From the IMG/VR virus record IMGVR_UViG_3300028571_000009: a stretch of DNA of 64,000 bases; one strand, given 5' to 3'. Shown piece by piece: positions 1-64,000 of the stretch (within the stretch, counting starts at the first letter, position 1; each line of letters starts with the position of its first letter). A program made the position numbers and the translations under genes. The notes below the pieces were generated by a model. It made no database searches and was not told where the DNA came from. It saw nothing but the letters and a program-made list of their open reading frames with translations. The stretch is from a virus.

Positions 1-54
1 AACAGAAGACCAATTTGATGTTGTACGAGAATCAATAAAAAAGCCGTCAAAGAG

Positions 55-339
55 ATGAAATTATCCACAATCAAACAATTAATTCGGGAAGAAGTTAAAA
101 ATATTCTTACGGAAGAATCCGTCCCGAAAAAGATAAAGGATTTACGTGAACTTAATAAGTATTTTTTAAGTTCAGAAGTAGATACTATTTCAAATGATAT
201 ATGGGGTAAAAACTCAACCCGTATCGTTAAGGATAAATTTAACAAACCTTATTGGGTGAAATATGTCTATAAAGGTACATATAACAGATATCTAGAATTT
301 AGACCGGCGACAGGAACGACACCCGGTCATTATAATTAA
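55..339 (+). CDS. hypothetical protein with MKLSxIKQLIREEV leader (possible capsid-internal protein)
   Basis: ORF track; N-terminus nearly identical to ORF 2415. Confidence 0.7.
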   Translation: MKLSTIKQLIREEVKNILTEESVPKKIKDLRELNKYFLSSEVDTISNDIWGKNSTRIVKDKFNKPYWVKYVYKGTYNRYLEFRPATGTTPGHYN

Positions 340-386
340 TGAACACGTGAAGTTATCACATGTTAACCGATATTAGATAAAAAATC

Positions 387-1214
387 ATGAAAACACTTAA
401 ACTAGCATCACTTCTTAAAGAAGAACCATTAGCTCAAGAGCAAGATAACAATTACATGTTTTTTCAAAATTTGAAAACTATACATCATGCTGTTAGTCAT
501 TTATTGAAAATGGATGAAAGCTCAATTTCAAAATTATTGTCAGATGGACATGGCTGGGCATTAGACCACATAACAACTTCTGCTGATGATATTGAGGAAG
601 TATATCATTTTTTAACTAGTAATTTATTAGGTGAAGCCGGAAACATCAATGAAGGTCTAGGAGCATTTCGTCGTTTAGTAATTACAACCAAAAAACTTGG
701 TGTAGTTAAACGTGAAGTAGAAGCTTTTATCAACCGCGAAAATATTAAAGCCGATTACCCAGATGCAAAGATAACCATTAAAACGGTTGTACTGGCTGAT
801 AGATTAATAGTAGATGTTGAAGCAACGAGTGGTACTGCATTAGCCAGTAAAATTCTTGATATCGTTAAGAAGTTCGATAAAGACGCAGTAGTTAAAGTTC
901 GTAAGGAAAAGAAATTAAGTGCTGTAACAGAAGCAACAGTTGCTAATGCCGATTTATTCGGTCGCCAAAGGTTTATCGGAACGGTAGTATCAAACTACAC
1001 ATTAGCTGAATTAGTTAAGTTATTTAAAATAAGCGAAAAACGCGGACATCCTGATAAGGACAAGGCGACCAAGGTCTTGACTAGGATTAAATTCTTTGAT
1101 TCTGAGGGCGATGTACCTATGAAATTTCCAAAGGATAAAACTAAAGACGGCAAAACTCTTAAGAATTTGATGGATATATGTTTCGGTCGTAAAACACCGT
1201 ACTCACAAATGTAA
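387..1214 (+). CDS. hypothetical protein, MKxLKLxSLLKEE leader, probably multi-domain virion-associated
   Basis: ORF track; leader motif shared with neighbours. Confidence 0.7.
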   Translation: MKTLKLASLLKEEPLAQEQDNNYMFFQNLKTIHHAVSHLLKMDESSISKLLSDGHGWALDHITTSADDIEEVYHFLTSNLLGEAGNINEGLGAFRRLVITTKKLGVVKREVEAFINRENIKADYPDAKITIKTVVLADRLIVDVEATSGTALASKILDIVKKFDKDAVVKVRKEKKLSAVTEATVANADLFGRQRFIGTVVSNYTLAELVKLFKISEKRGHPDKDKATKVLTRIKFFDSEGDVPMKFPKDKTKDGKTLKNLMDICFGRKTPYSQM

Positions 1215-1297
1215 AACATTTCGGTAAGAAGAATAGATTTTAAATACTGATTATAAAATTAGTACAATTCTATATTTATTACTAAATAATATAGTTT

Positions 1298-2158
1298 ATG
1301 GTACAGGTTACGGATGCATATCCAAAAGGTGAAATCACAGATTCACAATTAAAAGAAATAGCTTTACAAAAGTTCAAACAGGACGACGCTAAAGCATTCA
1401 ATTTTCCAACAGAAATAATAGATTTACCATCAAAAGGATTAGTATATCCCGAAGGTAATCCATTGTCGTCAGGTAAAGTAGAAATGAAGTACATGACCGC
1501 GAAAGAAGAAGATATTCTTACTTCCGCGAACCTTATTAAACAAGGTGTTGTACTTGATAAGCTATTTCAATCGATGATAGTAACACCAATCAAATATAAT
1601 GATTTGATTACCGGTGATAAAAATGCTATCATGGTTGCCGCGAGAGTATTGGGTTATGGTAAGGATTACGAAGTAGAAGTTACTTGCCCTGAATGTGGTG
1701 AGAAATCGAAAATTGTAATTGACCTAGGCAAATTAGCTGATAAGTCTATATCAGATGATGTGGTGGTAGAATCACCAAATAACTTTAAGTTCACATTACC
1801 GCAAACAAAACGGGAAGTTACCTTTAAGTTATTAACTCATGGTGATGAAAGAAAGATTGACTATGAGCTAGAAGCTCTTAATAAGAAGTCTAAGAATAAA
1901 GATTCAGTAAGTCCAGAACTATCTACTAGAATGAAGCATGTTATCACATCAGTAGATGGTAATGATGACCAAGCGGTAATTAATAACTTTGTTGATAACG
2001 AATTATTTGCTCAAGATTCAAAAGCATTAAGAGCATATATCAAAAGCATCGCACCGGATGTCAATTTAACATTTGATTTCGAGTGTAAGAGTTGCGGACA
2101 TATCAAGGAGAATATGTCAATTCCAATTGACATTAACTTTTTTTGGCCTACCACTTAA
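1298..2158 (+). CDS. tail/baseplate assembly chaperone (T4 gp26-like / G-like)
   Basis: LPSKG..YP, MTAKEEDIL, CxxC pair (CPEC, CKSC), ends NFFWP; upstream of tape measure gene. Confidence 0.7.
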   Translation: MVQVTDAYPKGEITDSQLKEIALQKFKQDDAKAFNFPTEIIDLPSKGLVYPEGNPLSSGKVEMKYMTAKEEDILTSANLIKQGVVLDKLFQSMIVTPIKYNDLITGDKNAIMVAARVLGYGKDYEVEVTCPECGEKSKIVIDLGKLADKSISDDVVVESPNNFKFTLPQTKREVTFKLLTHGDERKIDYELEALNKKSKNKDSVSPELSTRMKHVITSVDGNDDQAVINNFVDNELFAQDSKALRAYIKSIAPDVNLTFDFECKSCGHIKENMSIPIDINFFWPTT

Positions 2159-2375
2159 TTACAAACCGATATTACATGGTGAACTCCATGATATAGTATT
2201 TTATGGTCGTGGCGGATATGATTGGGTCACGGCGTATAATTGGCCAATATGGCTAAGACGCTTTTATCTCAAGAAAATTCAAGAATCATATAAAGCTGAG
2301 AAAGATGCTCATAAGAAGGCAAATGAGAATGCTGGAAAGGGACAAAAGAAATTAGCTAAACCGAATATAAGGTAA
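2139..2375 (+). CDS. probable frameshift extension of tail chaperone (GT-like)
   Basis: no in-frame ATG; +1 frame entered at TTTTTTT 2138-2144; YNWPIWLRRFY motif. Confidence 0.6.
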   Translation, partial: FFGLPLNYKPILHGELHDIVFYGRGGYDWVTAYNWPIWLRRFYLKKIQESYKAEKDAHKKANENAGKGQKKLAKPNIR

Positions 2376-2414
2376 TTATTCAAGATAATTATATTATATA
2401 ATCATACAACAATT

Positions 2415-2816
2415 ATGAAATTATCTGCAATCAAACAATTAATTAGAGAAGAGGTTCGCAACGTAATGAGCGAGGCAGCTACTTTAAATCTAGATAAAAA
2501 ATACTATTGGTTTGAATACTATCCACACCAGAGTAAAGCAGCAGTAGTCGTAACAGGAAAAACTCTAATGAGCTTGAAAAAACTTTATGATATTGATGAT
2601 TCCAAAGGGTTTAACAAAGCACTTGCCGCGGTTGGGGGGAAAAAAATCTATTTTGCTTCTGATGTATTTGATGAATCTTGGAAAGACATAACTAAATCTC
2701 TTGCTGCAGGAAAAGCTTTCGGTGATGTGACTGAAGATGGCTCTTTTGCAATTTCTCCAAATAGCATGGCTGAAGCTAAAAAGATAGTAAGGGAGATTGA
2801 AGCGGATACCGACTAA
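2415..2816 (+). CDS. hypothetical protein with MKLSAIKQLIREEV leader
   Basis: ORF track; leader paralogous to ORF 55. Confidence 0.7.
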   Translation: MKLSAIKQLIREEVRNVMSEAATLNLDKKYYWFEYYPHQSKAAVVVTGKTLMSLKKLYDIDDSKGFNKALAAVGGKKIYFASDVFDESWKDITKSLAAGKAFGDVTEDGSFAISPNSMAEAKKIVREIEADTD

Positions 2817-2847
2817 GTAGCTCCGTACGGTAGTTGTATATAATAAG

Positions 2848-2869
2848 ACGCATCATTAATTTGATGCGT
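2848..2869 (+). terminator. possible intrinsic terminator hairpin
   Basis: ACGCATCA-ttaatt-TGATGCGT in intergenic gap; weak U tract. Confidence 0.4.
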
Positions 2870-2907
2870 TTCCATGTTCGCATATATTTATATAAAATAG
2901 AATCTAC

Positions 2908-3777
2908 ATGACTCGAATTAAATTAAAATCATTACTAAAAGAAGATGCTGAAGACGATGTGACACAGCTAATTACTAAGGTAAAGAACTATGATGAATTC
3001 GTTGCAAAGTTGGGCGATTTAGTTAAAGATGATAAAGTACGCAATTTTCTAAATTCTGGTAAGATAGACGGCGATAAATCGGACGACTCATTTACTGTAA
3101 CGAGTAAGACACTTGCCGTTAAAGACCTTCGACCTACACAGAATGAAATAGATATTGAGAAGTCGTTAAAATACCCACTAACGAATGCACAATCATTAGA
3201 GAGCTGTTTAAAGGGGGTAGCCGTAACGCTGAAAGCACCGATAGTAACATATAAAGGTGAGTTTATAATAGACGGTCACCACAGATGGAGTCAATTATAT
3301 GCTGTTAATAGCAAAGCAACAATTACATCATATGATTTAACTGGTGTTGAGTTAGACCCTATCGAAGTATTAAAAGTAATGCAACTGGGCATCGGAGCAG
3401 AGTTGGGGAAACTACCCACAGGTGAGGTTGGTGGGCCAAATTTACTAACAGCTGGGCCGGATATTATAAAAAAATTTATAAGTAAAACAATTATACCTGA
3501 TTGTATTTCGGTATTTAAACGGTTTCGGTCAAAAGTTGCAAATATCAATACGGCAGATGGTATAGCCGATGGTATTATTCTACCAAATGTAGAAATGATG
3601 AAACGCAATTCGAAACCAGTACCGGGCGCACCTAAACGCCCAGTAATGCCACAGACTGATGATGCACCTAAAGTGCTTAATAATTTAAAGGCGGGCCTTA
3701 TCAATTATAATAAACCATATAATGCTTCCACTGAATCTATTTACAAGGAAATAAATAAAATACTTCAAAAACTATGA
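2908..3777 (+). CDS. ParB/sulfiredoxin-like N-terminal domain protein with leader motif
   Basis: LRPTQ...PIV...IIDGHHRW. Confidence 0.65.
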   Translation: MTRIKLKSLLKEDAEDDVTQLITKVKNYDEFVAKLGDLVKDDKVRNFLNSGKIDGDKSDDSFTVTSKTLAVKDLRPTQNEIDIEKSLKYPLTNAQSLESCLKGVAVTLKAPIVTYKGEFIIDGHHRWSQLYAVNSKATITSYDLTGVELDPIEVLKVMQLGIGAELGKLPTGEVGGPNLLTAGPDIIKKFISKTIIPDCISVFKRFRSKVANINTADGIADGIILPNVEMMKRNSKPVPGAPKRPVMPQTDDAPKVLNNLKAGLINYNKPYNASTESIYKEINKILQKL

Positions 3778-4127
3778 CTCGAATTAAATTAAAAGGCCTT
3801 ATAAAAGAAGCTGACGTCGTGCCTACTGACCCGACTGGTAATAAAATTAGTGACCCAACAGTCATTAGAAATCTTAACATGGCCGTAAAAGCTGTTAGCT
3901 CGGCAATTCGGCCGAAACTACTTCAGCTTATCGAAGACCCGGCCGCAGCAAAAGAACTCAAAAGTCCGGCACAACGTGCGGCGGTAGTAGGGGCTATTGC
4001 TATAGCATTTGGTATATCAGAAAAAGAATTCGCACAGATAGTAACTAAAATAAAGGGTATGCTTAATAAAGCAGAACCTGTCGAGACCACACCTGGTACG
4101 CCATCTAAAACATTTCCAGTAACATGA
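3774..4127 (+). CDS. hypothetical protein (MTRIKLKGLIKE leader)
   Basis: ORF track; first 21 nt identical to ORF 2908. Confidence 0.7.
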   Translation: MTRIKLKGLIKEADVVPTDPTGNKISDPTVIRNLNMAVKAVSSAIRPKLLQLIEDPAAAKELKSPAQRAAVVGAIAIAFGISEKEFAQIVTKIKGMLNKAEPVETTPGTPSKTFPVT

Positions 4128-4492
4128 AAAAATCAAGACTAGAACAAATCATTCGGGAAGAACATAATGCCGTTCATGGTAAAAAGATAATTACAGAAGA
4201 AAGTTTAATTACTAAGATTCTGGCTTTAATCTTATCACCTAAGGTTAAGAAGGAAGTTGCTAAGATAAAGAAGACTCCTGAATATATTGAACTTGAACAA
4301 CAAGCGACATTAGCCATTAAGGAGCTTGAAGCTATAAATAAAAAATTGGAACGGGTTTATGCTGACCGAGTAGATTTAGAAAAAGAAGCTAAAAAAATAG
4401 GAATAAAGGGTTATAGACAAGATATGGATTATTTCGAATTACGTGCATTGTTTGGTCCGATTTATAAAAAACTAGGGAAACATAATATCTAA
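4124..4492 (+). CDS. hypothetical protein (MKKSRLEQIIREE leader)
   Basis: ORF track; ATGA overlap with upstream gene. Confidence 0.7.
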   Translation: MKKSRLEQIIREEHNAVHGKKIITEESLITKILALILSPKVKKEVAKIKKTPEYIELEQQATLAIKELEAINKKLERVYADRVDLEKEAKKIGIKGYRQDMDYFELRALFGPIYKKLGKHNI

Positions 4493-4494
4493 TT

Positions 4495-6960
4495 ATGAAG
4501 GCCAAGGAAGAGCAACGTAAACTCAAACAGATTGAAGACCAAAATAAAATTCTAAAGGAACAGTTAGAATTAGAAAGTGTACAGGTTCAAAATTTAACTA
4601 AACAGGTTTCATTATTACAACAAAAAAAGAAACTAGACGAGGAAATAACTAATCAATCTAGAGACTACACAACTTTGTTGCAAGACCGTTTTAAGCGATT
4701 AAAGGATTCAGATAAAATAGAAGAAAGGCAACTGGCCCGTAGTATGGAACAGTTGAATATAGAAAAAGACCTAGAAGATATAGCGAATAAGTTAACCAAA
4801 CTATCAAAAATTAAAGATGATAAACAATTAAAAGAATATAATCTAACTACGGAGCAGGTCAATGAGATACGGGAACAATTGAAATTCATGGAAACAGCGT
4901 ATAAGACACGTAAAGCCGACTTACCGTTAGTATATGCACAAATAGACGCTCAAAAGAAATTAAATGAAATAACAGCAAAATTTGGTAGTACTATTAAAGG
5001 GACGACCAAATTTTTAGACACTATAGAAGCAAAAATTAGAGCGATGCCCGTTGTCGGTGATATGCTTGGCGATGTATTACCATTTGAAAACGTAAAAAAA
5101 TCTATACAGGATAAAGTCGGTAAAACTTTGTTAAACGTATTCAGCAAGTCTTCAAAATCTGCCGAAGCAGTTGGTGCGGGTTTAGAAGGTGGTATGGCTG
5201 CCGGCACTAAAGGAGCGATGGTTTTTGGTACCACATTAACTGTAGCCACCGCTGGGATATTATTAGTAATCGGGGCTATTGTAATGGCAATGAAGTTTTT
5301 TGTTGATACCGCATTGGAAGCTGACCATCATGTTACGGGAATTGCGAAGAATCTTAATATTTCAAAATCCGCAGCATTTGAATTAGAACATTCATTAGGC
5401 CATCAGAATGAGTTTCTGGGTAAAAATGCTGTGTTATATGAAAATATAGTAAAATACTCAGATATTTTACATAAAAATTTCGGTCAGGCTGGGGCGGTGT
5501 TAGCAAAAGATGTGATGCCTAGAATGCAAGAGTTGCAACATAATATGCAATTATCGGATGAGGAGTTAGGTAGTATGGTGTCCACCGCAGCGGTTTTAGG
5601 AACATCATTCGCCGGCACTGCAGATAAAGCATCGGAATTTGAAACTTCCGCAATAAACGCGACTAAGGAATTTTACGAACAACGAGGCATACAGATAACA
5701 AACGCTGATTTGATGGCTGACGTTAGAGAAAACATGCAGCAAGTTACTGGTATAACTAAAAAGAGTCTAGCAATGTATGGAAAGTCGACAACGGAATTGC
5801 TTAAACAGGTACAAACGATACGTAAATTAGGATTAGAATTTGAACAAGTAGTAAAAATTTCGGAAGCTTCTTTAGACATTGAAAATAGTGTAGGAAATGA
5901 AATGCAGGCAAATGTATTGCTCGGTAAATCATTTAATCTTAATGCGGTGCGATATGCAAGTATTTACGGTAAGGTAGAAGATGTTGCAAAAGCAGTTAAC
6001 GAACAATTTGAACAACAGAATGTTAGTTTAGAGTCATTTAATGATATGATACCGTTTCAGAAAAAACAAATGGCTCAGTTGTTTGGTATGGGTGAAGATG
6101 AGATACAACAAATGTTATTACGTAATAAATTACAGGATACATTAACGGATAAGTATGCTGATGGCGGGAAAGAAGTATTAGATAATATTAGAACGGGGAA
6201 GACTTCTATAGAGGATGCTAAAAAGTTACTAGTACAACAAGGTAACCTTACAGAAGAGCAGGCACAGCAGTTAATTCTTGCAGAGAGAAAAACTACAGTA
6301 CAGCAAGACATGGCAATGATTCAAGACCAATTGACTCAATCGATAAAAGCTAATATGCCGGGGATACAATCTTTTATTAAAACGATAGCAGATTTTGGTA
6401 CCGGAGTACAAAAGGCCGGCGGGTTGAAAAATTATATACTTGGTGGTGAAATTAAAACTGTTACATCAGAAAAAACTGGAAAAACCGCAGACTATGAAAC
6501 CGCAAATATTTTAAATATTGGTCACAGGGATGCACTTGAAGGATTAAGTAGAACATTTACTGATATGTTCCATGGAGAGTTTCATTCAAGTTTATCGGAT
6601 GTAATCACTAAAATCCGTAAAGAAAAAGCAGTGGCTACCTCCGAAGTTTCAGGGGGAGGTGCAACAGGCGGCTGGGGTACAGAACAGCAGGATTTCATTT
6701 CACGCCCCGGCCAAGACCCGATATCATTTAATAGAGATGACATTATAATAGGAGCGACGTCTCCATTTGGTGGTTCGTCTGATAACGGTGATACCATGAA
6801 TATCCTAAAGGAACAAAATGCGTTACTTGAACAACTTATCGCAGCGACCTCAGGTCCAGTACATATTAAAATCGGTTCACGAGCAATTGAAGAATTAGAT
6901 ACCCAATTAAGTCTTCGAAAGAACTACAACATCGGTCCGGGCCGTGGTTTAGGTGTATAA
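4495..6960 (+). CDS. tail tape measure protein
   Basis: long coiled-coil/helical, Ala/Gly-rich hydrophobic segment; position between chaperone and baseplate genes. Confidence 0.7.
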   Translation: MKAKEEQRKLKQIEDQNKILKEQLELESVQVQNLTKQVSLLQQKKKLDEEITNQSRDYTTLLQDRFKRLKDSDKIEERQLARSMEQLNIEKDLEDIANKLTKLSKIKDDKQLKEYNLTTEQVNEIREQLKFMETAYKTRKADLPLVYAQIDAQKKLNEITAKFGSTIKGTTKFLDTIEAKIRAMPVVGDMLGDVLPFENVKKSIQDKVGKTLLNVFSKSSKSAEAVGAGLEGGMAAGTKGAMVFGTTLTVATAGILLVIGAIVMAMKFFVDTALEADHHVTGIAKNLNISKSAAFELEHSLGHQNEFLGKNAVLYENIVKYSDILHKNFGQAGAVLAKDVMPRMQELQHNMQLSDEELGSMVSTAAVLGTSFAGTADKASEFETSAINATKEFYEQRGIQITNADLMADVRENMQQVTGITKKSLAMYGKSTTELLKQVQTIRKLGLEFEQVVKISEASLDIENSVGNEMQANVLLGKSFNLNAVRYASIYGKVEDVAKAVNEQFEQQNVSLESFNDMIPFQKKQMAQLFGMGEDEIQQMLLRNKLQDTLTDKYADGGKEVLDNIRTGKTSIEDAKKLLVQQGNLTEEQAQQLILAERKTTVQQDMAMIQDQLTQSIKANMPGIQSFIKTIADFGTGVQKAGGLKNYILGGEIKTVTSEKTGKTADYETANILNIGHRDALEGLSRTFTDMFHGEFHSSLSDVITKIRKEKAVATSEVSGGGATGGWGTEQQDFISRPGQDPISFNRDDIIIGATSPFGGSSDNGDTMNILKEQNALLEQLIAATSGPVHIKIGSRAIEELDTQLSLRKNYNIGPGRGLGV

Positions 6961-6989
6961 ATCTAGATTTGTAATATTTATAGATAATA

Positions 6990-9900
6990 ATGGCACTAAC
7001 CGAACTAAAATCTATACTGTCTAATTTTAGACGCCCGATGAACTCTAATCCTTTAGATAAAAAGGGAAAAGATAAAGTTGAGCCCGTTAAAACTTCGACA
7101 AAAGACGAAACTCTTTCAAGAACGTCTAATCTAGCGCCTATAAGCTCGAATAAGAGCGGTGGTGATTTAACTAAGACACATTTAAAGTCCTTTATAAAGA
7201 CTGTGAAATTGGGCGTGTTTGACGCTTTTTCAATGCCTAAGTTAAATTCCATAATTGCGGGCAATAAGAACGAATTCAGTAATATACAAATTACTAAAGA
7301 ACCAGCCGGAACGAACAATAATTCTAGTACTGTAGATATTACTAGAGCAAACAACGGGACTGATAATAATACAAGTCCAGTGTATGTTACTAACTCCGTA
7401 TTGGGTAAGAATAATAATTCAAGCGATGTAAAAACTGTTAGCGTTCTACAGGATAGATTATTATCTATTATGAATAGCGGTTTAGATGTTGATAATATTC
7501 CGGTGAAGTATGTAGTTTCAGGTAAATTACTGACTGATATATCGGATATCAATATTGATTATAATCCACCTAAATACATTAACACTCCGTCGATGCTACA
7601 TATTGGTAGCACCGGACCGGGTTCGAATGCAAGTATTTTAGATATAGACACCATCCCATTACAATATCAGGTTTCTGGGAAATTATTAACCGATATATCA
7701 ACATTAAATATTGATAGTATCCCATTACAATATCAAGTTTCGGGGAAATTATTAACCGATATATCAACATTAAATATTGATAGTATCCCATTACAATATC
7801 AAGTTTCGGGGAAATTATTAACGGATATATCAACTCTTAATATTGATAGCATTCCTACTCAATATCAAGTTTCTGGGAAATTATTAACGGATATATCAAC
7901 ATTAAATATTGATAGCATTCCTACTCAATATAAGAATATCGTTAATCTAGGACAATTTAACCCATTCAATACCGGGCAATCACAATTAGACATTAATTCG
8001 GTACCGAACAAGTACATTATATCCGGGAAATTATTAACTGATACTTCAGTACTTAATATTGATTCAATACCAACTCAATATCAAAATATAGTTGCATTGG
8101 GACAATTCAATCCTGATAAACCAGGTAACTCTATTTTAGATATAGATACAACACCAACAAAATACTCGTTACTAGTAGGCTCAGGTAGATTGAATAATGA
8201 TAATATTGCAGACATATCAAATCAAAGATGGTCAGGGTTAGTACCACCAGCAGTAAATTTTTTTAGACCCGACGTTCAACACGGTGCGAAAGGATTCACG
8301 ACATATTTTACCGATAAAAATAATACGCAGTTCGTAGGCGTCGACGGTCTTCAATATGGATATACTGATACAATTCAATTACCGTTAACAAATACTAAAT
8401 ACCCAGCTCAAGGTATTGCGGGCTTATCAACACAACTAGGTGCGGGTTCTATATTCAATTATATTAAGGATGGTGCTCCTGCAACGAAGCAATTTTCTAA
8501 AGGCTATAGCTCGACCAATACATACGGTTCAATAGTATTGGATGGTAGAACTGATGCAAAAAATAGCCCATTATATTTAAAGAGCACTGAAACAAATTCG
8601 CCGTCAGCACTAGATGAATTATATAGTAAGTATAATTTACAAGATGATAGCTACAATCCTTGGTACATACCGCAACCGTTTGTGTTACGTGGTATTCAAC
8701 GCAAAGGTAATAAGGGACTTCAGCGTTGGGGTGGAAGTGCATTAGCAGATGATGGACTAATTAGAGCCGGTATGGCTGCTTCTGTAGAAAGAAGTGCATT
8801 TGACGTTGCAAGACTATCACAATGGATAGCATCACCTAAAGGATTATTATGGGTAACTAAACAAGTAGGTTTAGGATTTTCTAATCCAAAGGTTGAACAC
8901 AAAACGCCGCTAATAGGACAAACCAGAATTCACACAGGAATAACAAGTTTATTATCAGTACCGACAACAGCATTTGGATTACACCTTACCAGACACGGAT
9001 TGCCGTTTCTAAATAGCATCGATAGTTATGAGAATGTATTATTACATAACAGATTATCTGATTTAAAGGAAAATTATTTCGGTAAGTATACTGCAGGGAA
9101 TGTTGTACGAACACCCGTCCCAACATTCCCTGGCGGTCCTAGTTTAATGTTATCAGGAATTGGCGGACCAAACTCAGCATACGGTCTAGGGTACACTCTA
9201 ATTAGAAGAGTATCAGTACCAAACTTAATGAATCGGGTGCAGGCGAGACTTGATGAAAAATACGGAGAAGAATCAATATTAGGTGGCGCACAAATATACA
9301 CGAATGTAGTGACAGGATATAATTCATACGCACTTAAATTATACTCTGGCACCGGTATTGCAATGAATGGTCCATTTGGTACACAAGGTAATGTTGCAAT
9401 CGATGCAACGCGAAAAGGCCAATTGTACGATGCAGGTAAAATGTCGTACAACCCAAACAAAAACACATCAGCGCCGAATCCATTTAAGCGCGAATCTGAT
9501 ATAGATAGAGGAACTCAAGGCGGTAATACTATTGAATCTGCTGACCGTGGTTCGGGCGATAATGCTATCAAGAATTATTCTACATTAATGTATTCTCAAT
9601 TGACGCGAAAGAAAACTCAGCGGTTTCAAGATTTCAGAGAGGATATAGATAATAAATTACGAAAAACCTTTAGTACAGACCCAGCAAAAACTCCTTTCAG
9701 TGAATATAATTTAGAAAAATTCGGTTGGGGCGACCAAGGTAAGGTTGGTGAAAACCGTGATGATTTTACTAAAGCTTCTAATCGAGGCGATAAAGTAAAT
9801 CAGGTCGATGCTAAGGTAGGTACAGCCAATAGGATTAAGTTAGACGAAGCGGGTAAGTTAGCAAAAGGTGATTACAGTGATATCCCCGGTGTTTCACCTA

Positions 9901-10505
9901 ACACGACAGACTTTATCGCATTTTATTTTGCCGGACCTAAACATCATAAAGATGGTGCTGGAGATGATATGATGGTATTCCGTGCTAATATACAAGGATT
10001 TTCTGATTCATTTGCACCTGAGTGGACGCCTGCTAAGATAATGGGTAGAGCTGACAGTGCATACATATATACTGGGTTTGACCGAAACATATCATTTACA
10101 TTTACAGTCGCTGCTACTAGTAGAGAGGAGATGAAACCGATGTGGAGAAAGCTTAACTATCTTGCCACATATACGATGCCTGATTATGGCGATAATAATA
10201 GAATGGTCGGACCGTTTATGCGAATTACATTAGGTAACTTATTTCAGAATACACCAGGCTTTATTGAATCATTAAGTGTCGCAATACCAGATGAAGCTAC
10301 ATGGGAGATTAACCAAGGTGATACTGATAAAGATATGCTACGGTTGCCGATGATGGCTGAAGTAAATATTACATTTAAAGTACTTGCAGATTATCGTCCG
10401 CAGAAGTTAGGAAGAGCATATTCACTTTCACCATTTGGCAAGGCGTCTAAAGATAAAACGGATAGTAATTGGTTGTATGATTCAACCAATGACATTAATA
10501 AATAA
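6990..10505 (+). CDS. baseplate/tail-tube initiator-like protein with N-terminal repeats
   Basis: C-terminal FRAxIQGFSDSFAPEW...GRAD..YIYTGFDRNISFTFTV module; 22-aa repeats. Confidence 0.6.
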   Translation: MALTELKSILSNFRRPMNSNPLDKKGKDKVEPVKTSTKDETLSRTSNLAPISSNKSGGDLTKTHLKSFIKTVKLGVFDAFSMPKLNSIIAGNKNEFSNIQITKEPAGTNNNSSTVDITRANNGTDNNTSPVYVTNSVLGKNNNSSDVKTVSVLQDRLLSIMNSGLDVDNIPVKYVVSGKLLTDISDINIDYNPPKYINTPSMLHIGSTGPGSNASILDIDTIPLQYQVSGKLLTDISTLNIDSIPLQYQVSGKLLTDISTLNIDSIPLQYQVSGKLLTDISTLNIDSIPTQYQVSGKLLTDISTLNIDSIPTQYKNIVNLGQFNPFNTGQSQLDINSVPNKYIISGKLLTDTSVLNIDSIPTQYQNIVALGQFNPDKPGNSILDIDTTPTKYSLLVGSGRLNNDNIADISNQRWSGLVPPAVNFFRPDVQHGAKGFTTYFTDKNNTQFVGVDGLQYGYTDTIQLPLTNTKYPAQGIAGLSTQLGAGSIFNYIKDGAPATKQFSKGYSSTNTYGSIVLDGRTDAKNSPLYLKSTETNSPSALDELYSKYNLQDDSYNPWYIPQPFVLRGIQRKGNKGLQRWGGSALADDGLIRAGMAASVERSAFDVARLSQWIASPKGLLWVTKQVGLGFSNPKVEHKTPLIGQTRIHTGITSLLSVPTTAFGLHLTRHGLPFLNSIDSYENVLLHNRLSDLKENYFGKYTAGNVVRTPVPTFPGGPSLMLSGIGGPNSAYGLGYTLIRRVSVPNLMNRVQARLDEKYGEESILGGAQIYTNVVTGYNSYALKLYSGTGIAMNGPFGTQGNVAIDATRKGQLYDAGKMSYNPNKNTSAPNPFKRESDIDRGTQGGNTIESADRGSGDNAIKNYSTLMYSQLTRKKTQRFQDFREDIDNKLRKTFSTDPAKTPFSEYNLEKFGWGDQGKVGENRDDFTKASNRGDKVNQVDAKVGTANRIKLDEAGKLAKGDYSDIPGVSPNTTDFIAFYFAGPKHHKDGAGDDMMVFRANIQGFSDSFAPEWTPAKIMGRADSAYIYTGFDRNISFTFTVAATSREEMKPMWRKLNYLATYTMPDYGDNNRMVGPFMRITLGNLFQNTPGFIESLSVAIPDEATWEINQGDTDKDMLRLPMMAEVNITFKVLADYRPQKLGRAYSLSPFGKASKDKTDSNWLYDSTNDINK
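7482..8160 (+). repeat. 66-bp (22-aa) coding tandem repeat LNIDSIPxQYQVSGKLLTDIST
   Basis: four near-identical units 7638-7901 plus diverged flanking units. Confidence 0.9.
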
Positions 10506-10511
10506 TCAGTA

Positions 10512-10823
10512 ATGGAAAGATACGATATAGCAAAAGAATTAAAGTCAGATACCGGTAAACGGTACAATAGTACGACGTTACCACCAACCGTACAAAAGGA
10601 AGCTACTGATATTTACATCATTACTGTAATAGGTGATAGATTAGATTTAATTGCTTATGATTATTACGGTGACGCTACAAAGTGGTGGACTATTGCCGCG
10701 GCAAATCCTAACGCATTCAAATACAACGGGTCGTTAGCAGTTGAACCGGGACTACAATTACGTGTACCAATATCAGCAGCGACAACCGAAACACAGTACG
10801 CTACTCAGAACGCGAATCGATAG
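10512..10823 (+). CDS. LysM-like baseplate wedge protein (gp53-like)
   Basis: GDRLDLIAYDYYGDATKWWTIAAAN. Confidence 0.75.
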   Translation: MERYDIAKELKSDTGKRYNSTTLPPTVQKEATDIYIITVIGDRLDLIAYDYYGDATKWWTIAAANPNAFKYNGSLAVEPGLQLRVPISAATTETQYATQNANR

Positions 10824-10846
10824 GTTTTTATATTTATTATCGCATT

Positions 10847-12772
10847 ATGACATATACTAATCTAAATAATCCGTTTTACAACGATATATCCGACTCAGTC
10901 AAGAAAGAACTGGATGCTCGGGCGTCGTTATATGGCACGCAGAACCGAGGTGGTACATCTGGGGATAAAGTACATGATTGGTTATACGGTAAAACGGCAT
11001 ATGTTAGAGTTAGATTCAATGATGGTAAGTCAGATAAAGTCGTATTAGAGCCGCCATTGGAAGGGTTTAAAACGATGTATGGTAAGGACCTATACCCTAA
11101 ACCATTAATTACGGCCGTTAACATTTCTAATGAAGGTGATTATTGCTCATTAATGAAAGCTGATATCCACTTTACTGTATTCACTCTAGCACAATTGGAG
11201 GAATTTTTAGGGACATTATTATTTGTTCAAGGACAAAAGGACGGTAAGCAACCGGTATCTATAGATTATGGATGGACGATAGGCGGTCACGATGGCCGGG
11301 ATGGTATGGAAGAAACATTGACCGGGTCAGTATATAATTTTGATTGGACTCTCCGCGCCGATGGCGGGTTTGACTGTGTAAGTAAAGTAATTGCCGCCGG
11401 ATTTTTTAGCATTAATACGAACTCCGATGCTACGTCACCACTGACCACTAAAACCACGGCAGGTGATATCGAAACAAAAGCATATAGTTGGATAGATACT
11501 ATATCGATACTTCCTTTTGGTGGGAAGTATGTTTTAGCTGGTTTTGAAAAATTTGTACTTCCAGGTAAACGTGCAGGTATTGCATTAATAGAGCGCCCCA
11601 TACGAGACAAAAGCAAACCAGAAGATGCCCAAAATGCACCATCCGGTAACTATGTAACACTAGAGTGGATATGTATGGCGGTATCTAAAACCATCACCTT
11701 GAACTCGGAAAATTATCGTAGAGACGATGCATATCCGTTATTTATAGCTGATAAAGAAAGTACGTTAGGCTGGACGTACAACCAAATTTACATCATTACC
11801 TCAGCTGACCCGAAGAATATACTATTACCCGGAGTGTCAGAATATAACGGAGTAGATTTAACGGAGAAAGTAGAAAAAGATATCACCGTGCTAATTAATA
11901 ACTCATCAGGTACACATGATTTAAGTAAAATATTAATAAGTGTGACATTTCTACAGTCGGTCTTAGAGTCACAACGTTCTACATTATCAATGCGTATGAA
12001 TGGTAAGGGCGTTGATAAATCAGTAATAACATTTTTCAATACAATATTTGAGAAAATATCATTTGCTACTGGAGGTATATACAATTTAGCTTTATGCGCA
12101 CCATCAGTACCGGACGACAAATCTGCAGATTATAAACATAGCCAAGATACATGGATTGTATATGATACCGGATATATTCCAGGACTGAATTCTAAGAAGG
12201 AACCGCTTAATGGCGATAAGGTGTACACCATACCTGTTATATCTGCAAAGCCGAATACTAGTAACGGTATATGCCGGACCGTTGCAATACAATCCAATTT
12301 ACCCGGAGCAATGGCTACGGCACAGTATATATCAGCAGCTGCCACGTTAACTGGGTTGCGAAATGTATCGATAGGAAATGTTGTTTCAACAACCCGGGAA
12401 GATTATGATTTTAATGCCGCTCTTGATGCCGCGAAGGAGTCGATAATTAAGCTCAAAAAAGCACTCGGAGCAAACGGGTTCATTCAAGATGATGTAGATA
12501 AACTGGCTGCTGCCCTACGTGAATATAAGATGTTACTAATGAACTCAAAAGACCCTGGTACCGCTAAATGTTTTACCGGCGCACCAATACCAGTAACTCT
12601 ATCGATAACGATGGACGGGATAAAAGGATTTAGAGCCGGCAATGTATTTACGATTAGCTATTTACCAAAAGCATACAAAGATATCGTATTCACAGTTACA
12701 AAAATACAGCATACAATACAGAATAATGATTGGACTACCACATTAACGACCGTATGTAGATTAAAGGTATAA
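10847..12772 (+). CDS. putative baseplate hub protein
   Basis: follows LysM gene; C-terminal LSITMDGIKGF...FTVTKIQHTIQNNDWTT. Confidence 0.55.
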   Translation: MTYTNLNNPFYNDISDSVKKELDARASLYGTQNRGGTSGDKVHDWLYGKTAYVRVRFNDGKSDKVVLEPPLEGFKTMYGKDLYPKPLITAVNISNEGDYCSLMKADIHFTVFTLAQLEEFLGTLLFVQGQKDGKQPVSIDYGWTIGGHDGRDGMEETLTGSVYNFDWTLRADGGFDCVSKVIAAGFFSINTNSDATSPLTTKTTAGDIETKAYSWIDTISILPFGGKYVLAGFEKFVLPGKRAGIALIERPIRDKSKPEDAQNAPSGNYVTLEWICMAVSKTITLNSENYRRDDAYPLFIADKESTLGWTYNQIYIITSADPKNILLPGVSEYNGVDLTEKVEKDITVLINNSSGTHDLSKILISVTFLQSVLESQRSTLSMRMNGKGVDKSVITFFNTIFEKISFATGGIYNLALCAPSVPDDKSADYKHSQDTWIVYDTGYIPGLNSKKEPLNGDKVYTIPVISAKPNTSNGICRTVAIQSNLPGAMATAQYISAAATLTGLRNVSIGNVVSTTREDYDFNAALDAAKESIIKLKKALGANGFIQDDVDKLAAALREYKMLLMNSKDPGTAKCFTGAPIPVTLSITMDGIKGFRAGNVFTISYLPKAYKDIVFTVTKIQHTIQNNDWTTTLTTVCRLKV

Positions 12773-12773
12773 C

Positions 12774-13421
12774 ATGAGCCGGAATAAAATATATTACCCA
12801 GAAAACCAAATCGTTCGAAACTTGTATTCGACAAACAAGCAATGGATGCTAGAAGATGGTACTGAATATATTGGTGCATATCATCGGTATTCTTCCGGAG
12901 AAGTATATACGGAACCGACATGGAATGAATTTCAATCAAAGAAATTGATACCGTATCATATAGTAGCGAGTGCACCGGAAAATCTAGTATATAAGAAAAT
13001 TACAAAAACTGATGTAACCACATTTTCAGCACCGATAGATTACTATCCAATATTAAAAGAATCTGATTACGTGAATGGTAGTGTTACCAGATATTTTCTT
13101 CAGCGTAATAACCTTGCTAATGCTCTATATTCAATCATAGAAGTCAATAAAGAGCAATTCGGTAAATTGGTTATATCCGGTAAAGGAATTAATAACAGCT
13201 TATATAATGGTATCTCTATACCCTGGAAATTAACCGGCCCAAAGAATGACGTGGTTGTCGGTGGTACGAGAATAACCCCAGGCGTTGAAGATACAAACAG
13301 ACGTATTGTAGAAATCAATAGTACGAATGTACCGGGTCTAGATAAATTCCTAACGGACTATATAGAATTATCAGTATACTCATTAGTAACACCTGCCGAA
13401 ATCAAAATTAAATTCTTGTAG
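12774..13421 (+). CDS. hypothetical (probably virion structural) protein
   Basis: ORF track; end of baseplate operon. Confidence 0.6.
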   Translation: MSRNKIYYPENQIVRNLYSTNKQWMLEDGTEYIGAYHRYSSGEVYTEPTWNEFQSKKLIPYHIVASAPENLVYKKITKTDVTTFSAPIDYYPILKESDYVNGSVTRYFLQRNNLANALYSIIEVNKEQFGKLVISGKGINNSLYNGISIPWKLTGPKNDVVVGGTRITPGVEDTNRRIVEINSTNVPGLDKFLTDYIELSVYSLVTPAEIKIKFL

Positions 13422-13445
13422 TTCCATTTTATTTTCTTATATTTA
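13416..13445 (+). promoter_or_regulatory. putative early/middle promoter (TTG-N~19-TATATTT class)
   Basis: partial match to motif recurring upstream of replication genes. Confidence 0.45.
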
Positions 13446-13457
13446 CATTGTAATATT

Positions 13458-14807
13458 ATGAAAATTATCGAAACCCAACAAGATTATGACACGCTTCTAT
13501 CCGAATGCTCGACATACGATTGGTTGATAGTTCCAATATATTCTAATGGAAATTATCCGGTGCATCTAGAAACACTATCATTATTATATGTATACGTGTT
13601 TTTAAAGGATGAAGAGTATATGGTTTCGTTTAATCATACCGAATCTTTAAATATAAGTGCAGATAACATATCGAAGCTACCTACTCTTAATAGATTATAC
13701 GTCTCTAATAAAAAGCGCTTCTTTGCATTTAATAAGAGCGATAATATTATTGATATTGATTTAGCTAAATACTTTGAAACGAATAGTCCATTTGAAGAAG
13801 ATTATGATACTAGTGCCCATGAATGGTTTGTGCGCAATTTTAAGAACTTTAAGAATCTTAATACAATCATTCCCATATTAAAGCATTATGAGCGGTGCAA
13901 TAATATTAGAAATGCATTCTTAGAATATTATACACCGGATATGCAGGAAACGGACGCATTTAAAAAGTATAACGATTTTTTCATTCGAAATTTTTATGAA
14001 ATAGAGAAAAACGGGCTTTATGCTAACCGTGATATATTTACAAAGTATTTCCCAGAAAATCAAATTCATGACGGGTATGCATTTACTGAATACAATATCT
14101 ATACATCGACAGGCCGACCGAGTAATAGGTATGGCGGTATCAATTACGCTGCACTAAATAAAGAGAGTGGGTGTCGACAATCATTTACCAGTAGATTCGG
14201 TAAAGATGGATTTTTAATTAACTTTGACTTTGACGCATATCACATTAGATTATTAGCAAATCTAGTTAACTATGAATTCGACGAAAATGAGTCAGTTCAC
14301 GAACACCTGGGTTGTACATATTTTAACACAACGAAATTAACTCCGGAAGAATACGAGCAATCTAAAAAGATAAGCTTTAAGTTATTGTACGGCGGTATCC
14401 CAAAAGAATATCTACATATTGAATTTTTCAAGCGAGTTCATGAACTAACTAATTTATTATGGAAATCATACAACGATAACAATTATATAGAAACACCGCT
14501 ATTTAATAGAAAGCTGTACAAGAATTTCTTTACGGATATGAACGCGTCAAAATTACTGAACTACTTACTGCAGAGTTTTGAGACCGAACGGAATTGTATG
14601 ATTCTAGACAACTTAAACAAGAATCTAGGTAAATCTAAAATAGTATTATACACTTATGATAGTTTGTTAATTGATTTTAATAAAGCCGATGGCGCGGAAA
14701 TGTTGCAATATATTAAGAATGAAATGGTCTCAGGTAAGTTTCCAGTAAAAATTCAAATCGGACCGGATTATCAAACATTACATACTATAGATTCGAAGAA
14801 AGTATGA
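13458..14807 (+). CDS. short family A DNA polymerase-like protein
   Basis: TSTGRPSN, motif A DFDAYH, motif B KxxSFKLLYG, motif C YTYDS. Confidence 0.8.
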   Translation: MKIIETQQDYDTLLSECSTYDWLIVPIYSNGNYPVHLETLSLLYVYVFLKDEEYMVSFNHTESLNISADNISKLPTLNRLYVSNKKRFFAFNKSDNIIDIDLAKYFETNSPFEEDYDTSAHEWFVRNFKNFKNLNTIIPILKHYERCNNIRNAFLEYYTPDMQETDAFKKYNDFFIRNFYEIEKNGLYANRDIFTKYFPENQIHDGYAFTEYNIYTSTGRPSNRYGGINYAALNKESGCRQSFTSRFGKDGFLINFDFDAYHIRLLANLVNYEFDENESVHEHLGCTYFNTTKLTPEEYEQSKKISFKLLYGGIPKEYLHIEFFKRVHELTNLLWKSYNDNNYIETPLFNRKLYKNFFTDMNASKLLNYLLQSFETERNCMILDNLNKNLGKSKIVLYTYDSLLIDFNKADGAEMLQYIKNEMVSGKFPVKIQIGPDYQTLHTIDSKKV

Positions 14808-14840
14808 CATATTTATATATGTTATTAATAATCGAACGAT

Positions 14841-15224
14841 TTGTATCAACTTTTAGCAGTCTTTACACCGGAATTAAGTTTACAGGATTATATCCAGAAA
14901 ATAACAACAACATATTCTATCTGCTTCAATAAAATTTTTGTATTATCTATAATAGGTAAGGACGAACTATTATGTACATTTAATATAGAGAGATTAAGTA
15001 CAAATGAAATGCTTCCGGGGGCTATATTATTGCATAGAAAAAAGGAAACGAATACATTATATACTATTAATTCATTGAATACTATCATTAAGAAAGAAAA
15101 TAACGGTATTCTAGATACAAAGCGTCAAATTAATTGGGACATGTATAGAAATAGCTTAATACTGACTAATAATAATGATATTAAGATACTACCAACCAAG
15201 ATATTTAAAATAATAGAATTATGA
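14841..15224 (+). CDS. conserved hypothetical phage protein
   Basis: ORF track (TTG start); LLHRKKETNTLYTINSLN. Confidence 0.6.
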   Translation: MYQLLAVFTPELSLQDYIQKITTTYSICFNKIFVLSIIGKDELLCTFNIERLSTNEMLPGAILLHRKKETNTLYTINSLNTIIKKENNGILDTKRQINWDMYRNSLILTNNNDIKILPTKIFKIIEL

Positions 15225-15568
15225 AACGATTCCCGACAACCTTTAAGATGAAAAGAAGTGACCCTTCTGAGTTAGCTACGGTTGTGGCAACTGAAATACA
15301 GAACTACTTCAATATTCAGTTTGCTAAATTCAAACCAAATTGGTCTTCTGGATTCGATGAATTTGGATTAAAATTTGACGCGGACTATTCCAGTTATTAT
15401 CAACAAGATGATAACTATTATTCCTACGGCGAACTGAGTTACGATGAATCAAAATACTCTACAAAAGATATTCGTGAAGTAGTTAAAACTATTAACAGTA
15501 ATATCAAACATATGCACGAGTCTTCAAGGTCTGCACTAAAACTTAAAAATATTCTTTCCGGAAAATAA
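15221..15568 (+). CDS. hypothetical protein
   Basis: ORF track; ATGA overlap. Confidence 0.6.
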   Translation: MKRFPTTFKMKRSDPSELATVVATEIQNYFNIQFAKFKPNWSSGFDEFGLKFDADYSSYYQQDDNYYSYGELSYDESKYSTKDIREVVKTINSNIKHMHESSRSALKLKNILSGK

Positions 15569-15637
15569 CGTTTAGAAGTTATTTTTTGATATTTATTTAA
15601 GACGAAATATTACGTTAAAATTTATTACCCCAGATAA

Positions 15638-15670
15638 TTTGGAAGTATAAAAATTAACCCATATATTTAG
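15638..15670 (+). promoter_or_regulatory. putative promoter TTTGG-N19-TATATTTAG
   Basis: same fixed-spacing motif at about 10 intergenic sites. Confidence 0.6.
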
Positions 15671-15751
15671 TTAAATTAGTTATAAAACCTAGGACATACT
15701 CTAGAACTACTAATTGAAAATTATTAATTAACCAATAAAAATTGAACCAAC

Positions 15752-16540
15752 ATGGCCATCGATTTAGCTGCAATCAAAAACAAATTGCAAACTCTCCAAA
15801 CCAAAACTTCTAAACAACAGAACCTTTGGACTCCAGCACCGGGAACACAACAGGTGAGAATTGTACCTTATATTCATAACCGCGAAAATCCGTTTTTGGA
15901 ATTACATTTCCATTACAACTTTTCGGGGAAGAATATACTTTCACCAATCACATTCGGAAAACCTGACCCGATTGTAGAATTCGCTGACAAGCTGAAGTCT
16001 ACCGGTAATAAGGAAGAATGGAAGATGGGAAAATCATTAGAACCTAAAATGCGTTGCTATGTACCAGTATTGGTGCGTGGTAAAGAATCAGAAGGCGTTA
16101 AGTTCTGGGGTTTCGGTAAAACAGTTTACCAAGAACTTTTAGGATTTATTACTGACCCTGATTACGGTGATATTAGTGACCCAACTTCGGGCCGTGATAT
16201 TACTGTCGAATTCAAGACAAAAGAACAAACCGGTAAGGATTTCCCGGAGACTACTATTAGAGTAAAACCTAATGTAACTCCGATGACTGATAGCAAGGAT
16301 GTATTAGAGTCGATTAAGAATCAACCTAAAATCACTGAACTATTTAAGGAATGGTCTTACGATGAAATCAATAAAGTGTTAGACACTTGGTTGAATCCTG
16401 AACCAGGTAAAGAAGGTGAAGCTTCTACCGCAGATACTACTGCTGCAACGAATAAACAGCAATTTAAAGCCGAAACTACTTCCACTGAAAAGGTAGAAGA
16501 TGTGACCGCAGCGTTTGCAAGTTTATTTGATAAAAAGTAA
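15752..16540 (+). CDS. single-stranded DNA-binding protein (T4 gp32-like)
   Basis: VRIVPY...PFLELHFHY, DPIVEF, WGFGKTVYQELL, acidic C-terminal tail. Confidence 0.8.
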   Translation: MAIDLAAIKNKLQTLQTKTSKQQNLWTPAPGTQQVRIVPYIHNRENPFLELHFHYNFSGKNILSPITFGKPDPIVEFADKLKSTGNKEEWKMGKSLEPKMRCYVPVLVRGKESEGVKFWGFGKTVYQELLGFITDPDYGDISDPTSGRDITVEFKTKEQTGKDFPETTIRVKPNVTPMTDSKDVLESIKNQPKITELFKEWSYDEINKVLDTWLNPEPGKEGEASTADTTAATNKQQFKAETTSTEKVEDVTAAFASLFDKK

Positions 16541-16553
16541 AAACATTTAACAT

Positions 16554-17303
16554 ATGGCCACGAAAGTAGCAAAAAACAAAGCCGAGTTACAGGATGTATT
16601 AGCCGTAACTATGGCAGATAACCTTAATAAAAAATTTAAGGCAAGTGCGCTTCAAGTAGCTTATTTCCTAGACGGAGACGGTGCCGAATCCCCGAGTGAA
16701 ATCAGGGGTTGGGTATCGACAGGATGTACCACATTGGACCTCGCCATTAGTAATAGACCTAATGGCGGGCTTCCTTTCGGACGGATTGTTGAGATTACTG
16801 GATTAGAAGCATCAGGAAAATCATTATTAGCAGCACACGTATTAGCAAACACCCAGAAGATGGGTGGACTAGGAGTGTTCATTGATACTGAGAACGCATC
16901 ATCAACAGAATTCTTATCAGCCATCGGAGCGAATCTAAAGGAAATGCTTTATGTACCGTTAGAGACTGTTGAAGAGATATTCGAAGCTATTGAAAACATT
17001 ATTGAATCGGTGCGTAAGTCGTCAAAAGACCGTCCGGTAACAATTGTAGTAGATTCAGTAGCAGGTGCAAGTACCAAGGTAGAAATGGCCGCTGAATGGG
17101 ATAAGGATGGTTATAATACAACCAAAGCAATTATCTTATCTAAAGCAATGCGTAAGATTACTAACTTAATTGGACGCGAAAAGATTCTGGTAATTTTTAC
17201 CAATCAATTGCGTTCAAGAATGAATGCACCAGCATTTTCTGACCCATGGTGTGTTGACCCGATATCTACTAAGATAACTATTCGGTATAAAGCACAAGTG
17301 TGA
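16554..17303 (+). CDS. recA: RecA/UvsX N-terminal part fused to 17-aa N-intein
   Basis: GLEASGKS Walker A, FIDTE, VVDSVA, NQLR; ends W-CVDPISTKITIRYKAQV. Confidence 0.9.
   Translation: MATKVAKNKAELQDVLAVTMADNLNKKFKASALQVAYFLDGDGAESPSEIRGWVSTGCTTLDLAISNRPNGGLPFGRIVEITGLEASGKSLLAAHVLANTQKMGGLGVFIDTENASSTEFLSAIGANLKEMLYVPLETVEEIFEAIENIIESVRKSSKDRPVTIVVDSVAGASTKVEMAAEWDKDGYNTTKAIILSKAMRKITNLIGREKILVIFTNQLRSRMNAPAFSDPWCVDPISTKITIRYKAQV
17250..17300 (+). mobile_element. split intein N-fragment (17 aa) in RecA
   Basis: Cys1 start directly after the extein DPW; stop follows. Confidence 0.8.
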
Positions 17304-17337
17304 TGTTTTGACTCCACCGGCTAATATTTATTAGTAT

Positions 17338-18426
17338 ATGACTTATAAACAATTACCGGTGGACTCATTATTAATGGAGTATTTTAATTTCGACATTGAA
17401 TCAAAAGATTCCTCGATTAAAATCAAGGTAAAACTTAAAGATTCTAAAAAGTGTCGAACCGATTTTCCCAAAACACCAAAAGGATTGCCGTACTCCGGGG
17501 TAACTAAGGAATATTTTATCCATTATATCGATGATTATGATACCGCAATTAAAGTATGGACAGCCAGAAAAACGATATGTGCTAAGACTAAATTGATTAA
17601 TTGGTGTATTAATAATCTAGGATTAGATTCTATTACAATAAATAAATTACATACATGCTCAAACGATATATCAACCAAGCTTAGTAATTCACTAAATGCA
17701 CACCATGCAAGCCCCGCAGGTCTTTTGACTAAGGAGAAATTAAAAGCTAGAAGTAAAATATGGGCACCGATAATTGGTCAAATTAATAAGAAAAAATGGG
17801 AAGACCCGGCGTATAGAGAGAAGGTGATGAATATGCGTGAAGATACTGGATTCTACACGGATGTTGTTGAGAAGAATAAAAAATGGATGTCTATACCTGA
17901 GAATAAAGCTAAATTTGTTGAAGCGTGTAATGAACCGGAGCGTAAAAGAAAAATAAGTGAAAGTACATCAAAACGGTGGCATGAATGGATGAAGTATAAT
18001 CCTGAAATAATACGGAGAATAACATACTCTAGCAAAAATAAGCAATACAGTTCTAACGGTATTAAGATGAATAATATCGAATATTTGGTAGCTGAATATC
18101 TAAATGAAATTCATGTTAATTGGATTTCTGAAAAGGTATTTAATTTTGGAAAACACACATACATTCCAGATTTCTACCTACCAGAATTTAATATAGTTAT
18201 TGAATGTTATGGTGATTATTGGCACGCAAACCCTGAAATATTCGATTCAAGTAGAACTATATTCAGGACGCCGGTAACCGTAATTCATGAAAGAAACGAC
18301 CGAAGAAAACATACATTTGAAAGTAACGGATATACGTTTATCCATATATGGGAAAGCGATATTCATAAAAATTTTGAAAATATAAAACAATTAATATGCA
18401 AACAGATTACATTGAAGAAGAAATAA
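17338..18426 (+). CDS. free-standing Vsr/DUF559-like homing endonuclease
   Basis: YIPDFYLPEFNIVIECYGDYWH...IHIWESD; lies between the intein halves. Confidence 0.8.
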   Translation: MTYKQLPVDSLLMEYFNFDIESKDSSIKIKVKLKDSKKCRTDFPKTPKGLPYSGVTKEYFIHYIDDYDTAIKVWTARKTICAKTKLINWCINNLGLDSITINKLHTCSNDISTKLSNSLNAHHASPAGLLTKEKLKARSKIWAPIIGQINKKKWEDPAYREKVMNMREDTGFYTDVVEKNKKWMSIPENKAKFVEACNEPERKRKISESTSKRWHEWMKYNPEIIRRITYSSKNKQYSSNGIKMNNIEYLVAEYLNEIHVNWISEKVFNFGKHTYIPDFYLPEFNIVIECYGDYWHANPEIFDSSRTIFRTPVTVIHERNDRRKHTFESNGYTFIHIWESDIHKNFENIKQLICKQITLKKK

Positions 18427-18767
18427 CATTAGCAGAATTTGCATCTCGATTTCTCGGGGTACAAGACCTAGAGTCGCCGGAGGTTTATGATGTCGGTACA
18501 TTAGGTATTGAGGTAAAAACATTAAATTCTAAAGGTGAAGAAATATTCACACCGATAGAAACGTTCGTAGTAAAAGAACCGGTTTCCGAATATTATACGG
18601 ACGGCAAGATTAAGGTCTCAGCATCGCACCGATTTATCGAATCCGGCAAGGAAGTTTTTGCCAAAGACCATACCGATTTCAAGAAAGTATCGGGTCCGTT
18701 AAATATTGTTGATATAGAAGTTCCTGAATATGCTTCGTTCTTGGCTAACGGTCGGTTAAATCATAAT
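18396..18767 (+). mobile_element. split intein C-fragment in RecA
   Basis: ends His-Asn followed by Thr+1. Confidence 0.8.
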
Positions 18768-19220
18768 ACTACAAGTGGTGGAAAGGCGATTGCATTTCAT
18801 GCTAGTGTCCGTTTACGATTAGCTCCGGTAGGAATGATTAAAGAAAAGCGTCATGGTATTGATGAAGTAGTCGGTATTAAAACACAGGCCAAGGTAGTTA
18901 AGAATCGTATGGGACCACCATTAAGAAAGGTGGAGTATCCGATATATTTTGACCGAGGCATCGATGATGATTTCAGCTTACTAGAAATGCTTAAGAAGTA
19001 TGGTATAGTAAACGGTACATCAGGCAATTACAAATATGTAGATGAATCTACAGGTGAAACGATTCCGTTTAAGACAAAGGACTTCCGCAAAACAATTGTT
19101 GATGACCCTAGGATTAAGGATTTAGTTTACGCTGAATTGTGTGATAAATACATTATGTCGTATAACCCGACTGAACTTACCGATGAGATAGAAGTAGAAA
19201 CTGATTTTGCAGCGGATTAA
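18396..19220 (+). CDS. recA: 124-aa C-intein fused to RecA C-terminal part
   Basis: SASHRF block, VDIEV...FLANGRLNHN|T then TSGGKAIAFHASVRLRL, KNRMGPP. Confidence 0.9.
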   Translation: MQTDYIEEEITLAEFASRFLGVQDLESPEVYDVGTLGIEVKTLNSKGEEIFTPIETFVVKEPVSEYYTDGKIKVSASHRFIESGKEVFAKDHTDFKKVSGPLNIVDIEVPEYASFLANGRLNHNTTSGGKAIAFHASVRLRLAPVGMIKEKRHGIDEVVGIKTQAKVVKNRMGPPLRKVEYPIYFDRGIDDDFSLLEMLKKYGIVNGTSGNYKYVDESTGETIPFKTKDFRKTIVDDPRIKDLVYAELCDKYIMSYNPTELTDEIEVETDFAAD

Positions 19221-19235
19221 ATAAATTAAAAGGTT

Positions 19236-20312
19236 ATGAGTGGTGTACGTGATTATGTTAAATTATTAAGAGAACTTAGACAAGAAAAGGCCGTCGACTC
19301 GGCACCGGATGATAGGGTGCTAATTGTCGACGGCCTTTAGCTCAACAGTTTTATAAGGGTTTTTAGTGCCGTCCCTGTAGTTAATGAAGATGGTGAACAT
19401 ATTGGTGGTGTAACGGGATTCTTAAAGTCAATAGCATTTGTAGTACGTGCGGTACAACCAACTCGATTGGTAATTGTATTTGATGGTAAAGGCGGTTCTG
19501 TTAAGAGACGAGACCTGTATGCTGATTATAAAGCCGGTAGGAAAATTAATACTAAATTCAATCGCCCGGACCATTTAGAAATAAATGTGGAGCAGGAAAT
19601 GATGAATATGCGAAATCAATTATCAAGATTATCTCAGTATCTTGATACCCTTCCTATTACAATATTATCAATTGATAATGTGGAAGCTGATGACATCATT
19701 GCGTATATGACTACCAACGTATTTCATGAATCACGTAAAGTAACTATCATGTCAGATGATAAGGACTTCCTACAATTGATTAATGATAAAGTTTCCGTGT
19801 GGAGACCGGTTACTAAATTAACATATACAGAACAATCTGTGTTTGATAGATTCGGTGTACCGGCATACAATTACATTTTGCTGAAATTATTTATAGGTGA
19901 CTCATCTGATAACATTAAGGGTGTCGACGGTATAGCAGCGAAGACATTATGCAAGTACATTCCGGAAATTACTACCGATAAATTAACCCTGGATGATATC
20001 ATAAAGATTGCGTATGAACGTAATCATGATGCTAAGGTTAAGGTGTATCAAAATATCTTGGATAATGAAAAGTTGCTCCGCCTTAATTACGAGCTTATGC
20101 AATTAGCTGATGTGGACATACCCGGTAATGTAAAAAGTATTACACGTGATATTCTAATGAATCAGGAAATTCCCCCAATTGATAGATTTCAATTTAAGCG
20201 GTTGCTAGCAGAAGACAGAGCCTACAATGTTTTCAAAGACCCTGACGGGTGGCTATTAGATAGTTTCAACTATTTAGCCGGTTATGCAAGTATGCGTAAC
20301 GAGAAGAAATAA
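19236..20312 (+). CDS. 5'-3' exonuclease (T4 RNase H/FEN family) with in-frame TAG at 19338-19340
   Basis: ATG 19236 in frame with track ORF 19467; LIVDGL*LNSF, VFDG, EADDIIA, MSDDKD, GDSSDNIKG. Confidence 0.8.
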
Positions 20313-20318
20313 AATAAC

Positions 20319-20348
20319 TGCATGACTTTTTGGGTCATGCATTTTTTT
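20319..20348 (+). terminator. intrinsic terminator
   Basis: TGCATGAC-7nt-GTCATGCA followed by T7. Confidence 0.8.
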
Positions 20349-20365
20349 CTTTTATATTATAAAAT

Positions 20366-21154
20366 ATGAGTGATAAATTATCAATATTTGGGCACTCGTT
20401 CCAAATAAAAATTATAGCGGCGTTAATGTCCGATAAAATGTATCTGCAACAGATTGCTGATATTATCGAACCGGCATTTTTCGAATCAGAAGCTAACAAT
20501 TGGATAGTAGATACTATCCTAGAGTACTATAAAGAATACAAGGTACCACCGACATTAGATGTATTTAAAACAAAAGCTCTAGAGATTACCAGAGACGTTA
20601 TGAAAATGGCGATTGTAGATTCATTACGTGAAGTGATGAAATACATGGATGCTGATGACCTAGATTACATTAAGAATGAAACCTTAAAATTCTGCAAAAA
20701 TCAATGCATTAAGAGGGCGATTCTAGATTCGGTAGATGCCTTGAAGAAAGGTGATTACGATGTTATCAAAACGAAAATTGATGCCGCACTTAAAGCAGGT
20801 GAACCGGTCTCAACTGGATATGATTATCTATTAAATGTCAAGCAACGATATAATGAAATCAGCAGAAACTGCATTGCAACTCCATGGCCGGTTATAAATG
20901 ATATAGCAGGTGGCGGCTTTGCAAAAGGTGAATTAGTCATCTTAGTTGCAGGTCCCGGCGGAGGTAAATGCGTAGGACCTAGTACTAGTATTGATATTGA
21001 ATATGAAGAATTAGGAATAGAACTTATTTCTAGTGTAGGTACGAAATTTACATTTTGGATTAATCCATATGATACGTATAATATAGATTCGAATGAATTA
21101 TTAGGTTGGCAGGTTATCAAATTCTTAAAAGATACAACCCCTGATGGTGGGTAA
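20366..21154 (+). CDS. DnaB/gp41-like helicase N-terminal part fused to N-intein
   Basis: TPWPVINDIAGGGFAKGEL...AGPGGGK then CVGPST. Confidence 0.9.
   Translation: MSDKLSIFGHSFQIKIIAALMSDKMYLQQIADIIEPAFFESEANNWIVDTILEYYKEYKVPPTLDVFKTKALEITRDVMKMAIVDSLREVMKYMDADDLDYIKNETLKFCKNQCIKRAILDSVDALKKGDYDVIKTKIDAALKAGEPVSTGYDYLLNVKQRYNEISRNCIATPWPVINDIAGGGFAKGELVILVAGPGGGKCVGPSTSIDIEYEELGIELISSVGTKFTFWINPYDTYNIDSNELLGWQVIKFLKDTTPDGG
20969..21151 (+). mobile_element. split intein N-fragment (61 aa) in helicase
   Basis: Cys1 directly after Walker A Lys. Confidence 0.75.
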
Positions 21155-21198
21155 TCTATTTTGTATAATTTTTTACATATTTATATTAAAGTAATTGT

Positions 21199-22122
21199 AT
21201 GGCTAGTGTAAAAGATGCATGGATTAAAAAGTATGGAGTAGATGAAGGTTTACGTAAATGGAATGTATTACGACCCAAATTTAATAGTAACGGTACACCG
21301 CCGGCGGGCAAAAACTGCGTTAAATATTGGACTGATTTAGGATACTCTGATGCGGAAGCTATAAAAGAAGTAAGTAGAGTTCAGCGAGCGCGCAGTCCCA
21401 GATGTGTTGAATATTATAATACGAGGGGTATTTTCGACGAACACATGATTGCAGAAAAGATTTCTGAGTTTCAGCGCCGGCAGTGTCCTAGGTGTATAGA
21501 GTATTATATTCATAGAGGAATAGATATCGAAACCGGTAAGCAACTAATCTATAAAATTCAGTCGGAACGTAGTATTAAATCTTCTAGATTTAATGGAAAA
21601 CGTCATAGTGCATTATCAAAAAGTAAAATGGCTACTGCGACCAGTATACTTAAACGTCAAGAAATAGAGCTATTAGGTAAAGAGGAATGGTTAAAACGCA
21701 ATTTTGGTGATAAAAGTAAAAATAGGGGAAGTTGTATATCAAAGGTTGAGCGGACATTACATACATATGTATTAGACATATGTAGTATTGACTTTGATAT
21801 CACACTGAATAAACAAATTCCCGGTACGACATATATCCCGGATATTACTATTGGTAAAAAAATAATCGAATTTAATGGCGACCGGTGGCACGCCAATCCT
21901 AAAATATATTCGGCTGATATGATATTGAATAAACCAGGTGAACAAAGTGTATCGAAATTATGGGAACGTGATTTAATACGCGAATCAGCATTAAAATCGT
22001 TAGGTTACTCGATTTTAATTGTTTGGGAGTATGATTGGAAACATTCACGTGCTGAATGTGAGATGAAAATTAGAAAATTTATATATGATATTGAAGACAC
22101 GGGTAGTAAAGGAAACGATTAA
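21199..22122 (+). CDS. free-standing Vsr/DUF559-like homing endonuclease
   Basis: YIPDITIGKKIIEFNGDRWHANP...VWEYD; WIKKYG motif. Confidence 0.8.
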   Translation: MASVKDAWIKKYGVDEGLRKWNVLRPKFNSNGTPPAGKNCVKYWTDLGYSDAEAIKEVSRVQRARSPRCVEYYNTRGIFDEHMIAEKISEFQRRQCPRCIEYYIHRGIDIETGKQLIYKIQSERSIKSSRFNGKRHSALSKSKMATATSILKRQEIELLGKEEWLKRNFGDKSKNRGSCISKVERTLHTYVLDICSIDFDITLNKQIPGTTYIPDITIGKKIIEFNGDRWHANPKIYSADMILNKPGEQSVSKLWERDLIRESALKSLGYSILIVWEYDWKHSRAECEMKIRKFIYDIEDTGSKGND

Positions 22123-22495
22123 AATTGGCGAACTATTTAACAAACTTCACATCGATAACTCGGTGGATGCCCAACATCTACCAGATTTTAATATATGGGT
22201 AAAAACTCCGTACGGTAATAAAAAAATAATTAACCTGTTTAGGACTGCCCTACAAGAAACATGCACGTGTTACTTCGGTAATAATAAAACCTTAGTATGT
22301 TCTTTGAAACATTTATTGAAAACTGAGCGAGGTTGGCTTCCGGTTGAATCAATTTGTTCTGACGATATAATTGAAACGGCCTCCGGAACTACCTATTTAA
22401 AATTCTATAAACGACATACCAAACTAGAATCGTTATATGATATATCTGTAGATACTGTTGGATGTTATTATACAAATAATATAGTATCACATAAT
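22085..22495 (+). mobile_element. split intein C-fragment in helicase
   Basis: CSLKH block, terminal His-Asn, Ser+1. Confidence 0.8.
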
Positions 22496-23263
22496 TCCAC
22501 AGCTCTTATGAACATAGGTGCACAGGGATTACGAAAGGGTCTGAATGTAGTATACTTTACCTTAGAGTTATACGAGAATTATATTTCACAACGGTATGAT
22601 GCTATTATCACAGGTATAGCAGCTCAGAATCTAAAATATCACGTAGATGAGATTGAAGCACAGCTGGAAAAGTTACCGGGTAGACTTCTATTACAGTATT
22701 ATCCGACAAAAACGGCATCATGTAATACGTTAAGAGCATATCTCAATAATCTAATTGTCAATGGAACCAAACCGGACATGGTTTTGGTAGATTATGCTGA
22801 CTTATTAAAGACCGCGGGTAGAAGCAAGGATTCGCATCACTTAGACCTGGAAAATATCTACGAAGATTTACGTGGATTGGCAGGTGAATATGAAGTACCG
22901 GTGTACACAGCAAGTCAGGCCGGTAGAGCCGCTGCTGACTCAGAAATTATTAGTGGCGAACAAGTAGCCGGCGCATACGCGAAGATTATGATTGGCGACT
23001 TTGTTATATCGTTATCAAGAAAGGTAACAGATAAAATATCAGGTACCGGTAGATGGCATATTATTAAGAATCGGTTCGGCCCGGACGGATTAACGTTGCC
23101 TAGTAAAATAAATATGAGTAACGGCCAAATGCAAATATTCGAAGAAGCTTCTGTGCAGGGTAAAGAAACACAAAAAACTATGGATAACGGGCAAGAAGTG
23201 CTTAGAAAGACGTTAGCAACTAAATTTAGGGAAATTAACCAAAAACCGGGGGACTTGGGATAG
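22085..23263 (+). CDS. 137-aa C-intein fused to helicase C-terminal part
   Basis: LYDISV...YYTNNIVSHN|S then TALMNIG, YFTLEL, VDYADLL, TASQ, KNRFGPDG. Confidence 0.9.
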   Translation: MILKTRVVKETIKIGELFNKLHIDNSVDAQHLPDFNIWVKTPYGNKKIINLFRTALQETCTCYFGNNKTLVCSLKHLLKTERGWLPVESICSDDIIETASGTTYLKFYKRHTKLESLYDISVDTVGCYYTNNIVSHNSTALMNIGAQGLRKGLNVVYFTLELYENYISQRYDAIITGIAAQNLKYHVDEIEAQLEKLPGRLLLQYYPTKTASCNTLRAYLNNLIVNGTKPDMVLVDYADLLKTAGRSKDSHHLDLENIYEDLRGLAGEYEVPVYTASQAGRAAADSEIISGEQVAGAYAKIMIGDFVISLSRKVTDKISGTGRWHIIKNRFGPDGLTLPSKINMSNGQMQIFEEASVQGKETQKTMDNGQEVLRKTLATKFREINQKPGDLG

Positions 23264-23317
23264 TAGGTTGATATTTATATCAGCCCCACATTTATCACAA
23301 GTTAAAACATATTAATA

Positions 23318-25573
23318 ATGCAAAAAGGAAAACAATTCTTAAGTGACCTTAAACTTTACTCAGATTACTTTAAATGGCAACCGGAGCTCGGTCGATACGA
23401 AAATTGGCAAGAAGCAACTACCGACATTGTCGATGGACACGTTAAAAAATACGCCGACATAGATATTAACTCGGATTTAGATTCAGTTCGTGAATCGCTG
23501 AATGACCAGCTTATATTAGCATCACAACGTAACCTACAGTATAGACATACTGAGATTATGAAACATAATATGCGAATGTACAATTGTACAACCTTGCATT
23601 TATGTAGAAACCGAGCGTTTCAGGAGATATTTTATATAGCCCTTTGCGGCTCTGGAGTCACACCGTCTCTATTAAAGCCCTTTGTAGATAATTTATCGCA
23701 CATTAGAAAGCGAACAGAGGGCACGAAAACTTTTGTAATCCAAGACTCTATAGAAGGGTGGGCGGACGCACTCGGGGTTCTAATGAGCTCGTATTTTATT
23801 GACAAACAACCGTTTAAAGAATATGCCGGGTATGAAATTAAGTTTGATTATTCACATATTAGACCTAACGGGTCATTTATATCAGGTGGATTTAGAGCAC
23901 CGGGTCCTGATGGACTAAAACAGTCCTTAGAAAAAATTGAAGTTCTTATTGAAAAGTGGTTATCTAAAGAAGGTGAAGTTATTCGCCCGATATTAGCATA
24001 TGATATAATCTGTCATGCCGCTGACGCAGTGTTATCAGGTGGCGTTAGACGTTCCGCATTAGGGATGATTGTCGACCCCAATGACCCTGAGATGATTAGT
24101 GCGAAAATGGGCAATTGGCGGCAAGATAACCCGCAGAGAGCTAGGAGTAATAACTCGGTATTACTATTACGTGATGGGGTTACAAAAGCAGATTTTGAGC
24201 ATATTGTTAAATTAAATGACGGTGATAATGACATCGGGTTCGTTTTTGGCAACAGTTGGTTTGATGTATTCAATCCTTGTTACGAAATCTCGTTCACACC
24301 GGTATTAACCACCGTTGATTTAACATCTATTACATATGAATTTCTAAAAGACTTCGTTCAACAGAATGAAGATAGCTTTGGTATACAAGGTTGTAACCTT
24401 ACAGAAATTAATGGTGAAAAATGTACAACTAAACCGAAGTTCCTAAAAGCGTGTAAGGACGCTACTATATTAGGTACTCTACAAGCGGGTTATACATCAT
24501 TCCCGTATTTAGGTGACGTAACCGAAGCTCTATTTAAACGCGAAGCATTACTCGGAGTATCTATCACTGGTTGGATGAATAATCCTGACTTGTTTAATGC
24601 TGAATTATTACGTGAAGGCGTTGATGTAGTTCGTAATACAAACATATTGTGGTCTGAACGGGTAGGAATAAATCAAGCCGCCAGATTAACTTGTGTTAAA
24701 CCATCAGGTAATGCCGCAGTGATATTAGGTACAGCATCAGGCTGTCATCCAGACCACGCAGAGCGACTATTTAGAATAATGCAACTTAATATGAATAGTG
24801 ATACCGCAAAATGGTTAGCTGAACATATGCCGTTCTTGTTAGAAAACAGTGTATGGTCTTCGACAAAGAGTGATTATGTAGTTTTCGTTCCTATAGAAAA
24901 TCCTAAGGATGGTCTATATAAAAAGGATATGAAAGGTGTTAAGCACTTGGAGTATATCAAACTAATTCAACAAAATTGGGTAGTACCGGGCACCGTTAAG
25001 GAATTAGGTATATCGCCAAAAATCAATCACAATACATCATGTACCGTTATTATAGATGATAAAGATGCCGTAGTAAATTACATATGGGACAATAAAGATT
25101 TATTCACCGCAGTCGCATTTATATCTGACTACGGTGATAAGGACTATAATCAAGCACCATTTACTAGTGTATTAGATTTAGATACAATCGTCGCGGAGTA
25201 TGGTCATGGAGCACTATTCGCATCAGGTCTTATTGTAGACGGCTTACATTATTTCGACCAGAATTTATGGTTAGCGTGCGATTCAGTTTTAGATAAAACT
25301 ATCACATTGACGGGTACGAGAGAGCAAGTTCTTCTTAAGAAATATTGGGTAGATAGAGCTAAGAAGTTCGCTAAGAATTATTTCAAGAATGATTTAAAGC
25401 GTGCAATATATTGTTTAAAGGATGTCCACTTATATCATAAGTGGGTATCAATTAATAGACAGTTCCGGGAAGTTAATTTCGAGAAGATTTTAATTGCTCC
25501 GACATTTAAAAACATAAGTGATTACGCCGCAATGAGCTGTGCGGGCGGTAGTTGCGAAATAACAAGTATTTAG
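23318..25573 (+). CDS. nrdJ: ribonucleotide reductase, class II (NrdJ-like)
   Basis: YNC, RRSA, NPCYEI, GCNLTEIN, CVKPSG, C-terminal CAGGSC; no beta-subunit gene adjacent. Confidence 0.8.
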   Translation: MQKGKQFLSDLKLYSDYFKWQPELGRYENWQEATTDIVDGHVKKYADIDINSDLDSVRESLNDQLILASQRNLQYRHTEIMKHNMRMYNCTTLHLCRNRAFQEIFYIALCGSGVTPSLLKPFVDNLSHIRKRTEGTKTFVIQDSIEGWADALGVLMSSYFIDKQPFKEYAGYEIKFDYSHIRPNGSFISGGFRAPGPDGLKQSLEKIEVLIEKWLSKEGEVIRPILAYDIICHAADAVLSGGVRRSALGMIVDPNDPEMISAKMGNWRQDNPQRARSNNSVLLLRDGVTKADFEHIVKLNDGDNDIGFVFGNSWFDVFNPCYEISFTPVLTTVDLTSITYEFLKDFVQQNEDSFGIQGCNLTEINGEKCTTKPKFLKACKDATILGTLQAGYTSFPYLGDVTEALFKREALLGVSITGWMNNPDLFNAELLREGVDVVRNTNILWSERVGINQAARLTCVKPSGNAAVILGTASGCHPDHAERLFRIMQLNMNSDTAKWLAEHMPFLLENSVWSSTKSDYVVFVPIENPKDGLYKKDMKGVKHLEYIKLIQQNWVVPGTVKELGISPKINHNTSCTVIIDDKDAVVNYIWDNKDLFTAVAFISDYGDKDYNQAPFTSVLDLDTIVAEYGHGALFASGLIVDGLHYFDQNLWLACDSVLDKTITLTGTREQVLLKKYWVDRAKKFAKNYFKNDLKRAIYCLKDVHLYHKWVSINRQFREVNFEKILIAPTFKNISDYAAMSCAGGSCEITSI

Positions 25574-25575
25574 TT

Positions 25576-25830
25576 ATGAAAAAGGTAATATTGTTCACAG
25601 CAACTTGGTGTAAAAACTGCGAACCAGTGAAAGCCATATTAGAAGGACTTAAGTCCGAAATGGATATTGAAAAGATTGACATTGATGAAAATGCTCAATT
25701 GGTTCAACGATTTAATATTCGTTCGGTACCGACGGTCGTGTATCTAAATTCACACGAGGTTGAAACCCAACGTATATTAGGACTTCAACCGAAACAAACA
25801 TATTTGTCGGCATGGTCCGAAACTAAGTAA
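25576..25830 (+). CDS. thioredoxin
   Basis: WCKNC, SVPT; ATG at 25576 preferred to track start 25552. Confidence 0.85.
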   Translation: MKKVILFTATWCKNCEPVKAILEGLKSEMDIEKIDIDENAQLVQRFNIRSVPTVVYLNSHEVETQRILGLQPKQTYLSAWSETK

Positions 25831-25832
25831 TC

Positions 25833-26051
25833 ATGCCTAAATTAGATTTACATGGTGTCAAGTACTTTGATGTAGAAGACACTATATTAGATTGGATTCA
25901 TTTCCAAGAACTACCGGCTGAAATTATTACAGGAAACAGTTCTAAAATGAAAAAACATGTACAAAGAGTTTTAGAAGCGAATAATTATTCTTATACTATA
26001 GGGGACACAATTAATCAAGGTTATATAAAAGTTACACATTATGGAAGTTAA
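25833..26051 (+). CDS. Smr-domain-like small protein
   Basis: LDLHG...IITG. Confidence 0.6.
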   Translation: MPKLDLHGVKYFDVEDTILDWIHFQELPAEIITGNSSKMKKHVQRVLEANNYSYTIGDTINQGYIKVTHYGS

Positions 26052-26457
26052 AGTAAAAAAATTAAACAAATCATCCATTATCCCATCATACGCTAAACAA
26101 GGTGATGCCGGATTAGATTTAGTAGCGATATCAAAAGTTCAACATGAAAATCTGGTAGAATATGGTACTGGGCTAGCAATTGAAATACCTGAAGGGTATG
26201 TAGGGTTGATATTCCCGAGAAGTAGCATAAAGAATTATGATTTAAGCTTAACAAACTGCGTTGGAGTAGTAGACAGTGGTTATAGGGGAGAAATAAAGGC
26301 CTTCTTTAGAACTCACGGAGATACTGCTCATTATAATGTAATGGAAAAAATAGCTCAAATTGTTATAGTACCGTATCCACAGATTAAATTGGTCGAAGTA
26401 GCTGAACTATCAGAATCTGAACGCGGCGTAGGCGGTTACGGTAGTTCTGGAAAATAG
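26041..26457 (+). CDS. dut: dUTPase (trimeric)
   Basis: AGLDL, PRSS, GVVDSGYRGE, KIAQ, RGVGGYGSSG. Confidence 0.95.
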   Translation: MEVKVKKLNKSSIIPSYAKQGDAGLDLVAISKVQHENLVEYGTGLAIEIPEGYVGLIFPRSSIKNYDLSLTNCVGVVDSGYRGEIKAFFRTHGDTAHYNVMEKIAQIVIVPYPQIKLVEVAELSESERGVGGYGSSGK

Positions 26458-26481
26458 TAATATTTATTACTAAAGAATAAT

Positions 26482-27807
26482 ATGCAAATTGATATCGAAG
26501 AAATATTACAGGAATGGGGCTATCGTTGTAGACGTGGATACCCGGTATATGGTGACAGCCAAGATATGGTTATTCTACGTGAGGTATTAGCCGAAATGAA
26601 TGTAGATGGTGCATTGGGTGATATCAATACTATTATACCAACACTAATATCAGAAGCGCCGTCAGCTATCACATTATATCCAAAAAGTTTAGTATCGAAG
26701 TTGACTGCTGCGGGTAAATTAGAAAAATTTACCGAATTCGTTAATAGTATACCGGGCGGAGATGCTCCGGCAAAGGTATCAGACGGTATTACTAGAATAT
26801 GTGCCAATAAATCATATGAAGACGTACTTGTTAAGTTATTTAAGGCCGGTAAATCATTAAAAGACTTGGTAAAAGTTAATCCGAGCGAAGGCGTTCCTGG
26901 GTTGTTATTCAATGTACGACCATCAGGTACTGGACCGGGTGAAGTACTTATATCATGGGTAATTGAGAATGCGGCCTTCCAAGGTGGCACTGTATCATAT
27001 GATATAGATTATGCCGGGGAACATTGGGAAGTAAAATCATTAGTTAAAGCTTCAGGAGGAAACGGTGCGGAACCGATAGACCCTGCCAATTATGGTAAGA
27101 TAAGCGGCCAAGCCGGTAAAAAACTTACACAACAACTTCAAGGATTTTTTGAGCATATAATTGACCCGTATTATGACAATAAGTTACGGGACGGTATAAT
27201 GGCACTTTCTGAGGACGCTACCGTTAAACATAAATTAGATGCGTTATTGATTGCACTAGAAAGTATGCCAAGAACTTCAGCTGATGGTAGTAGATTATTA
27301 TCGAGTTCAATCGGAGAAATGACATCGGTATTATTTAACAAATTTTACGTAGGGTTAAATGCTATGCACAAGTCGTTACCAGCATCAGTAAGAAATACTG
27401 CTAAGGCATCGAGAATAGCTGTGAAATCTAGCACGACCGACGCACAATTCTGGATAGACCCGAAAGATGCTGATGATATCACTAAAAATGCTGGAAAGGA
27501 TAAAGAGGTAGCAATTAAGGTCGGTACTGAAATCACCGACGAGAATAAAGAAGCGAAAATTTGGTTATCACATTTAATGAATAACCAATTCGTAAGAAAC
27601 CCAGAATCATTTATTACACAATTACGTGAAATACGTGATGGGTTTGCAGTCGGAAAGGCTGGTTTGATTTACATTACTAAAGGTAAGTTTAATCTAAGTA
27701 ATTCCATGGAGGATTTCTTCACTTCCGGAATCACACGTGGTACATATCGATTTAGCTTGAAAAATCAAAACAGATACGCAGGATATACATACGCTCAAGA
27801 ACAATAA
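26482..27807 (+). CDS. hypothetical protein with possible restriction-endonuclease-like (PD-D/ExK) domain
   Basis: GTGPGEV...YDI....WEVKS; ILxEWxYR N-terminal motif. Confidence 0.5.
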   Translation: MQIDIEEILQEWGYRCRRGYPVYGDSQDMVILREVLAEMNVDGALGDINTIIPTLISEAPSAITLYPKSLVSKLTAAGKLEKFTEFVNSIPGGDAPAKVSDGITRICANKSYEDVLVKLFKAGKSLKDLVKVNPSEGVPGLLFNVRPSGTGPGEVLISWVIENAAFQGGTVSYDIDYAGEHWEVKSLVKASGGNGAEPIDPANYGKISGQAGKKLTQQLQGFFEHIIDPYYDNKLRDGIMALSEDATVKHKLDALLIALESMPRTSADGSRLLSSSIGEMTSVLFNKFYVGLNAMHKSLPASVRNTAKASRIAVKSSTTDAQFWIDPKDADDITKNAGKDKEVAIKVGTEITDENKEAKIWLSHLMNNQFVRNPESFITQLREIRDGFAVGKAGLIYITKGKFNLSNSMEDFFTSGITRGTYRFSLKNQNRYAGYTYAQEQ

Positions 27808-27809
27808 TC

Positions 27810-27840
27810 TTGGTAAGTATCATCTAATTACTTATATTAA
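27810..27840 (+). promoter_or_regulatory. putative promoter TTGG-N19-TATATTA
   Basis: fixed-spacing motif. Confidence 0.6.
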
Positions 27841-27845
27841 TCATT

Positions 27846-28322
27846 ATGGGACGTTACATTTCTACAAAAATATTCGACAATTATTCAGTATCATTACGCC
27901 AATGGAAAGCTCAACACTCGCATTGTCAGCTCAAACATGGCTACTCCATTAAGTTCAAGGTATGGTTTGCATCAGTAGAATCTGATGAGTCGAAACAACT
28001 CGATTCCATGGGTTGGATTTTGGATTATGGCGGATTCAAAACAAAACCGACAGGTAACGGTCTTAAGGACTGGATGAATTATATGTTCGACCATACGACC
28101 TTAATTGAAAAAGATGACCCGTATTTAGATATATTTCAACAAGAAGAACAAATGGGCTTATGCCATTTACGCGTTATGGAGAAAATGGGAGCAGAATCAT
28201 TAGCTAAATTAGTATTTGATAAATTTAATGATGTGTTATCAAAAACAGATGCCGGCCGCTGCAAGGTGATTAAGGTAGAATGTTTCGAAAATGACTCAAA
28301 TTCATCAATTTACGAAGAATAA
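27846..28322 (+). CDS. queD: 6-carboxy-5,6,7,8-tetrahydropterin synthase
   Basis: HC..KHGYS, LDYG, FDHT, E at C-terminus. Confidence 0.9.
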   Translation: MGRYISTKIFDNYSVSLRQWKAQHSHCQLKHGYSIKFKVWFASVESDESKQLDSMGWILDYGGFKTKPTGNGLKDWMNYMFDHTTLIEKDDPYLDIFQQEEQMGLCHLRVMEKMGAESLAKLVFDKFNDVLSKTDAGRCKVIKVECFENDSNSSIYEE

Positions 28323-28336
28323 TCATATTTATTAAT

Positions 28337-28876
28337 ATGAAACTTTCGAAAATTGTAAATGAGATTCTATTAGTTGAACGGGTATTAACTCTAATCACCC
28401 CGGACGATAGAAAAAAGTATTTAGATGTTGTATGGGATATTCTGCAGAAATCATACGAGAAAATCGGCGGGTTTAAATCAGTACCGAATAAAGAAGCTCT
28501 TATACCAGAAACAAATATTTGGAAGCTAGTACGTAAAGGTAATAAAATTGTCGCTGTCGGACTATATTCTAGTAAAAGTGGTAGAAAGTGTATAGGCTCA
28601 GGTACTGACGGGTCGCCTGAAGGTAAAGCTGCACTGTTACAAATGTGGCTAGATGATACTAAACAAAATAGGTCGTGGGGAGAAGTATCCGGGGCGGCTG
28701 AACATATCAAGTTAAAACAGGGCTATAAAGTTATACCGAATAAGTATGCATCTCAGATACTTAACAAAGACATATTGTCATTGAATCCAGACGGTGTACA
28801 TTACACGAGATATATTGGAGGAGCACCGCATGAAAAACTTCTAACGGGACACGTGGAGGGATTAAACTTGGAGTAA
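28337..28876 (+). CDS. conserved hypothetical phage protein (leader motif; possible GNAT-like fold)
   Basis: VWDILQKSY..IGG, WKLVRK, GRK..GSGTDGS. Confidence 0.5.
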   Translation: MKLSKIVNEILLVERVLTLITPDDRKKYLDVVWDILQKSYEKIGGFKSVPNKEALIPETNIWKLVRKGNKIVAVGLYSSKSGRKCIGSGTDGSPEGKAALLQMWLDDTKQNRSWGEVSGAAEHIKLKQGYKVIPNKYASQILNKDILSLNPDGVHYTRYIGGAPHEKLLTGHVEGLNLE

Positions 28877-28915
28877 TCAAATTAATTTCTTATCTTTATA
28901 GTATGAGCAAGATTT

Positions 28916-29011
28916 AAACCGAAAGGTTCCCGGGACGGTATTAGTTTGGCGACTCACATTTGTTCCGGGTTTTCTTTTTATTTAGATATTTATATGTAGC
29001 CAAATTAATAC
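28916..29011 (+). ncRNA. HNH-associated structured RNA element, copy 1
   Basis: AACC-GAAA-GGTT hairpin; 8-bp stem plus U tract; loop pairs with 13 nt just upstream of ATG 29014. Confidence 0.7.
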
Positions 29012-29013
29012 AT

Positions 29014-29847
29014 ATGAATTACCAAAGAATCTATAACCAGATAATAGAACGTGCCCAATCGGAGGTTAGTGAACGAATATTACATAAAAAGAATGGTGGA
29101 TATTACGAAGGACATCATATTATTCCGAGATGCATGGGCGGGGAGGGCGAATCTTGTAGTTGGCTACGTAAGGGGCAACATTATCGACATCCGAACATAG
29201 TAGGTCTAACTGCAAGAGAGCATTTTCTATGTCATTGGTTATTAATTAGAATATACACTGATAATCATAGTATAGCATATGCATTCAAAAATATGTGCAA
29301 AAACTATAACAAGAGTTACACAGATTTTGTTCCTTCAAGTAGAATGTATGCCGAAGCCCGCGCACATTTAAGTATGTTAGGGCACTCGCATATGACCAAG
29401 TTACGTATGTCTACTAGTAGGAAAAATATGTCTACCGAAAATAAGAGTAAAATAGCTCTAGCAGTGAGTTTAGCTCAAAAGGGTATTCCAAAAAGTACTG
29501 CGGTTTGTTCATACTGTGATGGTGAATTTGCCGTGAATATTATAGGTCGATATCATATGGATAATTGCAAGCACAAACCGGGTAATGAAGGCGTTATTCG
29601 TCATCATTCACCAGAACATCAAAATAATTTATTCGGACCAAAACCGATTGTTACCTGTCCACATTGTGCCAAGACCGGTGGCGCGAATAATATGTTTCGA
29701 TATCATTTTGATAAATGTCGAAATAAGCCCGGTAATGAATTATTAACACATAAATTAAAACGTATTGAATGTCCACATTGTTTAACATCTATAGGAGTTA
29801 ATCGTGTATGGAATCATTTTGATAATTGTAAACAAAATAAAAAATAA
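29014..29847 (+). CDS. HNH homing endonuclease with C-terminal Cys/His repeats
   Basis: MNYQRIY, EGHHIIPRC, LTAREHFLCH; ATG 29014 preferred to track start 28960. Confidence 0.85.
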   Translation: MNYQRIYNQIIERAQSEVSERILHKKNGGYYEGHHIIPRCMGGEGESCSWLRKGQHYRHPNIVGLTAREHFLCHWLLIRIYTDNHSIAYAFKNMCKNYNKSYTDFVPSSRMYAEARAHLSMLGHSHMTKLRMSTSRKNMSTENKSKIALAVSLAQKGIPKSTAVCSYCDGEFAVNIIGRYHMDNCKHKPGNEGVIRHHSPEHQNNLFGPKPIVTCPHCAKTGGANNMFRYHFDKCRNKPGNELLTHKLKRIECPHCLTSIGVNRVWNHFDNCKQNKK

Positions 29848-29851
29848 TAAG

Positions 29852-30442
29852 ATGTACAAGATTGTATATATACATGGGTTTGGGTCGTCGGGTGAATCTG
29901 AAAAGGCCCAATTATTACGTAAAGCATTTCCAAATGATAACGTGATATCTCCTAGTTTTTCAGCAAACCCATTAGTAGCCGTTAGTCAATTACACAAAAT
30001 TCTATCATCCGGTCCAGTCCCTACTATAGTAATAGGTACATCATTAGGTGGTTTCTATGCCACATATTTAGCCGTTAGATACGATGTTCCGGCATTTATT
30101 ATTAACCCTTCATTAGAGCCGCATATTACATTACAATCATACATAGGAAAGCATAAACGTTACGGTAATAGTACAGACACGGATTATGATTTTCAAGCAC
30201 CATATATAGACGAGCTTAAAAAGTTGTTTGATAAAATGCATGCATCTGATAAAGCCGGTAGTAATTTACATTTTTATCTATCTACCGATGATGATGTATT
30301 AACATACGAAAAGCTAGATACACTGTTTCCAAATAGACAGCACGTAAAAACCTTTAATAATTCCGGGCATAGGTTTTCCAAATTCTCAGAAATATTTCCG
30401 GATATTCAGAAAGCGTTAGATAAATTCCCAAAAAAGAAATAA
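29852..30442 (+). CDS. YqiA/YcfP-like alpha/beta hydrolase (esterase)
   Basis: IHGFGSS, GTSLGG, INP, DD, GHRF. Confidence 0.85.
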   Translation: MYKIVYIHGFGSSGESEKAQLLRKAFPNDNVISPSFSANPLVAVSQLHKILSSGPVPTIVIGTSLGGFYATYLAVRYDVPAFIINPSLEPHITLQSYIGKHKRYGNSTDTDYDFQAPYIDELKKLFDKMHASDKAGSNLHFYLSTDDDVLTYEKLDTLFPNRQHVKTFNNSGHRFSKFSEIFPDIQKALDKFPKKK

Positions 30443-30475
30443 TTTGGTAAGGTAATTAATATTCCTTATATTTAG
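30443..30475 (+). promoter_or_regulatory. putative promoter TTTGG-N19-TATATTTAG
   Basis: fixed-spacing motif. Confidence 0.6.
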
Positions 30476-30502
30476 ATATTGTTAATTTCAAATAAATAAG
30501 TT

Positions 30503-30745
30503 ATGAAAACTGTAAAAAAGGGTACTGAATACAAACGCGTATCAGACACCGAAGCCTACCATCTGGTAGAATTTAAGGGTTGGAACTTTGCTAGTAAAGA
30601 AGAATGGAAGAAAAATGTTAGAGACGAAGGTAAGGCCGCCCCAGTAACGGCGCCTGGTCAGGCTCCTGATAGAAATCCTACAACAGACACTCCGGTACCT
30701 GTTAAGGAAAAGAAACCGAAAAAGGATAAAAAAGACAAGAAATAG
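30503..30745 (+). CDS. small basic hypothetical protein
   Basis: ORF track; Lys-rich tail. Confidence 0.65.
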   Translation: MKTVKKGTEYKRVSDTEAYHLVEFKGWNFASKEEWKKNVRDEGKAAPVTAPGQAPDRNPTTDTPVPVKEKKPKKDKKDKK

Positions 30746-30845
30746 AGTTAATGACGACAACGACTCGATTCCTAAAAAATTCTGAAACTAATGAAAAAGT
30801 TTCTTATATTGATATAGTAAAAAGTCGTGAACTACAAAAAAGACA

Positions 30846-31772
30846 ATGGAAAACGGCATAAAGATGACACGATTAGGGTATGCTTGCATTAATCTTTCAA
30901 TACCATGTTCACCGAGCTTGAATATGCGAAAGAATACGTTTTTATCTAAAGGAAAAGAATATGCCGGCGCTCTTGCACTAAACAACGTTAAGATGCTTAG
31001 CAAAATCTTCCAATGGAATGAGGATAATAATATCAGAGTGTATAGAATGTCATCTGACATGATTCCATGGATGTCAGAGTATGAGCTCAACGAGCTTCCA
31101 CAGTTTAACGAAATATCACCAGTACTATCAAGCGCAGGTGCTCTGGCAAGGAAATATGGGCACAGATTATCATTTCATCCCGGGCCATTCAACCAATTGG
31201 CATCTATGAAAAGTAATGTCGTAACTAGAACTATTAAGGAACTTAACCAGCACTCAGAGATAATGGACCTTATGGGGTTTCCTGCCAACCATATGACAAA
31301 AATTAACATACACGTAGGTAACGCTGCTGAGGGTAAGGCTGACGCAACCAATCGATTCTGTGAAAATTTTAAATTACTAAACGATGGTACGAAAAAACGA
31401 TTAGTGGTGGAGAATGATGACAAATCGGGCCTATATACTATGCAAGAATTATACGAGCTCGTTCACAAGAAAATAGGCGTACCACTAACTTTCGATTACC
31501 TCCACCACTATTGTAACCCGGGCACATTAACAGAAAAAGAAGCGCTAACGTTAGCCGTATCAACCTGGGGAGAAGTTACTCCATGTGCACATTACTCATC
31601 ATCAAAAAAGCTCTGCGAAGATAACACTGCTAAATTACTTTCTCACGCTGATTACGTTTACAATGTAATAGATACATACGGTTTTGACCTTGATATTGTC
31701 ATCGAAGCTAAAGCTAAGGATTTAGCTACATTGTCATACGTTAAAAAACATTCTAGTGTTCTTCTTAATTAA
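30846..31772 (+). CDS. uvsE: UV damage endonuclease (UvsE/UVDE)
   Basis: LGYACIN, YRMSSD, SFHPG, NIHVG, VENDD, FDYLHH, HYS, HAD, IEAKAK. Confidence 0.92.
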   Translation: MENGIKMTRLGYACINLSIPCSPSLNMRKNTFLSKGKEYAGALALNNVKMLSKIFQWNEDNNIRVYRMSSDMIPWMSEYELNELPQFNEISPVLSSAGALARKYGHRLSFHPGPFNQLASMKSNVVTRTIKELNQHSEIMDLMGFPANHMTKINIHVGNAAEGKADATNRFCENFKLLNDGTKKRLVVENDDKSGLYTMQELYELVHKKIGVPLTFDYLHHYCNPGTLTEKEALTLAVSTWGEVTPCAHYSSSKKLCEDNTAKLLSHADYVYNVIDTYGFDLDIVIEAKAKDLATLSYVKKHSSVLLN

Positions 31773-31829
31773 GAAATGATTTGGAAGTTAAAATAGAATT
31801 ACTTAAATTAGAGTTAAAATTAGAAGATT

Positions 31830-32711
31830 ATGGAGAATAATACATTGTTAGTTAGTAGCGCATTCTATTCGGTACAAGGCGAAGGTAAAACCGTCGGCGT
31901 TCCTGCATATTTCATAAGATTAGGTTTATGCAATCTATCGTGCGGAATGTCTAAGAAATTCATGAATCAATTAAAGAAAGATAAGTCTTTAGCTGATGGT
32001 GAAATATTCAAAGGTGATTTAGAATTGGAAGGAAAAGCCAGCTGGACCTGTGATTCTACAAGCCAATGGTTATGGCGAGGTGAAGAAAAATCATTTCAGT
32101 ATATTATTGACCGTTGGAAAGAGCAAGGTATCTATGAAGATATTAAGTCAGGTGTAATCCATATTATCTGGACTGGTGGAGAACCAACGCTACCTAGACA
32201 TCAAGAAGCTATTGTTAATTTTACTAAATATTGGGTGACACAGGACCCAAAAGTAGAAAATAAATTAAGACAATATAATATAGTTAGTTTCGAGCCATAC
32301 TATATAAATAGAACTTCCGGTTTCTATGAAATAGAAACAAATGGTACAATCTATATAGAACAAGAATTGTTCGAATATTTAAACCAAATAAATTGTAGTC
32401 CAAAATTATCCGATTCTGGTATGACCGCTAAACAGCGTATTAACCCAGATGCTATCAAACGTATTATGGACCATAAAAACTATCAATTCAAGTTTGTAAT
32501 TAGTACAGAAGATGATGTGAAAGAAATGTTTCGTGATTTCATAGAACCATTTAACATTCCGTTAAAAAATGTGTATTGTATGCCGGGTCTAGATAATAGA
32601 GAAGATTTTCACGAAAGAACACGATTCGTATTTGAAATGGCTAAGAAGTATAAATTTATTGGTAGTACAAGACTTCACATCAGTTGCTGGGATAAAACCT
32701 TAAACGTATGA
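31830..32711 (+). CDS. queE: 7-carboxy-7-deazaguanine synthase (radical SAM)
   Basis: FYSVQGEG, FIRLGLCNLSC...CD, TGGEP, IETNG, SPK, RLH. Confidence 0.9.
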   Translation: MENNTLLVSSAFYSVQGEGKTVGVPAYFIRLGLCNLSCGMSKKFMNQLKKDKSLADGEIFKGDLELEGKASWTCDSTSQWLWRGEEKSFQYIIDRWKEQGIYEDIKSGVIHIIWTGGEPTLPRHQEAIVNFTKYWVTQDPKVENKLRQYNIVSFEPYYINRTSGFYEIETNGTIYIEQELFEYLNQINCSPKLSDSGMTAKQRINPDAIKRIMDHKNYQFKFVISTEDDVKEMFRDFIEPFNIPLKNVYCMPGLDNREDFHERTRFVFEMAKKYKFIGSTRLHISCWDKTLNV

Positions 32712-32875
32712 TACAGTTTGATAAACTCGGTTATTACTGGATTCTATGGAGCGACGGTGACGATGGAATCATGTTGTACCAACCGTCAGATAATACTACC
32801 GGACTAACTCCGTTAGCGTATTTAGGTGTTGGATTTGATGAATTCACGAAAATGTATAAAACTATCGCATCATGA
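32708..32875 (+). CDS. small hypothetical protein (55 aa, not in track)
   Basis: ATGA overlaps at both ends; MIQFDKLGYYW... Confidence 0.6.
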   Translation: MIQFDKLGYYWILWSDGDDGIMLYQPSDNTTGLTPLAYLGVGFDEFTKMYKTIAS

Positions 32876-33072
32876 ATCACGAACGCGTAGGTCGTTTACG
32901 GCAATTACTGGTGGATTATAAAGATATACAACGAACATCTGAACAGCTTGTCCCATCCAATGCACTAGAAATGCGATTAAAATCGATTATGCAACAAATG
33001 GCAAAAGCGAATGTTGAAATTATAAAAATTATTGAAGCGGAATTAACTAAAGAATTACAAAATGAAAATTAA
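32872..33072 (+). CDS. hypothetical protein
   Basis: ORF track. Confidence 0.55.
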   Translation: MNHERVGRLRQLLVDYKDIQRTSEQLVPSNALEMRLKSIMQQMAKANVEIIKIIEAELTKELQNEN

Positions 33073-33298
33073 AGTAACACAAGAAAACCATTATGTGGTA
33101 GAAACACGTGGCATTAAGAAAGGTGATGTACTTACCGTTAGAAGTTTCGGTCAAGCAGAGCAAGCAAAACGTGGGAAAGCATATTTAGTCGACGGTAAGA
33201 CGGCTGGTAGTGCTCCTATTGTGATATATGAAGATGAATGCGAAATAGTCGCCGAGCGTAGTAAGCGAGCAATTAACAATCCAACAACACCATTCTAA
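33062..33298 (+). CDS. hypothetical protein
   Basis: ORF track. Confidence 0.55.
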   Translation: MKIKVTQENHYVVETRGIKKGDVLTVRSFGQAEQAKRGKAYLVDGKTAGSAPIVIYEDECEIVAERSKRAINNPTTPF

Positions 33299-33299
33299 T

Positions 33300-33641
33300 A
33301 TGAAAGCACTATACACAAAATTTTTGAATTTTCTTCGCAACCGGTCAAACCCGAAAGTATTACGTACCGATTTAGTTACGTATAAATCAATACGTAAACA
33401 GGTCGACCTAGTTAATCAGCTGGTAATTAAGCCTGATTTTATGGCGCGCAATAACAACCCGTATTTTGATAAAATCAACCTACATGAATATAATTTAGAT
33501 TTATTGTCTGAGGAAGCGAAGCAAAAGATTGTATATGTTATTCATGAAGACAATATTATTAGAGCTAATGAGTTTGAAACTCGAGTATGTGTAGCTAATA
33601 ATGGTGTTGGGTACAATGACGTCATGACACTTCCGGAATGA
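33300..33641 (+). CDS. hypothetical protein
   Basis: ORF track. Confidence 0.55.
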   Translation: MKALYTKFLNFLRNRSNPKVLRTDLVTYKSIRKQVDLVNQLVIKPDFMARNNNPYFDKINLHEYNLDLLSEEAKQKIVYVIHEDNIIRANEFETRVCVANNGVGYNDVMTLPE

Positions 33642-33901
33642 AAAAGAAAGCTGCAAAGAAGCGTGCTAAACGCGAGGCAAAAGTTAAGGAGCATCAGTAT
33701 GAACGCATATGTACAATACAAAAGGTTCAACATCAATACGATTGGTGCTTACTAGAAATTCCTTGGATATCTACTAATAAGACACACGCAAAAACCGAAT
33801 ATCTTGGATTAGGTACTATCCATTCAATAGATGGAGTTAAACGAACCGATAAACGGTTATATCACTTCTTTAAGAAAATCACAAAACGAAAAGTAAAATG
33901 A
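33638..33901 (+). CDS. hypothetical basic protein
   Basis: ORF track; ATGA overlaps. Confidence 0.55.
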   Translation: MKKKAAKKRAKREAKVKEHQYERICTIQKVQHQYDWCLLEIPWISTNKTHAKTEYLGLGTIHSIDGVKRTDKRLYHFFKKITKRKVK

Positions 33902-34533
33902 GAAGAAAAAGAATAGTGTGTTTCGACTTTGAAACAACCGGCTTGGACTTTATTAAAGACCAACCAATTCAATATGCTGCACAATCTGTAGAAGTTGATG
34001 GTAGTATGAAATCAATTACGGGCTTCATAAATTATGATGGTACATTATCAGAAATCATTAAGAACCTAACCGGTATTGATGATAGCATATTACGTCAGCA
34101 CGGTGAGCCATACGAAGCCGGTATGGAGAAGCTACTTAAATTTATCGGAGTGAATAAAATATGTCCAGATAATGATACAATATTAGTTGGACATAATATG
34201 TTAAACTTCGATATTCATTTTCTTGATATGGCGTGCGGTAAGCTCGGATATGACACGATTAACCCAAGACTCTATTGGGACACTGCGGGGTGCTATAAAG
34301 CTCATAAACTAGCGCTAGTAAAGAGCGAGAGTGAAACTGTAGCTGAGTTCCATAAACGTGGTTTAGATACATACGCAAAAGGGCTTAAATTTAGGCTACC
34401 GGTTGTATGCGAAGCGATGGGTGTTGAATTTAAAGAAGACCATAGAGCAGATAGTGATACCGCAGCAACTCTTAAAGTATTCCTTAAACAAGCACAACTT
34501 TATAACAATCATTTCCACGAATTATTAAATTAA
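33898..34533 (+). CDS. DnaQ-like (DEDDh) 3'-5' exonuclease
   Basis: FDFETTG, GHN..NFD, HRADSD. Confidence 0.85.
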   Translation: MRRKRIVCFDFETTGLDFIKDQPIQYAAQSVEVDGSMKSITGFINYDGTLSEIIKNLTGIDDSILRQHGEPYEAGMEKLLKFIGVNKICPDNDTILVGHNMLNFDIHFLDMACGKLGYDTINPRLYWDTAGCYKAHKLALVKSESETVAEFHKRGLDTYAKGLKFRLPVVCEAMGVEFKEDHRADSDTAATLKVFLKQAQLYNNHFHELLN

Positions 34534-34559
34534 TTCAATAATTTTCCTTATATTAAGTT

Positions 34560-34919
34560 ATGACTCGAATAAATGTAGGCGTACCGCCACGTGAATTGAC
34601 AGGTAGACATTTAATAGCTGAACATAGAGAAATTAAAAGAATTCCAAATACCGTACGAAGCGGTAAGGCTGTTATTAAGAATATACCCGAATCGTTTACG
34701 TTAGGCCCGGGACACGTTAAATTCTTCTACAATAAATTGAAATATCTTAAAAATCGATACGAAGAGATTTACTCTGAATGTAAAGCCCGCGGATATAATG
34801 TTACATACTTCGGCGATGCGTGGGATAGTATACCAGTACATTTAATGAATGACTATACACCTGCAGCACGCGACAGAGACATTATATTACAGCGTATTCA
34901 TGAAAGATTATCTTCATAG
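34560..34919 (+). CDS. denV: pyrimidine-dimer DNA glycosylase (T4 endonuclease V-like)
   Basis: MTRIN, HLIAEHREIKRI, FTLGPGHVKFFYNKL. Confidence 0.9.
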   Translation: MTRINVGVPPRELTGRHLIAEHREIKRIPNTVRSGKAVIKNIPESFTLGPGHVKFFYNKLKYLKNRYEEIYSECKARGYNVTYFGDAWDSIPVHLMNDYTPAARDRDIILQRIHERLSS

Positions 34920-34973
34920 ATATTTTAACGACTCAACAATTTTTCTTATATTAATACAAAATAAATAATCTAC

Positions 34974-35006
34974 ATGATTGAATATCCAAAAATGTTGACT
35001 CAATGA
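34974..35006 (+). pseudogene. orphan 5' stub of dpdA (MIEYPKMLTQ*)
   Basis: matches DpdA start MTVYPKM; sits behind its own promoter-like motif upstream of the HNH cassette. Confidence 0.6.
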
Positions 35007-35016
35007 TATTTATACT

Positions 35017-35114
35017 AAACCGAAAGGTTACCTGGAACGGTATTGGTTTGGCGACTTTATATTAGTTCCAGGTTTTTTATTTTCTAGATATTTATATGTA
35101 AGCCAAATCAATAC
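35017..35114 (+). ncRNA. HNH-associated structured RNA element, copy 2
   Basis: same architecture as copy 1 with compensatory changes. Confidence 0.7.
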
Positions 35115-35116
35115 AT

Positions 35117-35932
35117 ATGAATTACCAAAGAATCTACGATTCGATTATCAATAACGCAAAGTTATTAGAAGAGTCAAGAAAATTACAAAAGAAGCAGAAA
35201 CTTAATTATTTCGAACGACATCACATTTTACCGAAATGTTTGGGTGGTAATAATGATGAAAGTAATCTAGTTTATCTAACGGCAAAAGAGCATTATCTTT
35301 GTCATCGATTATTAGTTGAAATATATCCTGAAAATAGAAAGTTGAAATATGCTATTTGGTTAATGGTAAGCGGATATAGTATAACCAAACAACGATACAT
35401 CCCTTGTAGTAGAATATATGAGCAAATTAAACGATTACATGCAGATAATGTAGCCGCTCAATTTATTGGTAAGCCCAAATCTATTGAACATCGCAAGAAA
35501 TTATCTGATAGCAATATCGGCAAAACATTATCGATTGAACGTAGATTGAAAATGTCCAATACGCTACGTGGTATGAAGAAGTCCGAGGAGACTAAACGTC
35601 GGATGACTAAACCGAAGCCAATTGTTACTTGTCCGCATTGCGGAGTAACCGGGGGCAAAAATACTATGGTCCAATGGCACTTTGATAACTGTAAATCACT
35701 GCCCGGTAATGAACACATACATGATATTAGAACTAATACATTACATGAATGCCCGAAATGTGGTATAAAAAGTACAGCATTATCAAATATGGTTCGATAT
35801 CATTTTGAAAATTGCGGAAAGAAAGTTGATTTACGAAAATGTCCATATTGTGGAAAAGAAATGGATGCTAGAAATGCTAAGAAGTATCATTTCGATAATT
35901 GTAAGTTAAAGAATTTGGTAATTGTAAGATAA
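35117..35932 (+). CDS. HNH homing endonuclease with NUMOD3-like and CxxC repeats
   Basis: FERHHILPKCLGG.N..SNLVYLTAKEHYLCH. Confidence 0.85.
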   Translation: MNYQRIYDSIINNAKLLEESRKLQKKQKLNYFERHHILPKCLGGNNDESNLVYLTAKEHYLCHRLLVEIYPENRKLKYAIWLMVSGYSITKQRYIPCSRIYEQIKRLHADNVAAQFIGKPKSIEHRKKLSDSNIGKTLSIERRLKMSNTLRGMKKSEETKRRMTKPKPIVTCPHCGVTGGKNTMVQWHFDNCKSLPGNEHIHDIRTNTLHECPKCGIKSTALSNMVRYHFENCGKKVDLRKCPYCGKEMDARNAKKYHFDNCKLKNLVIVR

Positions 35933-35945
35933 ATTGTTATATTAG
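35914..35945 (+). promoter_or_regulatory. putative promoter TTTGG-N19-TATATTAG for dpdA, carried in the HNH 3' end
   Basis: fixed-spacing motif. Confidence 0.55.
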
Positions 35946-35961
35946 AAAAATAAATTAAACT

Positions 35962-37200
35962 ATGACCGTATACCCTAAAATGCAATACTATCCGAGCTTT
36001 TCGACCGGCGAATTTGCAAACGACTGTAAAGACCCTAATAAGTTACTAGGAGGTAAACTTACTCCAAGATTCTACTCCAAAGAATTCCCCCAAGAATTTC
36101 AGCATCCATACTTCCTATTAACTGCGGGTCACTTATATAAGAAAATGGATATCCGCAAAACGATGGGCCTGGAGGATGCTCTAGTAATGGGTGATTCTGG
36201 TGGATATCAAATTGCAATGGGTGCAATGAAATGGGACATGTCCGTTAGACAGCAAATATTTGAATGGCTAGAAGCTAACTCAGATATTGCTATGAATATA
36301 GATATTCCACCCTACGGAGACATGACCGGTAAATTTGACGAATGTATTGATATCAGTTATGATAACTTTAAGTATTTCGAAAAAAATCAGACAGGCAAAA
36401 CTAAGTTCCTGAATGTGATTCAAGGTAATAACTTCCAGCAACGTCTTAAATGGTACGATAAGGTTAAAGACTTTGAATTCAAAGGTTGGTCATGTGGCGG
36501 GTGCCGTCTACCATATAGATTAGCGGCTAATATGACTGCCCTAATTGAAGGTAAAGAACACTTAAAGGACCGCAACGAATATCTTCACATATTAGGTACG
36601 ACAAAAATATCAGATTTCTTCTTCTTATCACAATTACAGAAATCATTGGTAGAAGTAGGTTCTAAAATGCGAGTTACAACTGATTCAAGCTCACCATCTC
36701 GGTCAGTAGCATTCGGATTGTATTATGTCGGTGCAAACCTTAATCTGGATACGTTTAAATCATTACATATTCCAAAAGCAATTTCTACTAATAAGGCGTT
36801 TGTTGCTCCGGATTGTTTACAAACAATCTTACCGCATCAACTAGATATGCCAATGCCAGCATCAACAGAATTTGATAAAATTATCAAAGGAATGTATACA
36901 TATGGTGACTGTGTGAATAATCTTAATGATAGCACAATGTTCATGACGTTGCATAATTTTATGCTATATCAGGATGTACAAACTGTAATTGCTGACTTCG
37001 TATATCATCATGACTATTTGCTTGAGCAAGTAACATCAAAAGATACATTCCACGTAATGCGAATATTAGATGAGATTATTAAGAGTGATAATCCGAGAAA
37101 GGTTCTACTGAAAAATGAATCGTATCTAATCGGATTGTCGACAGTAATCAATAATTCAACAGTTAAAGATAATAGTATTTCAGAATTTTTCACAGTATAA
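35962..37200 (+). CDS. dpdA: 7-deazaguanine DNA transglycosylase (TGT fold, DpdA3-like)
   Basis: GDSGGYQI, MNIDIPP, NVIQG, HILG, TDSSSP; context queD/queE/folE. Confidence 0.8.
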   Translation: MTVYPKMQYYPSFSTGEFANDCKDPNKLLGGKLTPRFYSKEFPQEFQHPYFLLTAGHLYKKMDIRKTMGLEDALVMGDSGGYQIAMGAMKWDMSVRQQIFEWLEANSDIAMNIDIPPYGDMTGKFDECIDISYDNFKYFEKNQTGKTKFLNVIQGNNFQQRLKWYDKVKDFEFKGWSCGGCRLPYRLAANMTALIEGKEHLKDRNEYLHILGTTKISDFFFLSQLQKSLVEVGSKMRVTTDSSSPSRSVAFGLYYVGANLNLDTFKSLHIPKAISTNKAFVAPDCLQTILPHQLDMPMPASTEFDKIIKGMYTYGDCVNNLNDSTMFMTLHNFMLYQDVQTVIADFVYHHDYLLEQVTSKDTFHVMRILDEIIKSDNPRKVLLKNESYLIGLSTVINNSTVKDNSISEFFTV

Positions 37201-37209
37201 ACATAAAAC

Positions 37210-37512
37210 ATGGACGCAACAAGAATTAAACCACTCGGAGACAGAGTGTTAGTAAAAGAAAAGAAAGCAGAACAAACCACTGCATCAGGTATTATCATCC
37301 CGGATTCTGTAAGAAATGATTTAGCCAAGTATGGTGAAGTAATTTCGGTAGGCCCGGGAATATTCACGCAGAATGGTGTACTAATTCCTATGACAGTAAA
37401 AGTGGGTGATACGGTATTAATGCCCGCCTATGAAACAAGCGGTACAACAGTTAAATTCGATGGTGTAGAATATACATTAATTCGTGAAGCTGAGTTATTA
37501 ATGGTAGCATAA
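37210..37512 (+). CDS. groES: co-chaperonin GroES
   Basis: KPLGDRV, TASGIIIPD, VGPG, VKVGD, REAELL. Confidence 0.95.
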   Translation: MDATRIKPLGDRVLVKEKKAEQTTASGIIIPDSVRNDLAKYGEVISVGPGIFTQNGVLIPMTVKVGDTVLMPAYETSGTTVKFDGVEYTLIREAELLMVA

Positions 37513-37634
37513 TTATTTCTTTGTAAGTATTGGTTTTGACCAACTTTTACATTATATTCAATTATTATTAACTTATTACTTATTAACTAATGCATAGATT
37601 TTGGTGCTGCGAGCATATATTTATTTAAAAAGAT

Positions 37635-38486
37635 ATGCAGTCAACATTAGTAACATGTGCCATTTGTAATAAACAATACAAATATATAAATAATACACAT
37701 CTTAAACAACATGGTCTGACTATAAAAGAATACAGACTTAAATTCCCCGAGTCAATTATTTGGAGCAATGATTTACGTAAGATGTTAAACACCGCGCACA
37801 CCGGTAAATCATACGAGGAAATAATGGGAGTGAATAAGGCTACACAAATGCGAGAGTTGCGTCGAAAGAGTGCAATAGCACAAATGCTTTCAGCAGACCA
37901 AATTGCTATTCGAAAGGAAAAATGTGGCGCAGCAATACATTATACCGAACAGCGAAAACATAATATGTCAAAAGGTATAACCGCTGATACTATTTCTCAA
38001 AGACGTGCCACTATAGAAAAAATTTATGGTTCGTATAATGAATGTATGCGAAGAGCATTTCCGGGCGGTAGAACATCTAAGTCAGCTAAATCATATATTG
38101 AAAAGTTTCTTGTAGAGCGGAATATCAATCCAGAGCGTTGTATGTATGAAGGTGGAGGCGTTACTGGAAAGGAATTCTATCAACAAATCATGTTACATGG
38201 TAAGAAGAAATTTGTAATGTATGATTTAGTAGTGTTTAAGAATTTGGATTTTCACGAAATTGACCTTATATTAGAATTTAATGGCCCATATCACTTTAAA
38301 TTACTTGACGTAGAACGGACACCCGATTTAAAATCAGTATACTTTTTAGATAAATGTGAGACCGTTAAATACTCGTACGAAAAAGATATTGCTAAATTAA
38401 ATCATGCGTTAACATTAACGAACAACGTATACATATATTGGCAGAAAGATAAACAATTAATAAAATATGAAGGACTCAACTATTAA
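37635..38486 (+). CDS. putative homing endonuclease (Zn-finger N-terminus, Vsr-like C-terminus)
   Basis: CxIC...HLKQHGLT..EY; YDLVVF...LILEFNGPYH. Confidence 0.65.
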   Translation: MQSTLVTCAICNKQYKYINNTHLKQHGLTIKEYRLKFPESIIWSNDLRKMLNTAHTGKSYEEIMGVNKATQMRELRRKSAIAQMLSADQIAIRKEKCGAAIHYTEQRKHNMSKGITADTISQRRATIEKIYGSYNECMRRAFPGGRTSKSAKSYIEKFLVERNINPERCMYEGGGVTGKEFYQQIMLHGKKKFVMYDLVVFKNLDFHEIDLILEFNGPYHFKLLDVERTPDLKSVYFLDKCETVKYSYEKDIAKLNHALTLTNNVYIYWQKDKQLIKYEGLNY

Positions 38487-39075
38487 ACTATCAAGTAAAC
38501 AAATTATTAAAGCTTCGAAAACTTTCGGTAAATTTCTAGTAGATTTAGGATTTACTGACTATTTACAGAATCCGCATATGGCTGATACTCCGATGCGAGT
38601 AACTAGAGCATATGTTGAAGACTTATTTAAAGGAATTTATACAGACCCCCCTAAGATAACAGCTTTCGAAAACACGAACGGGTATGACGGCCTAGTATTT
38701 CAGGGCGATATTGAAGTAAAAAGTTGTTGTAGTCATCATTTTCTCCCTTTCATTGGTAAAGCTCACGTGTCGTATATACCGGGCAAGGCTGACCAAGTTG
38801 TCGGCCTATCTAAGTTAAATAGAATTGTAGAATGGTTCGCCAGACGTCCACAGGTGCAAGAAAATTTAACAATGCAAATTCATGATTTCATTAATACCGC
38901 AATACCCGGTAATAAAGGCGTTGCAGTTGTTATTGGCGCCAAACATATGTGTGCATCTTGCCGCGGCGTTCGACATGATTCCACAATGATGACAAGCAAG
39001 TTATCCGGGGCGTATGAAACTAATGATGCCACTAGAAATGAATTTTATAAGTTTATCGAAATGTTACACAAATGA
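38467..39075 (+). CDS. folE: GTP cyclohydrolase I
   Basis: TPMRV, SCCSHHFLPF, GLSKLNR, RRPQVQE, HMCASCRG. Confidence 0.95.
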   Translation: MKDSTIKLSSKQIIKASKTFGKFLVDLGFTDYLQNPHMADTPMRVTRAYVEDLFKGIYTDPPKITAFENTNGYDGLVFQGDIEVKSCCSHHFLPFIGKAHVSYIPGKADQVVGLSKLNRIVEWFARRPQVQENLTMQIHDFINTAIPGNKGVAVVIGAKHMCASCRGVRHDSTMMTSKLSGAYETNDATRNEFYKFIEMLHK

Positions 39076-40010
39076 ACGTATTAGTAGTAGGATTAGGTAT
39101 TGGTAAGTTATATGTAGAACAAGCCACAAAGTTAGGATGGTACGTCGACACAGTTGATGTCAACCCAAATGCCGGAGCCACATTTACATCAGTGCCAATG
39201 GATATGAAGTATGATTTGGGCATAGTATGTGTTCCGAATTATTTACATTTAGATATCGCAGCTCAATTAATTGCTATATGTGATAAAGTGCTAGTTGAAA
39301 AACCGGGCTTTGCCACTAAGCAAGAGTGGGTAGAATTCTCACAGCAGTATCCGAATAGAGTATTTCTAGTTAAGAATAACTGTTTCCGTGATATCTTCTA
39401 TGGTATGGGTTTGAACTTTGATAAGATTGAATCAATACATTTTAATTGGTTAAACAGAAATAGAGTTCCGAAACCGGGTAGTTGGTTTACAACAAAAGAA
39501 AAAGCATTTGGTGGTGTATCAAGAGATTTACTACCACATTTAATTCAGGCAGCCGTTGCAATGGTTAGATACGATATTGATAATTTAGCATTTGTCGGTG
39601 GAGTTAAACAACAGAATTTTGAATTGGCTGATATTGTGAAAGATAGTGACCGGCCCGGTAATTACGCATATGGTGAGATTGACCCGAATGGTACATATGA
39701 TGTAGATGACCTAACTCAGGCAGAGTTCCTGTATGGTGATGTTTCTATCATATGTACCGCGACTTGGAAAAGCAAGAGACGAATTTATGAATCACGATTA
39801 GAATGGGTAATACAGTTTAAAGATGGTACCGAAATGAAATATAACGCAGGATTGTGTCCTGATTATGCTTACGGTACAATGCTAGAAGCCATTATGCAAG
39901 AACAAGCTCCGGCCAATTTAGAAATTCACCGCAAAATGGACGAACTCGTTCATGAAGTGATTGACAATTTATTAGAAGTTACAAAAGAATTCAACCCAGT
40001 AAAAGTATGA
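39072..40010 (+). CDS. Gfo/Idh/MocA-family NAD(P)-dependent oxidoreductase
   Basis: VVGLGIG, CVPNYLH, VEKP, GGVSRDLLPH. Confidence 0.8.
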   Translation: MNVLVVGLGIGKLYVEQATKLGWYVDTVDVNPNAGATFTSVPMDMKYDLGIVCVPNYLHLDIAAQLIAICDKVLVEKPGFATKQEWVEFSQQYPNRVFLVKNNCFRDIFYGMGLNFDKIESIHFNWLNRNRVPKPGSWFTTKEKAFGGVSRDLLPHLIQAAVAMVRYDIDNLAFVGGVKQQNFELADIVKDSDRPGNYAYGEIDPNGTYDVDDLTQAEFLYGDVSIICTATWKSKRRIYESRLEWVIQFKDGTEMKYNAGLCPDYAYGTMLEAIMQEQAPANLEIHRKMDELVHEVIDNLLEVTKEFNPVKV

Positions 40011-40039
40011 AAGTAGAATTATTACATGATATTGTGTGA
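40007..40039 (+). pseudogene. possible orphan 5' stub of dehydrogenase gene (MKVELLHDIV*)
   Basis: ATGA-coupled to upstream gene; ends at HEG insertion; LLH aligns with YFH|TTGK of ORF 40854. Confidence 0.45.
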
Positions 40040-40078
40040 TTTAGGCCTAACTTGCATATATTTATATAAAAGAATAAA

Positions 40079-40912
40079 ATGGAATCAATTTCATATGTAT
40101 ATGTGTATTTAGACCCTAGTAGCCCCGGTGAATTTAAGTATATGTCGAAATCTAAAGATATGATTTATGAATTTAATCATAAACCTTTTTATGTGGGCAA
40201 AGGAAGAAATTCACGCATGTATGACCATTTAAACAACAGTAGTATAATAGAGAATTATGCAAAACATCGAACTATACGGAAATTAGTTAACTTGTTCGGA
40301 AAATCCACCGTAAAGTCTTTTGTAATAAAATTTGCCGATAATTTAAGTAATGAGGCCGCGTTCGCTCTTGAGATTGATATGATTATGAGTATAGGCCGAT
40401 TAATAGATGGCGGACCGTTGACAAATATTTTAGTGGATTCAAATCTACCGCCCGATAATACCGGTGTAATTAGGGACACGGCTTATTGTGAGAAAATGCC
40501 ACGTACTAGACGCGGGGCAAATAACCCTAACGCCCTACTTACCGACAGCCAAGCAAAAGATATTTTCTTTGACCCGAGAACTATACCGGTTATTGCAAAG
40601 GAATATAGTGTCGCGCAGGGCAGAGTTCGTGATATAAAATTGGGACTATATTATGCTGATGCTACTGGGTTTAATGAAGGTAAGCTACCGAAACTACCAA
40701 TAAATAGTAAATATTTAGACCCTAGATATATCACCTGTGATGAAATACTAGATATTAAAAATTTAATCGAAATCAAAAACTATACATATAAACAAGTGCA
40801 GGTTGTACATAATTACAGTCTGGACTTTCTATTAAAATTAAAAAAATTAAGTTATGCAAACCGAACATACAAAAACAGAGACCGGTATAAATTACTTTCA
40901 TACAACCGGTAA
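40079..40912 (+). CDS. GIY-YIG-like homing endonuclease
   Basis: YVYVYLDP...FYVGKG..SRM..H...ALEIDMI..IGR...GPLTN. Confidence 0.75.
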   Translation: MESISYVYVYLDPSSPGEFKYMSKSKDMIYEFNHKPFYVGKGRNSRMYDHLNNSSIIENYAKHRTIRKLVNLFGKSTVKSFVIKFADNLSNEAAFALEIDMIMSIGRLIDGGPLTNILVDSNLPPDNTGVIRDTAYCEKMPRTRRGANNPNALLTDSQAKDIFFDPRTIPVIAKEYSVAQGRVRDIKLGLYYADATGFNEGKLPKLPINSKYLDPRYITCDEILDIKNLIEIKNYTYKQVQVVHNYSLDFLLKLKKLSYANRTYKNRDRYKLLSYNR

Positions 40913-41816
40913 AAATGATATCATTGAATACACCGACGTGCAATTGCCCGAAATGCTAGAATCGCAAATCATGGTGAAAACTATTCTATGCGGTATCTGT
41001 CGAAGTGACATATTTGCATACGGTGGATTTGAAGCCCCCATGCCGTTCCTAAGACAGGGTCATGAGGGACTGGGCGAAGTCGTAAAGGTCGGAAGCGAAA
41101 TAACCGATGTAAAGGTCGGAGACCTAGTAGCTACCTTCTCAGACCCGGCCTACGCTACATATTATTATGCAGGTAAGGAAGAATACGCAATAGTTCCAGA
41201 AGCTACACCAAAATACATATTACAGCCAACGGCGTGTGCTATTAATATAGCACGTCGAACAACCAGAGCATGTATTTCATTGAATCAAACATATGTACCA
41301 AAAATACTATTGATAGGCACCGGCTTTATGAGTTTGGTTATTGGGCAATATTACAATCACTTCGGTATCAAATTTGATATCGTAGGCAGTGCTAATCCTG
41401 ATAAATGGGAGAAACTCGGAGCTAAGTTAAAAACTATGCAAGAAGTTCTTGATGCGAAAGAACAGTATGATGCCGTTATTGATTTATCTTCTAAAGCAAC
41501 CAATTGGGATATTATTCCGAAGCTTCTTAAGATAGAAGGTATAATGTGTTATGCGTCTACACCATACTCACCGGTAACAACCAATTTCTTTGAACAATGC
41601 TGGAACTGTTATTCCATTATCATGCCTAGTCCGAGAAACTCAGATTTCGGTGATGTAATGCGAACTACCGCTAAGCTAATTACATTAGGTGCAATTGACC
41701 CGAGCGAGTATTGGACAGCTGGATATAAACGCAATGATATCTACTCAGTATATCAAGGATTTCAAGATGGGTCCAATAGAACTCCGGAGTACATTAGGGG
41801 ATACCTTGAGTTTTAA
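40854..41816 (+). CDS. Zn-dependent medium-chain dehydrogenase/reductase
   Basis: GICRSD, GHEGLGEV, GDLV, LIGTGF. Confidence 0.85.
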   Translation: MQTEHTKTETGINYFHTTGKNDIIEYTDVQLPEMLESQIMVKTILCGICRSDIFAYGGFEAPMPFLRQGHEGLGEVVKVGSEITDVKVGDLVATFSDPAYATYYYAGKEEYAIVPEATPKYILQPTACAINIARRTTRACISLNQTYVPKILLIGTGFMSLVIGQYYNHFGIKFDIVGSANPDKWEKLGAKLKTMQEVLDAKEQYDAVIDLSSKATNWDIIPKLLKIEGIMCYASTPYSPVTTNFFEQCWNCYSIIMPSPRNSDFGDVMRTTAKLITLGAIDPSEYWTAGYKRNDIYSVYQGFQDGSNRTPEYIRGYLEF

Positions 41817-41817
41817 A

Positions 41818-41848
41818 TTGGAATTCTAAATAATTTTACTTATCTTAA
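41818..41848 (+). promoter_or_regulatory. putative promoter TTGG-N19-TATCTTA
   Basis: fixed-spacing motif. Confidence 0.55.
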
Positions 41849-41852
41849 TAAC

Positions 41853-42878
41853 ATGAAGTCAATATACATTGTCGATTTAGAGAGCATGGAAAGCCGTTAT
41901 ACAGTTGAATGGAAATGGCATTTGCCTGAGTTACTTAAAGAACATTTATATTCTACAAATAATGATGAATATTATGTAGAAGTTATAGAGGGTGATAATA
42001 ATATCCCTGAAGCTACTACACCGGGTGCATTTATAAATTTTGGTGGAACTAATATTTATAAATCATCACAATTAATTAAGATTGCAAAATTATTCTGTGA
42101 AGGAAAAATAGTACCCGGTAGTAAATTTCTATACACTGATGCGTGGAATCCTACTATATTACAAGTTAAGTACATGAGTGAGCTATTAGGTATTCCTGTT
42201 GAACTCCACGGAATATTTCACGCGGGTTCATACGACCCTCAAGATTTTTTAGGGAGACTAATTGGTGATAAACCCTGGGTCAGATATACAGAACGTGCTC
42301 TAATGTATTCATTAGATTATAGTTGGTTTGCGACTAAGTTCCATAAAGATATGTTTACTAATGTCTTTAATCCGTATCCAAAACATTTAATGATAGGTGG
42401 ATTGCCGTTTGAGTATTTAAAGGAGATTATCAAACCTGCACCGAAAAGAGATTTGATTTTATTTCCACATAGATTAGCACCCGAAAAACAGTTACCGGTA
42501 TTCAAAGCTTTAGCTGAAAGAATGCCCCAGTTTGAATGGGTAGTATGTCAGGAGAAAAATCTAACAAAAGAAGAGTATCATAAATTACTGGGAGAAGCTA
42601 AAATAGTATTCTCAGCAAATCTTCAAGAAACTTTGGGGATTAGTTGCTATGAAGGCGCGCTCGCTAATGCTATCCCATTAGTTCCGAACAGATTAAGTTA
42701 CACCGAAATGTATACGGATACATTTAAGTTTAAATCGGATAGTTTGGATGATATGGAAGCTAAAATATTGGATGTAATGAATTACTATCCAGATTACGTT
42801 GAAGAATTACCAAAACTAATAGATAAGCTGCAAGAGTTTTTCTGTGCAGATAAAATGCTTGCTAAATTAACTAGTTAA
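41853..42878 (+). CDS. GT-B fold glycosyltransferase
   Basis: FHAGSYD, FPHRLAPEKQ, QETLGISCYEG, PNRLSYxE. Confidence 0.8.
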   Translation: MKSIYIVDLESMESRYTVEWKWHLPELLKEHLYSTNNDEYYVEVIEGDNNIPEATTPGAFINFGGTNIYKSSQLIKIAKLFCEGKIVPGSKFLYTDAWNPTILQVKYMSELLGIPVELHGIFHAGSYDPQDFLGRLIGDKPWVRYTERALMYSLDYSWFATKFHKDMFTNVFNPYPKHLMIGGLPFEYLKEIIKPAPKRDLILFPHRLAPEKQLPVFKALAERMPQFEWVVCQEKNLTKEEYHKLLGEAKIVFSANLQETLGISCYEGALANAIPLVPNRLSYTEMYTDTFKFKSDSLDDMEAKILDVMNYYPDYVEELPKLIDKLQEFFCADKMLAKLTS

Positions 42879-45454
42879 TGTCGTATACAGGTATCTACTA
42901 TGACCGAAAAACTAATGTAATAAATCTTTGGGACGATGAAAAGGGTCACCTTAAACTACCATACAATCGATACGGATATAAAAAATCAGCGAAAGGGAAG
43001 TTTACCACACTTGATGGTTGTAAGGTAGAAAAGGTTAAACAGTGGTCACACGATGACGAATCAAAAGGTTTAATGTATGAATCAGATATTCGTCCGGAAG
43101 TTCGTACATTAATTGACCTATACTATGAGAATGATGATATAGGCATCAATCACCGGGAAATGTTCCTGGATATTGAGGTGTCATCTAAAGGTGGTCATGC
43201 CACGACAAAGAATGTTAAGAATAGCATAACGGCTATTTCTTTCTACATGAAAAATCTAGATAAGTATTATGCTCTATTGTTAGACGAAGATACACGATTG
43301 GAGGATTCTGTTAATGATAATCTACAGTTACTTCGTTTTGATGATGAAGAGACATTAATTCAGAGTTTTTTAGCATTATACAGTGAATGCGCACCAACAA
43401 TTATTACGGGCTGGAATATTAATGGTTATGATATACCGTATTTGTATAATCGAATTGAGAAGGTTTTCAATATTGAATATGCTAATATATTAAGCCCGAT
43501 TGGAATTGTTGAAGTAGATAAGTATGATGGCAAGTATAAACTAGCCGGAGTTGCTTGTTTAGATTACCTACAATTATATAAACAGTATACGTATTCAGAA
43601 GAACCATCCTACACCCTAGATTCTATTTCTAAAAAAGAATTAGGTAAAGGTAAAACCGTATATGAAGGTACTTTGGATACCTTATTTGCTACAGATATAA
43701 ATAAGTTTATTGAATATAACGTTAATGACGTTCAATTAGTTTTAGAATTAGATAATAAGCTGAAATTTATTGACCTTGCAAAAGGTGTTGCACATAAGGG
43801 TCACGTTCCGTATGAAGATATTTACAAAACTACTCGATTCTTGGATGGTGCATGTTTAGTGTTCATGAAACGCCTTGGCATTATTGCCCCGAATATTAAA
43901 CGTTCTAAGAAAGTTGAAGTTGAAGACCAAACCGCAGGCGGTGGTGATTTTGAAGGCGCGTATGTTAGAGACCCGATTGTGGGTAGATATGAATGGGTAT
44001 ATGACGTGGATATGTCAGCACTATACCCGTCAGTAATTATCACGCTCAATATCAGCCCAGAAACCAAAGTTGGTCGAATTACCAATTGGGATGAAGTTCA
44101 ACCGTATTTTATATCAGGTGGTGAAGATAAAACGAACGCAGATAAGCTCATTATAATTAATAACAAGGTTAGTGATATAAAGATATCCGAATTTAGAACT
44201 TGGCTGTTAAATGAGTCCTATAGCGTTTCTAGCATAGGTGTACTGTATGATAAAGATAAAGCAGGTATAGTTCCGGCAATTCTTAAGACTTGGATGCAAG
44301 AACGTGACGATAATAGAGCTTTGGCTAAAAAATATGGTCAGGAAGGTGATATGGTTAGACGTAATTTTTATGATGGTCGACAATTGACTCTGAAAATTAT
44401 CAATAACTCATTATACGGTGCATTAGGTAATGGTGGGTTTAGATTCTATGATTTGGATAATGCTGAAAGTGTTACAATGTCAGGTCAAAGTATTCTGTTA
44501 GACCATGTAGAACCTACCGTTAATAATTGGTACGTGTCCAATATTGGCCCAGAGTATGCTAAGAATGTAATTTATATTGATACGGATAGTTCATTCGCAT
44601 CTGCAATGCCTGTTATTAAATCAATGCAGGCCAAATTAGGCCGAGAATTGACCTATGATGAAAAAGCGAGTACAACCTTCAAAACGGCAACCGCAGTAGA
44701 ATCAGCTATCAATAACGGATTCACATCGTATTCTACCAAATACTTTAATGCTCCCGAGCATGTATTAGTAATCAAACAGGAGTATGTATCTAGTGCAGCA
44801 TTCTGGCAAGCTAAGAAGCGATATGCCATGAAAATTGTGATGGAGAAAGGTGTATCCATCTCAGATATGTCTAAAGGTAAAAAGGAGTGGAAACTAGATG
44901 TTAAAGGAATGGACAGTGTTAGAAGTAACTTCCCGAAAGCATTCAGAGAATTTTTAGCGAATTTACTAATCGACATTCTAGATGGTACCCCAAAGTCTGT
45001 ATTAGATGCTAAGATATTAGCCCTTAAGGATAATATGATGGCAATGCCAATTCTAGATATTATGTTTCCAACCGGAATGAAAGAGCTGAGTAAGTATGAG
45101 TTTGATGAAAAAAATCCATTTCAACGCGGTAAAGGTACCACGGCGCACGCGAAAGCGGCCTTAAGCTATAACGCGTTGATGCTAAAATACAATATCATTC
45201 AAACTCCACACATAATGGACGGTGATAAAATTAAATGGGCATGGCTTAAATCAAACCCGTTTAGTTTAGAATCATTAGCCCTTAAAGGTGTAGAAGACCC
45301 TAAGGAGATAGTTAATATTGTTGAACAATATATCGATAGAGAATCAATATTCGAATCCGCGCTCACTAAAAAATTGCAGGCTTTGTATGATTCACTTGGA
45401 TTCGGAATGGTTCCCGAAAATAATAACATAGAAGAATTCTTTTCTTTTGGATAA
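42878..45454 (+). CDS. polB: family B DNA polymerase (T4 gp43-like)
   Basis: DIE, GWN..GYD, DMSALYPS, KIINNSLYG, YIDTDS, KKRY. Confidence 0.95.
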   Translation: MSYTGIYYDRKTNVINLWDDEKGHLKLPYNRYGYKKSAKGKFTTLDGCKVEKVKQWSHDDESKGLMYESDIRPEVRTLIDLYYENDDIGINHREMFLDIEVSSKGGHATTKNVKNSITAISFYMKNLDKYYALLLDEDTRLEDSVNDNLQLLRFDDEETLIQSFLALYSECAPTIITGWNINGYDIPYLYNRIEKVFNIEYANILSPIGIVEVDKYDGKYKLAGVACLDYLQLYKQYTYSEEPSYTLDSISKKELGKGKTVYEGTLDTLFATDINKFIEYNVNDVQLVLELDNKLKFIDLAKGVAHKGHVPYEDIYKTTRFLDGACLVFMKRLGIIAPNIKRSKKVEVEDQTAGGGDFEGAYVRDPIVGRYEWVYDVDMSALYPSVIITLNISPETKVGRITNWDEVQPYFISGGEDKTNADKLIIINNKVSDIKISEFRTWLLNESYSVSSIGVLYDKDKAGIVPAILKTWMQERDDNRALAKKYGQEGDMVRRNFYDGRQLTLKIINNSLYGALGNGGFRFYDLDNAESVTMSGQSILLDHVEPTVNNWYVSNIGPEYAKNVIYIDTDSSFASAMPVIKSMQAKLGRELTYDEKASTTFKTATAVESAINNGFTSYSTKYFNAPEHVLVIKQEYVSSAAFWQAKKRYAMKIVMEKGVSISDMSKGKKEWKLDVKGMDSVRSNFPKAFREFLANLLIDILDGTPKSVLDAKILALKDNMMAMPILDIMFPTGMKELSKYEFDEKNPFQRGKGTTAHAKAALSYNALMLKYNIIQTPHIMDGDKIKWAWLKSNPFSLESLALKGVEDPKEIVNIVEQYIDRESIFESALTKKLQALYDSLGFGMVPENNNIEEFFSFG

Positions 45455-45482
45455 TTATCAATAGCACTAAACCGCTTGAGAT

Positions 45483-45743
45483 GTGTCTGCATGGTATCTT
45501 TGGGTGTTACTGAACTATCATTCTGTAGATACTAATAAAATAGATTTACATATTAAGAATACTCACGAATTAGTTAAACAACGTAATAATTTAGATTTAC
45601 GAATACCAATGAATAACAATTACACTTTCGAGGGTCAAATGTATAATTGGCTAGAAATTCGTGCAGGTGTCAAGTTCGTATTCCATACAAAGTCAGGGAT
45701 AACAATATCAACTCAGATTAAATTTCCTTCAATTATTCAATAA
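45483..45743 (+). CDS. hypothetical protein
   Basis: ORF track, GTG start. Confidence 0.4.
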   Translation: MSAWYLWVLLNYHSVDTNKIDLHIKNTHELVKQRNNLDLRIPMNNNYTFEGQMYNWLEIRAGVKFVFHTKSGITISTQIKFPSIIQ

Positions 45744-45762
45744 ATTTCCTTATATTAGTGTT

Positions 45763-46146
45763 ATGAAACAAGAAAAGAAAGTACTTAATATGGTTACTAC
45801 CGTGGTGGTTAATCTTCAAGTGGAGGGTATACATAATTGGGCAGCGGCAAAAGAAGTATTTCCGGAAGTGTGTTTTTTATCCGACCCGCACCGGCATATA
45901 TTTCATATACAATTAAAGAAGCAGGTAACACATTCAGACCGCGACGTCGAATTTATTCTGTTCAAGCGCGATGTTCTAGAGTATTTATATAAGCAATACT
46001 ATTTTGAAACTCACCGAATTCATGATTTTGGTAGTAAAAGCTGTGAAATGATTGCAGCGGAATTATTGCAATTTTTTGATTGTACCTTTGTATCCGTATT
46101 TGAAGATGGTGAAAATGGTGCTGAAGTGTTTGTTCATGATATGTAG
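45763..46146 (+). CDS. QueD-like T-fold protein, DpdL-like (predicted CDG decarboxylase)
   Basis: LSDPHRHIF fits LxxxHRHxF; DRDVEFI, SCEMIA, EDGENGA. Confidence 0.65.
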   Translation: MKQEKKVLNMVTTVVVNLQVEGIHNWAAAKEVFPEVCFLSDPHRHIFHIQLKKQVTHSDRDVEFILFKRDVLEYLYKQYYFETHRIHDFGSKSCEMIAAELLQFFDCTFVSVFEDGENGAEVFVHDM

Positions 46147-47140
46147 ACATCCGCAACTATTTATTGTTATTGACCCAATGTGGGCGGGTGTCGGTTGGGA
46201 ACATGATTTGGAAAAAGTAATCATAGATTATCTAGCAAATCGGCCGGCAGTTATCCAAACAGTACAAACTGTTATAGGGCAAGATGCTATTAAAGCATTA
46301 TTTGACAATAATCAAGTTAAAAAGAATGCCGCGTTTCTATTTACTGAAGCCTCGTCTGATTTAGTGATACTTGTCAATAAGTTTTCAAAGCAATATAAGG
46401 TTCCGGTGTATACATTGGGATTCTGGAGACGGGGATATTCTGCTGAATACACCCATAACAGTTCGTGGGAACAGCATTGGTGGAAAGAATTCGACCGGGC
46501 ATGTTTTAAAGGCTTGGAACGTAATATATTTTCAGACGAATACTTTAAGCATATATTCACTAAACAAGTAGCAAAGAAGGGCTACCCATATAGTATAATA
46601 AAGTTTCCGATACCAGCATCTGTTATTAAGGAGCATTTATTATCTATACAACCGGTAGAGTTTAAAACGGATATGATATTGATAGATGGTGTACATTTTA
46701 ATCCTGAACAGCATAGAATGTTAGCATTACTGATGTCAGAGATGAAATTCGATAAACCAATATCAATTGTATTTGCTTATGAAAACGGTAGACCTACACG
46801 TGAACAATATGTGAAATGGTTAATGAATGCAAAGGTAGTAATCAACTTCGATGTACAAGGAAAGATTGGTGATGATGTATATGAATATTATGCGGCCAAA
46901 TGTATTCCGTTGTGTAATGCCCCAGAATTCTATGAGAATATTGTACCGGAAGAGTGGAGAATAGAAAAAGAATGGTTCGCTGATATCAGAGCATTTATTG
47001 ACGCTATGCCTATCCTTCGAAATAAGTTGTATGACGTACTTATGAATTATGATGAATTACGTCCCAAATTAGACTTTCAAGAAAAGCGGTTAAACACATT
47101 ATATTTCAACCATGAAATATTTCTTGAAAAATTCTATTAA
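46052..47140 (+). CDS. diverged GT-B-like protein (true start probably near 46136)
   Basis: organisation parallels ORF 41853 (TREQYVKWLMNAKVVINF vs TKEEYHKLLGEAKIVFS). Confidence 0.5.
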   Translation: MQRNYCNFLIVPLYPYLKMVKMVLKCLFMICRHPQLFIVIDPMWAGVGWEHDLEKVIIDYLANRPAVIQTVQTVIGQDAIKALFDNNQVKKNAAFLFTEASSDLVILVNKFSKQYKVPVYTLGFWRRGYSAEYTHNSSWEQHWWKEFDRACFKGLERNIFSDEYFKHIFTKQVAKKGYPYSIIKFPIPASVIKEHLLSIQPVEFKTDMILIDGVHFNPEQHRMLALLMSEMKFDKPISIVFAYENGRPTREQYVKWLMNAKVVINFDVQGKIGDDVYEYYAAKCIPLCNAPEFYENIVPEEWRIEKEWFADIRAFIDAMPILRNKLYDVLMNYDELRPKLDFQEKRLNTLYFNHEIFLEKFY

Positions 47141-47183
47141 ACATGAATTAAATTAGTTATATTAATCAAAATAAATAATCAAC

Positions 47184-47897
47184 ATGAAAAAGTCAAAATT
47201 GACAAGTTTTATTGACAAGTATTTTCTAGCAGGAAATGCTGAAAGCGTTAAGCTCGTAGTGCAGAATAATAAACTGACTACCAAATTTATAACAGGTGAC
47301 CAAACCGTTATCGGCGAAGTTGAATTAGCTGATTTTGTATCGGAAGATGCTGAATTCGGTGTATATACAACCGGTCAGTTAATTAAGATGTTATCGGCAT
47401 TAGATGATGATATTGATTTGACATTCCATAGAGCAGACAGTAAAGTTTACTCATTAACGATGGATGACAAAACTACTCACGCGGATTATATGCTATCAGA
47501 CCTAACAGTAATTCAGCAAGTTCCGGCTATTAAAACCTTACCGACATTCGATGTAAAAATTGAATTGACAAAGGATTTCACTAGTAAATTCATTAAAGCA
47601 AAGAATGCCTTGCCAGATGCAGATAATTTCGCAGTGGAATCGGATGGTACCACTACAAACATTATTATCAATCACTCTAATGTGAATGCTAATAAAGTAA
47701 CGTTCAAAGCAGTTACTGCTAATGCAAGTGCGATGAGTCCGGTGTGTTTTTCGGCAAAGCTATTTAAGGAGATTCTTGAAGCTAATAAAGATTGTACCGG
47801 TTTCTTAGAAATCAGCAGTAAAGGTTTAGGTAGAGTTACTTTAGCAAATAAAGAATTTTCAACCACGTATTTTCTTGTGAAACTTTCAATCAACTAG
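47184..47897 (+). CDS. DNA sliding clamp (gp45/beta-like)
   Basis: size, acidic repeating beta pattern, position near clamp loader. Confidence 0.75.
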   Translation: MKKSKLTSFIDKYFLAGNAESVKLVVQNNKLTTKFITGDQTVIGEVELADFVSEDAEFGVYTTGQLIKMLSALDDDIDLTFHRADSKVYSLTMDDKTTHADYMLSDLTVIQQVPAIKTLPTFDVKIELTKDFTSKFIKAKNALPDADNFAVESDGTTTNIIINHSNVNANKVTFKAVTANASAMSPVCFSAKLFKEILEANKDCTGFLEISSKGLGRVTLANKEFSTTYFLVKLSIN

Positions 47898-47898
47898 G

Positions 47899-48465
47899 AT
47901 GAATAATTGGTACGTTGGTATTGACCCTGGTAAGAGTGGTGGTCTAGCAACCATATTTGAAAATGGTGATGTCGAAGTAGAACCATTACCGTTAACTGCT
48001 GATAATGAAATTGATGTCGAGCGCTTGGCGGCGACACTACGCGGACTCTTTATACAAATACGTGACTTACGTCCGGCTGAGCCGGGAAAGATATATTGTG
48101 TTCTTGAAGACGTGCACTCTATATTCGGAATGTCTGCCAAGTCCAACTTTCAATTCGGACGCGTTTTAGGTATCTTAGAAGGTGTTCTAGGAGCTGTCGG
48201 TATTGACTTTATAAAGATTACACCAAAGGTCTGGCAGAAAGAAATATGGGCTAATACGACACCGATTTCTGCACTCACCGGGAAGAATCTTAAGAATGGT
48301 ACGCCACAAGTTAAAATAGATACTAAAGGTACATCATTAATGGTAGCGAAAGAATTATTTCCTAATGTGAACTTGTTAGCTACTAAAAGAAGTAAGGTTC
48401 CACACGACGGAATTGTGGATGCTCTACTTATTGCTGAATATTGTAAAAGAAAATTTAAGAAATAA
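47899..48465 (+). CDS. RuvC-like Holliday junction resolvase
   Basis: VGIDPGKSGG, LEDV, FGR, DGIVDALLIA. Confidence 0.8.
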   Translation: MNNWYVGIDPGKSGGLATIFENGDVEVEPLPLTADNEIDVERLAATLRGLFIQIRDLRPAEPGKIYCVLEDVHSIFGMSAKSNFQFGRVLGILEGVLGAVGIDFIKITPKVWQKEIWANTTPISALTGKNLKNGTPQVKIDTKGTSLMVAKELFPNVNLLATKRSKVPHDGIVDALLIAEYCKRKFKK

Positions 48466-48467
48466 TT

Positions 48468-49394
48468 ATGTTTGGAAATGATGAACACACCCTATGGGTG
48501 GAAAGGTACCGGCCGACAAAGCTATCAGATTACATTGGTAACGATGGAATCAAAGAGAAAGTTGCAATGTATATTCAGAATGACGACGTGCCACACTTAT
48601 TACTTGCGGGAACTGCTGGTACGGGTAAAACAACGTTAGCGAAATTAATTGCTGCAAATCTAGATTGCGATTTACTATATATCAACGCGTCCGATGAAAA
48701 CTCGATTGACGTTATGAGAGATAAAGTTAAATCTTTCTCGAGCTCAATAGGATTCAGAAAATGGCGATTAGTAATTCTGGATGAAGCAGATTTTGTCACT
48801 GTTAATGGTCAAGCCGCGTTACGTAACTTGATGGAGACATTTAGTAAGAACTGTAGGTTTATTCTAACATGTAATTACATTGAGAAGATTATTGACCCAA
48901 TTCAAAGTAGATGTCAGACATTTATTGTAACCCCGCCTAGTAAGCAGGACGTTGCGGTGCACATAGCAAATATTCTACAGAAGGAGAATGTTAAGTTTAC
49001 ACCGCCTGATTTGGTTTCTATTATCAATAATGGATATCCTGATATCAGAAGAATTCTTAATGCGTGTCAGCGTCAAGTTATAGACGGGCAATTAGTAATT
49101 GATAAGCAGTCACAGATTGAAAGTGGTTATATGGAGAAGATTCTTGATATCTTAAAAGATTGTAAGGATAAGAAAAAATCATTTGCTGATATCAGACAAA
49201 TCTTGGCTGATTCGAAAGTTAGGGACTTTACTCACTTATATAAGTTCTTGTATGATAGCTTAGATATATTTGCTGTCGGGCATATTTCTGCAGTTATATT
49301 GATAATTGCGGAAGCGCAGTATAAGGACGTAAGTTGTGTAGACAAAGAAATCAACGTCGCCGCGATGTTTGTACAGTTAATGAGTGAGCTATAA
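48468..49394 (+). CDS. clamp loader large subunit (gp44/RFC-like)
   Basis: WVERYRP, GTAGTGKTT, NASD, LDEAD, SRC. Confidence 0.92.
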   Translation: MFGNDEHTLWVERYRPTKLSDYIGNDGIKEKVAMYIQNDDVPHLLLAGTAGTGKTTLAKLIAANLDCDLLYINASDENSIDVMRDKVKSFSSSIGFRKWRLVILDEADFVTVNGQAALRNLMETFSKNCRFILTCNYIEKIIDPIQSRCQTFIVTPPSKQDVAVHIANILQKENVKFTPPDLVSIINNGYPDIRRILNACQRQVIDGQLVIDKQSQIESGYMEKILDILKDCKDKKKSFADIRQILADSKVRDFTHLYKFLYDSLDIFAVGHISAVILIIAEAQYKDVSCVDKEINVAAMFVQLMSEL

Positions 49395-49510
49395 TCAATC
49401 TATAGAATTTTGGTTGATTGATAAGATATCTATTAGATGTACTGTTACCGCGTCGACGTTCTATCTACGATAAAATTGGATAATTGAAATTAATTTCTTA
49501 TCTTAATAAT

Positions 49511-49765
49511 ATGAAGAAAACTAACGAAGAAATAATTGAATCGTTTCGTTCCTACAAACGAACTAATACGGCAGGCTTTACAAATAAAGAACTGGCTATT
49601 TTATGTGAACAATCCGGCGTGGATGTAAAGAAATTAAACGAAGAGATTGGTGTAGTTACTGTTATGCTTATAAATAACGAGTCTGTAATATATGAGTGGG
49701 ACGTAATGCCCGCATTACAACGTACATTAACAGGAGAAAAACAGCACCCATTAGCTTGGGACTAA
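49511..49765 (+). CDS. hypothetical protein
   Basis: ATG downstream of promoter motif 49476-49505; track start 49484 lies in the promoter. Confidence 0.55.
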   Translation: MKKTNEEIIESFRSYKRTNTAGFTNKELAILCEQSGVDVKKLNEEIGVVTVMLINNESVIYEWDVMPALQRTLTGEKQHPLAWD

Positions 49766-49769
49766 CATT

Positions 49770-50114
49770 ATGATAAAAAACTCAACATTACATATAGGCG
49801 GAAATTCTGTTAAGGAATTCATTGGTAAGTTTATATCGGCAGTCGGTACCGCAATGGTTACATATGGTGATAAGCTCGATAAAAATAGTCAACCGATATT
49901 AGTAACAAACCCGGCAGCGAAGCTATACAACCCATTTACCCTGATAATTACATTCACAGTCGGGGCGACGGACAAATATCAATTGATTCTACAAGGTGAT
50001 TATAAGGATATGTATAAAGAAATCGCCAGGCCGGAGTGTGAAATTGATTTAGATGATAATGAATTATTCATGATTATCAATCAGCATCAAAAAGAATGGT
50101 TTAAAAAAGACTAA
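49770..50114 (+). CDS. hypothetical protein
   Basis: ORF track. Confidence 0.55.
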   Translation: MIKNSTLHIGGNSVKEFIGKFISAVGTAMVTYGDKLDKNSQPILVTNPAAKLYNPFTLIITFTVGATDKYQLILQGDYKDMYKEIARPECEIDLDDNELFMIINQHQKEWFKKD

Positions 50115-50116
50115 AC

Positions 50117-50362
50117 ATGAAATTTCTAACATTAATAATATTACAAGATATCATGTATAAATTATTCAAAGCGTTTCTGGTTTTCGCAGGTATAGTATTC
50201 TTGTATATATGGGCGGTACAAATATCATTAGCCTTTAAGACCGAATCGGACTATAGGTCACAGAATGTCGCCATTCAGAGAGAACGTGATTCGTTGCAGG
50301 TAGAATCTCTACGATTGCAGCTTAAGTTACAGACGTTTATAGACTCGGTAAAAATACAGTAG
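50117..50362 (+). CDS. hypothetical membrane-anchored protein
   Basis: hydrophobic helix then coiled coil. Confidence 0.55.
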   Translation: MKFLTLIILQDIMYKLFKAFLVFAGIVFLYIWAVQISLAFKTESDYRSQNVAIQRERDSLQVESLRLQLKLQTFIDSVKIQ

Positions 50363-50363
50363 T

Positions 50364-50669
50364 ATGCAACAAGATGACGTAATACAAAAATTACAGGACG
50401 CACATCAGAAATATGTTGATTGGTGGTTGCCTATCGATGTAGCAGGTGGTTCTTTCATGGCACCGATGTCACTTCACCGATTTTGCGAAACACTACTAAC
50501 ATACGACGGTGGGTGGGGCGGTACTGATGGTGAACAAATCGAGAATTGGTGGGATGCTTGGATGGATGAACATGATATTAATAGTAAAACACGAATGAAG
50601 ATACAGATTCTAAAATTGGTGATAGCACATTACACCGATGTAATAGATTTAAACAAGTCATATGAATAA
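50364..50669 (+). CDS. hypothetical protein
   Basis: ORF track. Confidence 0.55.
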   Translation: MQQDDVIQKLQDAHQKYVDWWLPIDVAGGSFMAPMSLHRFCETLLTYDGGWGGTDGEQIENWWDAWMDEHDINSKTRMKIQILKLVIAHYTDVIDLNKSYE

Positions 50670-50802
50670 AGAACAAGCAAAAGACGCACTAATTAAACTT
50701 CTAATGAATCAAGTCGAAGACTTAACCATGATGTCTAAGATTGAATTGGGTGATGATGTAATTGCTGAAATTACACGACTTAAACGCATTATCAATGAAT
50801 AA
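50662..50802 (+). CDS. small hypothetical protein (46 aa, not in track)
   Basis: ATG 50662, overlaps both neighbours. Confidence 0.55.
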   Translation: MNKEQAKDALIKLLMNQVEDLTMMSKIELGDDVIAEITRLKRIINE

Positions 50803-51010
50803 AGAACAATACGCTGTGTTTGAAAAAGAACCAGCACATGGAAGCGAAGTAAACGGTGTTATACTAGCCCCATTCTACACCAAAGAAGAAGCCGAACAAG
50901 CAAGACAAAAATACGGATATGGTAACGAAAATTATTACGTAGATAAAATGAAATTTGATGAAGTCCCTAGAAAAAGTAACAACTCGTACGATGACAAATA
51001 CACTAGATAA
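50795..51010 (+). CDS. hypothetical protein
   Basis: ATG 50795 within track ORF 50762. Confidence 0.5.
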   Translation: MNKEQYAVFEKEPAHGSEVNGVILAPFYTKEEAEQARQKYGYGNENYYVDKMKFDEVPRKSNNSYDDKYTR

Positions 51011-52265
51011 ACAATACACAGACCTCCTCCAAGACATACTTGATAATGGAGTAAAAAAAGAAACGAGGAATGGTAAAACATTAAGTGTATTTGGCAGAAA
51101 CATTAGATATAAATTTAAAGATGGTAAATTTCCTTTACTTACAACAAAAAGGATTCCTTTTAAAACTATTGTAACTGAGTTATTATGGTTTCTAAGAGGT
51201 GATACAAACATCAAATACCTTGTTGACAACAATTGTCATATCTGGGATGGCGATGCTTATAAGGCCTCCCAGACTCGTAATGGTAAATGTTATTGTGGTC
51301 ATACATCGACTTGCGATTGTGGAGATATCTCGCAGAGTGAGTTTATTGAGCGAATCAAAAATGATGATGAGTTTGCTAAGACGTGTGGTGAATTAGGGCC
51401 AATTTACGGACGTCAATGGAGAAATTGGAATACAAATGCAATAAGTAGAAGAAGTTCTGGTACTATAAATGAAGATGGTATTGTAGAGAATATGATTTTT
51501 ATTGAAGATTCACCAATACATATAGACCAAATCGCAAACCTGATCAACGAACTTAAAACAAATCCAGACTCAAGACGATTAATGGTTAATGCTTGGAATG
51601 TAGGTGAATTAGATCAAATGGTTCTTCCACCTTGTCATTATGGATTTCAAGTTTATACAAGAGAGTTGAGTTTGGAAGAAAGGGAAAATTTGATGGATAA
51701 AATATATGGTTTAACAAAAGAAACCCGAATAGTACCTTGGAATATATTAGATATTAATAAAGCCAACATTCCAACAAGAACGTTCTCATTAATGTGGAAC
51801 CAACGTTCAGTAGACACATTCTTAGGTTTACCATTCAACATTGCTTCTTATGGTTTACTACTTGAAATAATTGCTAAAGCAGTTAATATGGTTCCTGATG
51901 AATTAATAGGAAACTTAGGTGATGTACACCTTTACAGTAACCATGTTGAACAAGCAAAAAAACAAATTGGTAGAGAGTTTACAGAAGAAGAAATACAAGA
52001 ACACTTAATGCAATCAGGTATGGATGCTTTGATGGAGAAACCAAGAATGGAATATATTTCCAAGCTACCAAAACGAACAAGAGAACCATTCCCATTACCA
52101 ACATTAAACATTAATACAGAATTCTGGCTCACCAAGACAGGTGAGTGTGGTGTTGGTGATTTGACTGATAATATCGATGCATTGATTAATGGGATGCAAG
52201 TCGAAGATTTCCAAATAGAAAATTATCAATCGCACGGGACAATTAAAGCACCGTTATCAAATTAA
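50955..52265 (+). CDS. thyA: thymidylate synthase with insertions (start probably at MTNTLDKQY)
   Basis: FPLLTTK, ELLWFLRG, LGPIYG.QWR, LPPCH, NQRSVDTFLGLPFN, DVHLYSNH. Confidence 0.95.
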   Translation: MMKSLEKVTTRTMTNTLDKQYTDLLQDILDNGVKKETRNGKTLSVFGRNIRYKFKDGKFPLLTTKRIPFKTIVTELLWFLRGDTNIKYLVDNNCHIWDGDAYKASQTRNGKCYCGHTSTCDCGDISQSEFIERIKNDDEFAKTCGELGPIYGRQWRNWNTNAISRRSSGTINEDGIVENMIFIEDSPIHIDQIANLINELKTNPDSRRLMVNAWNVGELDQMVLPPCHYGFQVYTRELSLEERENLMDKIYGLTKETRIVPWNILDINKANIPTRTFSLMWNQRSVDTFLGLPFNIASYGLLLEIIAKAVNMVPDELIGNLGDVHLYSNHVEQAKKQIGREFTEEEIQEHLMQSGMDALMEKPRMEYISKLPKRTREPFPLPTLNINTEFWLTKTGECGVGDLTDNIDALINGMQVEDFQIENYQSHGTIKAPLSN

Positions 52266-52268
52266 TTA

Positions 52269-52631
52269 GTGATGGAAATAAAAAAAGTAGATTACGAATT
52301 AGTAAAACAAACTTTTAAAGACCTAAAACCGGACCTATTAGATGAACACGCTACTTATTACGGTTGTTTAATTAAAGATGAGTTAGCAGGAATAGTTTCA
52401 TATGTTGAACATGAATCTGTTATTTATTTATGTCATGCATATGTTAAAGAAGACTATAGAAATAGAGGCATATATAAAATGCTTTGGAATTACAGAGACT
52501 CAAAGATACGAGAGTCTGAAAAGGTAGTTTATTCCCATTGTAATGTCAATAGTCTAAAATATTTTATAAACAATGGATATGAAATAGAAAAAGCATTATT
52601 TAAAGTTATAAAAATAGATAAACAGTTATGA
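52269..52631 (+). CDS. GNAT-family acetyltransferase
   Basis: AYVKEDYRNRGIYKML, SLKYFINNGY. Confidence 0.8.
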   Translation: MMEIKKVDYELVKQTFKDLKPDLLDEHATYYGCLIKDELAGIVSYVEHESVIYLCHAYVKEDYRNRGIYKMLWNYRDSKIRESEKVVYSHCNVNSLKYFINNGYEIEKALFKVIKIDKQL

Positions 52632-53050
52632 AATTACAAGAATTAAAAGAATGGATAGAATCATTACCGGTTGAATTTCTTGAATACCCAGTTGTATTTG
52701 GTGAATCTATAGATATCGACACGGAATCATGTTATCGAAGGGACTCTGCTATAGAATTGCTATACATCGATGAGGCTGTAGATTGTAAAAGAGCAGTGTT
52801 GGGTGTCGACCTAACACCGCCCGGCGCTATACCATCTCTTGTGGCGGCTACGCAGGAGTTAATTGATAAAACTCTTGAACTTCTCGAACCTACAGTATGC
52901 ACCAAAACAACCGTACAATTCCGTTTTCCAAATGAGACAGAGTATAATGAGCTAAAATGTTTTGATTTTGCTGACTTTGTAGAAGATACAGTATTCGAAA
53001 ATGAGATATCGGGTATGTATACAGGTTCATTCATCATTATTAAGAAATAA
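52628..53050 (+). CDS. hypothetical protein
   Basis: ORF track; ATGA overlap. Confidence 0.55.
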   Translation: MKLQELKEWIESLPVEFLEYPVVFGESIDIDTESCYRRDSAIELLYIDEAVDCKRAVLGVDLTPPGAIPSLVAATQELIDKTLELLEPTVCTKTTVQFRFPNETEYNELKCFDFADFVEDTVFENEISGMYTGSFIIIKK

Positions 53051-53136
53051 CATATCGCTGACCTTCTTAGGCAGCGATTAAGAGCTTGGTTTCTTCAAGT
53101 AATAATCTTATATTAAATACATAATAAAGCAGTTAT

Positions 53137-53361
53137 ATGATAATACCATCAATAGGCGGTACACCGCCCGAACCAAAGCAAATTGATTTCTCCAAAACGA
53201 CCGATATTCTATGCGAATGCGGAAACGATGTATTCATGCCGATGATGAAGTTTAAGAACTTATCAGCAATTGCAAGTCCTAACGGTAAAGCAGGTATAAT
53301 TCCTTGTGAATGCTACGTTTGTACAAAATGTGGTAACATACCTCCGGAATTAGATATATAA
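53137..53361 (+). CDS. small zinc-ribbon protein
   Basis: CECGN...CTKCG; promoter motif 53086-53115 upstream. Confidence 0.7.
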   Translation: MIIPSIGGTPPEPKQIDFSKTTDILCECGNDVFMPMMKFKNLSAIASPNGKAGIIPCECYVCTKCGNIPPELDI

Positions 53362-53374
53362 CAATATTTATATT

Positions 53375-53473
53375 AAACCGAAGGGTTACCCGGGTTGTGT
53401 TAGTTTCGCAACTACAATGCACCCGGGTTTTTTGATACAGTTTTTGATATTTATATGTAGCGAAACTAACACA
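53375..53473 (+). ncRNA. HNH-associated structured RNA element, copy 3
   Basis: AACC-GAAG-GGTT; CCCGGGT/ACCCGGG stem plus U tract; 14-bp loop-leader complement. Confidence 0.7.
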
Positions 53474-53474
53474 T

Positions 53475-54416
53475 ATGAATTACCAAAGAATCTACGATTC
53501 AATTATCAATAATGCAAAGTTATTAGAAGAATCAAGAAAATTACAAAAGAAACAAAAGCTAAATTATTTCGAACGACATCATATTCTACCAAAATGTTTG
53601 GGTGGAAATAATGATAAAAGTAATCTAGTTTATTTGACTGCGAAGGAACATTACTTGTGCCATCGACTACTTGTCGAAATTTATCCCGAAAATAGAAAGT
53701 TGAAATATGCTATTTGGGCCATGATGCGTACAAATACCGAACAACGTAGATACACTCCATCATGTAGAATATATGCTATCATCAGAGAAGAATGGCTTAC
53801 GGCTTTTATTTTAGATAGAAATACCGTTGAATCCAAAAAGAAAATATCAGCAGTACATAAAGGGAAAGTCGTATCAGAATCCACCCGAGATAAAATACGT
53901 GCAGCCCGTAAATTGCAGATACATTATCCCAAAACATTAGAACAAATTACTAAAACTATTAACACCAAGCGTAGATTGGGCAAGCTGGGGCATTCGGGTG
54001 AAACTAAAAGACGTATATCAGCGGCGAAGCTAGGTGGTAAATATCCGCCCATGACTGCGGAACATAAACGAAAAATACAAACTGCTCTGAAAGGTAAGTT
54101 ACGCAGTAAGAGTATATGTCCGCATTGTACTAGATTAGTATCAACGAATAATCAGTATCATTTTGACCGCTGCAAACGCAAACCCGGGAATGAACATATT
54201 ATATTTATACGGTGTAGGTCTAAAAAAGAGTGTCCGTTTTGTAAGTTGATTGTAGATACTGGTAACCGTGTACATTTTGATAATTGTAAGCTTAAGCCGG
54301 GGTATGTATATGTTAAACGTCCGGCGATTAAAGTGACATGTACATGGTGTAACAAAATTGTCGCAAAAGGTAATAGATATCATTTTGCAAATTGTAAAAA
54401 AAATCTTATATTATAG
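53475..54416 (+). CDS. HNH homing endonuclease with NUMOD3-like and CxxC repeats
   Basis: N-terminal ~80 aa nearly identical to ORF 35117. Confidence 0.85.
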   Translation: MNYQRIYDSIINNAKLLEESRKLQKKQKLNYFERHHILPKCLGGNNDKSNLVYLTAKEHYLCHRLLVEIYPENRKLKYAIWAMMRTNTEQRRYTPSCRIYAIIREEWLTAFILDRNTVESKKKISAVHKGKVVSESTRDKIRAARKLQIHYPKTLEQITKTINTKRRLGKLGHSGETKRRISAAKLGGKYPPMTAEHKRKIQTALKGKLRSKSICPHCTRLVSTNNQYHFDRCKRKPGNEHIIFIRCRSKKECPFCKLIVDTGNRVHFDNCKLKPGYVYVKRPAIKVTCTWCNKIVAKGNRYHFANCKKNLIL

Positions 54417-54419
54417 ATA

Positions 54420-54893
54420 ATGGCAACAAGAAAAAAGGTTAATCCGGACTTACCCAAAGTAATGTCCCTATTTGACCACCTAAGTAATCTTAAAGGTAAG
54501 AAAACTCCATGGGCTAAATTATCAGAATCTGACCGTAAGAGTTTCAGCTCGTATATGGTCAATAGATTTCTGAGTATGAATACTGACTATATTGACCTAG
54601 TTAACCAATTGCAAAAATACACAATCGGGTTTCTAGATAATCAGACGGTGTATCAATTATATTGTGATATCTTACCGGTTGATAGGTCGTTTTCTAAATA
54701 CATAAAAGGTAGTAAGGAAGATAAATATGAGCCAGAACTTGTAGAACTGGTAAAAAGGAATTATCTTTCCAGTAAAGATGAAGCCGAAGAATATATCGAC
54801 TTATTAATTCAAACGAACCATAAAGATGAACTCATTAAGATTCTTAAGAAATTTGGAAAGTCTGATAAGGAAATTAAAAAACTTATTCCATAA
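54420..54893 (+). CDS. clamp loader small subunit (gp62-like)
   Basis: FSSYMVNRFLSM.. motif; separated from the large subunit. Confidence 0.65.
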   Translation: MATRKKVNPDLPKVMSLFDHLSNLKGKKTPWAKLSESDRKSFSSYMVNRFLSMNTDYIDLVNQLQKYTIGFLDNQTVYQLYCDILPVDRSFSKYIKGSKEDKYEPELVELVKRNYLSSKDEAEEYIDLLIQTNHKDELIKILKKFGKSDKEIKKLIP

Positions 54894-54896
54894 AAA

Positions 54897-55313
54897 ATGA
54901 AAACATTTGTAGTAGGAGATATACATGGTGCACATAAAGCACTTGTTCAATGTCTGGAACGTTCCGGCTTTGATAATGAAACCGACACGTTAATATCATT
55001 AGGTGATATTGCGGATGGTTGGTCGGAGGTATACGAATGCGTTGAAGAATTGCTGAAAATCAAGAATCTAATTGCTATAAAAGGTAATCACGATGATTGG
55101 GCATTAGAGATGATGCAATTAGGTAGACATCCATCGCTAGAACAAGGTGGAAAAGCTACTAGAGATTCATATGAAAAACATTGGCGTGAAGGTGGACAAT
55201 ACCACCCAGAATCCCATTTGAATTTCTTTAAGTACCAGCATCTTTATTATATTGATGCCGCGAACCGATTATATGTACATGGTGGATTCAATAGGCATTT
55301 CTCATTACGATAA
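54897..55313 (+). CDS. calcineurin-like metallophosphoesterase, apparently C-terminally truncated
   Basis: GDIHG, LGDIAD, GNHD, HGG; final GH motif absent. Confidence 0.7.
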   Translation: MKTFVVGDIHGAHKALVQCLERSGFDNETDTLISLGDIADGWSEVYECVEELLKIKNLIAIKGNHDDWALEMMQLGRHPSLEQGGKATRDSYEKHWREGGQYHPESHLNFFKYQHLYYIDAANRLYVHGGFNRHFSLR

Positions 55314-55374
55314 CAACATTAGTGTACGTAGCAAAACATGAATATCACATTAATAAATTAAAACAATAACAGTT

Positions 55375-55599
55375 ATGACAAAGCAACCAATGCACGTAAC
55401 CGAAGGCAATTTCGGTGGTAAAATCGCAAACTTCAGCAATGCCGAGGAACGCGTTCAAGAACAGAAACACTTGAAGGCATATCTGGCCGGGTATGAGTAC
55501 TACAGAAATGGGTATAAGATGGTAGGCAATGAAAACCACAAAATCAAGGTAACAAACTGGTTACCGGTTTCTAGATTAGAAGTAGAAAATACTAAGTAA
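55375..55599 (+). CDS. hypothetical protein
   Basis: ORF track. Confidence 0.5.
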   Translation: MTKQPMHVTEGNFGGKIANFSNAEERVQEQKHLKAYLAGYEYYRNGYKMVGNENHKIKVTNWLPVSRLEVENTK

Positions 55600-55600
55600 T

Positions 55601-56320
55601 ATGCTGATAGGAATTAATGGAAAAATAGGAAGTGGCAAGGACACCGTAGGAAGTATGATTCAGTACTTAACTTCTGAATGTTCAAATCCTAATGGTAAAT
55701 ATTTCCGAACATATCAACAATTCGTAGAGAACGGTAACCCGGGTAATAACGATTTTCAACACTGGTATGAGTCGGATTGGGAAATCAAGAAATTCGCTGA
55801 GAAGCTAAAACAAGTAGCGAGTTTACTGACGGGCATCCCACGATATAAGTTCGAAGACCAGGAATTCAAGAAGACCTACTTAGGACCTGATTGGAATATT
55901 TACTTTCCTAATGAAGATAGACCAGAACAAATGTCTGTAAGAACTATGTTGCAGAAACTAGGTACCGAAGCACTTCGAGACGGTCTTCATACTAATACAT
56001 GGGTAAATGCCTTATTCAGCGAATATACATGCTTAGATGACACTAATAGAGCGTCTATGGGCAATGTTATTGATTATAGCGATTGTGAGTTTCCTAAATG
56101 GATAATCACCGATATGAGATTCCCTAATGAATTACAATCGGTAATTGACCGCGGCGGTATTACTATCAGAGTGACGAGACCGGGAACGGGTGTCGGTAAC
56201 CATCCATCAGAGACTGCATTAGATGCGTATACTATGAATTACGAGATTGTCAATGATGGTACATTAGATGATTTGCTAAATAAAGTACGAGCTATACTAG
56301 GTAACTTGAATATTATTTAA
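55601..56320 (+). CDS. deoxynucleoside monophosphate kinase (T4 gp1-like)
   Basis: GKIGSGKDT, FAEKLK, RTMLQKLGTE, ITDMRFPNE, HPSE. Confidence 0.9.
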   Translation: MLIGINGKIGSGKDTVGSMIQYLTSECSNPNGKYFRTYQQFVENGNPGNNDFQHWYESDWEIKKFAEKLKQVASLLTGIPRYKFEDQEFKKTYLGPDWNIYFPNEDRPEQMSVRTMLQKLGTEALRDGLHTNTWVNALFSEYTCLDDTNRASMGNVIDYSDCEFPKWIITDMRFPNELQSVIDRGGITIRVTRPGTGVGNHPSETALDAYTMNYEIVNDGTLDDLLNKVRAILGNLNII

Positions 56321-56331
56321 TATATTTAAGA

Positions 56332-57294
56332 ATGTCTAAAAAGAACTTAGCAGACTTAGGGGTCTTACTGCGGGCAACAATTCCCGATAGAAAACCGACT
56401 GATGCTACAATATCATACAGCCAATTTTCAATGTATCAACAATGTCAGCATCATTGGAAGCTACAGTATATTGATAAGATACGAATAGGCGGTCCGAACA
56501 TGTCTCTAGTCTTCGGAACGGCTTTCCACGAAACACTACAAGTTTATCTATATACTCTTTATCATAAGTCGGCTAAAGAAGCTGACCAAATGAATCTCCC
56601 GGAGCTATTACAACAGCGAATGGCTGAGACATACGAGATAGAAGTCCACGCAAATAATAACGGTGAACACTTTTCCACTCCGCAAGAAATGGGTGAGTTC
56701 TATGAAGACGGTATAGAAATATTAACATTCATTCGTAAGCATAGAGCTGATTACTTTAAGGTAATGGGCTGGGAATTACTTGGTGTCGAAATGCCAATAT
56801 ACATTCAAGCAATTGAGAGTAATCCGAATGTTATAATGAATGGATTTATTGACCTAGTGCTTCGTGATACTGTGAATGACGAGATTTGGATATTTGATAT
56901 TAAGACATCTCGTATGGGATGGAATAAGTATCAGAAGGCTGATAAGGGGAAGACCGCACAGCTGGTGCTATACAAAGAATATTTCGCAAAGCAATATGGT
57001 TATAACATTGATAAAATCAATGTGAAGTACTTTATCGTAAAGCGAAAGACTCTTGCTGAAAGCATGTATCCACAAAAGAGAGTGCAAGAATTCGAACCAT
57101 CATCAGGTAAAGTAACTAGAAAGCAATTAGCCGTACAATTTGAGAAGTTCATTACGGAATGTTTTAATCCGGACGGTACTAAGAATACTAATAAGAAGTA
57201 TGTTGCATTTACTAATAATGCAAAAAATTGTAAATGGTGCCCATTTGCAACCAAGTATGACCTTTGCCCGAAAGAAAATAGAATAAATAAGTAA
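56332..57294 (+). CDS. PD-(D/E)xK (RecB/Cas4-like) exonuclease
   Basis: SYSQF...C, FGTAFHE, GFIDL, DIKT, QLVLY, C-terminal CKWCPF. Confidence 0.85.
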   Translation: MSKKNLADLGVLLRATIPDRKPTDATISYSQFSMYQQCQHHWKLQYIDKIRIGGPNMSLVFGTAFHETLQVYLYTLYHKSAKEADQMNLPELLQQRMAETYEIEVHANNNGEHFSTPQEMGEFYEDGIEILTFIRKHRADYFKVMGWELLGVEMPIYIQAIESNPNVIMNGFIDLVLRDTVNDEIWIFDIKTSRMGWNKYQKADKGKTAQLVLYKEYFAKQYGYNIDKINVKYFIVKRKTLAESMYPQKRVQEFEPSSGKVTRKQLAVQFEKFITECFNPDGTKNTNKKYVAFTNNAKNCKWCPFATKYDLCPKENRINK

Positions 57295-57295
57295 T

Positions 57296-57793
57296 ATGGT
57301 TCAGGAAATTCCATTTAATAAACTCTTTAATGTATATGCCTGTAAAGGTATGCTTGAAGCTAGGCGCTCACAGAAATCTGACATTACTAAAGTAGCAATC
57401 ATAGGTAGTAGAAACTATCAAAGCACCACTAAGATTCGGGATATGATATTCATGCTCAAGCAGAAATTTTCTGGTAAGGTTGAAATTATATCAGGGGGAG
57501 CGGCCAATGGTGCTGATAGATATGCTAGAAAATATGCATTAGAATTAGGCGTTGATTATGTAGAATTTAATCCGGCACACACTGTTAGGAATTTATATTC
57601 AGCAATGCCTGACGGGTATTATGGGCAGGAGTTTCACGTGTCACAATTATTTCACAGAAATGAATTGATTGCCATATATTGTGACCAAATGATAGCATTC
57701 AGAAGTGTAGGTAAATCGAATGGTACCGACCATGCCGTTAAAATGTCAGAAAAATATGGTAAACCGTTTGTAATCATAGGAGATAAGGTATAA
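57296..57793 (+). CDS. SLOG/YspA (DUF2493)-like protein
   Basis: IIGSR, IISGGA.NGAD, RN..I, SNGT. Confidence 0.75.
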   Translation: MVQEIPFNKLFNVYACKGMLEARRSQKSDITKVAIIGSRNYQSTTKIRDMIFMLKQKFSGKVEIISGGAANGADRYARKYALELGVDYVEFNPAHTVRNLYSAMPDGYYGQEFHVSQLFHRNELIAIYCDQMIAFRSVGKSNGTDHAVKMSEKYGKPFVIIGDKV

Positions 57794-58080
57794 TGGAAAT
57801 AAATAAAACAATACACTCAGAGCTAGCTAAATTATTCTGGACGCCTGATTCTAGAATGCTATACCAGGATTATGTAAAGATGACTGATAATGATTTAGTT
57901 CGCTATGACCCACATTATCAGGATTGGTATAAGGACATGGTAGAAAATGATGGCGACGCTAGATATTACGATGTATTTTATATTGGTGATAAACATGAAC
58001 CTAAAATATTATGGAAAGGTCACATAAATAGTGTAGACCAATTTAAAAGAGTTTGTGAACAAATTAAAGAATTACAATAA
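57793..58080 (+). CDS. hypothetical protein
   Basis: ORF track. Confidence 0.55.
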   Translation: MEINKTIHSELAKLFWTPDSRMLYQDYVKMTDNDLVRYDPHYQDWYKDMVENDGDARYYDVFYIGDKHEPKILWKGHINSVDQFKRVCEQIKELQ

Positions 58081-58271
58081 TGAAAGCATTTCTAATCTAC
58101 GCACTTAAATGGCAGCTCGGTATAGTTGTTGCCGTACCGTCAATGTATTTCTTTCATGATTATCTTGGTTGGAATAATATCTACACCACAATTGCTTTCC
58201 AATGCATTGGCGCCTTGGTTTTTTGGAACGTGGATAAATGGATATTCACGAAGATAAATACAGCACAATAA
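58080..58271 (+). CDS. small membrane protein
   Basis: two hydrophobic helices. Confidence 0.55.
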   Translation: MKAFLIYALKWQLGIVVAVPSMYFFHDYLGWNNIYTTIAFQCIGALVFWNVDKWIFTKINTAQ

Positions 58272-58323
58272 ATTGGTATCTAAAATACTTTTCTTATATT
58301 TATATTAAATAAAGTTACGAACA

Positions 58324-59709
58324 ATGCAAACAAAGAAAAAGAAAATTCTCTTGCTCTCCGACGACCTTCGTCTTAATTCGGGGATAGGAGTAGTATCCCG
58401 AGAATTAGTATTAGGTACATGTCACAAATTTGATTGGGTACAACTAGGTGCCGCGATTAAGCATCCTGAATCAGGTAATGCGGTCGATCTAAGTGAATCA
58501 ATCCGAAAAGATTTCAATATCCCAGACGCATCAGTCAAAATATATCCATCCGACGGATATGGTAATTTAGATGTAATCAGAAATCTTATTAATATAGAAC
58601 AACCTGATTGTATCTTGCACTTCACCGACCCGAGATTCTGGACATGGTTATATGCTGGTGAACATGAATTGCGTCAATCATTACCCTTAGTATATTTGAA
58701 CATTTGGGACAATTGGCCCGCACCGATGTGGAATAAACCATATTACATGTCCTGTGATATGCTGATGGGTATTTCTAAACAAACTGTAGCAATGAATAAA
58801 GCCGTCCTTAAGGGTGAGGGATACATGGATTGGCAATTGCCGTACTTACCACACGGTATTAATGATAAAGTATATTTTCCGATACGTCAGGAAGATACTG
58901 AAGCATATGCTGAAATGCAAGCTCACCGGACAAAGATGGGGATTGCGGAAGATGACTTCGTAGTATTTTATAATGCTAGAAATATTAGACGTAAACATAC
59001 TTCTGATGTTCTATTAGCATTTAAGGAGTTCGTTAATGTATTGCCAAAAGAAAAAGCGAATAAATGTGTGTTACTAATGCATACACAACCGCTTGATGAA
59101 AATGGTACTGACTTATACGCTACACAAGCCGCATTACTTCCAGAATGTAGAATCATATATTCTAGTACCCAGGTACATCCTAAGGTATTAAATTATGCAT
59201 ACAACATTGCAGATGTAACTATTAACCTAGCCTCTAATGAGGGGTTCGGTTTAGGTACGGCCGAATCAGTGATGGCCGGTACACCAATTATCGTAAATGT
59301 AACCGGTGGATTGCAAGACCAATGTGGATTTAAGAAACATGATGGTTCATTTCTAACGGTAGATGATTACTCAGAAGAGTGGGGTAGTAATAATGATGCG
59401 AAGTATAAAGAATGCGGTGATTGGGCCTTCCCAGTATTTCCCGCAGTTCAAACTATGCAAGGTTCTATACCAACACCATACATATGGGACGATATAGCTT
59501 CATATAAAGATGCAGCTGCAAGGTTACTTGAAGTGTATGAGTTGGGATATGAAGAACGAAAAGGTCGTGGATTAGCCGGTCGCGAACATTTCCTTAAGGA
59601 TGAAACAATGCTAAGTGCTGTCAATATGAGTAACGCATTTATCAAGTATATTGATACAGCATTAGAGCAATGGACACCAAGAGAAAGATTTACATTAGAA
59701 TTAGTATAA
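58324..59709 (+). CDS. GT4-like glycosyltransferase
   Basis: ARNIRRK, NEGFGLGTAESVMAGTP, TGGLQDQ. Confidence 0.9.
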   Translation: MQTKKKKILLLSDDLRLNSGIGVVSRELVLGTCHKFDWVQLGAAIKHPESGNAVDLSESIRKDFNIPDASVKIYPSDGYGNLDVIRNLINIEQPDCILHFTDPRFWTWLYAGEHELRQSLPLVYLNIWDNWPAPMWNKPYYMSCDMLMGISKQTVAMNKAVLKGEGYMDWQLPYLPHGINDKVYFPIRQEDTEAYAEMQAHRTKMGIAEDDFVVFYNARNIRRKHTSDVLLAFKEFVNVLPKEKANKCVLLMHTQPLDENGTDLYATQAALLPECRIIYSSTQVHPKVLNYAYNIADVTINLASNEGFGLGTAESVMAGTPIIVNVTGGLQDQCGFKKHDGSFLTVDDYSEEWGSNNDAKYKECGDWAFPVFPAVQTMQGSIPTPYIWDDIASYKDAAARLLEVYELGYEERKGRGLAGREHFLKDETMLSAVNMSNAFIKYIDTALEQWTPRERFTLELV

Positions 59710-59716
59710 TAAAGTT

Positions 59717-61051
59717 ATGGAAAATAAAGACAAACAACTATTAGTGATGGTTTCTCCCATTGCAGCTGTCTCAGGATACGGTTCACGTTCTAGAGATTTA
59801 GCCCGCGCGATTCTGGCACTGGATAAATATAATGTACAATTTATAAGCACCCGATGGGGTGGTACACCACTCAATGCATTGGTATCAGGTCAGGATGATG
59901 ATATCATATCTAGATTAGTGGCTAATGTAACTACACAGCCGGATATTTTTATTCAGGTATCAGTACCTAATGAATTCCAGGCAATTGGTAAATTTAATAT
60001 CGGTGTAACAGCTGGTATCGAAACCACAATGTGCGCAGCCCCTTGGCTAGAAGGTCTGAATAAAATGGACCTGAATATAGTTCCGAGTCAACACTCGAAG
60101 CATGTATTCGAGATTAGTAAGTATGATAAAGTGAATAATAACACCAAACAAAAGGAAGGTGAATTAGCTCTTATCAAACCCATTGAAGTTCTATTCGAGG
60201 GTGTGAATCTCAATGTATACAAAAAGACTGATGAGCTTAATAAGAGTATCTTAGAGCAAATGTCAGCCGTTAAGGAGCAGTTTGCATTTCTCTTCACGGG
60301 GCATTATATGGTAGGTGATATGGGTGAAGATAGAAAGAATGTCGGTATGATGATTAAGTGCTTTTTAGAGGCATTTAAGAATGTAACCGTAGCCCCGGCA
60401 TTAGTATTAAAAGTTAGCGGCGGAACATTCTCTCATATTGATAGATTAGAATTACTACGTAAGATTAACATGATTAAGAAATCTGTCAAAGCTACGCGAC
60501 TTCCGAATGTGTATCTATTACATGGTGATTTAACTGAGTCAGAAATGAACTCATTAAACATGCATCCGAAGATTAAAGCCCATGTCACATTAACTAAGGG
60601 TGAAGGTTATGGTAGGCCGTTAGCAGAGTTTGCTATGACAGGAAAACCAATTGTAGCGACTAATTGGTCAGGACATATTGATTTCCTGAATAAGGATTAT
60701 GTTACATTGATTCCAGGTAAGTTAACGCCTGTACATAAGAGTGCGCAATGGGATAATGTTATCATCAAAGATTCGCAGTGGTTTACAGCTGACTATGGAG
60801 TATTTGTTGCGACTCTCCGGGACATGTATAAGAATTATGACAGCTACTTAGAAAAGTCTAGAAAAATGACCAAGTATATGAAGGATAACTTCTCTTGGGA
60901 CATCATGAAAGATAAACTAGGTGAAATTCTCGGTAAGATTCCGGCGTTTCCTAAAGCAGCTCAACAAATACAATTACCACAATTGAAACGTGTCGGTGAT
61001 ATTCCGAAGATTAATTTACCAAAACTTAAAAAAGTAGAAAGTGCGGCTTAG
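59717..61051 (+). CDS. GT-B glycosyltransferase
   Basis: SGYG, GEDRKN, KGEGYGRPLAEF, TNWSGH. Confidence 0.85.
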   Translation: MENKDKQLLVMVSPIAAVSGYGSRSRDLARAILALDKYNVQFISTRWGGTPLNALVSGQDDDIISRLVANVTTQPDIFIQVSVPNEFQAIGKFNIGVTAGIETTMCAAPWLEGLNKMDLNIVPSQHSKHVFEISKYDKVNNNTKQKEGELALIKPIEVLFEGVNLNVYKKTDELNKSILEQMSAVKEQFAFLFTGHYMVGDMGEDRKNVGMMIKCFLEAFKNVTVAPALVLKVSGGTFSHIDRLELLRKINMIKKSVKATRLPNVYLLHGDLTESEMNSLNMHPKIKAHVTLTKGEGYGRPLAEFAMTGKPIVATNWSGHIDFLNKDYVTLIPGKLTPVHKSAQWDNVIIKDSQWFTADYGVFVATLRDMYKNYDSYLEKSRKMTKYMKDNFSWDIMKDKLGEILGKIPAFPKAAQQIQLPQLKRVGDIPKINLPKLKKVESAA

Positions 61052-61559
61052 TTACTCTATACTAACTCACAATGAGGGTGAGTCAATTGAAACTCTATTG
61101 AGTTTCTTAGTGGAGTTTAAAGATTCTGAGGATGAAATTGTCGTTGTAGATGATTACTCAGATGATGAATTAACTTTACAAATACTTAAGGATTATCAAA
61201 GTAATAAACACATTAAGTTATTTCATCGCGCACTTAATAAAGATTTCGCTTCGCAAAAGAACTTCTTAATGAGCAAATGCACGGGCGACTATATTTTTAA
61301 TATAGATGCAGATGAGCAAGTATCGCCAGAATTTATCATTAACTTAAAAGATATTTTAGAACTAAATCCTGATATTGAGCTATACGCAGTGCCACGAATA
61401 AATATTGTTACTGGTATAAATGACGGACATATTAAAAAATGGGGATGGCATGTAACTTCTAATGAACGGTATATACAAACGGTAGAATTTGATTTAGATA
61501 ATCCAATTGATTTAGCTCAATTTAACATGTTAACGAGTAATAATTTAATAATTAATTAA
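61041..61559 (+). CDS. GT2 glycosyltransferase, N-terminal part
   Basis: ILTHNE, VVVDD, DFASQKN, IDADE, VPRIN. Confidence 0.85.
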   Translation: MRLSYSILTHNEGESIETLLSFLVEFKDSEDEIVVVDDYSDDELTLQILKDYQSNKHIKLFHRALNKDFASQKNFLMSKCTGDYIFNIDADEQVSPEFIINLKDILELNPDIELYAVPRINIVTGINDGHIKKWGWHVTSNERYIQTVEFDLDNPIDLAQFNMLTSNNLIIN

Positions 61560-61610
61560 TAGCAACGGTCAGAGTCTATATTGAATTTATATTTCTATAT
61601 TTATACATGT

Positions 61611-62270
61611 ATGGAGATTGTATATTCTAGAAAATGCCCTAAATGTGATTCAACTATTTCGTATAAGGGCGGAAAACATGGCAAGTATGCATGCAGAAAT
61701 GCAGCCGCGGCAGGTAAATTATGTAAAAAATGCATGATGCTCGGGAAGTCTCATAAAGAACGATGGGGCACGCAATATGATGTAATAACAGCTAAACGAA
61801 ATATAAGTTTACAAAATACCCCACATTGGTGGCAAGATAAAATAGTAGATGCCCGACATAAAAACGGAACATATGTTATTAGCGAACGACATAAAGATAT
61901 CTTAAGAATTGTATCAAAATTTTGTAGCAGGGGAGCAGAACATATTCATATTAAGAAAATTCTTATTGAACAAAATATTACATGGGATGAATATAAATCA
62001 GCGTCGTCCGAATATATGAATTATTGTAGAGATGTTGCATATTGGACAAATAGGAGCGGATATACATTATTAGAACATCATGATAAACGTGGTAAAGCGG
62101 GAACATTGGGAGCATATCAACTAGACCATATTATAGAGAAGTCTGTGGGGTTTATCAATAATATTCCCGCGGAAGTAATTGGCCATATATCAAATCTTCA
62201 GTACATACCATGGGAAGAAAATCTAAAAAAACGAAGATACCCCGGAGGTATGAAAAATAAGAAACTATGA
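61611..62270 (+). CDS. HNH-type homing endonuclease
   Basis: YQLDHII...ISNLQYIPWEEN; ATG 61611 preferred to track start 61581. Confidence 0.75.
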   Translation: MEIVYSRKCPKCDSTISYKGGKHGKYACRNAAAAGKLCKKCMMLGKSHKERWGTQYDVITAKRNISLQNTPHWWQDKIVDARHKNGTYVISERHKDILRIVSKFCSRGAEHIHIKKILIEQNITWDEYKSASSEYMNYCRDVAYWTNRSGYTLLEHHDKRGKAGTLGAYQLDHIIEKSVGFINNIPAEVIGHISNLQYIPWEENLKKRRYPGGMKNKKL

Positions 62271-62494
62271 GAAAAACTGTAACCTTTTACACGCCAATTA
62301 TTAACTTTCCGGACTATCAATATCGTTTAATGAAACGATTACCGGATATTAAATGGGCCGGGCATGTACATGAAAGGCCGAGTAGTAATTCTAGAAAACT
62401 CAGTGTCGGTGTGATACCAGATGAATTTGCATTAGAACATCATAAATCTATCTCGAGGCAAGAACAACAAAATAATTTTTACGATAGTATATGA
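62267..62494 (+). CDS. GT2 glycosyltransferase, C-terminal part
   Basis: NFPDYQYRL, W.GHVHE, LEHHK, RQEQQNNFY. Confidence 0.75.
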   Translation: MRKTVTFYTPIINFPDYQYRLMKRLPDIKWAGHVHERPSSNSRKLSVGVIPDEFALEHHKSISRQEQQNNFYDSI

Positions 62495-63171
62495 AACCGG
62501 AAGAACAACAAATTCGAGAATATAACCTTTACATGACAGCATTTAAAGGGTTTGATATAAATCGTATAGATATTATAAATCATCTTATAACTAAGTTTGG
62601 TTATACTGACTACTTAGAAATAGGTGTTCACGGTGGTCACTGTATTCGTAACATTTACGCGTTACGAAAGGATGGTGTCGACCCTGGGGCAGAAACTAGA
62701 ATACCGCCAGAAGTTAATTATCCAATGACATCCGACGCCTTCTTCGAACAAATATCTGCTGATAAAAAGTATGATATCATCTTTATCGATGGATTACATC
62801 ATGATACTCAGGTGTATAAAGATATTAAGAATGCAATGCTACACCTTAACGAAGGCGGAACAATTGTATGTCATGATATGAGCCCGAACTGGGAGATTAA
62901 TCAACGTAAGAGACCTGTTCCGGGCGTTGGGGCATGGAATGGCGATTGTTGGAAAGCATGGGTGAAACTTAGAACTGAATTAACTGACTGGTCTATGGAA
63001 GTGGTTAATACTGACCACGGGGTTGGTATCATTAGAGCTGGTCACAATAAACCGCTACCATTTTATGGTGATGCGTTTAATCTAGATTTTGATTATTTAG
63101 ATGATAACCGAAAGGAGGCATTAAATCTAATATCAGTAGAAGACTTCTTCAACAAATACAGCAATGATTAA
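62491..63171 (+). CDS. class I SAM-dependent methyltransferase
   Basis: YLEIGV, GVDP, DIIFIDGLH, GGTIVCHD. Confidence 0.85.
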   Translation: MKPEEQQIREYNLYMTAFKGFDINRIDIINHLITKFGYTDYLEIGVHGGHCIRNIYALRKDGVDPGAETRIPPEVNYPMTSDAFFEQISADKKYDIIFIDGLHHDTQVYKDIKNAMLHLNEGGTIVCHDMSPNWEINQRKRPVPGVGAWNGDCWKAWVKLRTELTDWSMEVVNTDHGVGIIRAGHNKPLPFYGDAFNLDFDYLDDNRKEALNLISVEDFFNKYSND

Positions 63172-64000
63172 AATTAAGCTTTATGAGTTAGATAAGCATC
63201 GGAACGAATGTACGTTCCGGCCTTACTTATACGCCGCAGAGTCCTTACGGGAAGTTGGTATTGAATTCACAGAAGGGGATTCATATGATTATGCATGGGT
63301 CGCTCAAGCGTCTTTCATGAATAAGAAAGTATCATTAGAACAATCAGTAGATGATGGTTTAGAATTTCTATCCAAAATTACTGGCGATTATATGTTAATC
63401 GATGGACAGGATTCAACATCGTTAATGGGTTCATATGAAGTATTTACCCAATCTGATGCATTACTACTGTTGAAAAATAGTTTACTTAGGGACCGGACAC
63501 TTTATAAGACCGGATGGAACCTAGGAAGAAATTATTGGGGCATAGGCGATTACAAATTACCAGACTTCGATAAATATTCAGACCAAATAGTGCTGTCAGG
63601 TACTAACTGGTTACTTACACATTGGGCTGGTACTAATGGAACGCCGTGGTCTGAGATTAAACGTCATAGACCGTATGATGTTTCTGCTATGTTTCAATAT
63701 CCTAGTTTATCTGAGTCATATGAGCACGGTCAACTACAGAATGTATTCTATGATAACTTTAGAAAGCCTAGCATTGATATCATAAATCAATTACCGTATA
63801 AAGTAGCTAAACTCGAAGCGGGTGTTAGAGTTTCACAACAGGAATATTACAATAGAATGTATAATTCAAAAATAATATTTGCTCCGTATGGGTATGGTGA
63901 AATGGCTCCACGTGATTTGGAAGCAGCTTATTTCGGAGCAGTACTGATTAAGCCTGATATGAGTCATATTCAGACATTACCAGATATATTTACCGATGAA
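63164..64000 (+). CDS. glycosyltransferase-like protein (runs off window end)
   Basis: open frame from ATG 63164; EYYNRMYNSKIIFAPYGYGE..PRD.EA. Confidence 0.75.
   Translation, partial: MIKIKLYELDKHRNECTFRPYLYAAESLREVGIEFTEGDSYDYAWVAQASFMNKKVSLEQSVDDGLEFLSKITGDYMLIDGQDSTSLMGSYEVFTQSDALLLLKNSLLRDRTLYKTGWNLGRNYWGIGDYKLPDFDKYSDQIVLSGTNWLLTHWAGTNGTPWSEIKRHRPYDVSAMFQYPSLSESYEHGQLQNVFYDNFRKPSIDIINQLPYKVAKLEAGVRVSQQEYYNRMYNSKIIFAPYGYGEMAPRDLEAAYFGAVLIKPDMSHIQTLPDIFTDE

Follow-up and report, generated by a model that had tools for sequence, protein, structure and literature searches.

The stretch of DNA analysed here, a window of 64 kb, is an AT-rich part of a phage genome (36% GC) in which essentially all genes lie on the + strand. 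Its replication module has the order recA-like gene, 5'-3' exonuclease (FEN) gene and helicase gene, and the same order is found in Microcystis phage Mel-JY01 and in the Flavobacterium immuto phages. The FEN gene (19236-20312, + strand) runs from an ATG at 19236 to a TAA at 20310-20312 and is interrupted, 34 codons being followed by an in-frame stop as codon 35 and then by 323 further codons. Its frame reads ...RVLIVDGL, TAG, L, NSFIR..., and, as an earlier note on this DNA had claimed, the TAG stands in the frame of ATG 19236 between CTT and CTC, and the frame continues beyond it to the terminal TAA. The part upstream of the stop, ORF1 (19236..19337, + strand, 34 codons), encodes the catalytic-motif residues VLIVDGL at its 3' end, and the part downstream, ORF2 (19341..20312, + strand), consists of 323 codons plus the TAA. 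On the same strand, the last codon of ORF1, CTT (Leu, 19335..19337), is the candidate take-off codon, the in-frame TAG (19338..19340), whose next base is C, is the codon that would be skipped, and CTC (Leu, 19341..19343) is the candidate landing codon. A terminator-like hairpin with a T-run (20319..20348, + strand) lies directly 3' of the FEN stop codon.

ORF2 matches the Pfam families PF02739 (5_3_exonuc_N; E 2.3e-32, profile positions 12-164) and PF01367 (E 1e-8, 36 bits, slightly below the 40-bit cut-off). With PDB matches to the Taq 5' nuclease, T5 FEN and T4 RNase H, an N-terminal resolvase-like nuclease domain and a C-terminal H3TH/SAM-fold domain, the protein belongs to the FEN family. 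Since the match to 5_3_exonuc_N begins only at profile position 12, the start of the domain (hhhVDG) sits in ORF1. The first catalytic motif of the family, hhhVDG-xx-xx-R, which contains the first metal-binding Asp, is divided between VLIVDGL in ORF1 and NSFIR in ORF2 and would be continuous only if 6 nt were skipped. VDG-xx-xx-R aligns without gaps in Taq polymerase, whose 5'-nuclease motif is LLVDGHHLAYR, and in uninterrupted relatives, so that removal of exactly 6 nt restores the spacing of the family, in agreement with the earlier proposal that such a removal recovers the DGLN motif.

The +1 frame of the window (AGC TCA ACA GTT TTA TAA) is closed after 6 codons, the -1 frame is closed within 10, and the first in-frame start codon of ORF2 is a TTG at 19467, 42 codons in. 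For these reasons the nuclease could be obtained only by in-frame resumption of translation, and a +1 frameshift of the prfB type was rejected, because the frame entered after CUU-U shuts after those 6 codons. Reassignment of a stop codon was also rejected, as all three stops occur at the site and all three terminate normal genes of the window: the 63 plus-strand ORFs of at least 100 residues end with TAG (10), TGA (10) or TAA (43). No tRNA gene was found within the 64-kb window.

A protein-based search of IMG/VR using ORF2 yielded 54 loci. Forty-nine of them were uninterrupted, reading VLIVDGLNSFIR or DGT-NSFIR, and the other five read VDGL-stop-LNSFIR, with TAG, TAA and TGA as stops and CTC, CTG and CTA as landing codons. 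DNA-pattern scans of IMG/VR and the JGI metagenomes were made with [IV][IV]DG-YTN-xxx-YTN-N-x-[FY]-x-R, in which the middle codon was left free. The resulting set of insert-bearing FEN genes comes from many independent metagenomes and comprises 90 loci with 49 unique alleles, which fall into at least 21 clusters at less than 80% identity. Every insert allele reads DG-Leu-stop-Leu-N, and its FEN gene is otherwise intact. An assembly error or a unique insertion, which the earlier note had considered as possible sources of the six nucleotides, is excluded by these 90 independent loci. Two further unbiased protein retrievals, made around distant hop alleles, contained the insert in 11 of 80 and 10 of 80 loci, and the hop alleles in both were all CTN-stop-CTN, including two that the DNA pattern had not caught. 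Judged from the three unbiased retrievals (5/54, 11/80 and 10/80), about 85-90% of related phages do not carry the insert. No cultured phage carrying it was found, and in the closest cultured relatives, Microcystis phage Mel-JY01 and the Flavobacterium immuto phages, the FEN gene is uninterrupted and has no hairpin. A search of the phage collection gave no near-identical DNA, and the stop-hop pattern had no match in prokaryote genomes.

The codons at the site follow strict rules. Among the 49 unique alleles, the stop is TGA in 24, TAA in 14 and TAG in 11; the take-off codon is CTT in 39, CTC in 6 and CTG in 4, and no other codon is used; the landing codon is always CTN (CTC 22, CTT 12, CTG 8, CTA 7). 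Matched codons directly flanking an in-frame stop, the hallmark of a stop-hop, are therefore present as CTN-stop-CTN in 49 of 49 alleles. TTA and TTG are absent from both positions in these alleles, though the YTN pattern permitted both; they make up 61% of the Leu codons in the same ORFs and are frequent at the corresponding Leu of uninterrupted alleles. Of the 21 clusters, 17 take off from CTT, whereas its share of Leu codons elsewhere in these genes would lead one to expect 14%. For flanks made of CTN only, P is about 6e-18 on the assumption of independent lineages, an independence that such P-values overstate because the lineages have common ancestry and cassettes. A sense codon in the middle position was not found in any FEN match from IMG/VR or the JGI metagenomes, where that codon was free, and the sense-codon matches that did appear were unrelated sequences.

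These rules bear on stop-codon readthrough or suppression, by which an amino acid would be inserted at the stop and a FEN with a two-residue insertion, DGL-X-LN, would be made. The frame is open on either side of a single stop, and a C after a stop codon is a leaky context, both as readthrough would have it. We nevertheless regard this explanation as very unlikely. With three different stops at the site, UAA among them, no single suppressor or change of code fits, and each of the three terminates ordinary genes of a window that is devoid of tRNA genes. If DGL-X-LN were functional, sense middle codons should be common, and the 49 unique alleles have none; two extra residues would also lengthen a catalytic motif that is otherwise gap-free. 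Finally, readthrough leaves the CTN/CTN rule, the CTT bias and the register of the hairpin described below unexplained.

Selection on the gene was evaluated between pairs of hop alleles, for which the dN/dS of ORF2 is 0.05-0.21 at dS values from 0.5 to above 2; for the window and lineage L001, dN/dS is 0.09 and dS 2.3. No second stop or frameshift occurs in any complete ORF2 among the 49 unique alleles, and in all alleles ORF1 and ORF2 share one frame with exactly one stop between them. ORF1 keeps [IV][IV]DGL through varied codons across lineages, its peptides being variable outside the FEN motif RVLIVDGL, and the predicted hop product has the VDGLNSFIR sequence of the uninterrupted relatives. 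An inactivated or split gene, with ORF2 either a pseudogene or made separately and joined with the ORF1 peptide, is highly improbable against this background. The window does contain other fractured genes, namely the recA-like and helicase genes, which are split by endonucleases and inteins, and gene callers would divide FEN at its stop. A pseudogene, however, is at odds with the strong purifying selection on ORF2 at saturated dS and with its freedom from frameshifts and second stops, and separate synthesis is at odds with a 5' end of ORF2 that has no start codon nearby, with a codon after the stop that is always CTN, with the invariably shared frame and single stop, and with the lack of intein or extension sequences. 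Comparative sequence evidence thus indicates that the FEN gene with the insert is functional, and is neither an assembly error nor a pseudogene.

An RNA hairpin formed by an outer 13-bp stem and an inner 6-bp stem is predicted immediately 5' of the stop (19286..19338, + strand). The perfect 13-bp inverted repeat described in the earlier note is indeed present: its arms, AAAGGCCGTCGAC (19286-19298) and GTCGACGGCCTTT (19326-19338), are perfectly complementary, with the 3' end on the T of the stop, and it is the longest perfect spaced inverted repeat of the 64-kb window. The inner stem pairs 19301-19306 with 19316-19321, and a core of 9 bp in the outer stem (GCCGTCGAC/GTCGACGGC) ends at 19334, the base that directly precedes the take-off codon. 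With RNAfold the hairpin has a free energy of -36.3 kcal/mol, compared with -20.2 +/- 3.1 for shuffled sequences (z = -5.1), and none of 200 shuffles was as good.

A stem is present in every hop lineage, with 9-18 contiguous pairs; two alleles have only 7 bp, and in two the stem is displaced by a mismatch at its closing pair. The I/V-I/V-D-G codons make up the 3' arm of the stem. The stem register was counted in the 36 unique hop alleles from the pattern scans: 17 of them have the 3' end of the stem at -1, directly next to the take-off codon, and in 32 this end falls between -2 and +3. The arms diverge among lineages and yet stay complementary, as in the pairs GCCGTCGAC/GTCGACGGC, ACCATCAATGATGAG/CTCATCATTGATGGT, TCCATCCAC/GTGGATGGA and CCCGTCCGC/GTGGACGGG. 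A plain MAFFT alignment of all hairpins misplaced the 5' arms, because loop lengths differ, so covariation was counted on 13 alleles with comparable loops and all alleles were examined by a custom stem search. For the 13 alignable alleles, RNAalifold gave 9 pairs, none of them broken. The closing pair is GC in 7, AU in 3, UA in 2 and CG in 1, and it covaries with GGC, GGT, GGA and GGG; that is, the pair follows the third base of the Gly codon. The two signs that the earlier note had proposed to look for in orthologues, CUN-stop-CUN and covariation of the stem, were consequently both seen, the former in 49 of 49 unique alleles and the latter in the closing pair of 13.

Hop alleles have a mean minimum free energy (MFE) of about -27 to -30 kcal/mol, and the hairpin is missing from the uninterrupted alleles that lie close to the marine L078 group (mean MFE -8.4 kcal/mol) or to the L056 group (mean MFE -13.6 kcal/mol). 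The uninterrupted alleles closest to the window do have a strong covarying hairpin, shifted 7 nt in the 3' direction and running through the Leu and Asn codons, so a hairpin at the site is not exclusive to the hop. Pairing of the Shine-Dalgarno (SD) type 5-7 nt 5' of the landing codon is limited to GAYGG in the Asp-Gly codons, with 2-3 possible anti-SD pairs, and this is present in uninterrupted genes as well. From its conservation, covariation and register, the upstream hairpin is strongly supported as a part of the hop signal.

The hairpin also has to be considered as a possible RNA-processing signal, which it could in principle be if the 6 nt were removed or changed at the level of nucleic acid, that is, by assembly error, RNA processing or editing, or transcriptional slippage. 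This explanation is extremely improbable. Besides the independent loci that rule out an assembly error, the site has no homopolymer run on which slippage could occur, and we know of no bacterial or phage system that excises 6 nt from an mRNA. A-to-I editing would need more than one step to rescue UAA, and the product would still be two residues too long; none of these processes explains the matched Leu codons.

We therefore return to bypassing, and propose that a programmed +6 stop-hop from CUU to CUN very probably decodes the FEN gene, a proposal drawn from the comparative data given above. At the end of ORF1, the P site of the ribosome would hold peptidyl-tRNA-Leu on CUU (19335), and the A site would face UAG-C, which is a weak context for termination. 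Termination would not follow; the peptidyl-tRNA-Leu would un-pair from CUU and re-pair at CTC 19341-19343, and decoding would restart at AAC 19344. Nine nucleotides would in this way yield one Leu, and the FEN product would have the normal active-site motif VDGLNSFIR. Landing on CTG or CTA after take-off from CTT requires a wobble mismatch for a tRNA with a GAG anticodon.

The position of the hairpin suggests how the forward movement might be favoured. With CUU in the P site, some 12-15 nt upstream would be within the ribosome and the lower stem would be kept open in the mRNA exit channel, while the inner stem-loop, which in the window ends at -14 on its 3' side, could form at the ribosome exit. 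Each nucleotide of forward movement would let one more GC-rich pair form, and zipping of the lower stem as the mRNA emerges may favour forward and block backward movement. For gene 60 of phage T4, the published view is that the mRNA refolds as it emerges behind the ribosome and keeps the ribosome from sliding back (PMC7026636), and that pairing of the exiting mRNA is a driver of forward bypassing (bioRxiv 10.1101/2024.12.09.627546). A refolding push on the ribosome is consistent with the stem register in the FEN alleles and with these published models; as the lower stem has 9-10 bp, about 4 of which could form during a 6-nt move, the energetic push would be modest.

The distribution of the insert was analysed on a tree of ORF2, in which uninterrupted alleles are sampled around three query proteins only and changes are counted without direction, gains and losses alike. 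At least 4 changes of the hop state are required on this tree, for which reason the idea that the hop arose only once was rejected; three hop alleles are nested in an uninterrupted clade. Near-identical ORF2 backgrounds exist with and without the insert (L034 versus L025, and L056 versus L251). L034 and the uninterrupted L025 share 96.8% DNA identity, beginning about 20 nt 3' of the insert. Upstream of this recombination breakpoint L034 differs, with another type of ORF1 and, between recA and FEN, a gene of 335 residues that has a NUMOD3 motif and a Vsr/MTES_1575-like nuclease domain. This Vsr-like endonuclease is related to the endonuclease that splits the recA-like gene of the window.

Intact Vsr-like endonuclease genes adjoin ORF1 in the hop lineages L034, L050, L059, L072, L076 and L134, and decayed remnants are present in gaps of 182-331 nt in L079, L080 and L068/L074. 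In total, an intact or remnant Vsr-like endonuclease adjoins FEN in 10 of 48 unique hop loci versus none of 123 uninterrupted loci (Fisher P = 1.5e-6, a statistic that ignores shared ancestry). HNH-type ORFs located upstream, which were also evaluated as the linked endonuclease, are unsupported in this role since they occur with an uninterrupted allele too (L253). No endonuclease adjoins the FEN gene of the window, and the insert and hairpin likewise stand without a nearby endonuclease in L001, L037 and L058.

From these sequence comparisons, the insert has probably spread as the distal end of a mobile cassette in which the gene for a Vsr-like homing endonuclease is followed by the 5' region of FEN and by the insert itself. 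In T4, the mobA endonuclease gene lies upstream of gene 60, whose insert blocks cleavage by MobA; the gene 60 bypass persists while the endonuclease decays, and some of the cassettes contain VSR-type enzymes (bioRxiv 10.1101/2022.08.31.505936). By analogy with T4 mobA/gene 60, the FEN insert would interrupt a conserved DGLN-coding target, so that its carrier escapes cutting, and the 6 nt may be seen as an immunity insert in the endonuclease target that the hop would render harmless. The window, with insert and hairpin and without the endonuclease, matches a late stage of such a cassette.

A different role for a real hop would be mainly regulatory, with a low or condition-dependent FEN level, for example through release-factor sensing, rather than a by-product of endonuclease immunity. 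The persistence of insert and hairpin without a nearby endonuclease in the window and in the three other lineages speaks for such a role, and CUU-UGA-C is the release-factor-sensing site of prfB. We consider it unlikely as the main explanation, given the linkage of the insert to the Vsr-like endonuclease; a purely regulatory role, although conceivable for lineages that have lost the endonuclease, is not favoured because most relatives (about 85-90%) manage without the insert and near-identical ORF2 backgrounds occur both with and without it. Most likely, then, the insert did not arise as a regulator. In the earlier note, a programmed +6 bypass assisted by the hairpin had been combined with tuning of the level of an Okazaki-fragment nuclease. 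The comparative data uphold the first part, through CTN-stop-CTN with three stops and no sense variants, the covariation and register of the hairpin, and purifying selection on ORF2; the second part finds no support, as most relatives lack the insert, which is interspersed on the gene tree and linked to the Vsr-like endonuclease.

To our knowledge, translational bypassing has for over 35 years been represented by essentially one bacterial or phage example, T4 gene 60 and its homologues. On balance we favour the view that the FEN site is the first natural, evolutionarily maintained stop-hop, driven by zipping of a 5' hairpin and forming the minimal bypass end of a homing-endonuclease cassette, in a large family of aquatic T4-like phages. 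If this is true, it would be a second, independent and much simpler counterpart of T4 mobA/gene 60. The FEN family would then provide dozens of natural variants of a minimal bypass, with three stops, three take-off codons, four landing codons and many hairpins, which are open to tests in small reporters of peptidyl-tRNA release, of wobble tolerance on landing and of mRNA refolding in the exit channel as a driver. The cassette model, if true, would mean that a homing endonuclease can put an immunity insert into a catalytic motif and leave the protein unharmed. As gene callers split or truncate such FEN genes, annotation pipelines would label them pseudogenes.

Synthetic hops of the form CUU-stop-CUN function in E. 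coli; as of the 2016 review by Atkins et al., no natural in-frame stop-hop was known, and shorter natural counterparts of bypassing had long been presumed to exist (PMC5009743). We found no later description of a natural stop-hop or of bypassing in a FEN gene in PMC and bioRxiv (to late 2026). The synthetic E. coli hops (Weiss, Dunn, Atkins and Gesteland 1987; O'Connor et al. 1989; via PMC5009743) resemble the FEN site in that CUU and CUN flank a stop, nine nucleotides yield one amino acid and the P-site peptidyl-tRNA re-pairs 6 nt downstream. They were engineered lacZ constructs of low efficiency and had no stimulator, whereas the FEN site is natural, forms part of an essential catalytic motif, has been conserved across at least 21 lineages and comes with a 5' hairpin of its own that covaries.

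At the prfB (RF2) site, CUU UGA C, a programmed +1 frameshift takes place in which the tRNA re-pairs at the overlapping UUU, with an SD-like element as stimulator. At both the prfB and the FEN site, tRNA-Leu sits on CUU in the P site, the A site holds a slowly decoded stop with C as its next base, and forward movement is favoured by an element located upstream. The differences are that in FEN the +1 frame closes after 6 codons, that protein would come only from a +6 in-frame landing, and that the proposed stimulator is a hairpin. The mitochondrial byps of Magnusiomyces capitatus (PMC5009743, PMC7026636) are also short inserts in essential genes, with matched codons and tolerated wobble mismatches, but they are 27-55 nt long, have an internal stem-loop and belong to mitochondrial translation, with no stop-only 6-nt form and no link to an endonuclease.

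The closest evolutionary parallel is T4 gene 60 (Huang 1988; Bonocora 2011; Manning and Atkins 2022 preprint). Both have matched take-off and landing codons with a stop directly after take-off. The site is found around codon 35-46 of an essential gene for replication, with a free-standing homing endonuclease gene immediately upstream; in both, the insert outlasts decay of the endonuclease, and an mRNA structure on the 5' side is proposed to refold once the ribosome has passed. FEN has a gap of 6 nt as opposed to 50 (or 20) nt in gene 60, and since this short gap consists of only a 3-nt stop and the landing codon, it holds no take-off stem-loop, unlike gene 60. The FEN site moreover has no clear SD-like landing aid, no evidence of a nascent-peptide signal and no sequence homology to gene 60, and it uses Leu codons in a FEN gene, where gene 60 uses Gly/Asp codons in a topoisomerase gene. 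The 5' hairpin is the most conserved RNA element of the FEN hop, whereas the 5' stem-loop of gene 60 is poorly conserved. The stop-hop proposed for FEN is therefore outside the gene 60 family: mechanistically it is equivalent to the synthetic stop-hop, and evolutionarily it resembles the gene 60/mobA cassette.

The recA/UvsX-like gene of the window is fractured (16554-19220): after its N-terminal part (16554-17303; Pfam RecA positions 32-192) comes a free-standing Vsr/DUF559-like endonuclease gene (17338-18426), then a second ORF (18396-19220), which opens with an intein-C-like segment ending in ...NHN-T and goes on to encode the C-terminal part of RecA (Pfam RecA positions 198-262). This layout is also present in five related loci (L026, L031, L050, L072, and L085). 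The DnaB/gp41-like helicase gene (20366-23263) is split like the recA-like gene: its N-terminal part (20366-21154) breaks off within the Walker A region, a second Vsr/MTES_1575-like endonuclease gene comes next (21199-22122), and the C-terminal part (22085-23263) contains a DnaB_C match. Ahead of the helicase gene, immediately 3' of the stop codon of the 5'-3' exonuclease (FEN) gene, lies an intrinsic-terminator-like hairpin of 10 pairs with a T-run (20319-20348). With the recA-like, FEN, and helicase genes each interrupted, three replication genes in a row would depend on repair at the post-transcriptional or post-translational level.

Among the uninterrupted FEN alleles, those nearest to the window (L003-L054) retain a hairpin that is strong (mean -25 kcal/mol) and covarying; those of two other neighbourhoods have none. 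The hairpin lies in the region between roughly -60 and +8 relative to the DGL codon, its 3' arm spans GGN CTN AAT, and its 3' end falls at +6/+7, not at -1.

Between recA and FEN, a 209-residue Cys/His-rich ORF and a separate ORF of ~196 residues were found in both uninterrupted (L253, L264) and hop alleles (L247, L259), the latter carrying the 6-nt insert; in L253 and L264 these ORFs lie some 590-690 nt 5' of the FEN start. The Cys/His-rich ORF is taken to be HNH-like; its L061 homologue had no Pfam match. Since both ORFs are common to the two allele types, the recA-FEN junction is a hotspot for several mobile genes, among which only the Vsr-like one tracks the hop. C-terminal fragments of the Vsr-like endonuclease, with remnant peptides including ...FNGTFWHRDP... 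and ...IWQAEWESLNK..., are still recognisable in the intergenic gaps 5' of FEN ORF1 in L079 (331 nt), L080 (182 nt), and L068/L074 (221 nt), and these gaps represent stages in the decay of the endonuclease, with the hop insert retained alongside.

Follow-up and report, generated by a model that had tools for sequence, protein, structure and literature searches.

Three HNH homing endonuclease genes of an uncultured T4-like phage are each preceded by a folded RNA unit whose terminator-like loop is complementary to the nuclease leader

Homing endonucleases must be expressed strongly enough to spread and weakly enough to spare the phage that carries them. The only worked-out solutions to this problem known to us come from T4, and they are simple hairpins that hide the ribosome binding site. 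In an uncultured T4-like phage, the same folded RNA unit lies directly 5′ of each of three HNH homing endonuclease genes, which raises the question of what this unit does for the gene that follows it. The window, that is, the whole 64,000-nt stretch of DNA that was analysed, has no genes on the minus strand, and 8.5 kb of it gave no megablast match among 50,697 phage records. The host phages are T4-like and probably infect Bacteroidota. The nuclease genes, with a gene remnant at the left edge of the first cassette, are as follows.

28903..28917, + strand: orphan 5′ stub (ATG AGC AAG ATT TAA) of an interrupted esterase-like gene, left cassette edge of copy 1
29014..29847, + strand: copy 1 HNH homing endonuclease (MNYQRIY..., 277 aa; phrog_655, E = 2.5e-39; zinc ribbons)
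35117..35932, + strand: copy 2 HNH homing endonuclease (271 aa; phrog_655, E = 7.5e-55)
53475..54416, + strand: copy 3 HNH homing endonuclease (313 aa, NUMOD3 motif)

Mob-type genes of T-even phages share about 36% identity with the copy 2 nuclease. The esterase-like gene at copy 1 has a restored start, ATGTACAAGATT, at 29852, past the HNH stop. An earlier note on this DNA had located the three elements and described in each a small hairpin, a GC-rich stem, a U tract, a conserved motif and a loop complementary to the leader. We confirmed the positions, the Mob-type HNH gene directly downstream of each, and every one of these features. The sequence AACCGAARGGTT has three sites in the window, all at these elements and nowhere else. 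We designate the parts as a small hairpin (H1), a terminator-like hairpin (S1) with an “anti-leader” in its loop, a hairpin at the start codon (H3), and promoter-like motifs upstream of H1 (P1) and within H3 (P2).

28917..28928, + strand: copy 1 H1, 4-bp hairpin AACC-GAAA-GGTT, adjoining the terminator stem
28929..28979, + strand: copy 1 S1, stem CCCGGGAC (28929-28936) with GTTCCGGG (28962-28969), loop 25 nt, T tract 28970-28979
28938-28950, + strand: copy 1 anti-leader GTATTAGTTTGGC, pairing with leader GCCAAATTAATAC (28999-29011), which is the H3 loop plus 3 nt
28986..28994, + strand: copy 1 P2, promoter-like motif ATATTTATA
28988..29019, + strand: copy 1 H3, 11 bp, 5′ arm ATTTATATGTA inside P2, 3′ arm TACATATGAAT holding the AUG (29014-29016)
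35006..35014, + strand: copy 2 P1, promoter-like motif, with H1 starting 3 nt past it
35018..35029, + strand: copy 2 H1, hairpin AACC-GAAA-GGTT
35031..35083, + strand: copy 2 S1, stem CCTGGAAC (35031-35038) with GTTCCAGG (35065-35072), loop 26 nt, T tract 35073-35083
35040-35052, + strand: copy 2 anti-leader GTATTGGTTTGGC, pairing with leader GCCAAATCAATAC (35102-35114)
35088..35122, + strand: copy 2 P2 (35088-35096) nested in H3, arms 35090-35100 with 35112-35122, AUG 35117
53364..53372, + strand: copy 3 P1, promoter-like motif
53376..53387, + strand: copy 3 H1, hairpin AACC-GAAG-GGTT
53388..53433, + strand: copy 3 S1, stem (A)CCCGGGT (53388-53395) with ACCCGGG(T) (53421-53428), or 53389-53395 with 53421-53427 less the bracketed letters, then T tract
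53396-53409, + strand: copy 3 anti-leader TGTGTTAGTTTCGC, pairing with leader GCGAAACTAACACA (53460-53473), 14 bp, perfect
53447..53480, + strand: copy 3 P2 (53447-53455) nested in H3, arms 53449-53458 with 53471-53480, AUG 53475

A motif written as ATATTTATAT had been listed in the earlier note and is indeed present; its probable identity as a promoter motif of the phage had been missed. All 15 occurrences of ATATTTATA are on the coding (+) strand and intergenic, mostly 5-38 nt before start codons that have no Shine-Dalgarno sequence (SD). This position and strand bias suggest that ATATTTATA is the phage’s own promoter-like motif, with a start site just downstream. We also considered a T4-type late promoter on the minus strand (TATAAATA, the reverse complement of the motif) and rejected it; all 15 sites precede plus-strand genes, and minus-strand genes are absent. 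A second ATATTTATA just 5′ of H1 in copies 2 and 3 had likewise been overlooked, and its discovery makes the small-RNA reading of the element concrete. Three relatives of the window copies (L014, L069 and L209, from IMG/VR and metagenomes) bring the family to six members, which fall into two sequence groups. In five of the six, P1 or a version of it with one change stands at equal spacing before H1: the motif is intact in three, carries one change in two (L014 and L209), and is absent from copy 1. At copy 3, the stop codon of a 74-aa upstream ORF directly precedes P1. P1 could instead be a resident promoter of the interrupted gene.

The hairpin S1 is found in all six members as a 7-10-bp stem with at least four G-C pairs, followed by TTTT(C/T)T.... 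Its loop measures 21-37 nt, compared with the 3-8 nt typical of intrinsic terminators, and is atypical for an efficient one; a consensus terminator scan that admits loops of up to 8 nt did not call S1 for this reason. Inner pairs in the S1 loop may lengthen the stem. H1 is varied in L014 (AAACG/CGTTT), with a C-G to G-C covariation. Taken together, promoter, 5′ hairpin and terminator look like an RNA gene of about 60-75 nt. A promoter directly before a terminator is sensible only if the short RNA is itself useful.

The other hairpin, H3, joins the promoter sequence to the AUG region and had also escaped the first reading. It is predicted in all six members (10-11 bp, three different arm sequences), with the promoter-like P2 overlapping its 5′ arm. 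In L014 and the three window copies, the 3′ arm includes the AUG; in L069 and L209 this arm ends 1 nt before it. On its own, H3 is weak and AU-rich (-6 to -11 kcal/mol). The earlier note had set the element apart from the “simple hairpins” of T-even homing endonucleases. That contrast was mistaken, since the element itself contains a hairpin of this kind, predicted to lock the AUG and with a putative promoter nested in it, as in the I-TevI/mobE type of T4.

The most distinctive feature of the unit is the long-range helix between the S1 loop and the leader. Its loop strand is GTATTAGTTTGGC, GTATTGGTTTGGC and TGTGTTAGTTTCGC in the window copies, an 18-bp bulged helix that reaches the AUG in L014, and TTAGTTATGTTGCTA and TTAGTTGTGTAGC in the other two relatives, each complementary to its own leader. 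The helix spans 13-14 bp in the window and 13-18 bp over the six members, and in every case it either covers the AUG or stops 1-8 nt short of it. When the six were aligned with MAFFT, the loop arm of L069 and L209 fell three columns out of register; for this reason, window-type helices were computed per sequence by script. The duplex energies are -18 to -23 kcal/mol, whereas shuffled loops average -4 to -7, and in each member at most 1 in 2000 loop shuffles matched the observed value. RNAalifold, unprompted, chose the loop/leader helix as the six-member consensus, with six pairs changed on both sides.

The comparison of copies 2 and 3 is instructive. Identity between them is 97-100% in P2, in the H3 arms and over the initial 90 nt of the coding sequence. 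Their leader arms disagree at 4 of 13 positions, of which three are matched by changes in the loop and the fourth turns a G-U into a G-C; the compensatory substitutions claimed earlier are thus borne out, with no disruptive change among the copies. One change in copy 3 breaks the top pair of H3 yet is matched in the S1 loop. The loop/leader helix, on whose conservation in homologues the earlier note had staked its reading, is kept in all three relatives, even though the paired sequence is largely different in two of them. Judged from these six sequences, the loop/leader base pairing is real and under selection.

Two further properties bear on how the helix might form. The complementarity runs beyond the H3 loop into the H3 arms, so that the full helix competes with H3, as expected for transcripts that lack this hairpin. 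In addition, every one of the six members shows pairing between the predicted apical loop of S1 and the opening 4-6 nt of the RNA expected from P2. A dimer of the two RNAs is energetically favorable in every member even when S1 must open (ddG -1 to -12 kcal/mol); these values are conservative, as RNAcofold cannot model loop-to-tail pairing with S1 closed. No other targets of the S1 loops were found within the window.

The module most likely serves to keep nuclease production low. Our tentative preference is for a mechanism in which the S1 loop occludes the SD-less nuclease start region, in trans on transcripts begun at P2 and in cis on read-through transcripts. The module would then have two parts. 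One would be an sRNA-like unit composed of P1, H1 at the predicted transcript start, and the terminator-like S1, whose large loop would display an anti-leader of 13-15 nt. The other would be P2, the second promoter copy, set within the 5′ arm of H3; the opposite arm of this hairpin contains the nuclease AUG or ends next to it. Transcription entering from upstream would mostly stop at S1, and the transcripts that read through would carry all of H3 as well as the anti-leader, locking the start region in cis. Transcripts started at P2 would lack the H3 5′ arm and have their 5′ end almost exactly at the leader arm. The apical loop of the terminated RNA, whether this RNA comes from P1 or is the 3′ end of upstream messages, could capture that free end. 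The resulting duplex over the initiation region would keep nuclease translation low, in whatever shares the trans and cis routes contribute, and P2 would still drive transcription of the resident downstream gene. The earlier note had offered a silencing RNA of about 65 nt acting in trans or a cis pseudoknot. Both remain the leading readings, with the pairing real and under selection, and the pair was incomplete as an account of the element. Nothing was found in support of a guide-RNA or ribozyme role, which had already been rated less likely.

Relatives of a different kind place the element in a wider context. Kissing-loop leaders of two types, which we call B and C, precede diverse homing endonuclease genes, including the MNYQRIY HNH family, in uncultured Bacteroidota-type phages, and are absent from Rfam. 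They share with the window element the promoter motif, which again supplies the 5′ arm of a hairpin, and complementarity between the loop of that hairpin and the loop of a terminator-like one. The pairing sequence of types B and C is hypervariable and always complementary (in type B, 6/7 pairs changed on both sides and 0/500 shuffles). The order of parts differs: types B and C have the promoter hairpin, the terminator hairpin, a T tract and then the AUG, whereas in the window type the terminator hairpin, equipped with its own promoter and 5′ hairpin, comes first and the AUG belongs to the promoter hairpin. The window type also has the longer helix (13-18 bp versus 7-9 bp). By this comparison of sequence and order, the window element is a permuted variant of the type B and C leaders and not a plain member. 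Types B and C carry both pairing partners in one transcript, which favors an intramolecular role.

That arrangement speaks for a purely cis-acting lock, an alternative that we regard as possible but somewhat doubtful. Here, the terminated RNA would have no function of its own and S1 would insulate the cassette from upstream transcription. In the minority of transcripts that read through, the S1 loop would pair with the H3 loop or leader as a kissing complex or pseudoknot, reinforcing H3 over the AUG, and translation would come solely from unregulated transcripts initiated at P2. Such a lock extends the I-TevI/mobE paradigm of T4 directly, and the weakness of H3 alone makes reinforcement plausible. 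Further, the anti-leader begins 0-1 nt past the S1 5′ arm in four members, allowing S1/S2 stacking, and P1 is absent or mutated in three of the six. However, such a lock leaves unexplained why five members have a promoter at fixed spacing immediately ahead of a terminator, and why the complementarity starts at the predicted +1 of P2 and extends into already-paired H3 arms, to the AUG in L014. A stable terminated RNA with so strong a complement of the mRNA 5′ end would, moreover, pair in trans anyway. Another, improbable, alternative is that the contact sets RNA fate or transcription rather than translation initiation, as an RNase III-type processing site, by protecting the 5′ end of P2 transcripts, or by modulating termination and read-through. 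The guanidine-IV riboswitch provides a precedent, in that a kissing contact decides whether its terminator forms. The partner of the terminator loop in types B and C precedes the terminator and is distant from the AUG, and translation occlusion is accordingly not a function of the whole superfamily. But transcription of the window-type unit reaches the leader arm only after the terminator, this arm hence has no influence on termination at S1, and the constant proximity of the helix to the AUG is what translational occlusion leads one to expect.

The interleaved inverted repeats might also act at the level of DNA, by serving as the nuclease's operator or by forming a single-strand structure for recombination. 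I-TevI does repress itself through an operator that overlaps its own late promoter (PMC2988022), and the helices are almost wholly Watson-Crick and so say little about strand specificity; counts of G-T and A-C combinations in type B (6 versus 3) likewise do not separate RNA from DNA. Nevertheless, a DNA-level role appears very improbable. The operator version was dropped because helix alleles do not follow nuclease identity: copy 1 and L014 have nearly the same helix and nucleases only 39% identical, copies 2 and 3 have an almost identical N-terminal domain and different helices, and one type B loop allele precedes both HNH and GIY-YIG genes. A G-T pair in copies 1, 2 and L014 pairs on the transcribed strand only. 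Interleaving with a terminator stem and a promoter hairpin is, in addition, the layout of a folded single strand.

The element has affinities with several known systems. In the T4 family, I-TevI, I-TevII, I-TevIII, segB and mobE of Aeh1 have leader hairpins with nested late or middle promoters (PMC2988022, section 12). As there, a hairpin would hide the translation start of a Mob-type nuclease homologue, and a promoter-like motif in or next to its 5′ arm would let self-initiated transcripts escape the lock. The differences are that the phage start has no SD to sequester, so that “RBS sequestration” does not apply literally to the weak H3; that a second, stronger, covarying helix ties the leader to an upstream terminator loop, in place of a single local hairpin; and that an extra promoter precedes the terminator. 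The T4 free-standing endonuclease genes mobE and segF also have intrinsic terminators in or before the gene (PMC2988022, section 11). S1, a GC-rich stem with a U tract, is similarly placed to limit transcription into a homing endonuclease gene, but its large loop holds an antisense segment, unlike the T4 loops of about 4 nt.

RNA-OUT and RNA-IN of IS10/Tn10 exemplify antisense “multicopy inhibition” (PMC5006887, introduction). RNA-OUT is short and stable, and by pairing at the extreme 5′ end of its target it prevents the ribosome from binding. The stem-loop RNA predicted here would likewise belong to a mobile element, and it is complementary to the mRNA of that element’s own DNA-cutting enzyme at the 5′ end, where translation begins. 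A terminator-like end is present in all six members and an intact P1 motif in three. RNA-OUT is encoded on the opposite strand, whereas the putative regulator here is on the same strand, in tandem and upstream of its target. Its complementarity of 13-18 nt requires co-evolution, and a single read-through RNA could form this pairing internally as well. Type I toxin-antitoxin systems with non-overlapping small RNAs, such as tisB/istR-1 and zor/orz, offer a further parallel: a short RNA is encoded next to a gene whose product may do harm, and it pairs with the 5′ leader of that gene over about 15-20 nt. Those pairs are divergent, not tandem, and their targets are small hydrophobic membrane peptides; the target here is a phage homing nuclease of about 30 kDa (271-313 aa), with no sign of addiction or post-segregational killing.

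A search of Rfam, as the earlier note had proposed, gave no match at the gathering score in the window and seven related loci, including to the HEARO/omega RNA of IscB, riboswitches and group I introns; at E <= 1 over the elements, only chance-level hits (sR35 and mir-19) appeared. Pattern scans for the promoter hairpin returned only L014/L082 and unrelated genes with a promoter/AUG hairpin, those for H1 plus S1 gave 19 chance matches in GC-rich contigs, and those for terminator, P2 and TAGC yielded no new members. After scanning IMG/VR and one metagenome, the family total remains six.

The element appears to be a different and more elaborate solution to nuclease control in SD-less phages, combining a terminator, a duplicated promoter and a co-evolving long-range RNA helix, and it ties the window to a widespread class of RNA leaders absent from Rfam. 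It is conceivable, though rather unlikely, that the homing cassettes of such uncultured T4-like phages carry their own allele-specific tandem antisense sRNA, the terminator loop of which captures the 5′ end of the nuclease mRNA. Were this so, the bimolecular pairing would act as a sensor of genome copy number, much as multicopy inhibition works in IS10: production of the nuclease would be confined to the time when there are few phage genomes and would cease as their number rises. Paralogous cassettes in one genome, having diverged in the pairing sequence, would be controlled independently of one another. These cassettes and the permuted kissing-loop leaders would then form a large superfamily, so far undescribed, of RNAs that regulate selfish nucleases. 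A short RNA acting in trans would be the first case known to us of a base-pairing small RNA devoted to a homing endonuclease, and a same-strand, tandem analogue of transposon antisense control. The loop/leader pairs are compact and, between copy 3 and copies 1 and 2, orthogonal; they could become programmable translational switches.

In the Mob-type homing-endonuclease cassettes of the window, the element that precedes each nuclease gene is a genuine RNA module under selection, for which we infer a control function. The three stretches given in the earlier note align over about 100 nt and end at the ATG of three paralogous genes:

29014-29847, plus strand, HNH homing-endonuclease gene behind copy 1
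35117-35932, plus strand, HNH homing-endonuclease gene behind copy 2
53475-54416, plus strand, HNH homing-endonuclease gene behind copy 3

Every copy has the 5' to 3' order H1, S1, ATATTTATA, leader segment, ATG. The small 5' hairpin H1 is the 4-bp AACC-GAAR-GGTT structure described before, and this word is found at copies 1-3 only within the window. S1, the terminator-like hairpin, directly adjoins it; the GC-rich stem, large loop and U tract of the earlier description are here a stem of 7-10 bp, a loop of 21-26 nt and a T tract. The 13-14-nt leader segment does complement part of the S1 loop, with the ATG 1-2 nt further on. To this anatomy we add H3, a hairpin of 10-11 bp that appears in minimum-free-energy folds with a promoter-like motif (P2) in its 5' arm and the AUG in its 3' arm; alone it is weak (-6 to -11 kcal/mol). 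The claim that the main stem varies while staying paired holds for S1, whose stem pairs despite different sequences, and likewise for H3.

All three nucleases match phrog_655, a PHROG homing-endonuclease family (E = 1e-39 to 1e-55), and by tblastn they share about 36% identity with free-standing HNH genes of the Mob type in T-even phages. The window has a GC content of 36%, carries every gene on the plus strand and includes a T4-like module for replication and nucleotide metabolism (family-B DNA polymerase, thymidylate synthase, clamp-loader subunit, denV); a search of 50,697 deposited phages with 8.5 kb of it brought up no close relative. Shine-Dalgarno (SD) sequences are absent from all genes in the window, which fits a Bacteroidota-type host.

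The word ATATTTATA, 3' of S1 in each copy, has 15 occurrences in the window where 5.8 would be expected. Every one of them lies on the coding strand, and nearly all are intergenic, 5-38 nt ahead of SD-less start codons; for these reasons it is best read as the phage's predicted promoter (-10-like) element, a reading absent from the earlier note. Example sites among the 15 are:

2884, 6974, 21177, 23271, 40058 and 58296, plus strand, ATATTTATA

Several start codons stand just 5-13 nt behind the word, which suggests that mRNA leaders there are very short or absent. Read on the opposite strand, the word is also identical to the T4 late-promoter consensus, TATAAATA(T); nonetheless its sites are on the coding strand, ahead of plus-strand genes, replication genes among them. 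Copies 2 and 3 have a second occurrence upstream (P1), and H1 starts 3 nt after it.

The loop/leader pairing is confirmed as real and not a product of chance. The compensatory substitutions that had been claimed are present: relative to copy 1, copy 2 has one A-U to G-C exchange and copy 3 has one G-U to G-C change besides two double exchanges, none of them disruptive. Copies 2 and 3 are 97-100% identical in P2, the H3 arms and the first 90 nt of coding sequence; their leader arms (the 13-nt mRNA segment just before the AUG) differ at four positions, of which three are matched in the loop and the fourth turns G-U into G-C. A search of IMG/VR and JGI metagenomes with nuclease protein and DNA patterns found three further members with the window architecture. 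One (L014) has AAACG/CGTTT as its H1 and a bulged loop/leader helix of 18 bp that extends to the AUG; the helix is TTAGTTATGTTGCTA in L069 and TTAGTTGTGTAGC in L209, the latter with two more double exchanges relative to the former. Across the six members the duplex energy is -18 to -23 kcal/mol, a value reached by at most 1 in 2000 loop shuffles per member. RNAalifold, unprompted, returned H1 and the long-range loop/leader helix as the consensus, with six pairs changed on both sides; the window type comprises these six members only, in two sequence groups that MAFFT does not set in one register.

Related modules were seen when the regions upstream of 78 IMG/VR nuclease homologues were inspected. 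In these permuted modules, the promoter motif is the 5' arm of hairpin 1, whose loop (7-9 nt) is complementary to the loop of the following terminator-like hairpin, and the nuclease ATG comes 3-4 nt after the T tract. Two permuted leader types occur before homing-endonuclease genes in the following IMG/VR loci:

L023, L033, L034, L049, L053, L058, L230-L250 (alignment A4)
also L002, L016-L018, L020, L026, L027, L029, L040, L051, L054

Their loop alleles are hypervariable yet always complementary. For one type, 20 distinct sequences were gathered; its 7-bp loop-loop helix is paired in 96% of cells, six of the seven pairs are changed on both sides, and neither any of 500 shuffles nor any slid control comes near. 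The same leader, and even the same loop allele, is found ahead of both HNH and GIY-YIG genes, so the RNA module is independent of nuclease type. Relative to this kissing-loop design, the window element is circularly permuted and has a longer helix. The Rfam check proposed in the earlier note was run, and neither the window elements nor their permuted relatives match any family.

How might the module act? The loop/leader helix covers the AUG or comes within 1-8 nt of it, and the mRNAs have no SD sequence; thus, occlusion of the initiation region is its simplest effect. We infer promoter activity, start sites, termination and repression, and routes in cis and in trans are both physically available. 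In cis, read-through transcripts would hold H3 and the leader together with S1, whose loop could strengthen the weak H3. Four observations suggest that the terminated short RNA has a role of its own. In five of the six members H1 is preceded at constant spacing by P1 or by a remnant of it with one change, and a promoter running straight into a terminator would otherwise be pointless. With -10-type spacing, H1 would be the start of P1 transcripts, and the first leader-arm base that of P2 transcripts. Further, the complementarity runs past the H3 loop into the H3 arms, and copy 3 has a substitution that disrupts the top pair of H3 but finds its counterpart in the S1 loop; selection therefore acts on the full helix in a configuration incompatible with H3, as P2 transcripts would have. 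Finally, in all six members the predicted P2 transcript pairs through its first 4-6 nt with the predicted S1 apical loop, and the complex of the two RNAs is favourable even at the cost of opening S1.

Against a trans role, P1 is absent from copy 1 and could instead be native to the gene that the cassette interrupts, and the permuted relatives hold both pairing partners in one RNA. We consider combined trans and cis action quite possible, at somewhat less than even confidence, and action in cis only rather unlikely. Some different role at the RNA level strikes us as improbable. Other targets of the S1 loops were sought within the window and none was found. Strand-specific (G-U) evidence for pairing in RNA is thin. 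A DNA-level role, such as that of an operator, is very improbable, and the helix alleles do not track nuclease identity as one would expect of it.

The module has partial precedents. H3, with P2 in one arm and the AUG in the other, is the design of I-TevI, I-TevII, I-TevIII, segB and Aeh1 mobE, in which only the transcripts that start at the nested promoter, without the 5' arm, are translated (PMC2988022). The S1 RNA would take the 5' end of the nuclease mRNA much as IS10 RNA-OUT captures that of the transposase mRNA (PMC5006887), but the window regulator lies in tandem with its target, on the same strand. The module joins the nested-promoter hairpin, a known device, to one that is undescribed, in which a terminator loop is antisense to an mRNA 5' end.

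In the IMG/VR loci L021, L022, L024, L030 and L038, the region about 60 nt before the ATG resembles a minimal form of the design: a terminator hairpin (ATGCCTATTTA...TAAATAGGCAT plus T tract) stands immediately ahead of the HNH ATG and has the promoter motif CTATTTATAATA within its 5' arm. Transcription arriving from upstream would end there, and self-initiated transcripts would escape. A promoter-plus-AUG hairpin (ATATTTATATGTA...TACATATG) stands before non-nuclease genes of other uncultured phages (L081, L083-L085, L087, L089), without an upstream terminator module. L209 (metagenome contig Ga0129333_10034751) carries two copies of its start region at 4660-4700, ATGAATT ATGAATTATC; the upstream copy, which is out of frame, supplies the H3 3' arm, and the real start comes after. 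Three tRNA genes lie 400-2300 nt upstream in this contig.

The copy 1 cassette is inserted after codon 4 of the downstream UPF0227/esterase-like gene (window 28903-28917 and 29848-29870), leaving a stub, ATG AGC AAG ATT TAA, upstream and a new start, ATG TAC AAG ATT GTA..., after the HNH stop. The N-terminal catalytic domains of the copy 2 and 3 nucleases are nearly identical (two residue differences in the first ~90 aa; 35117-35400 versus 53475-53760) but their C-terminal zinc-ribbon/NUMOD parts differ, which suggests that DNA-binding domains are shuffled between cassettes. The thymidylate synthase ORF (50955-52265) encodes 436 aa and aligns with a 335-position profile over the profile's full length, and thus has an insertion, perhaps an extra domain or intein-like, of about 140 aa.
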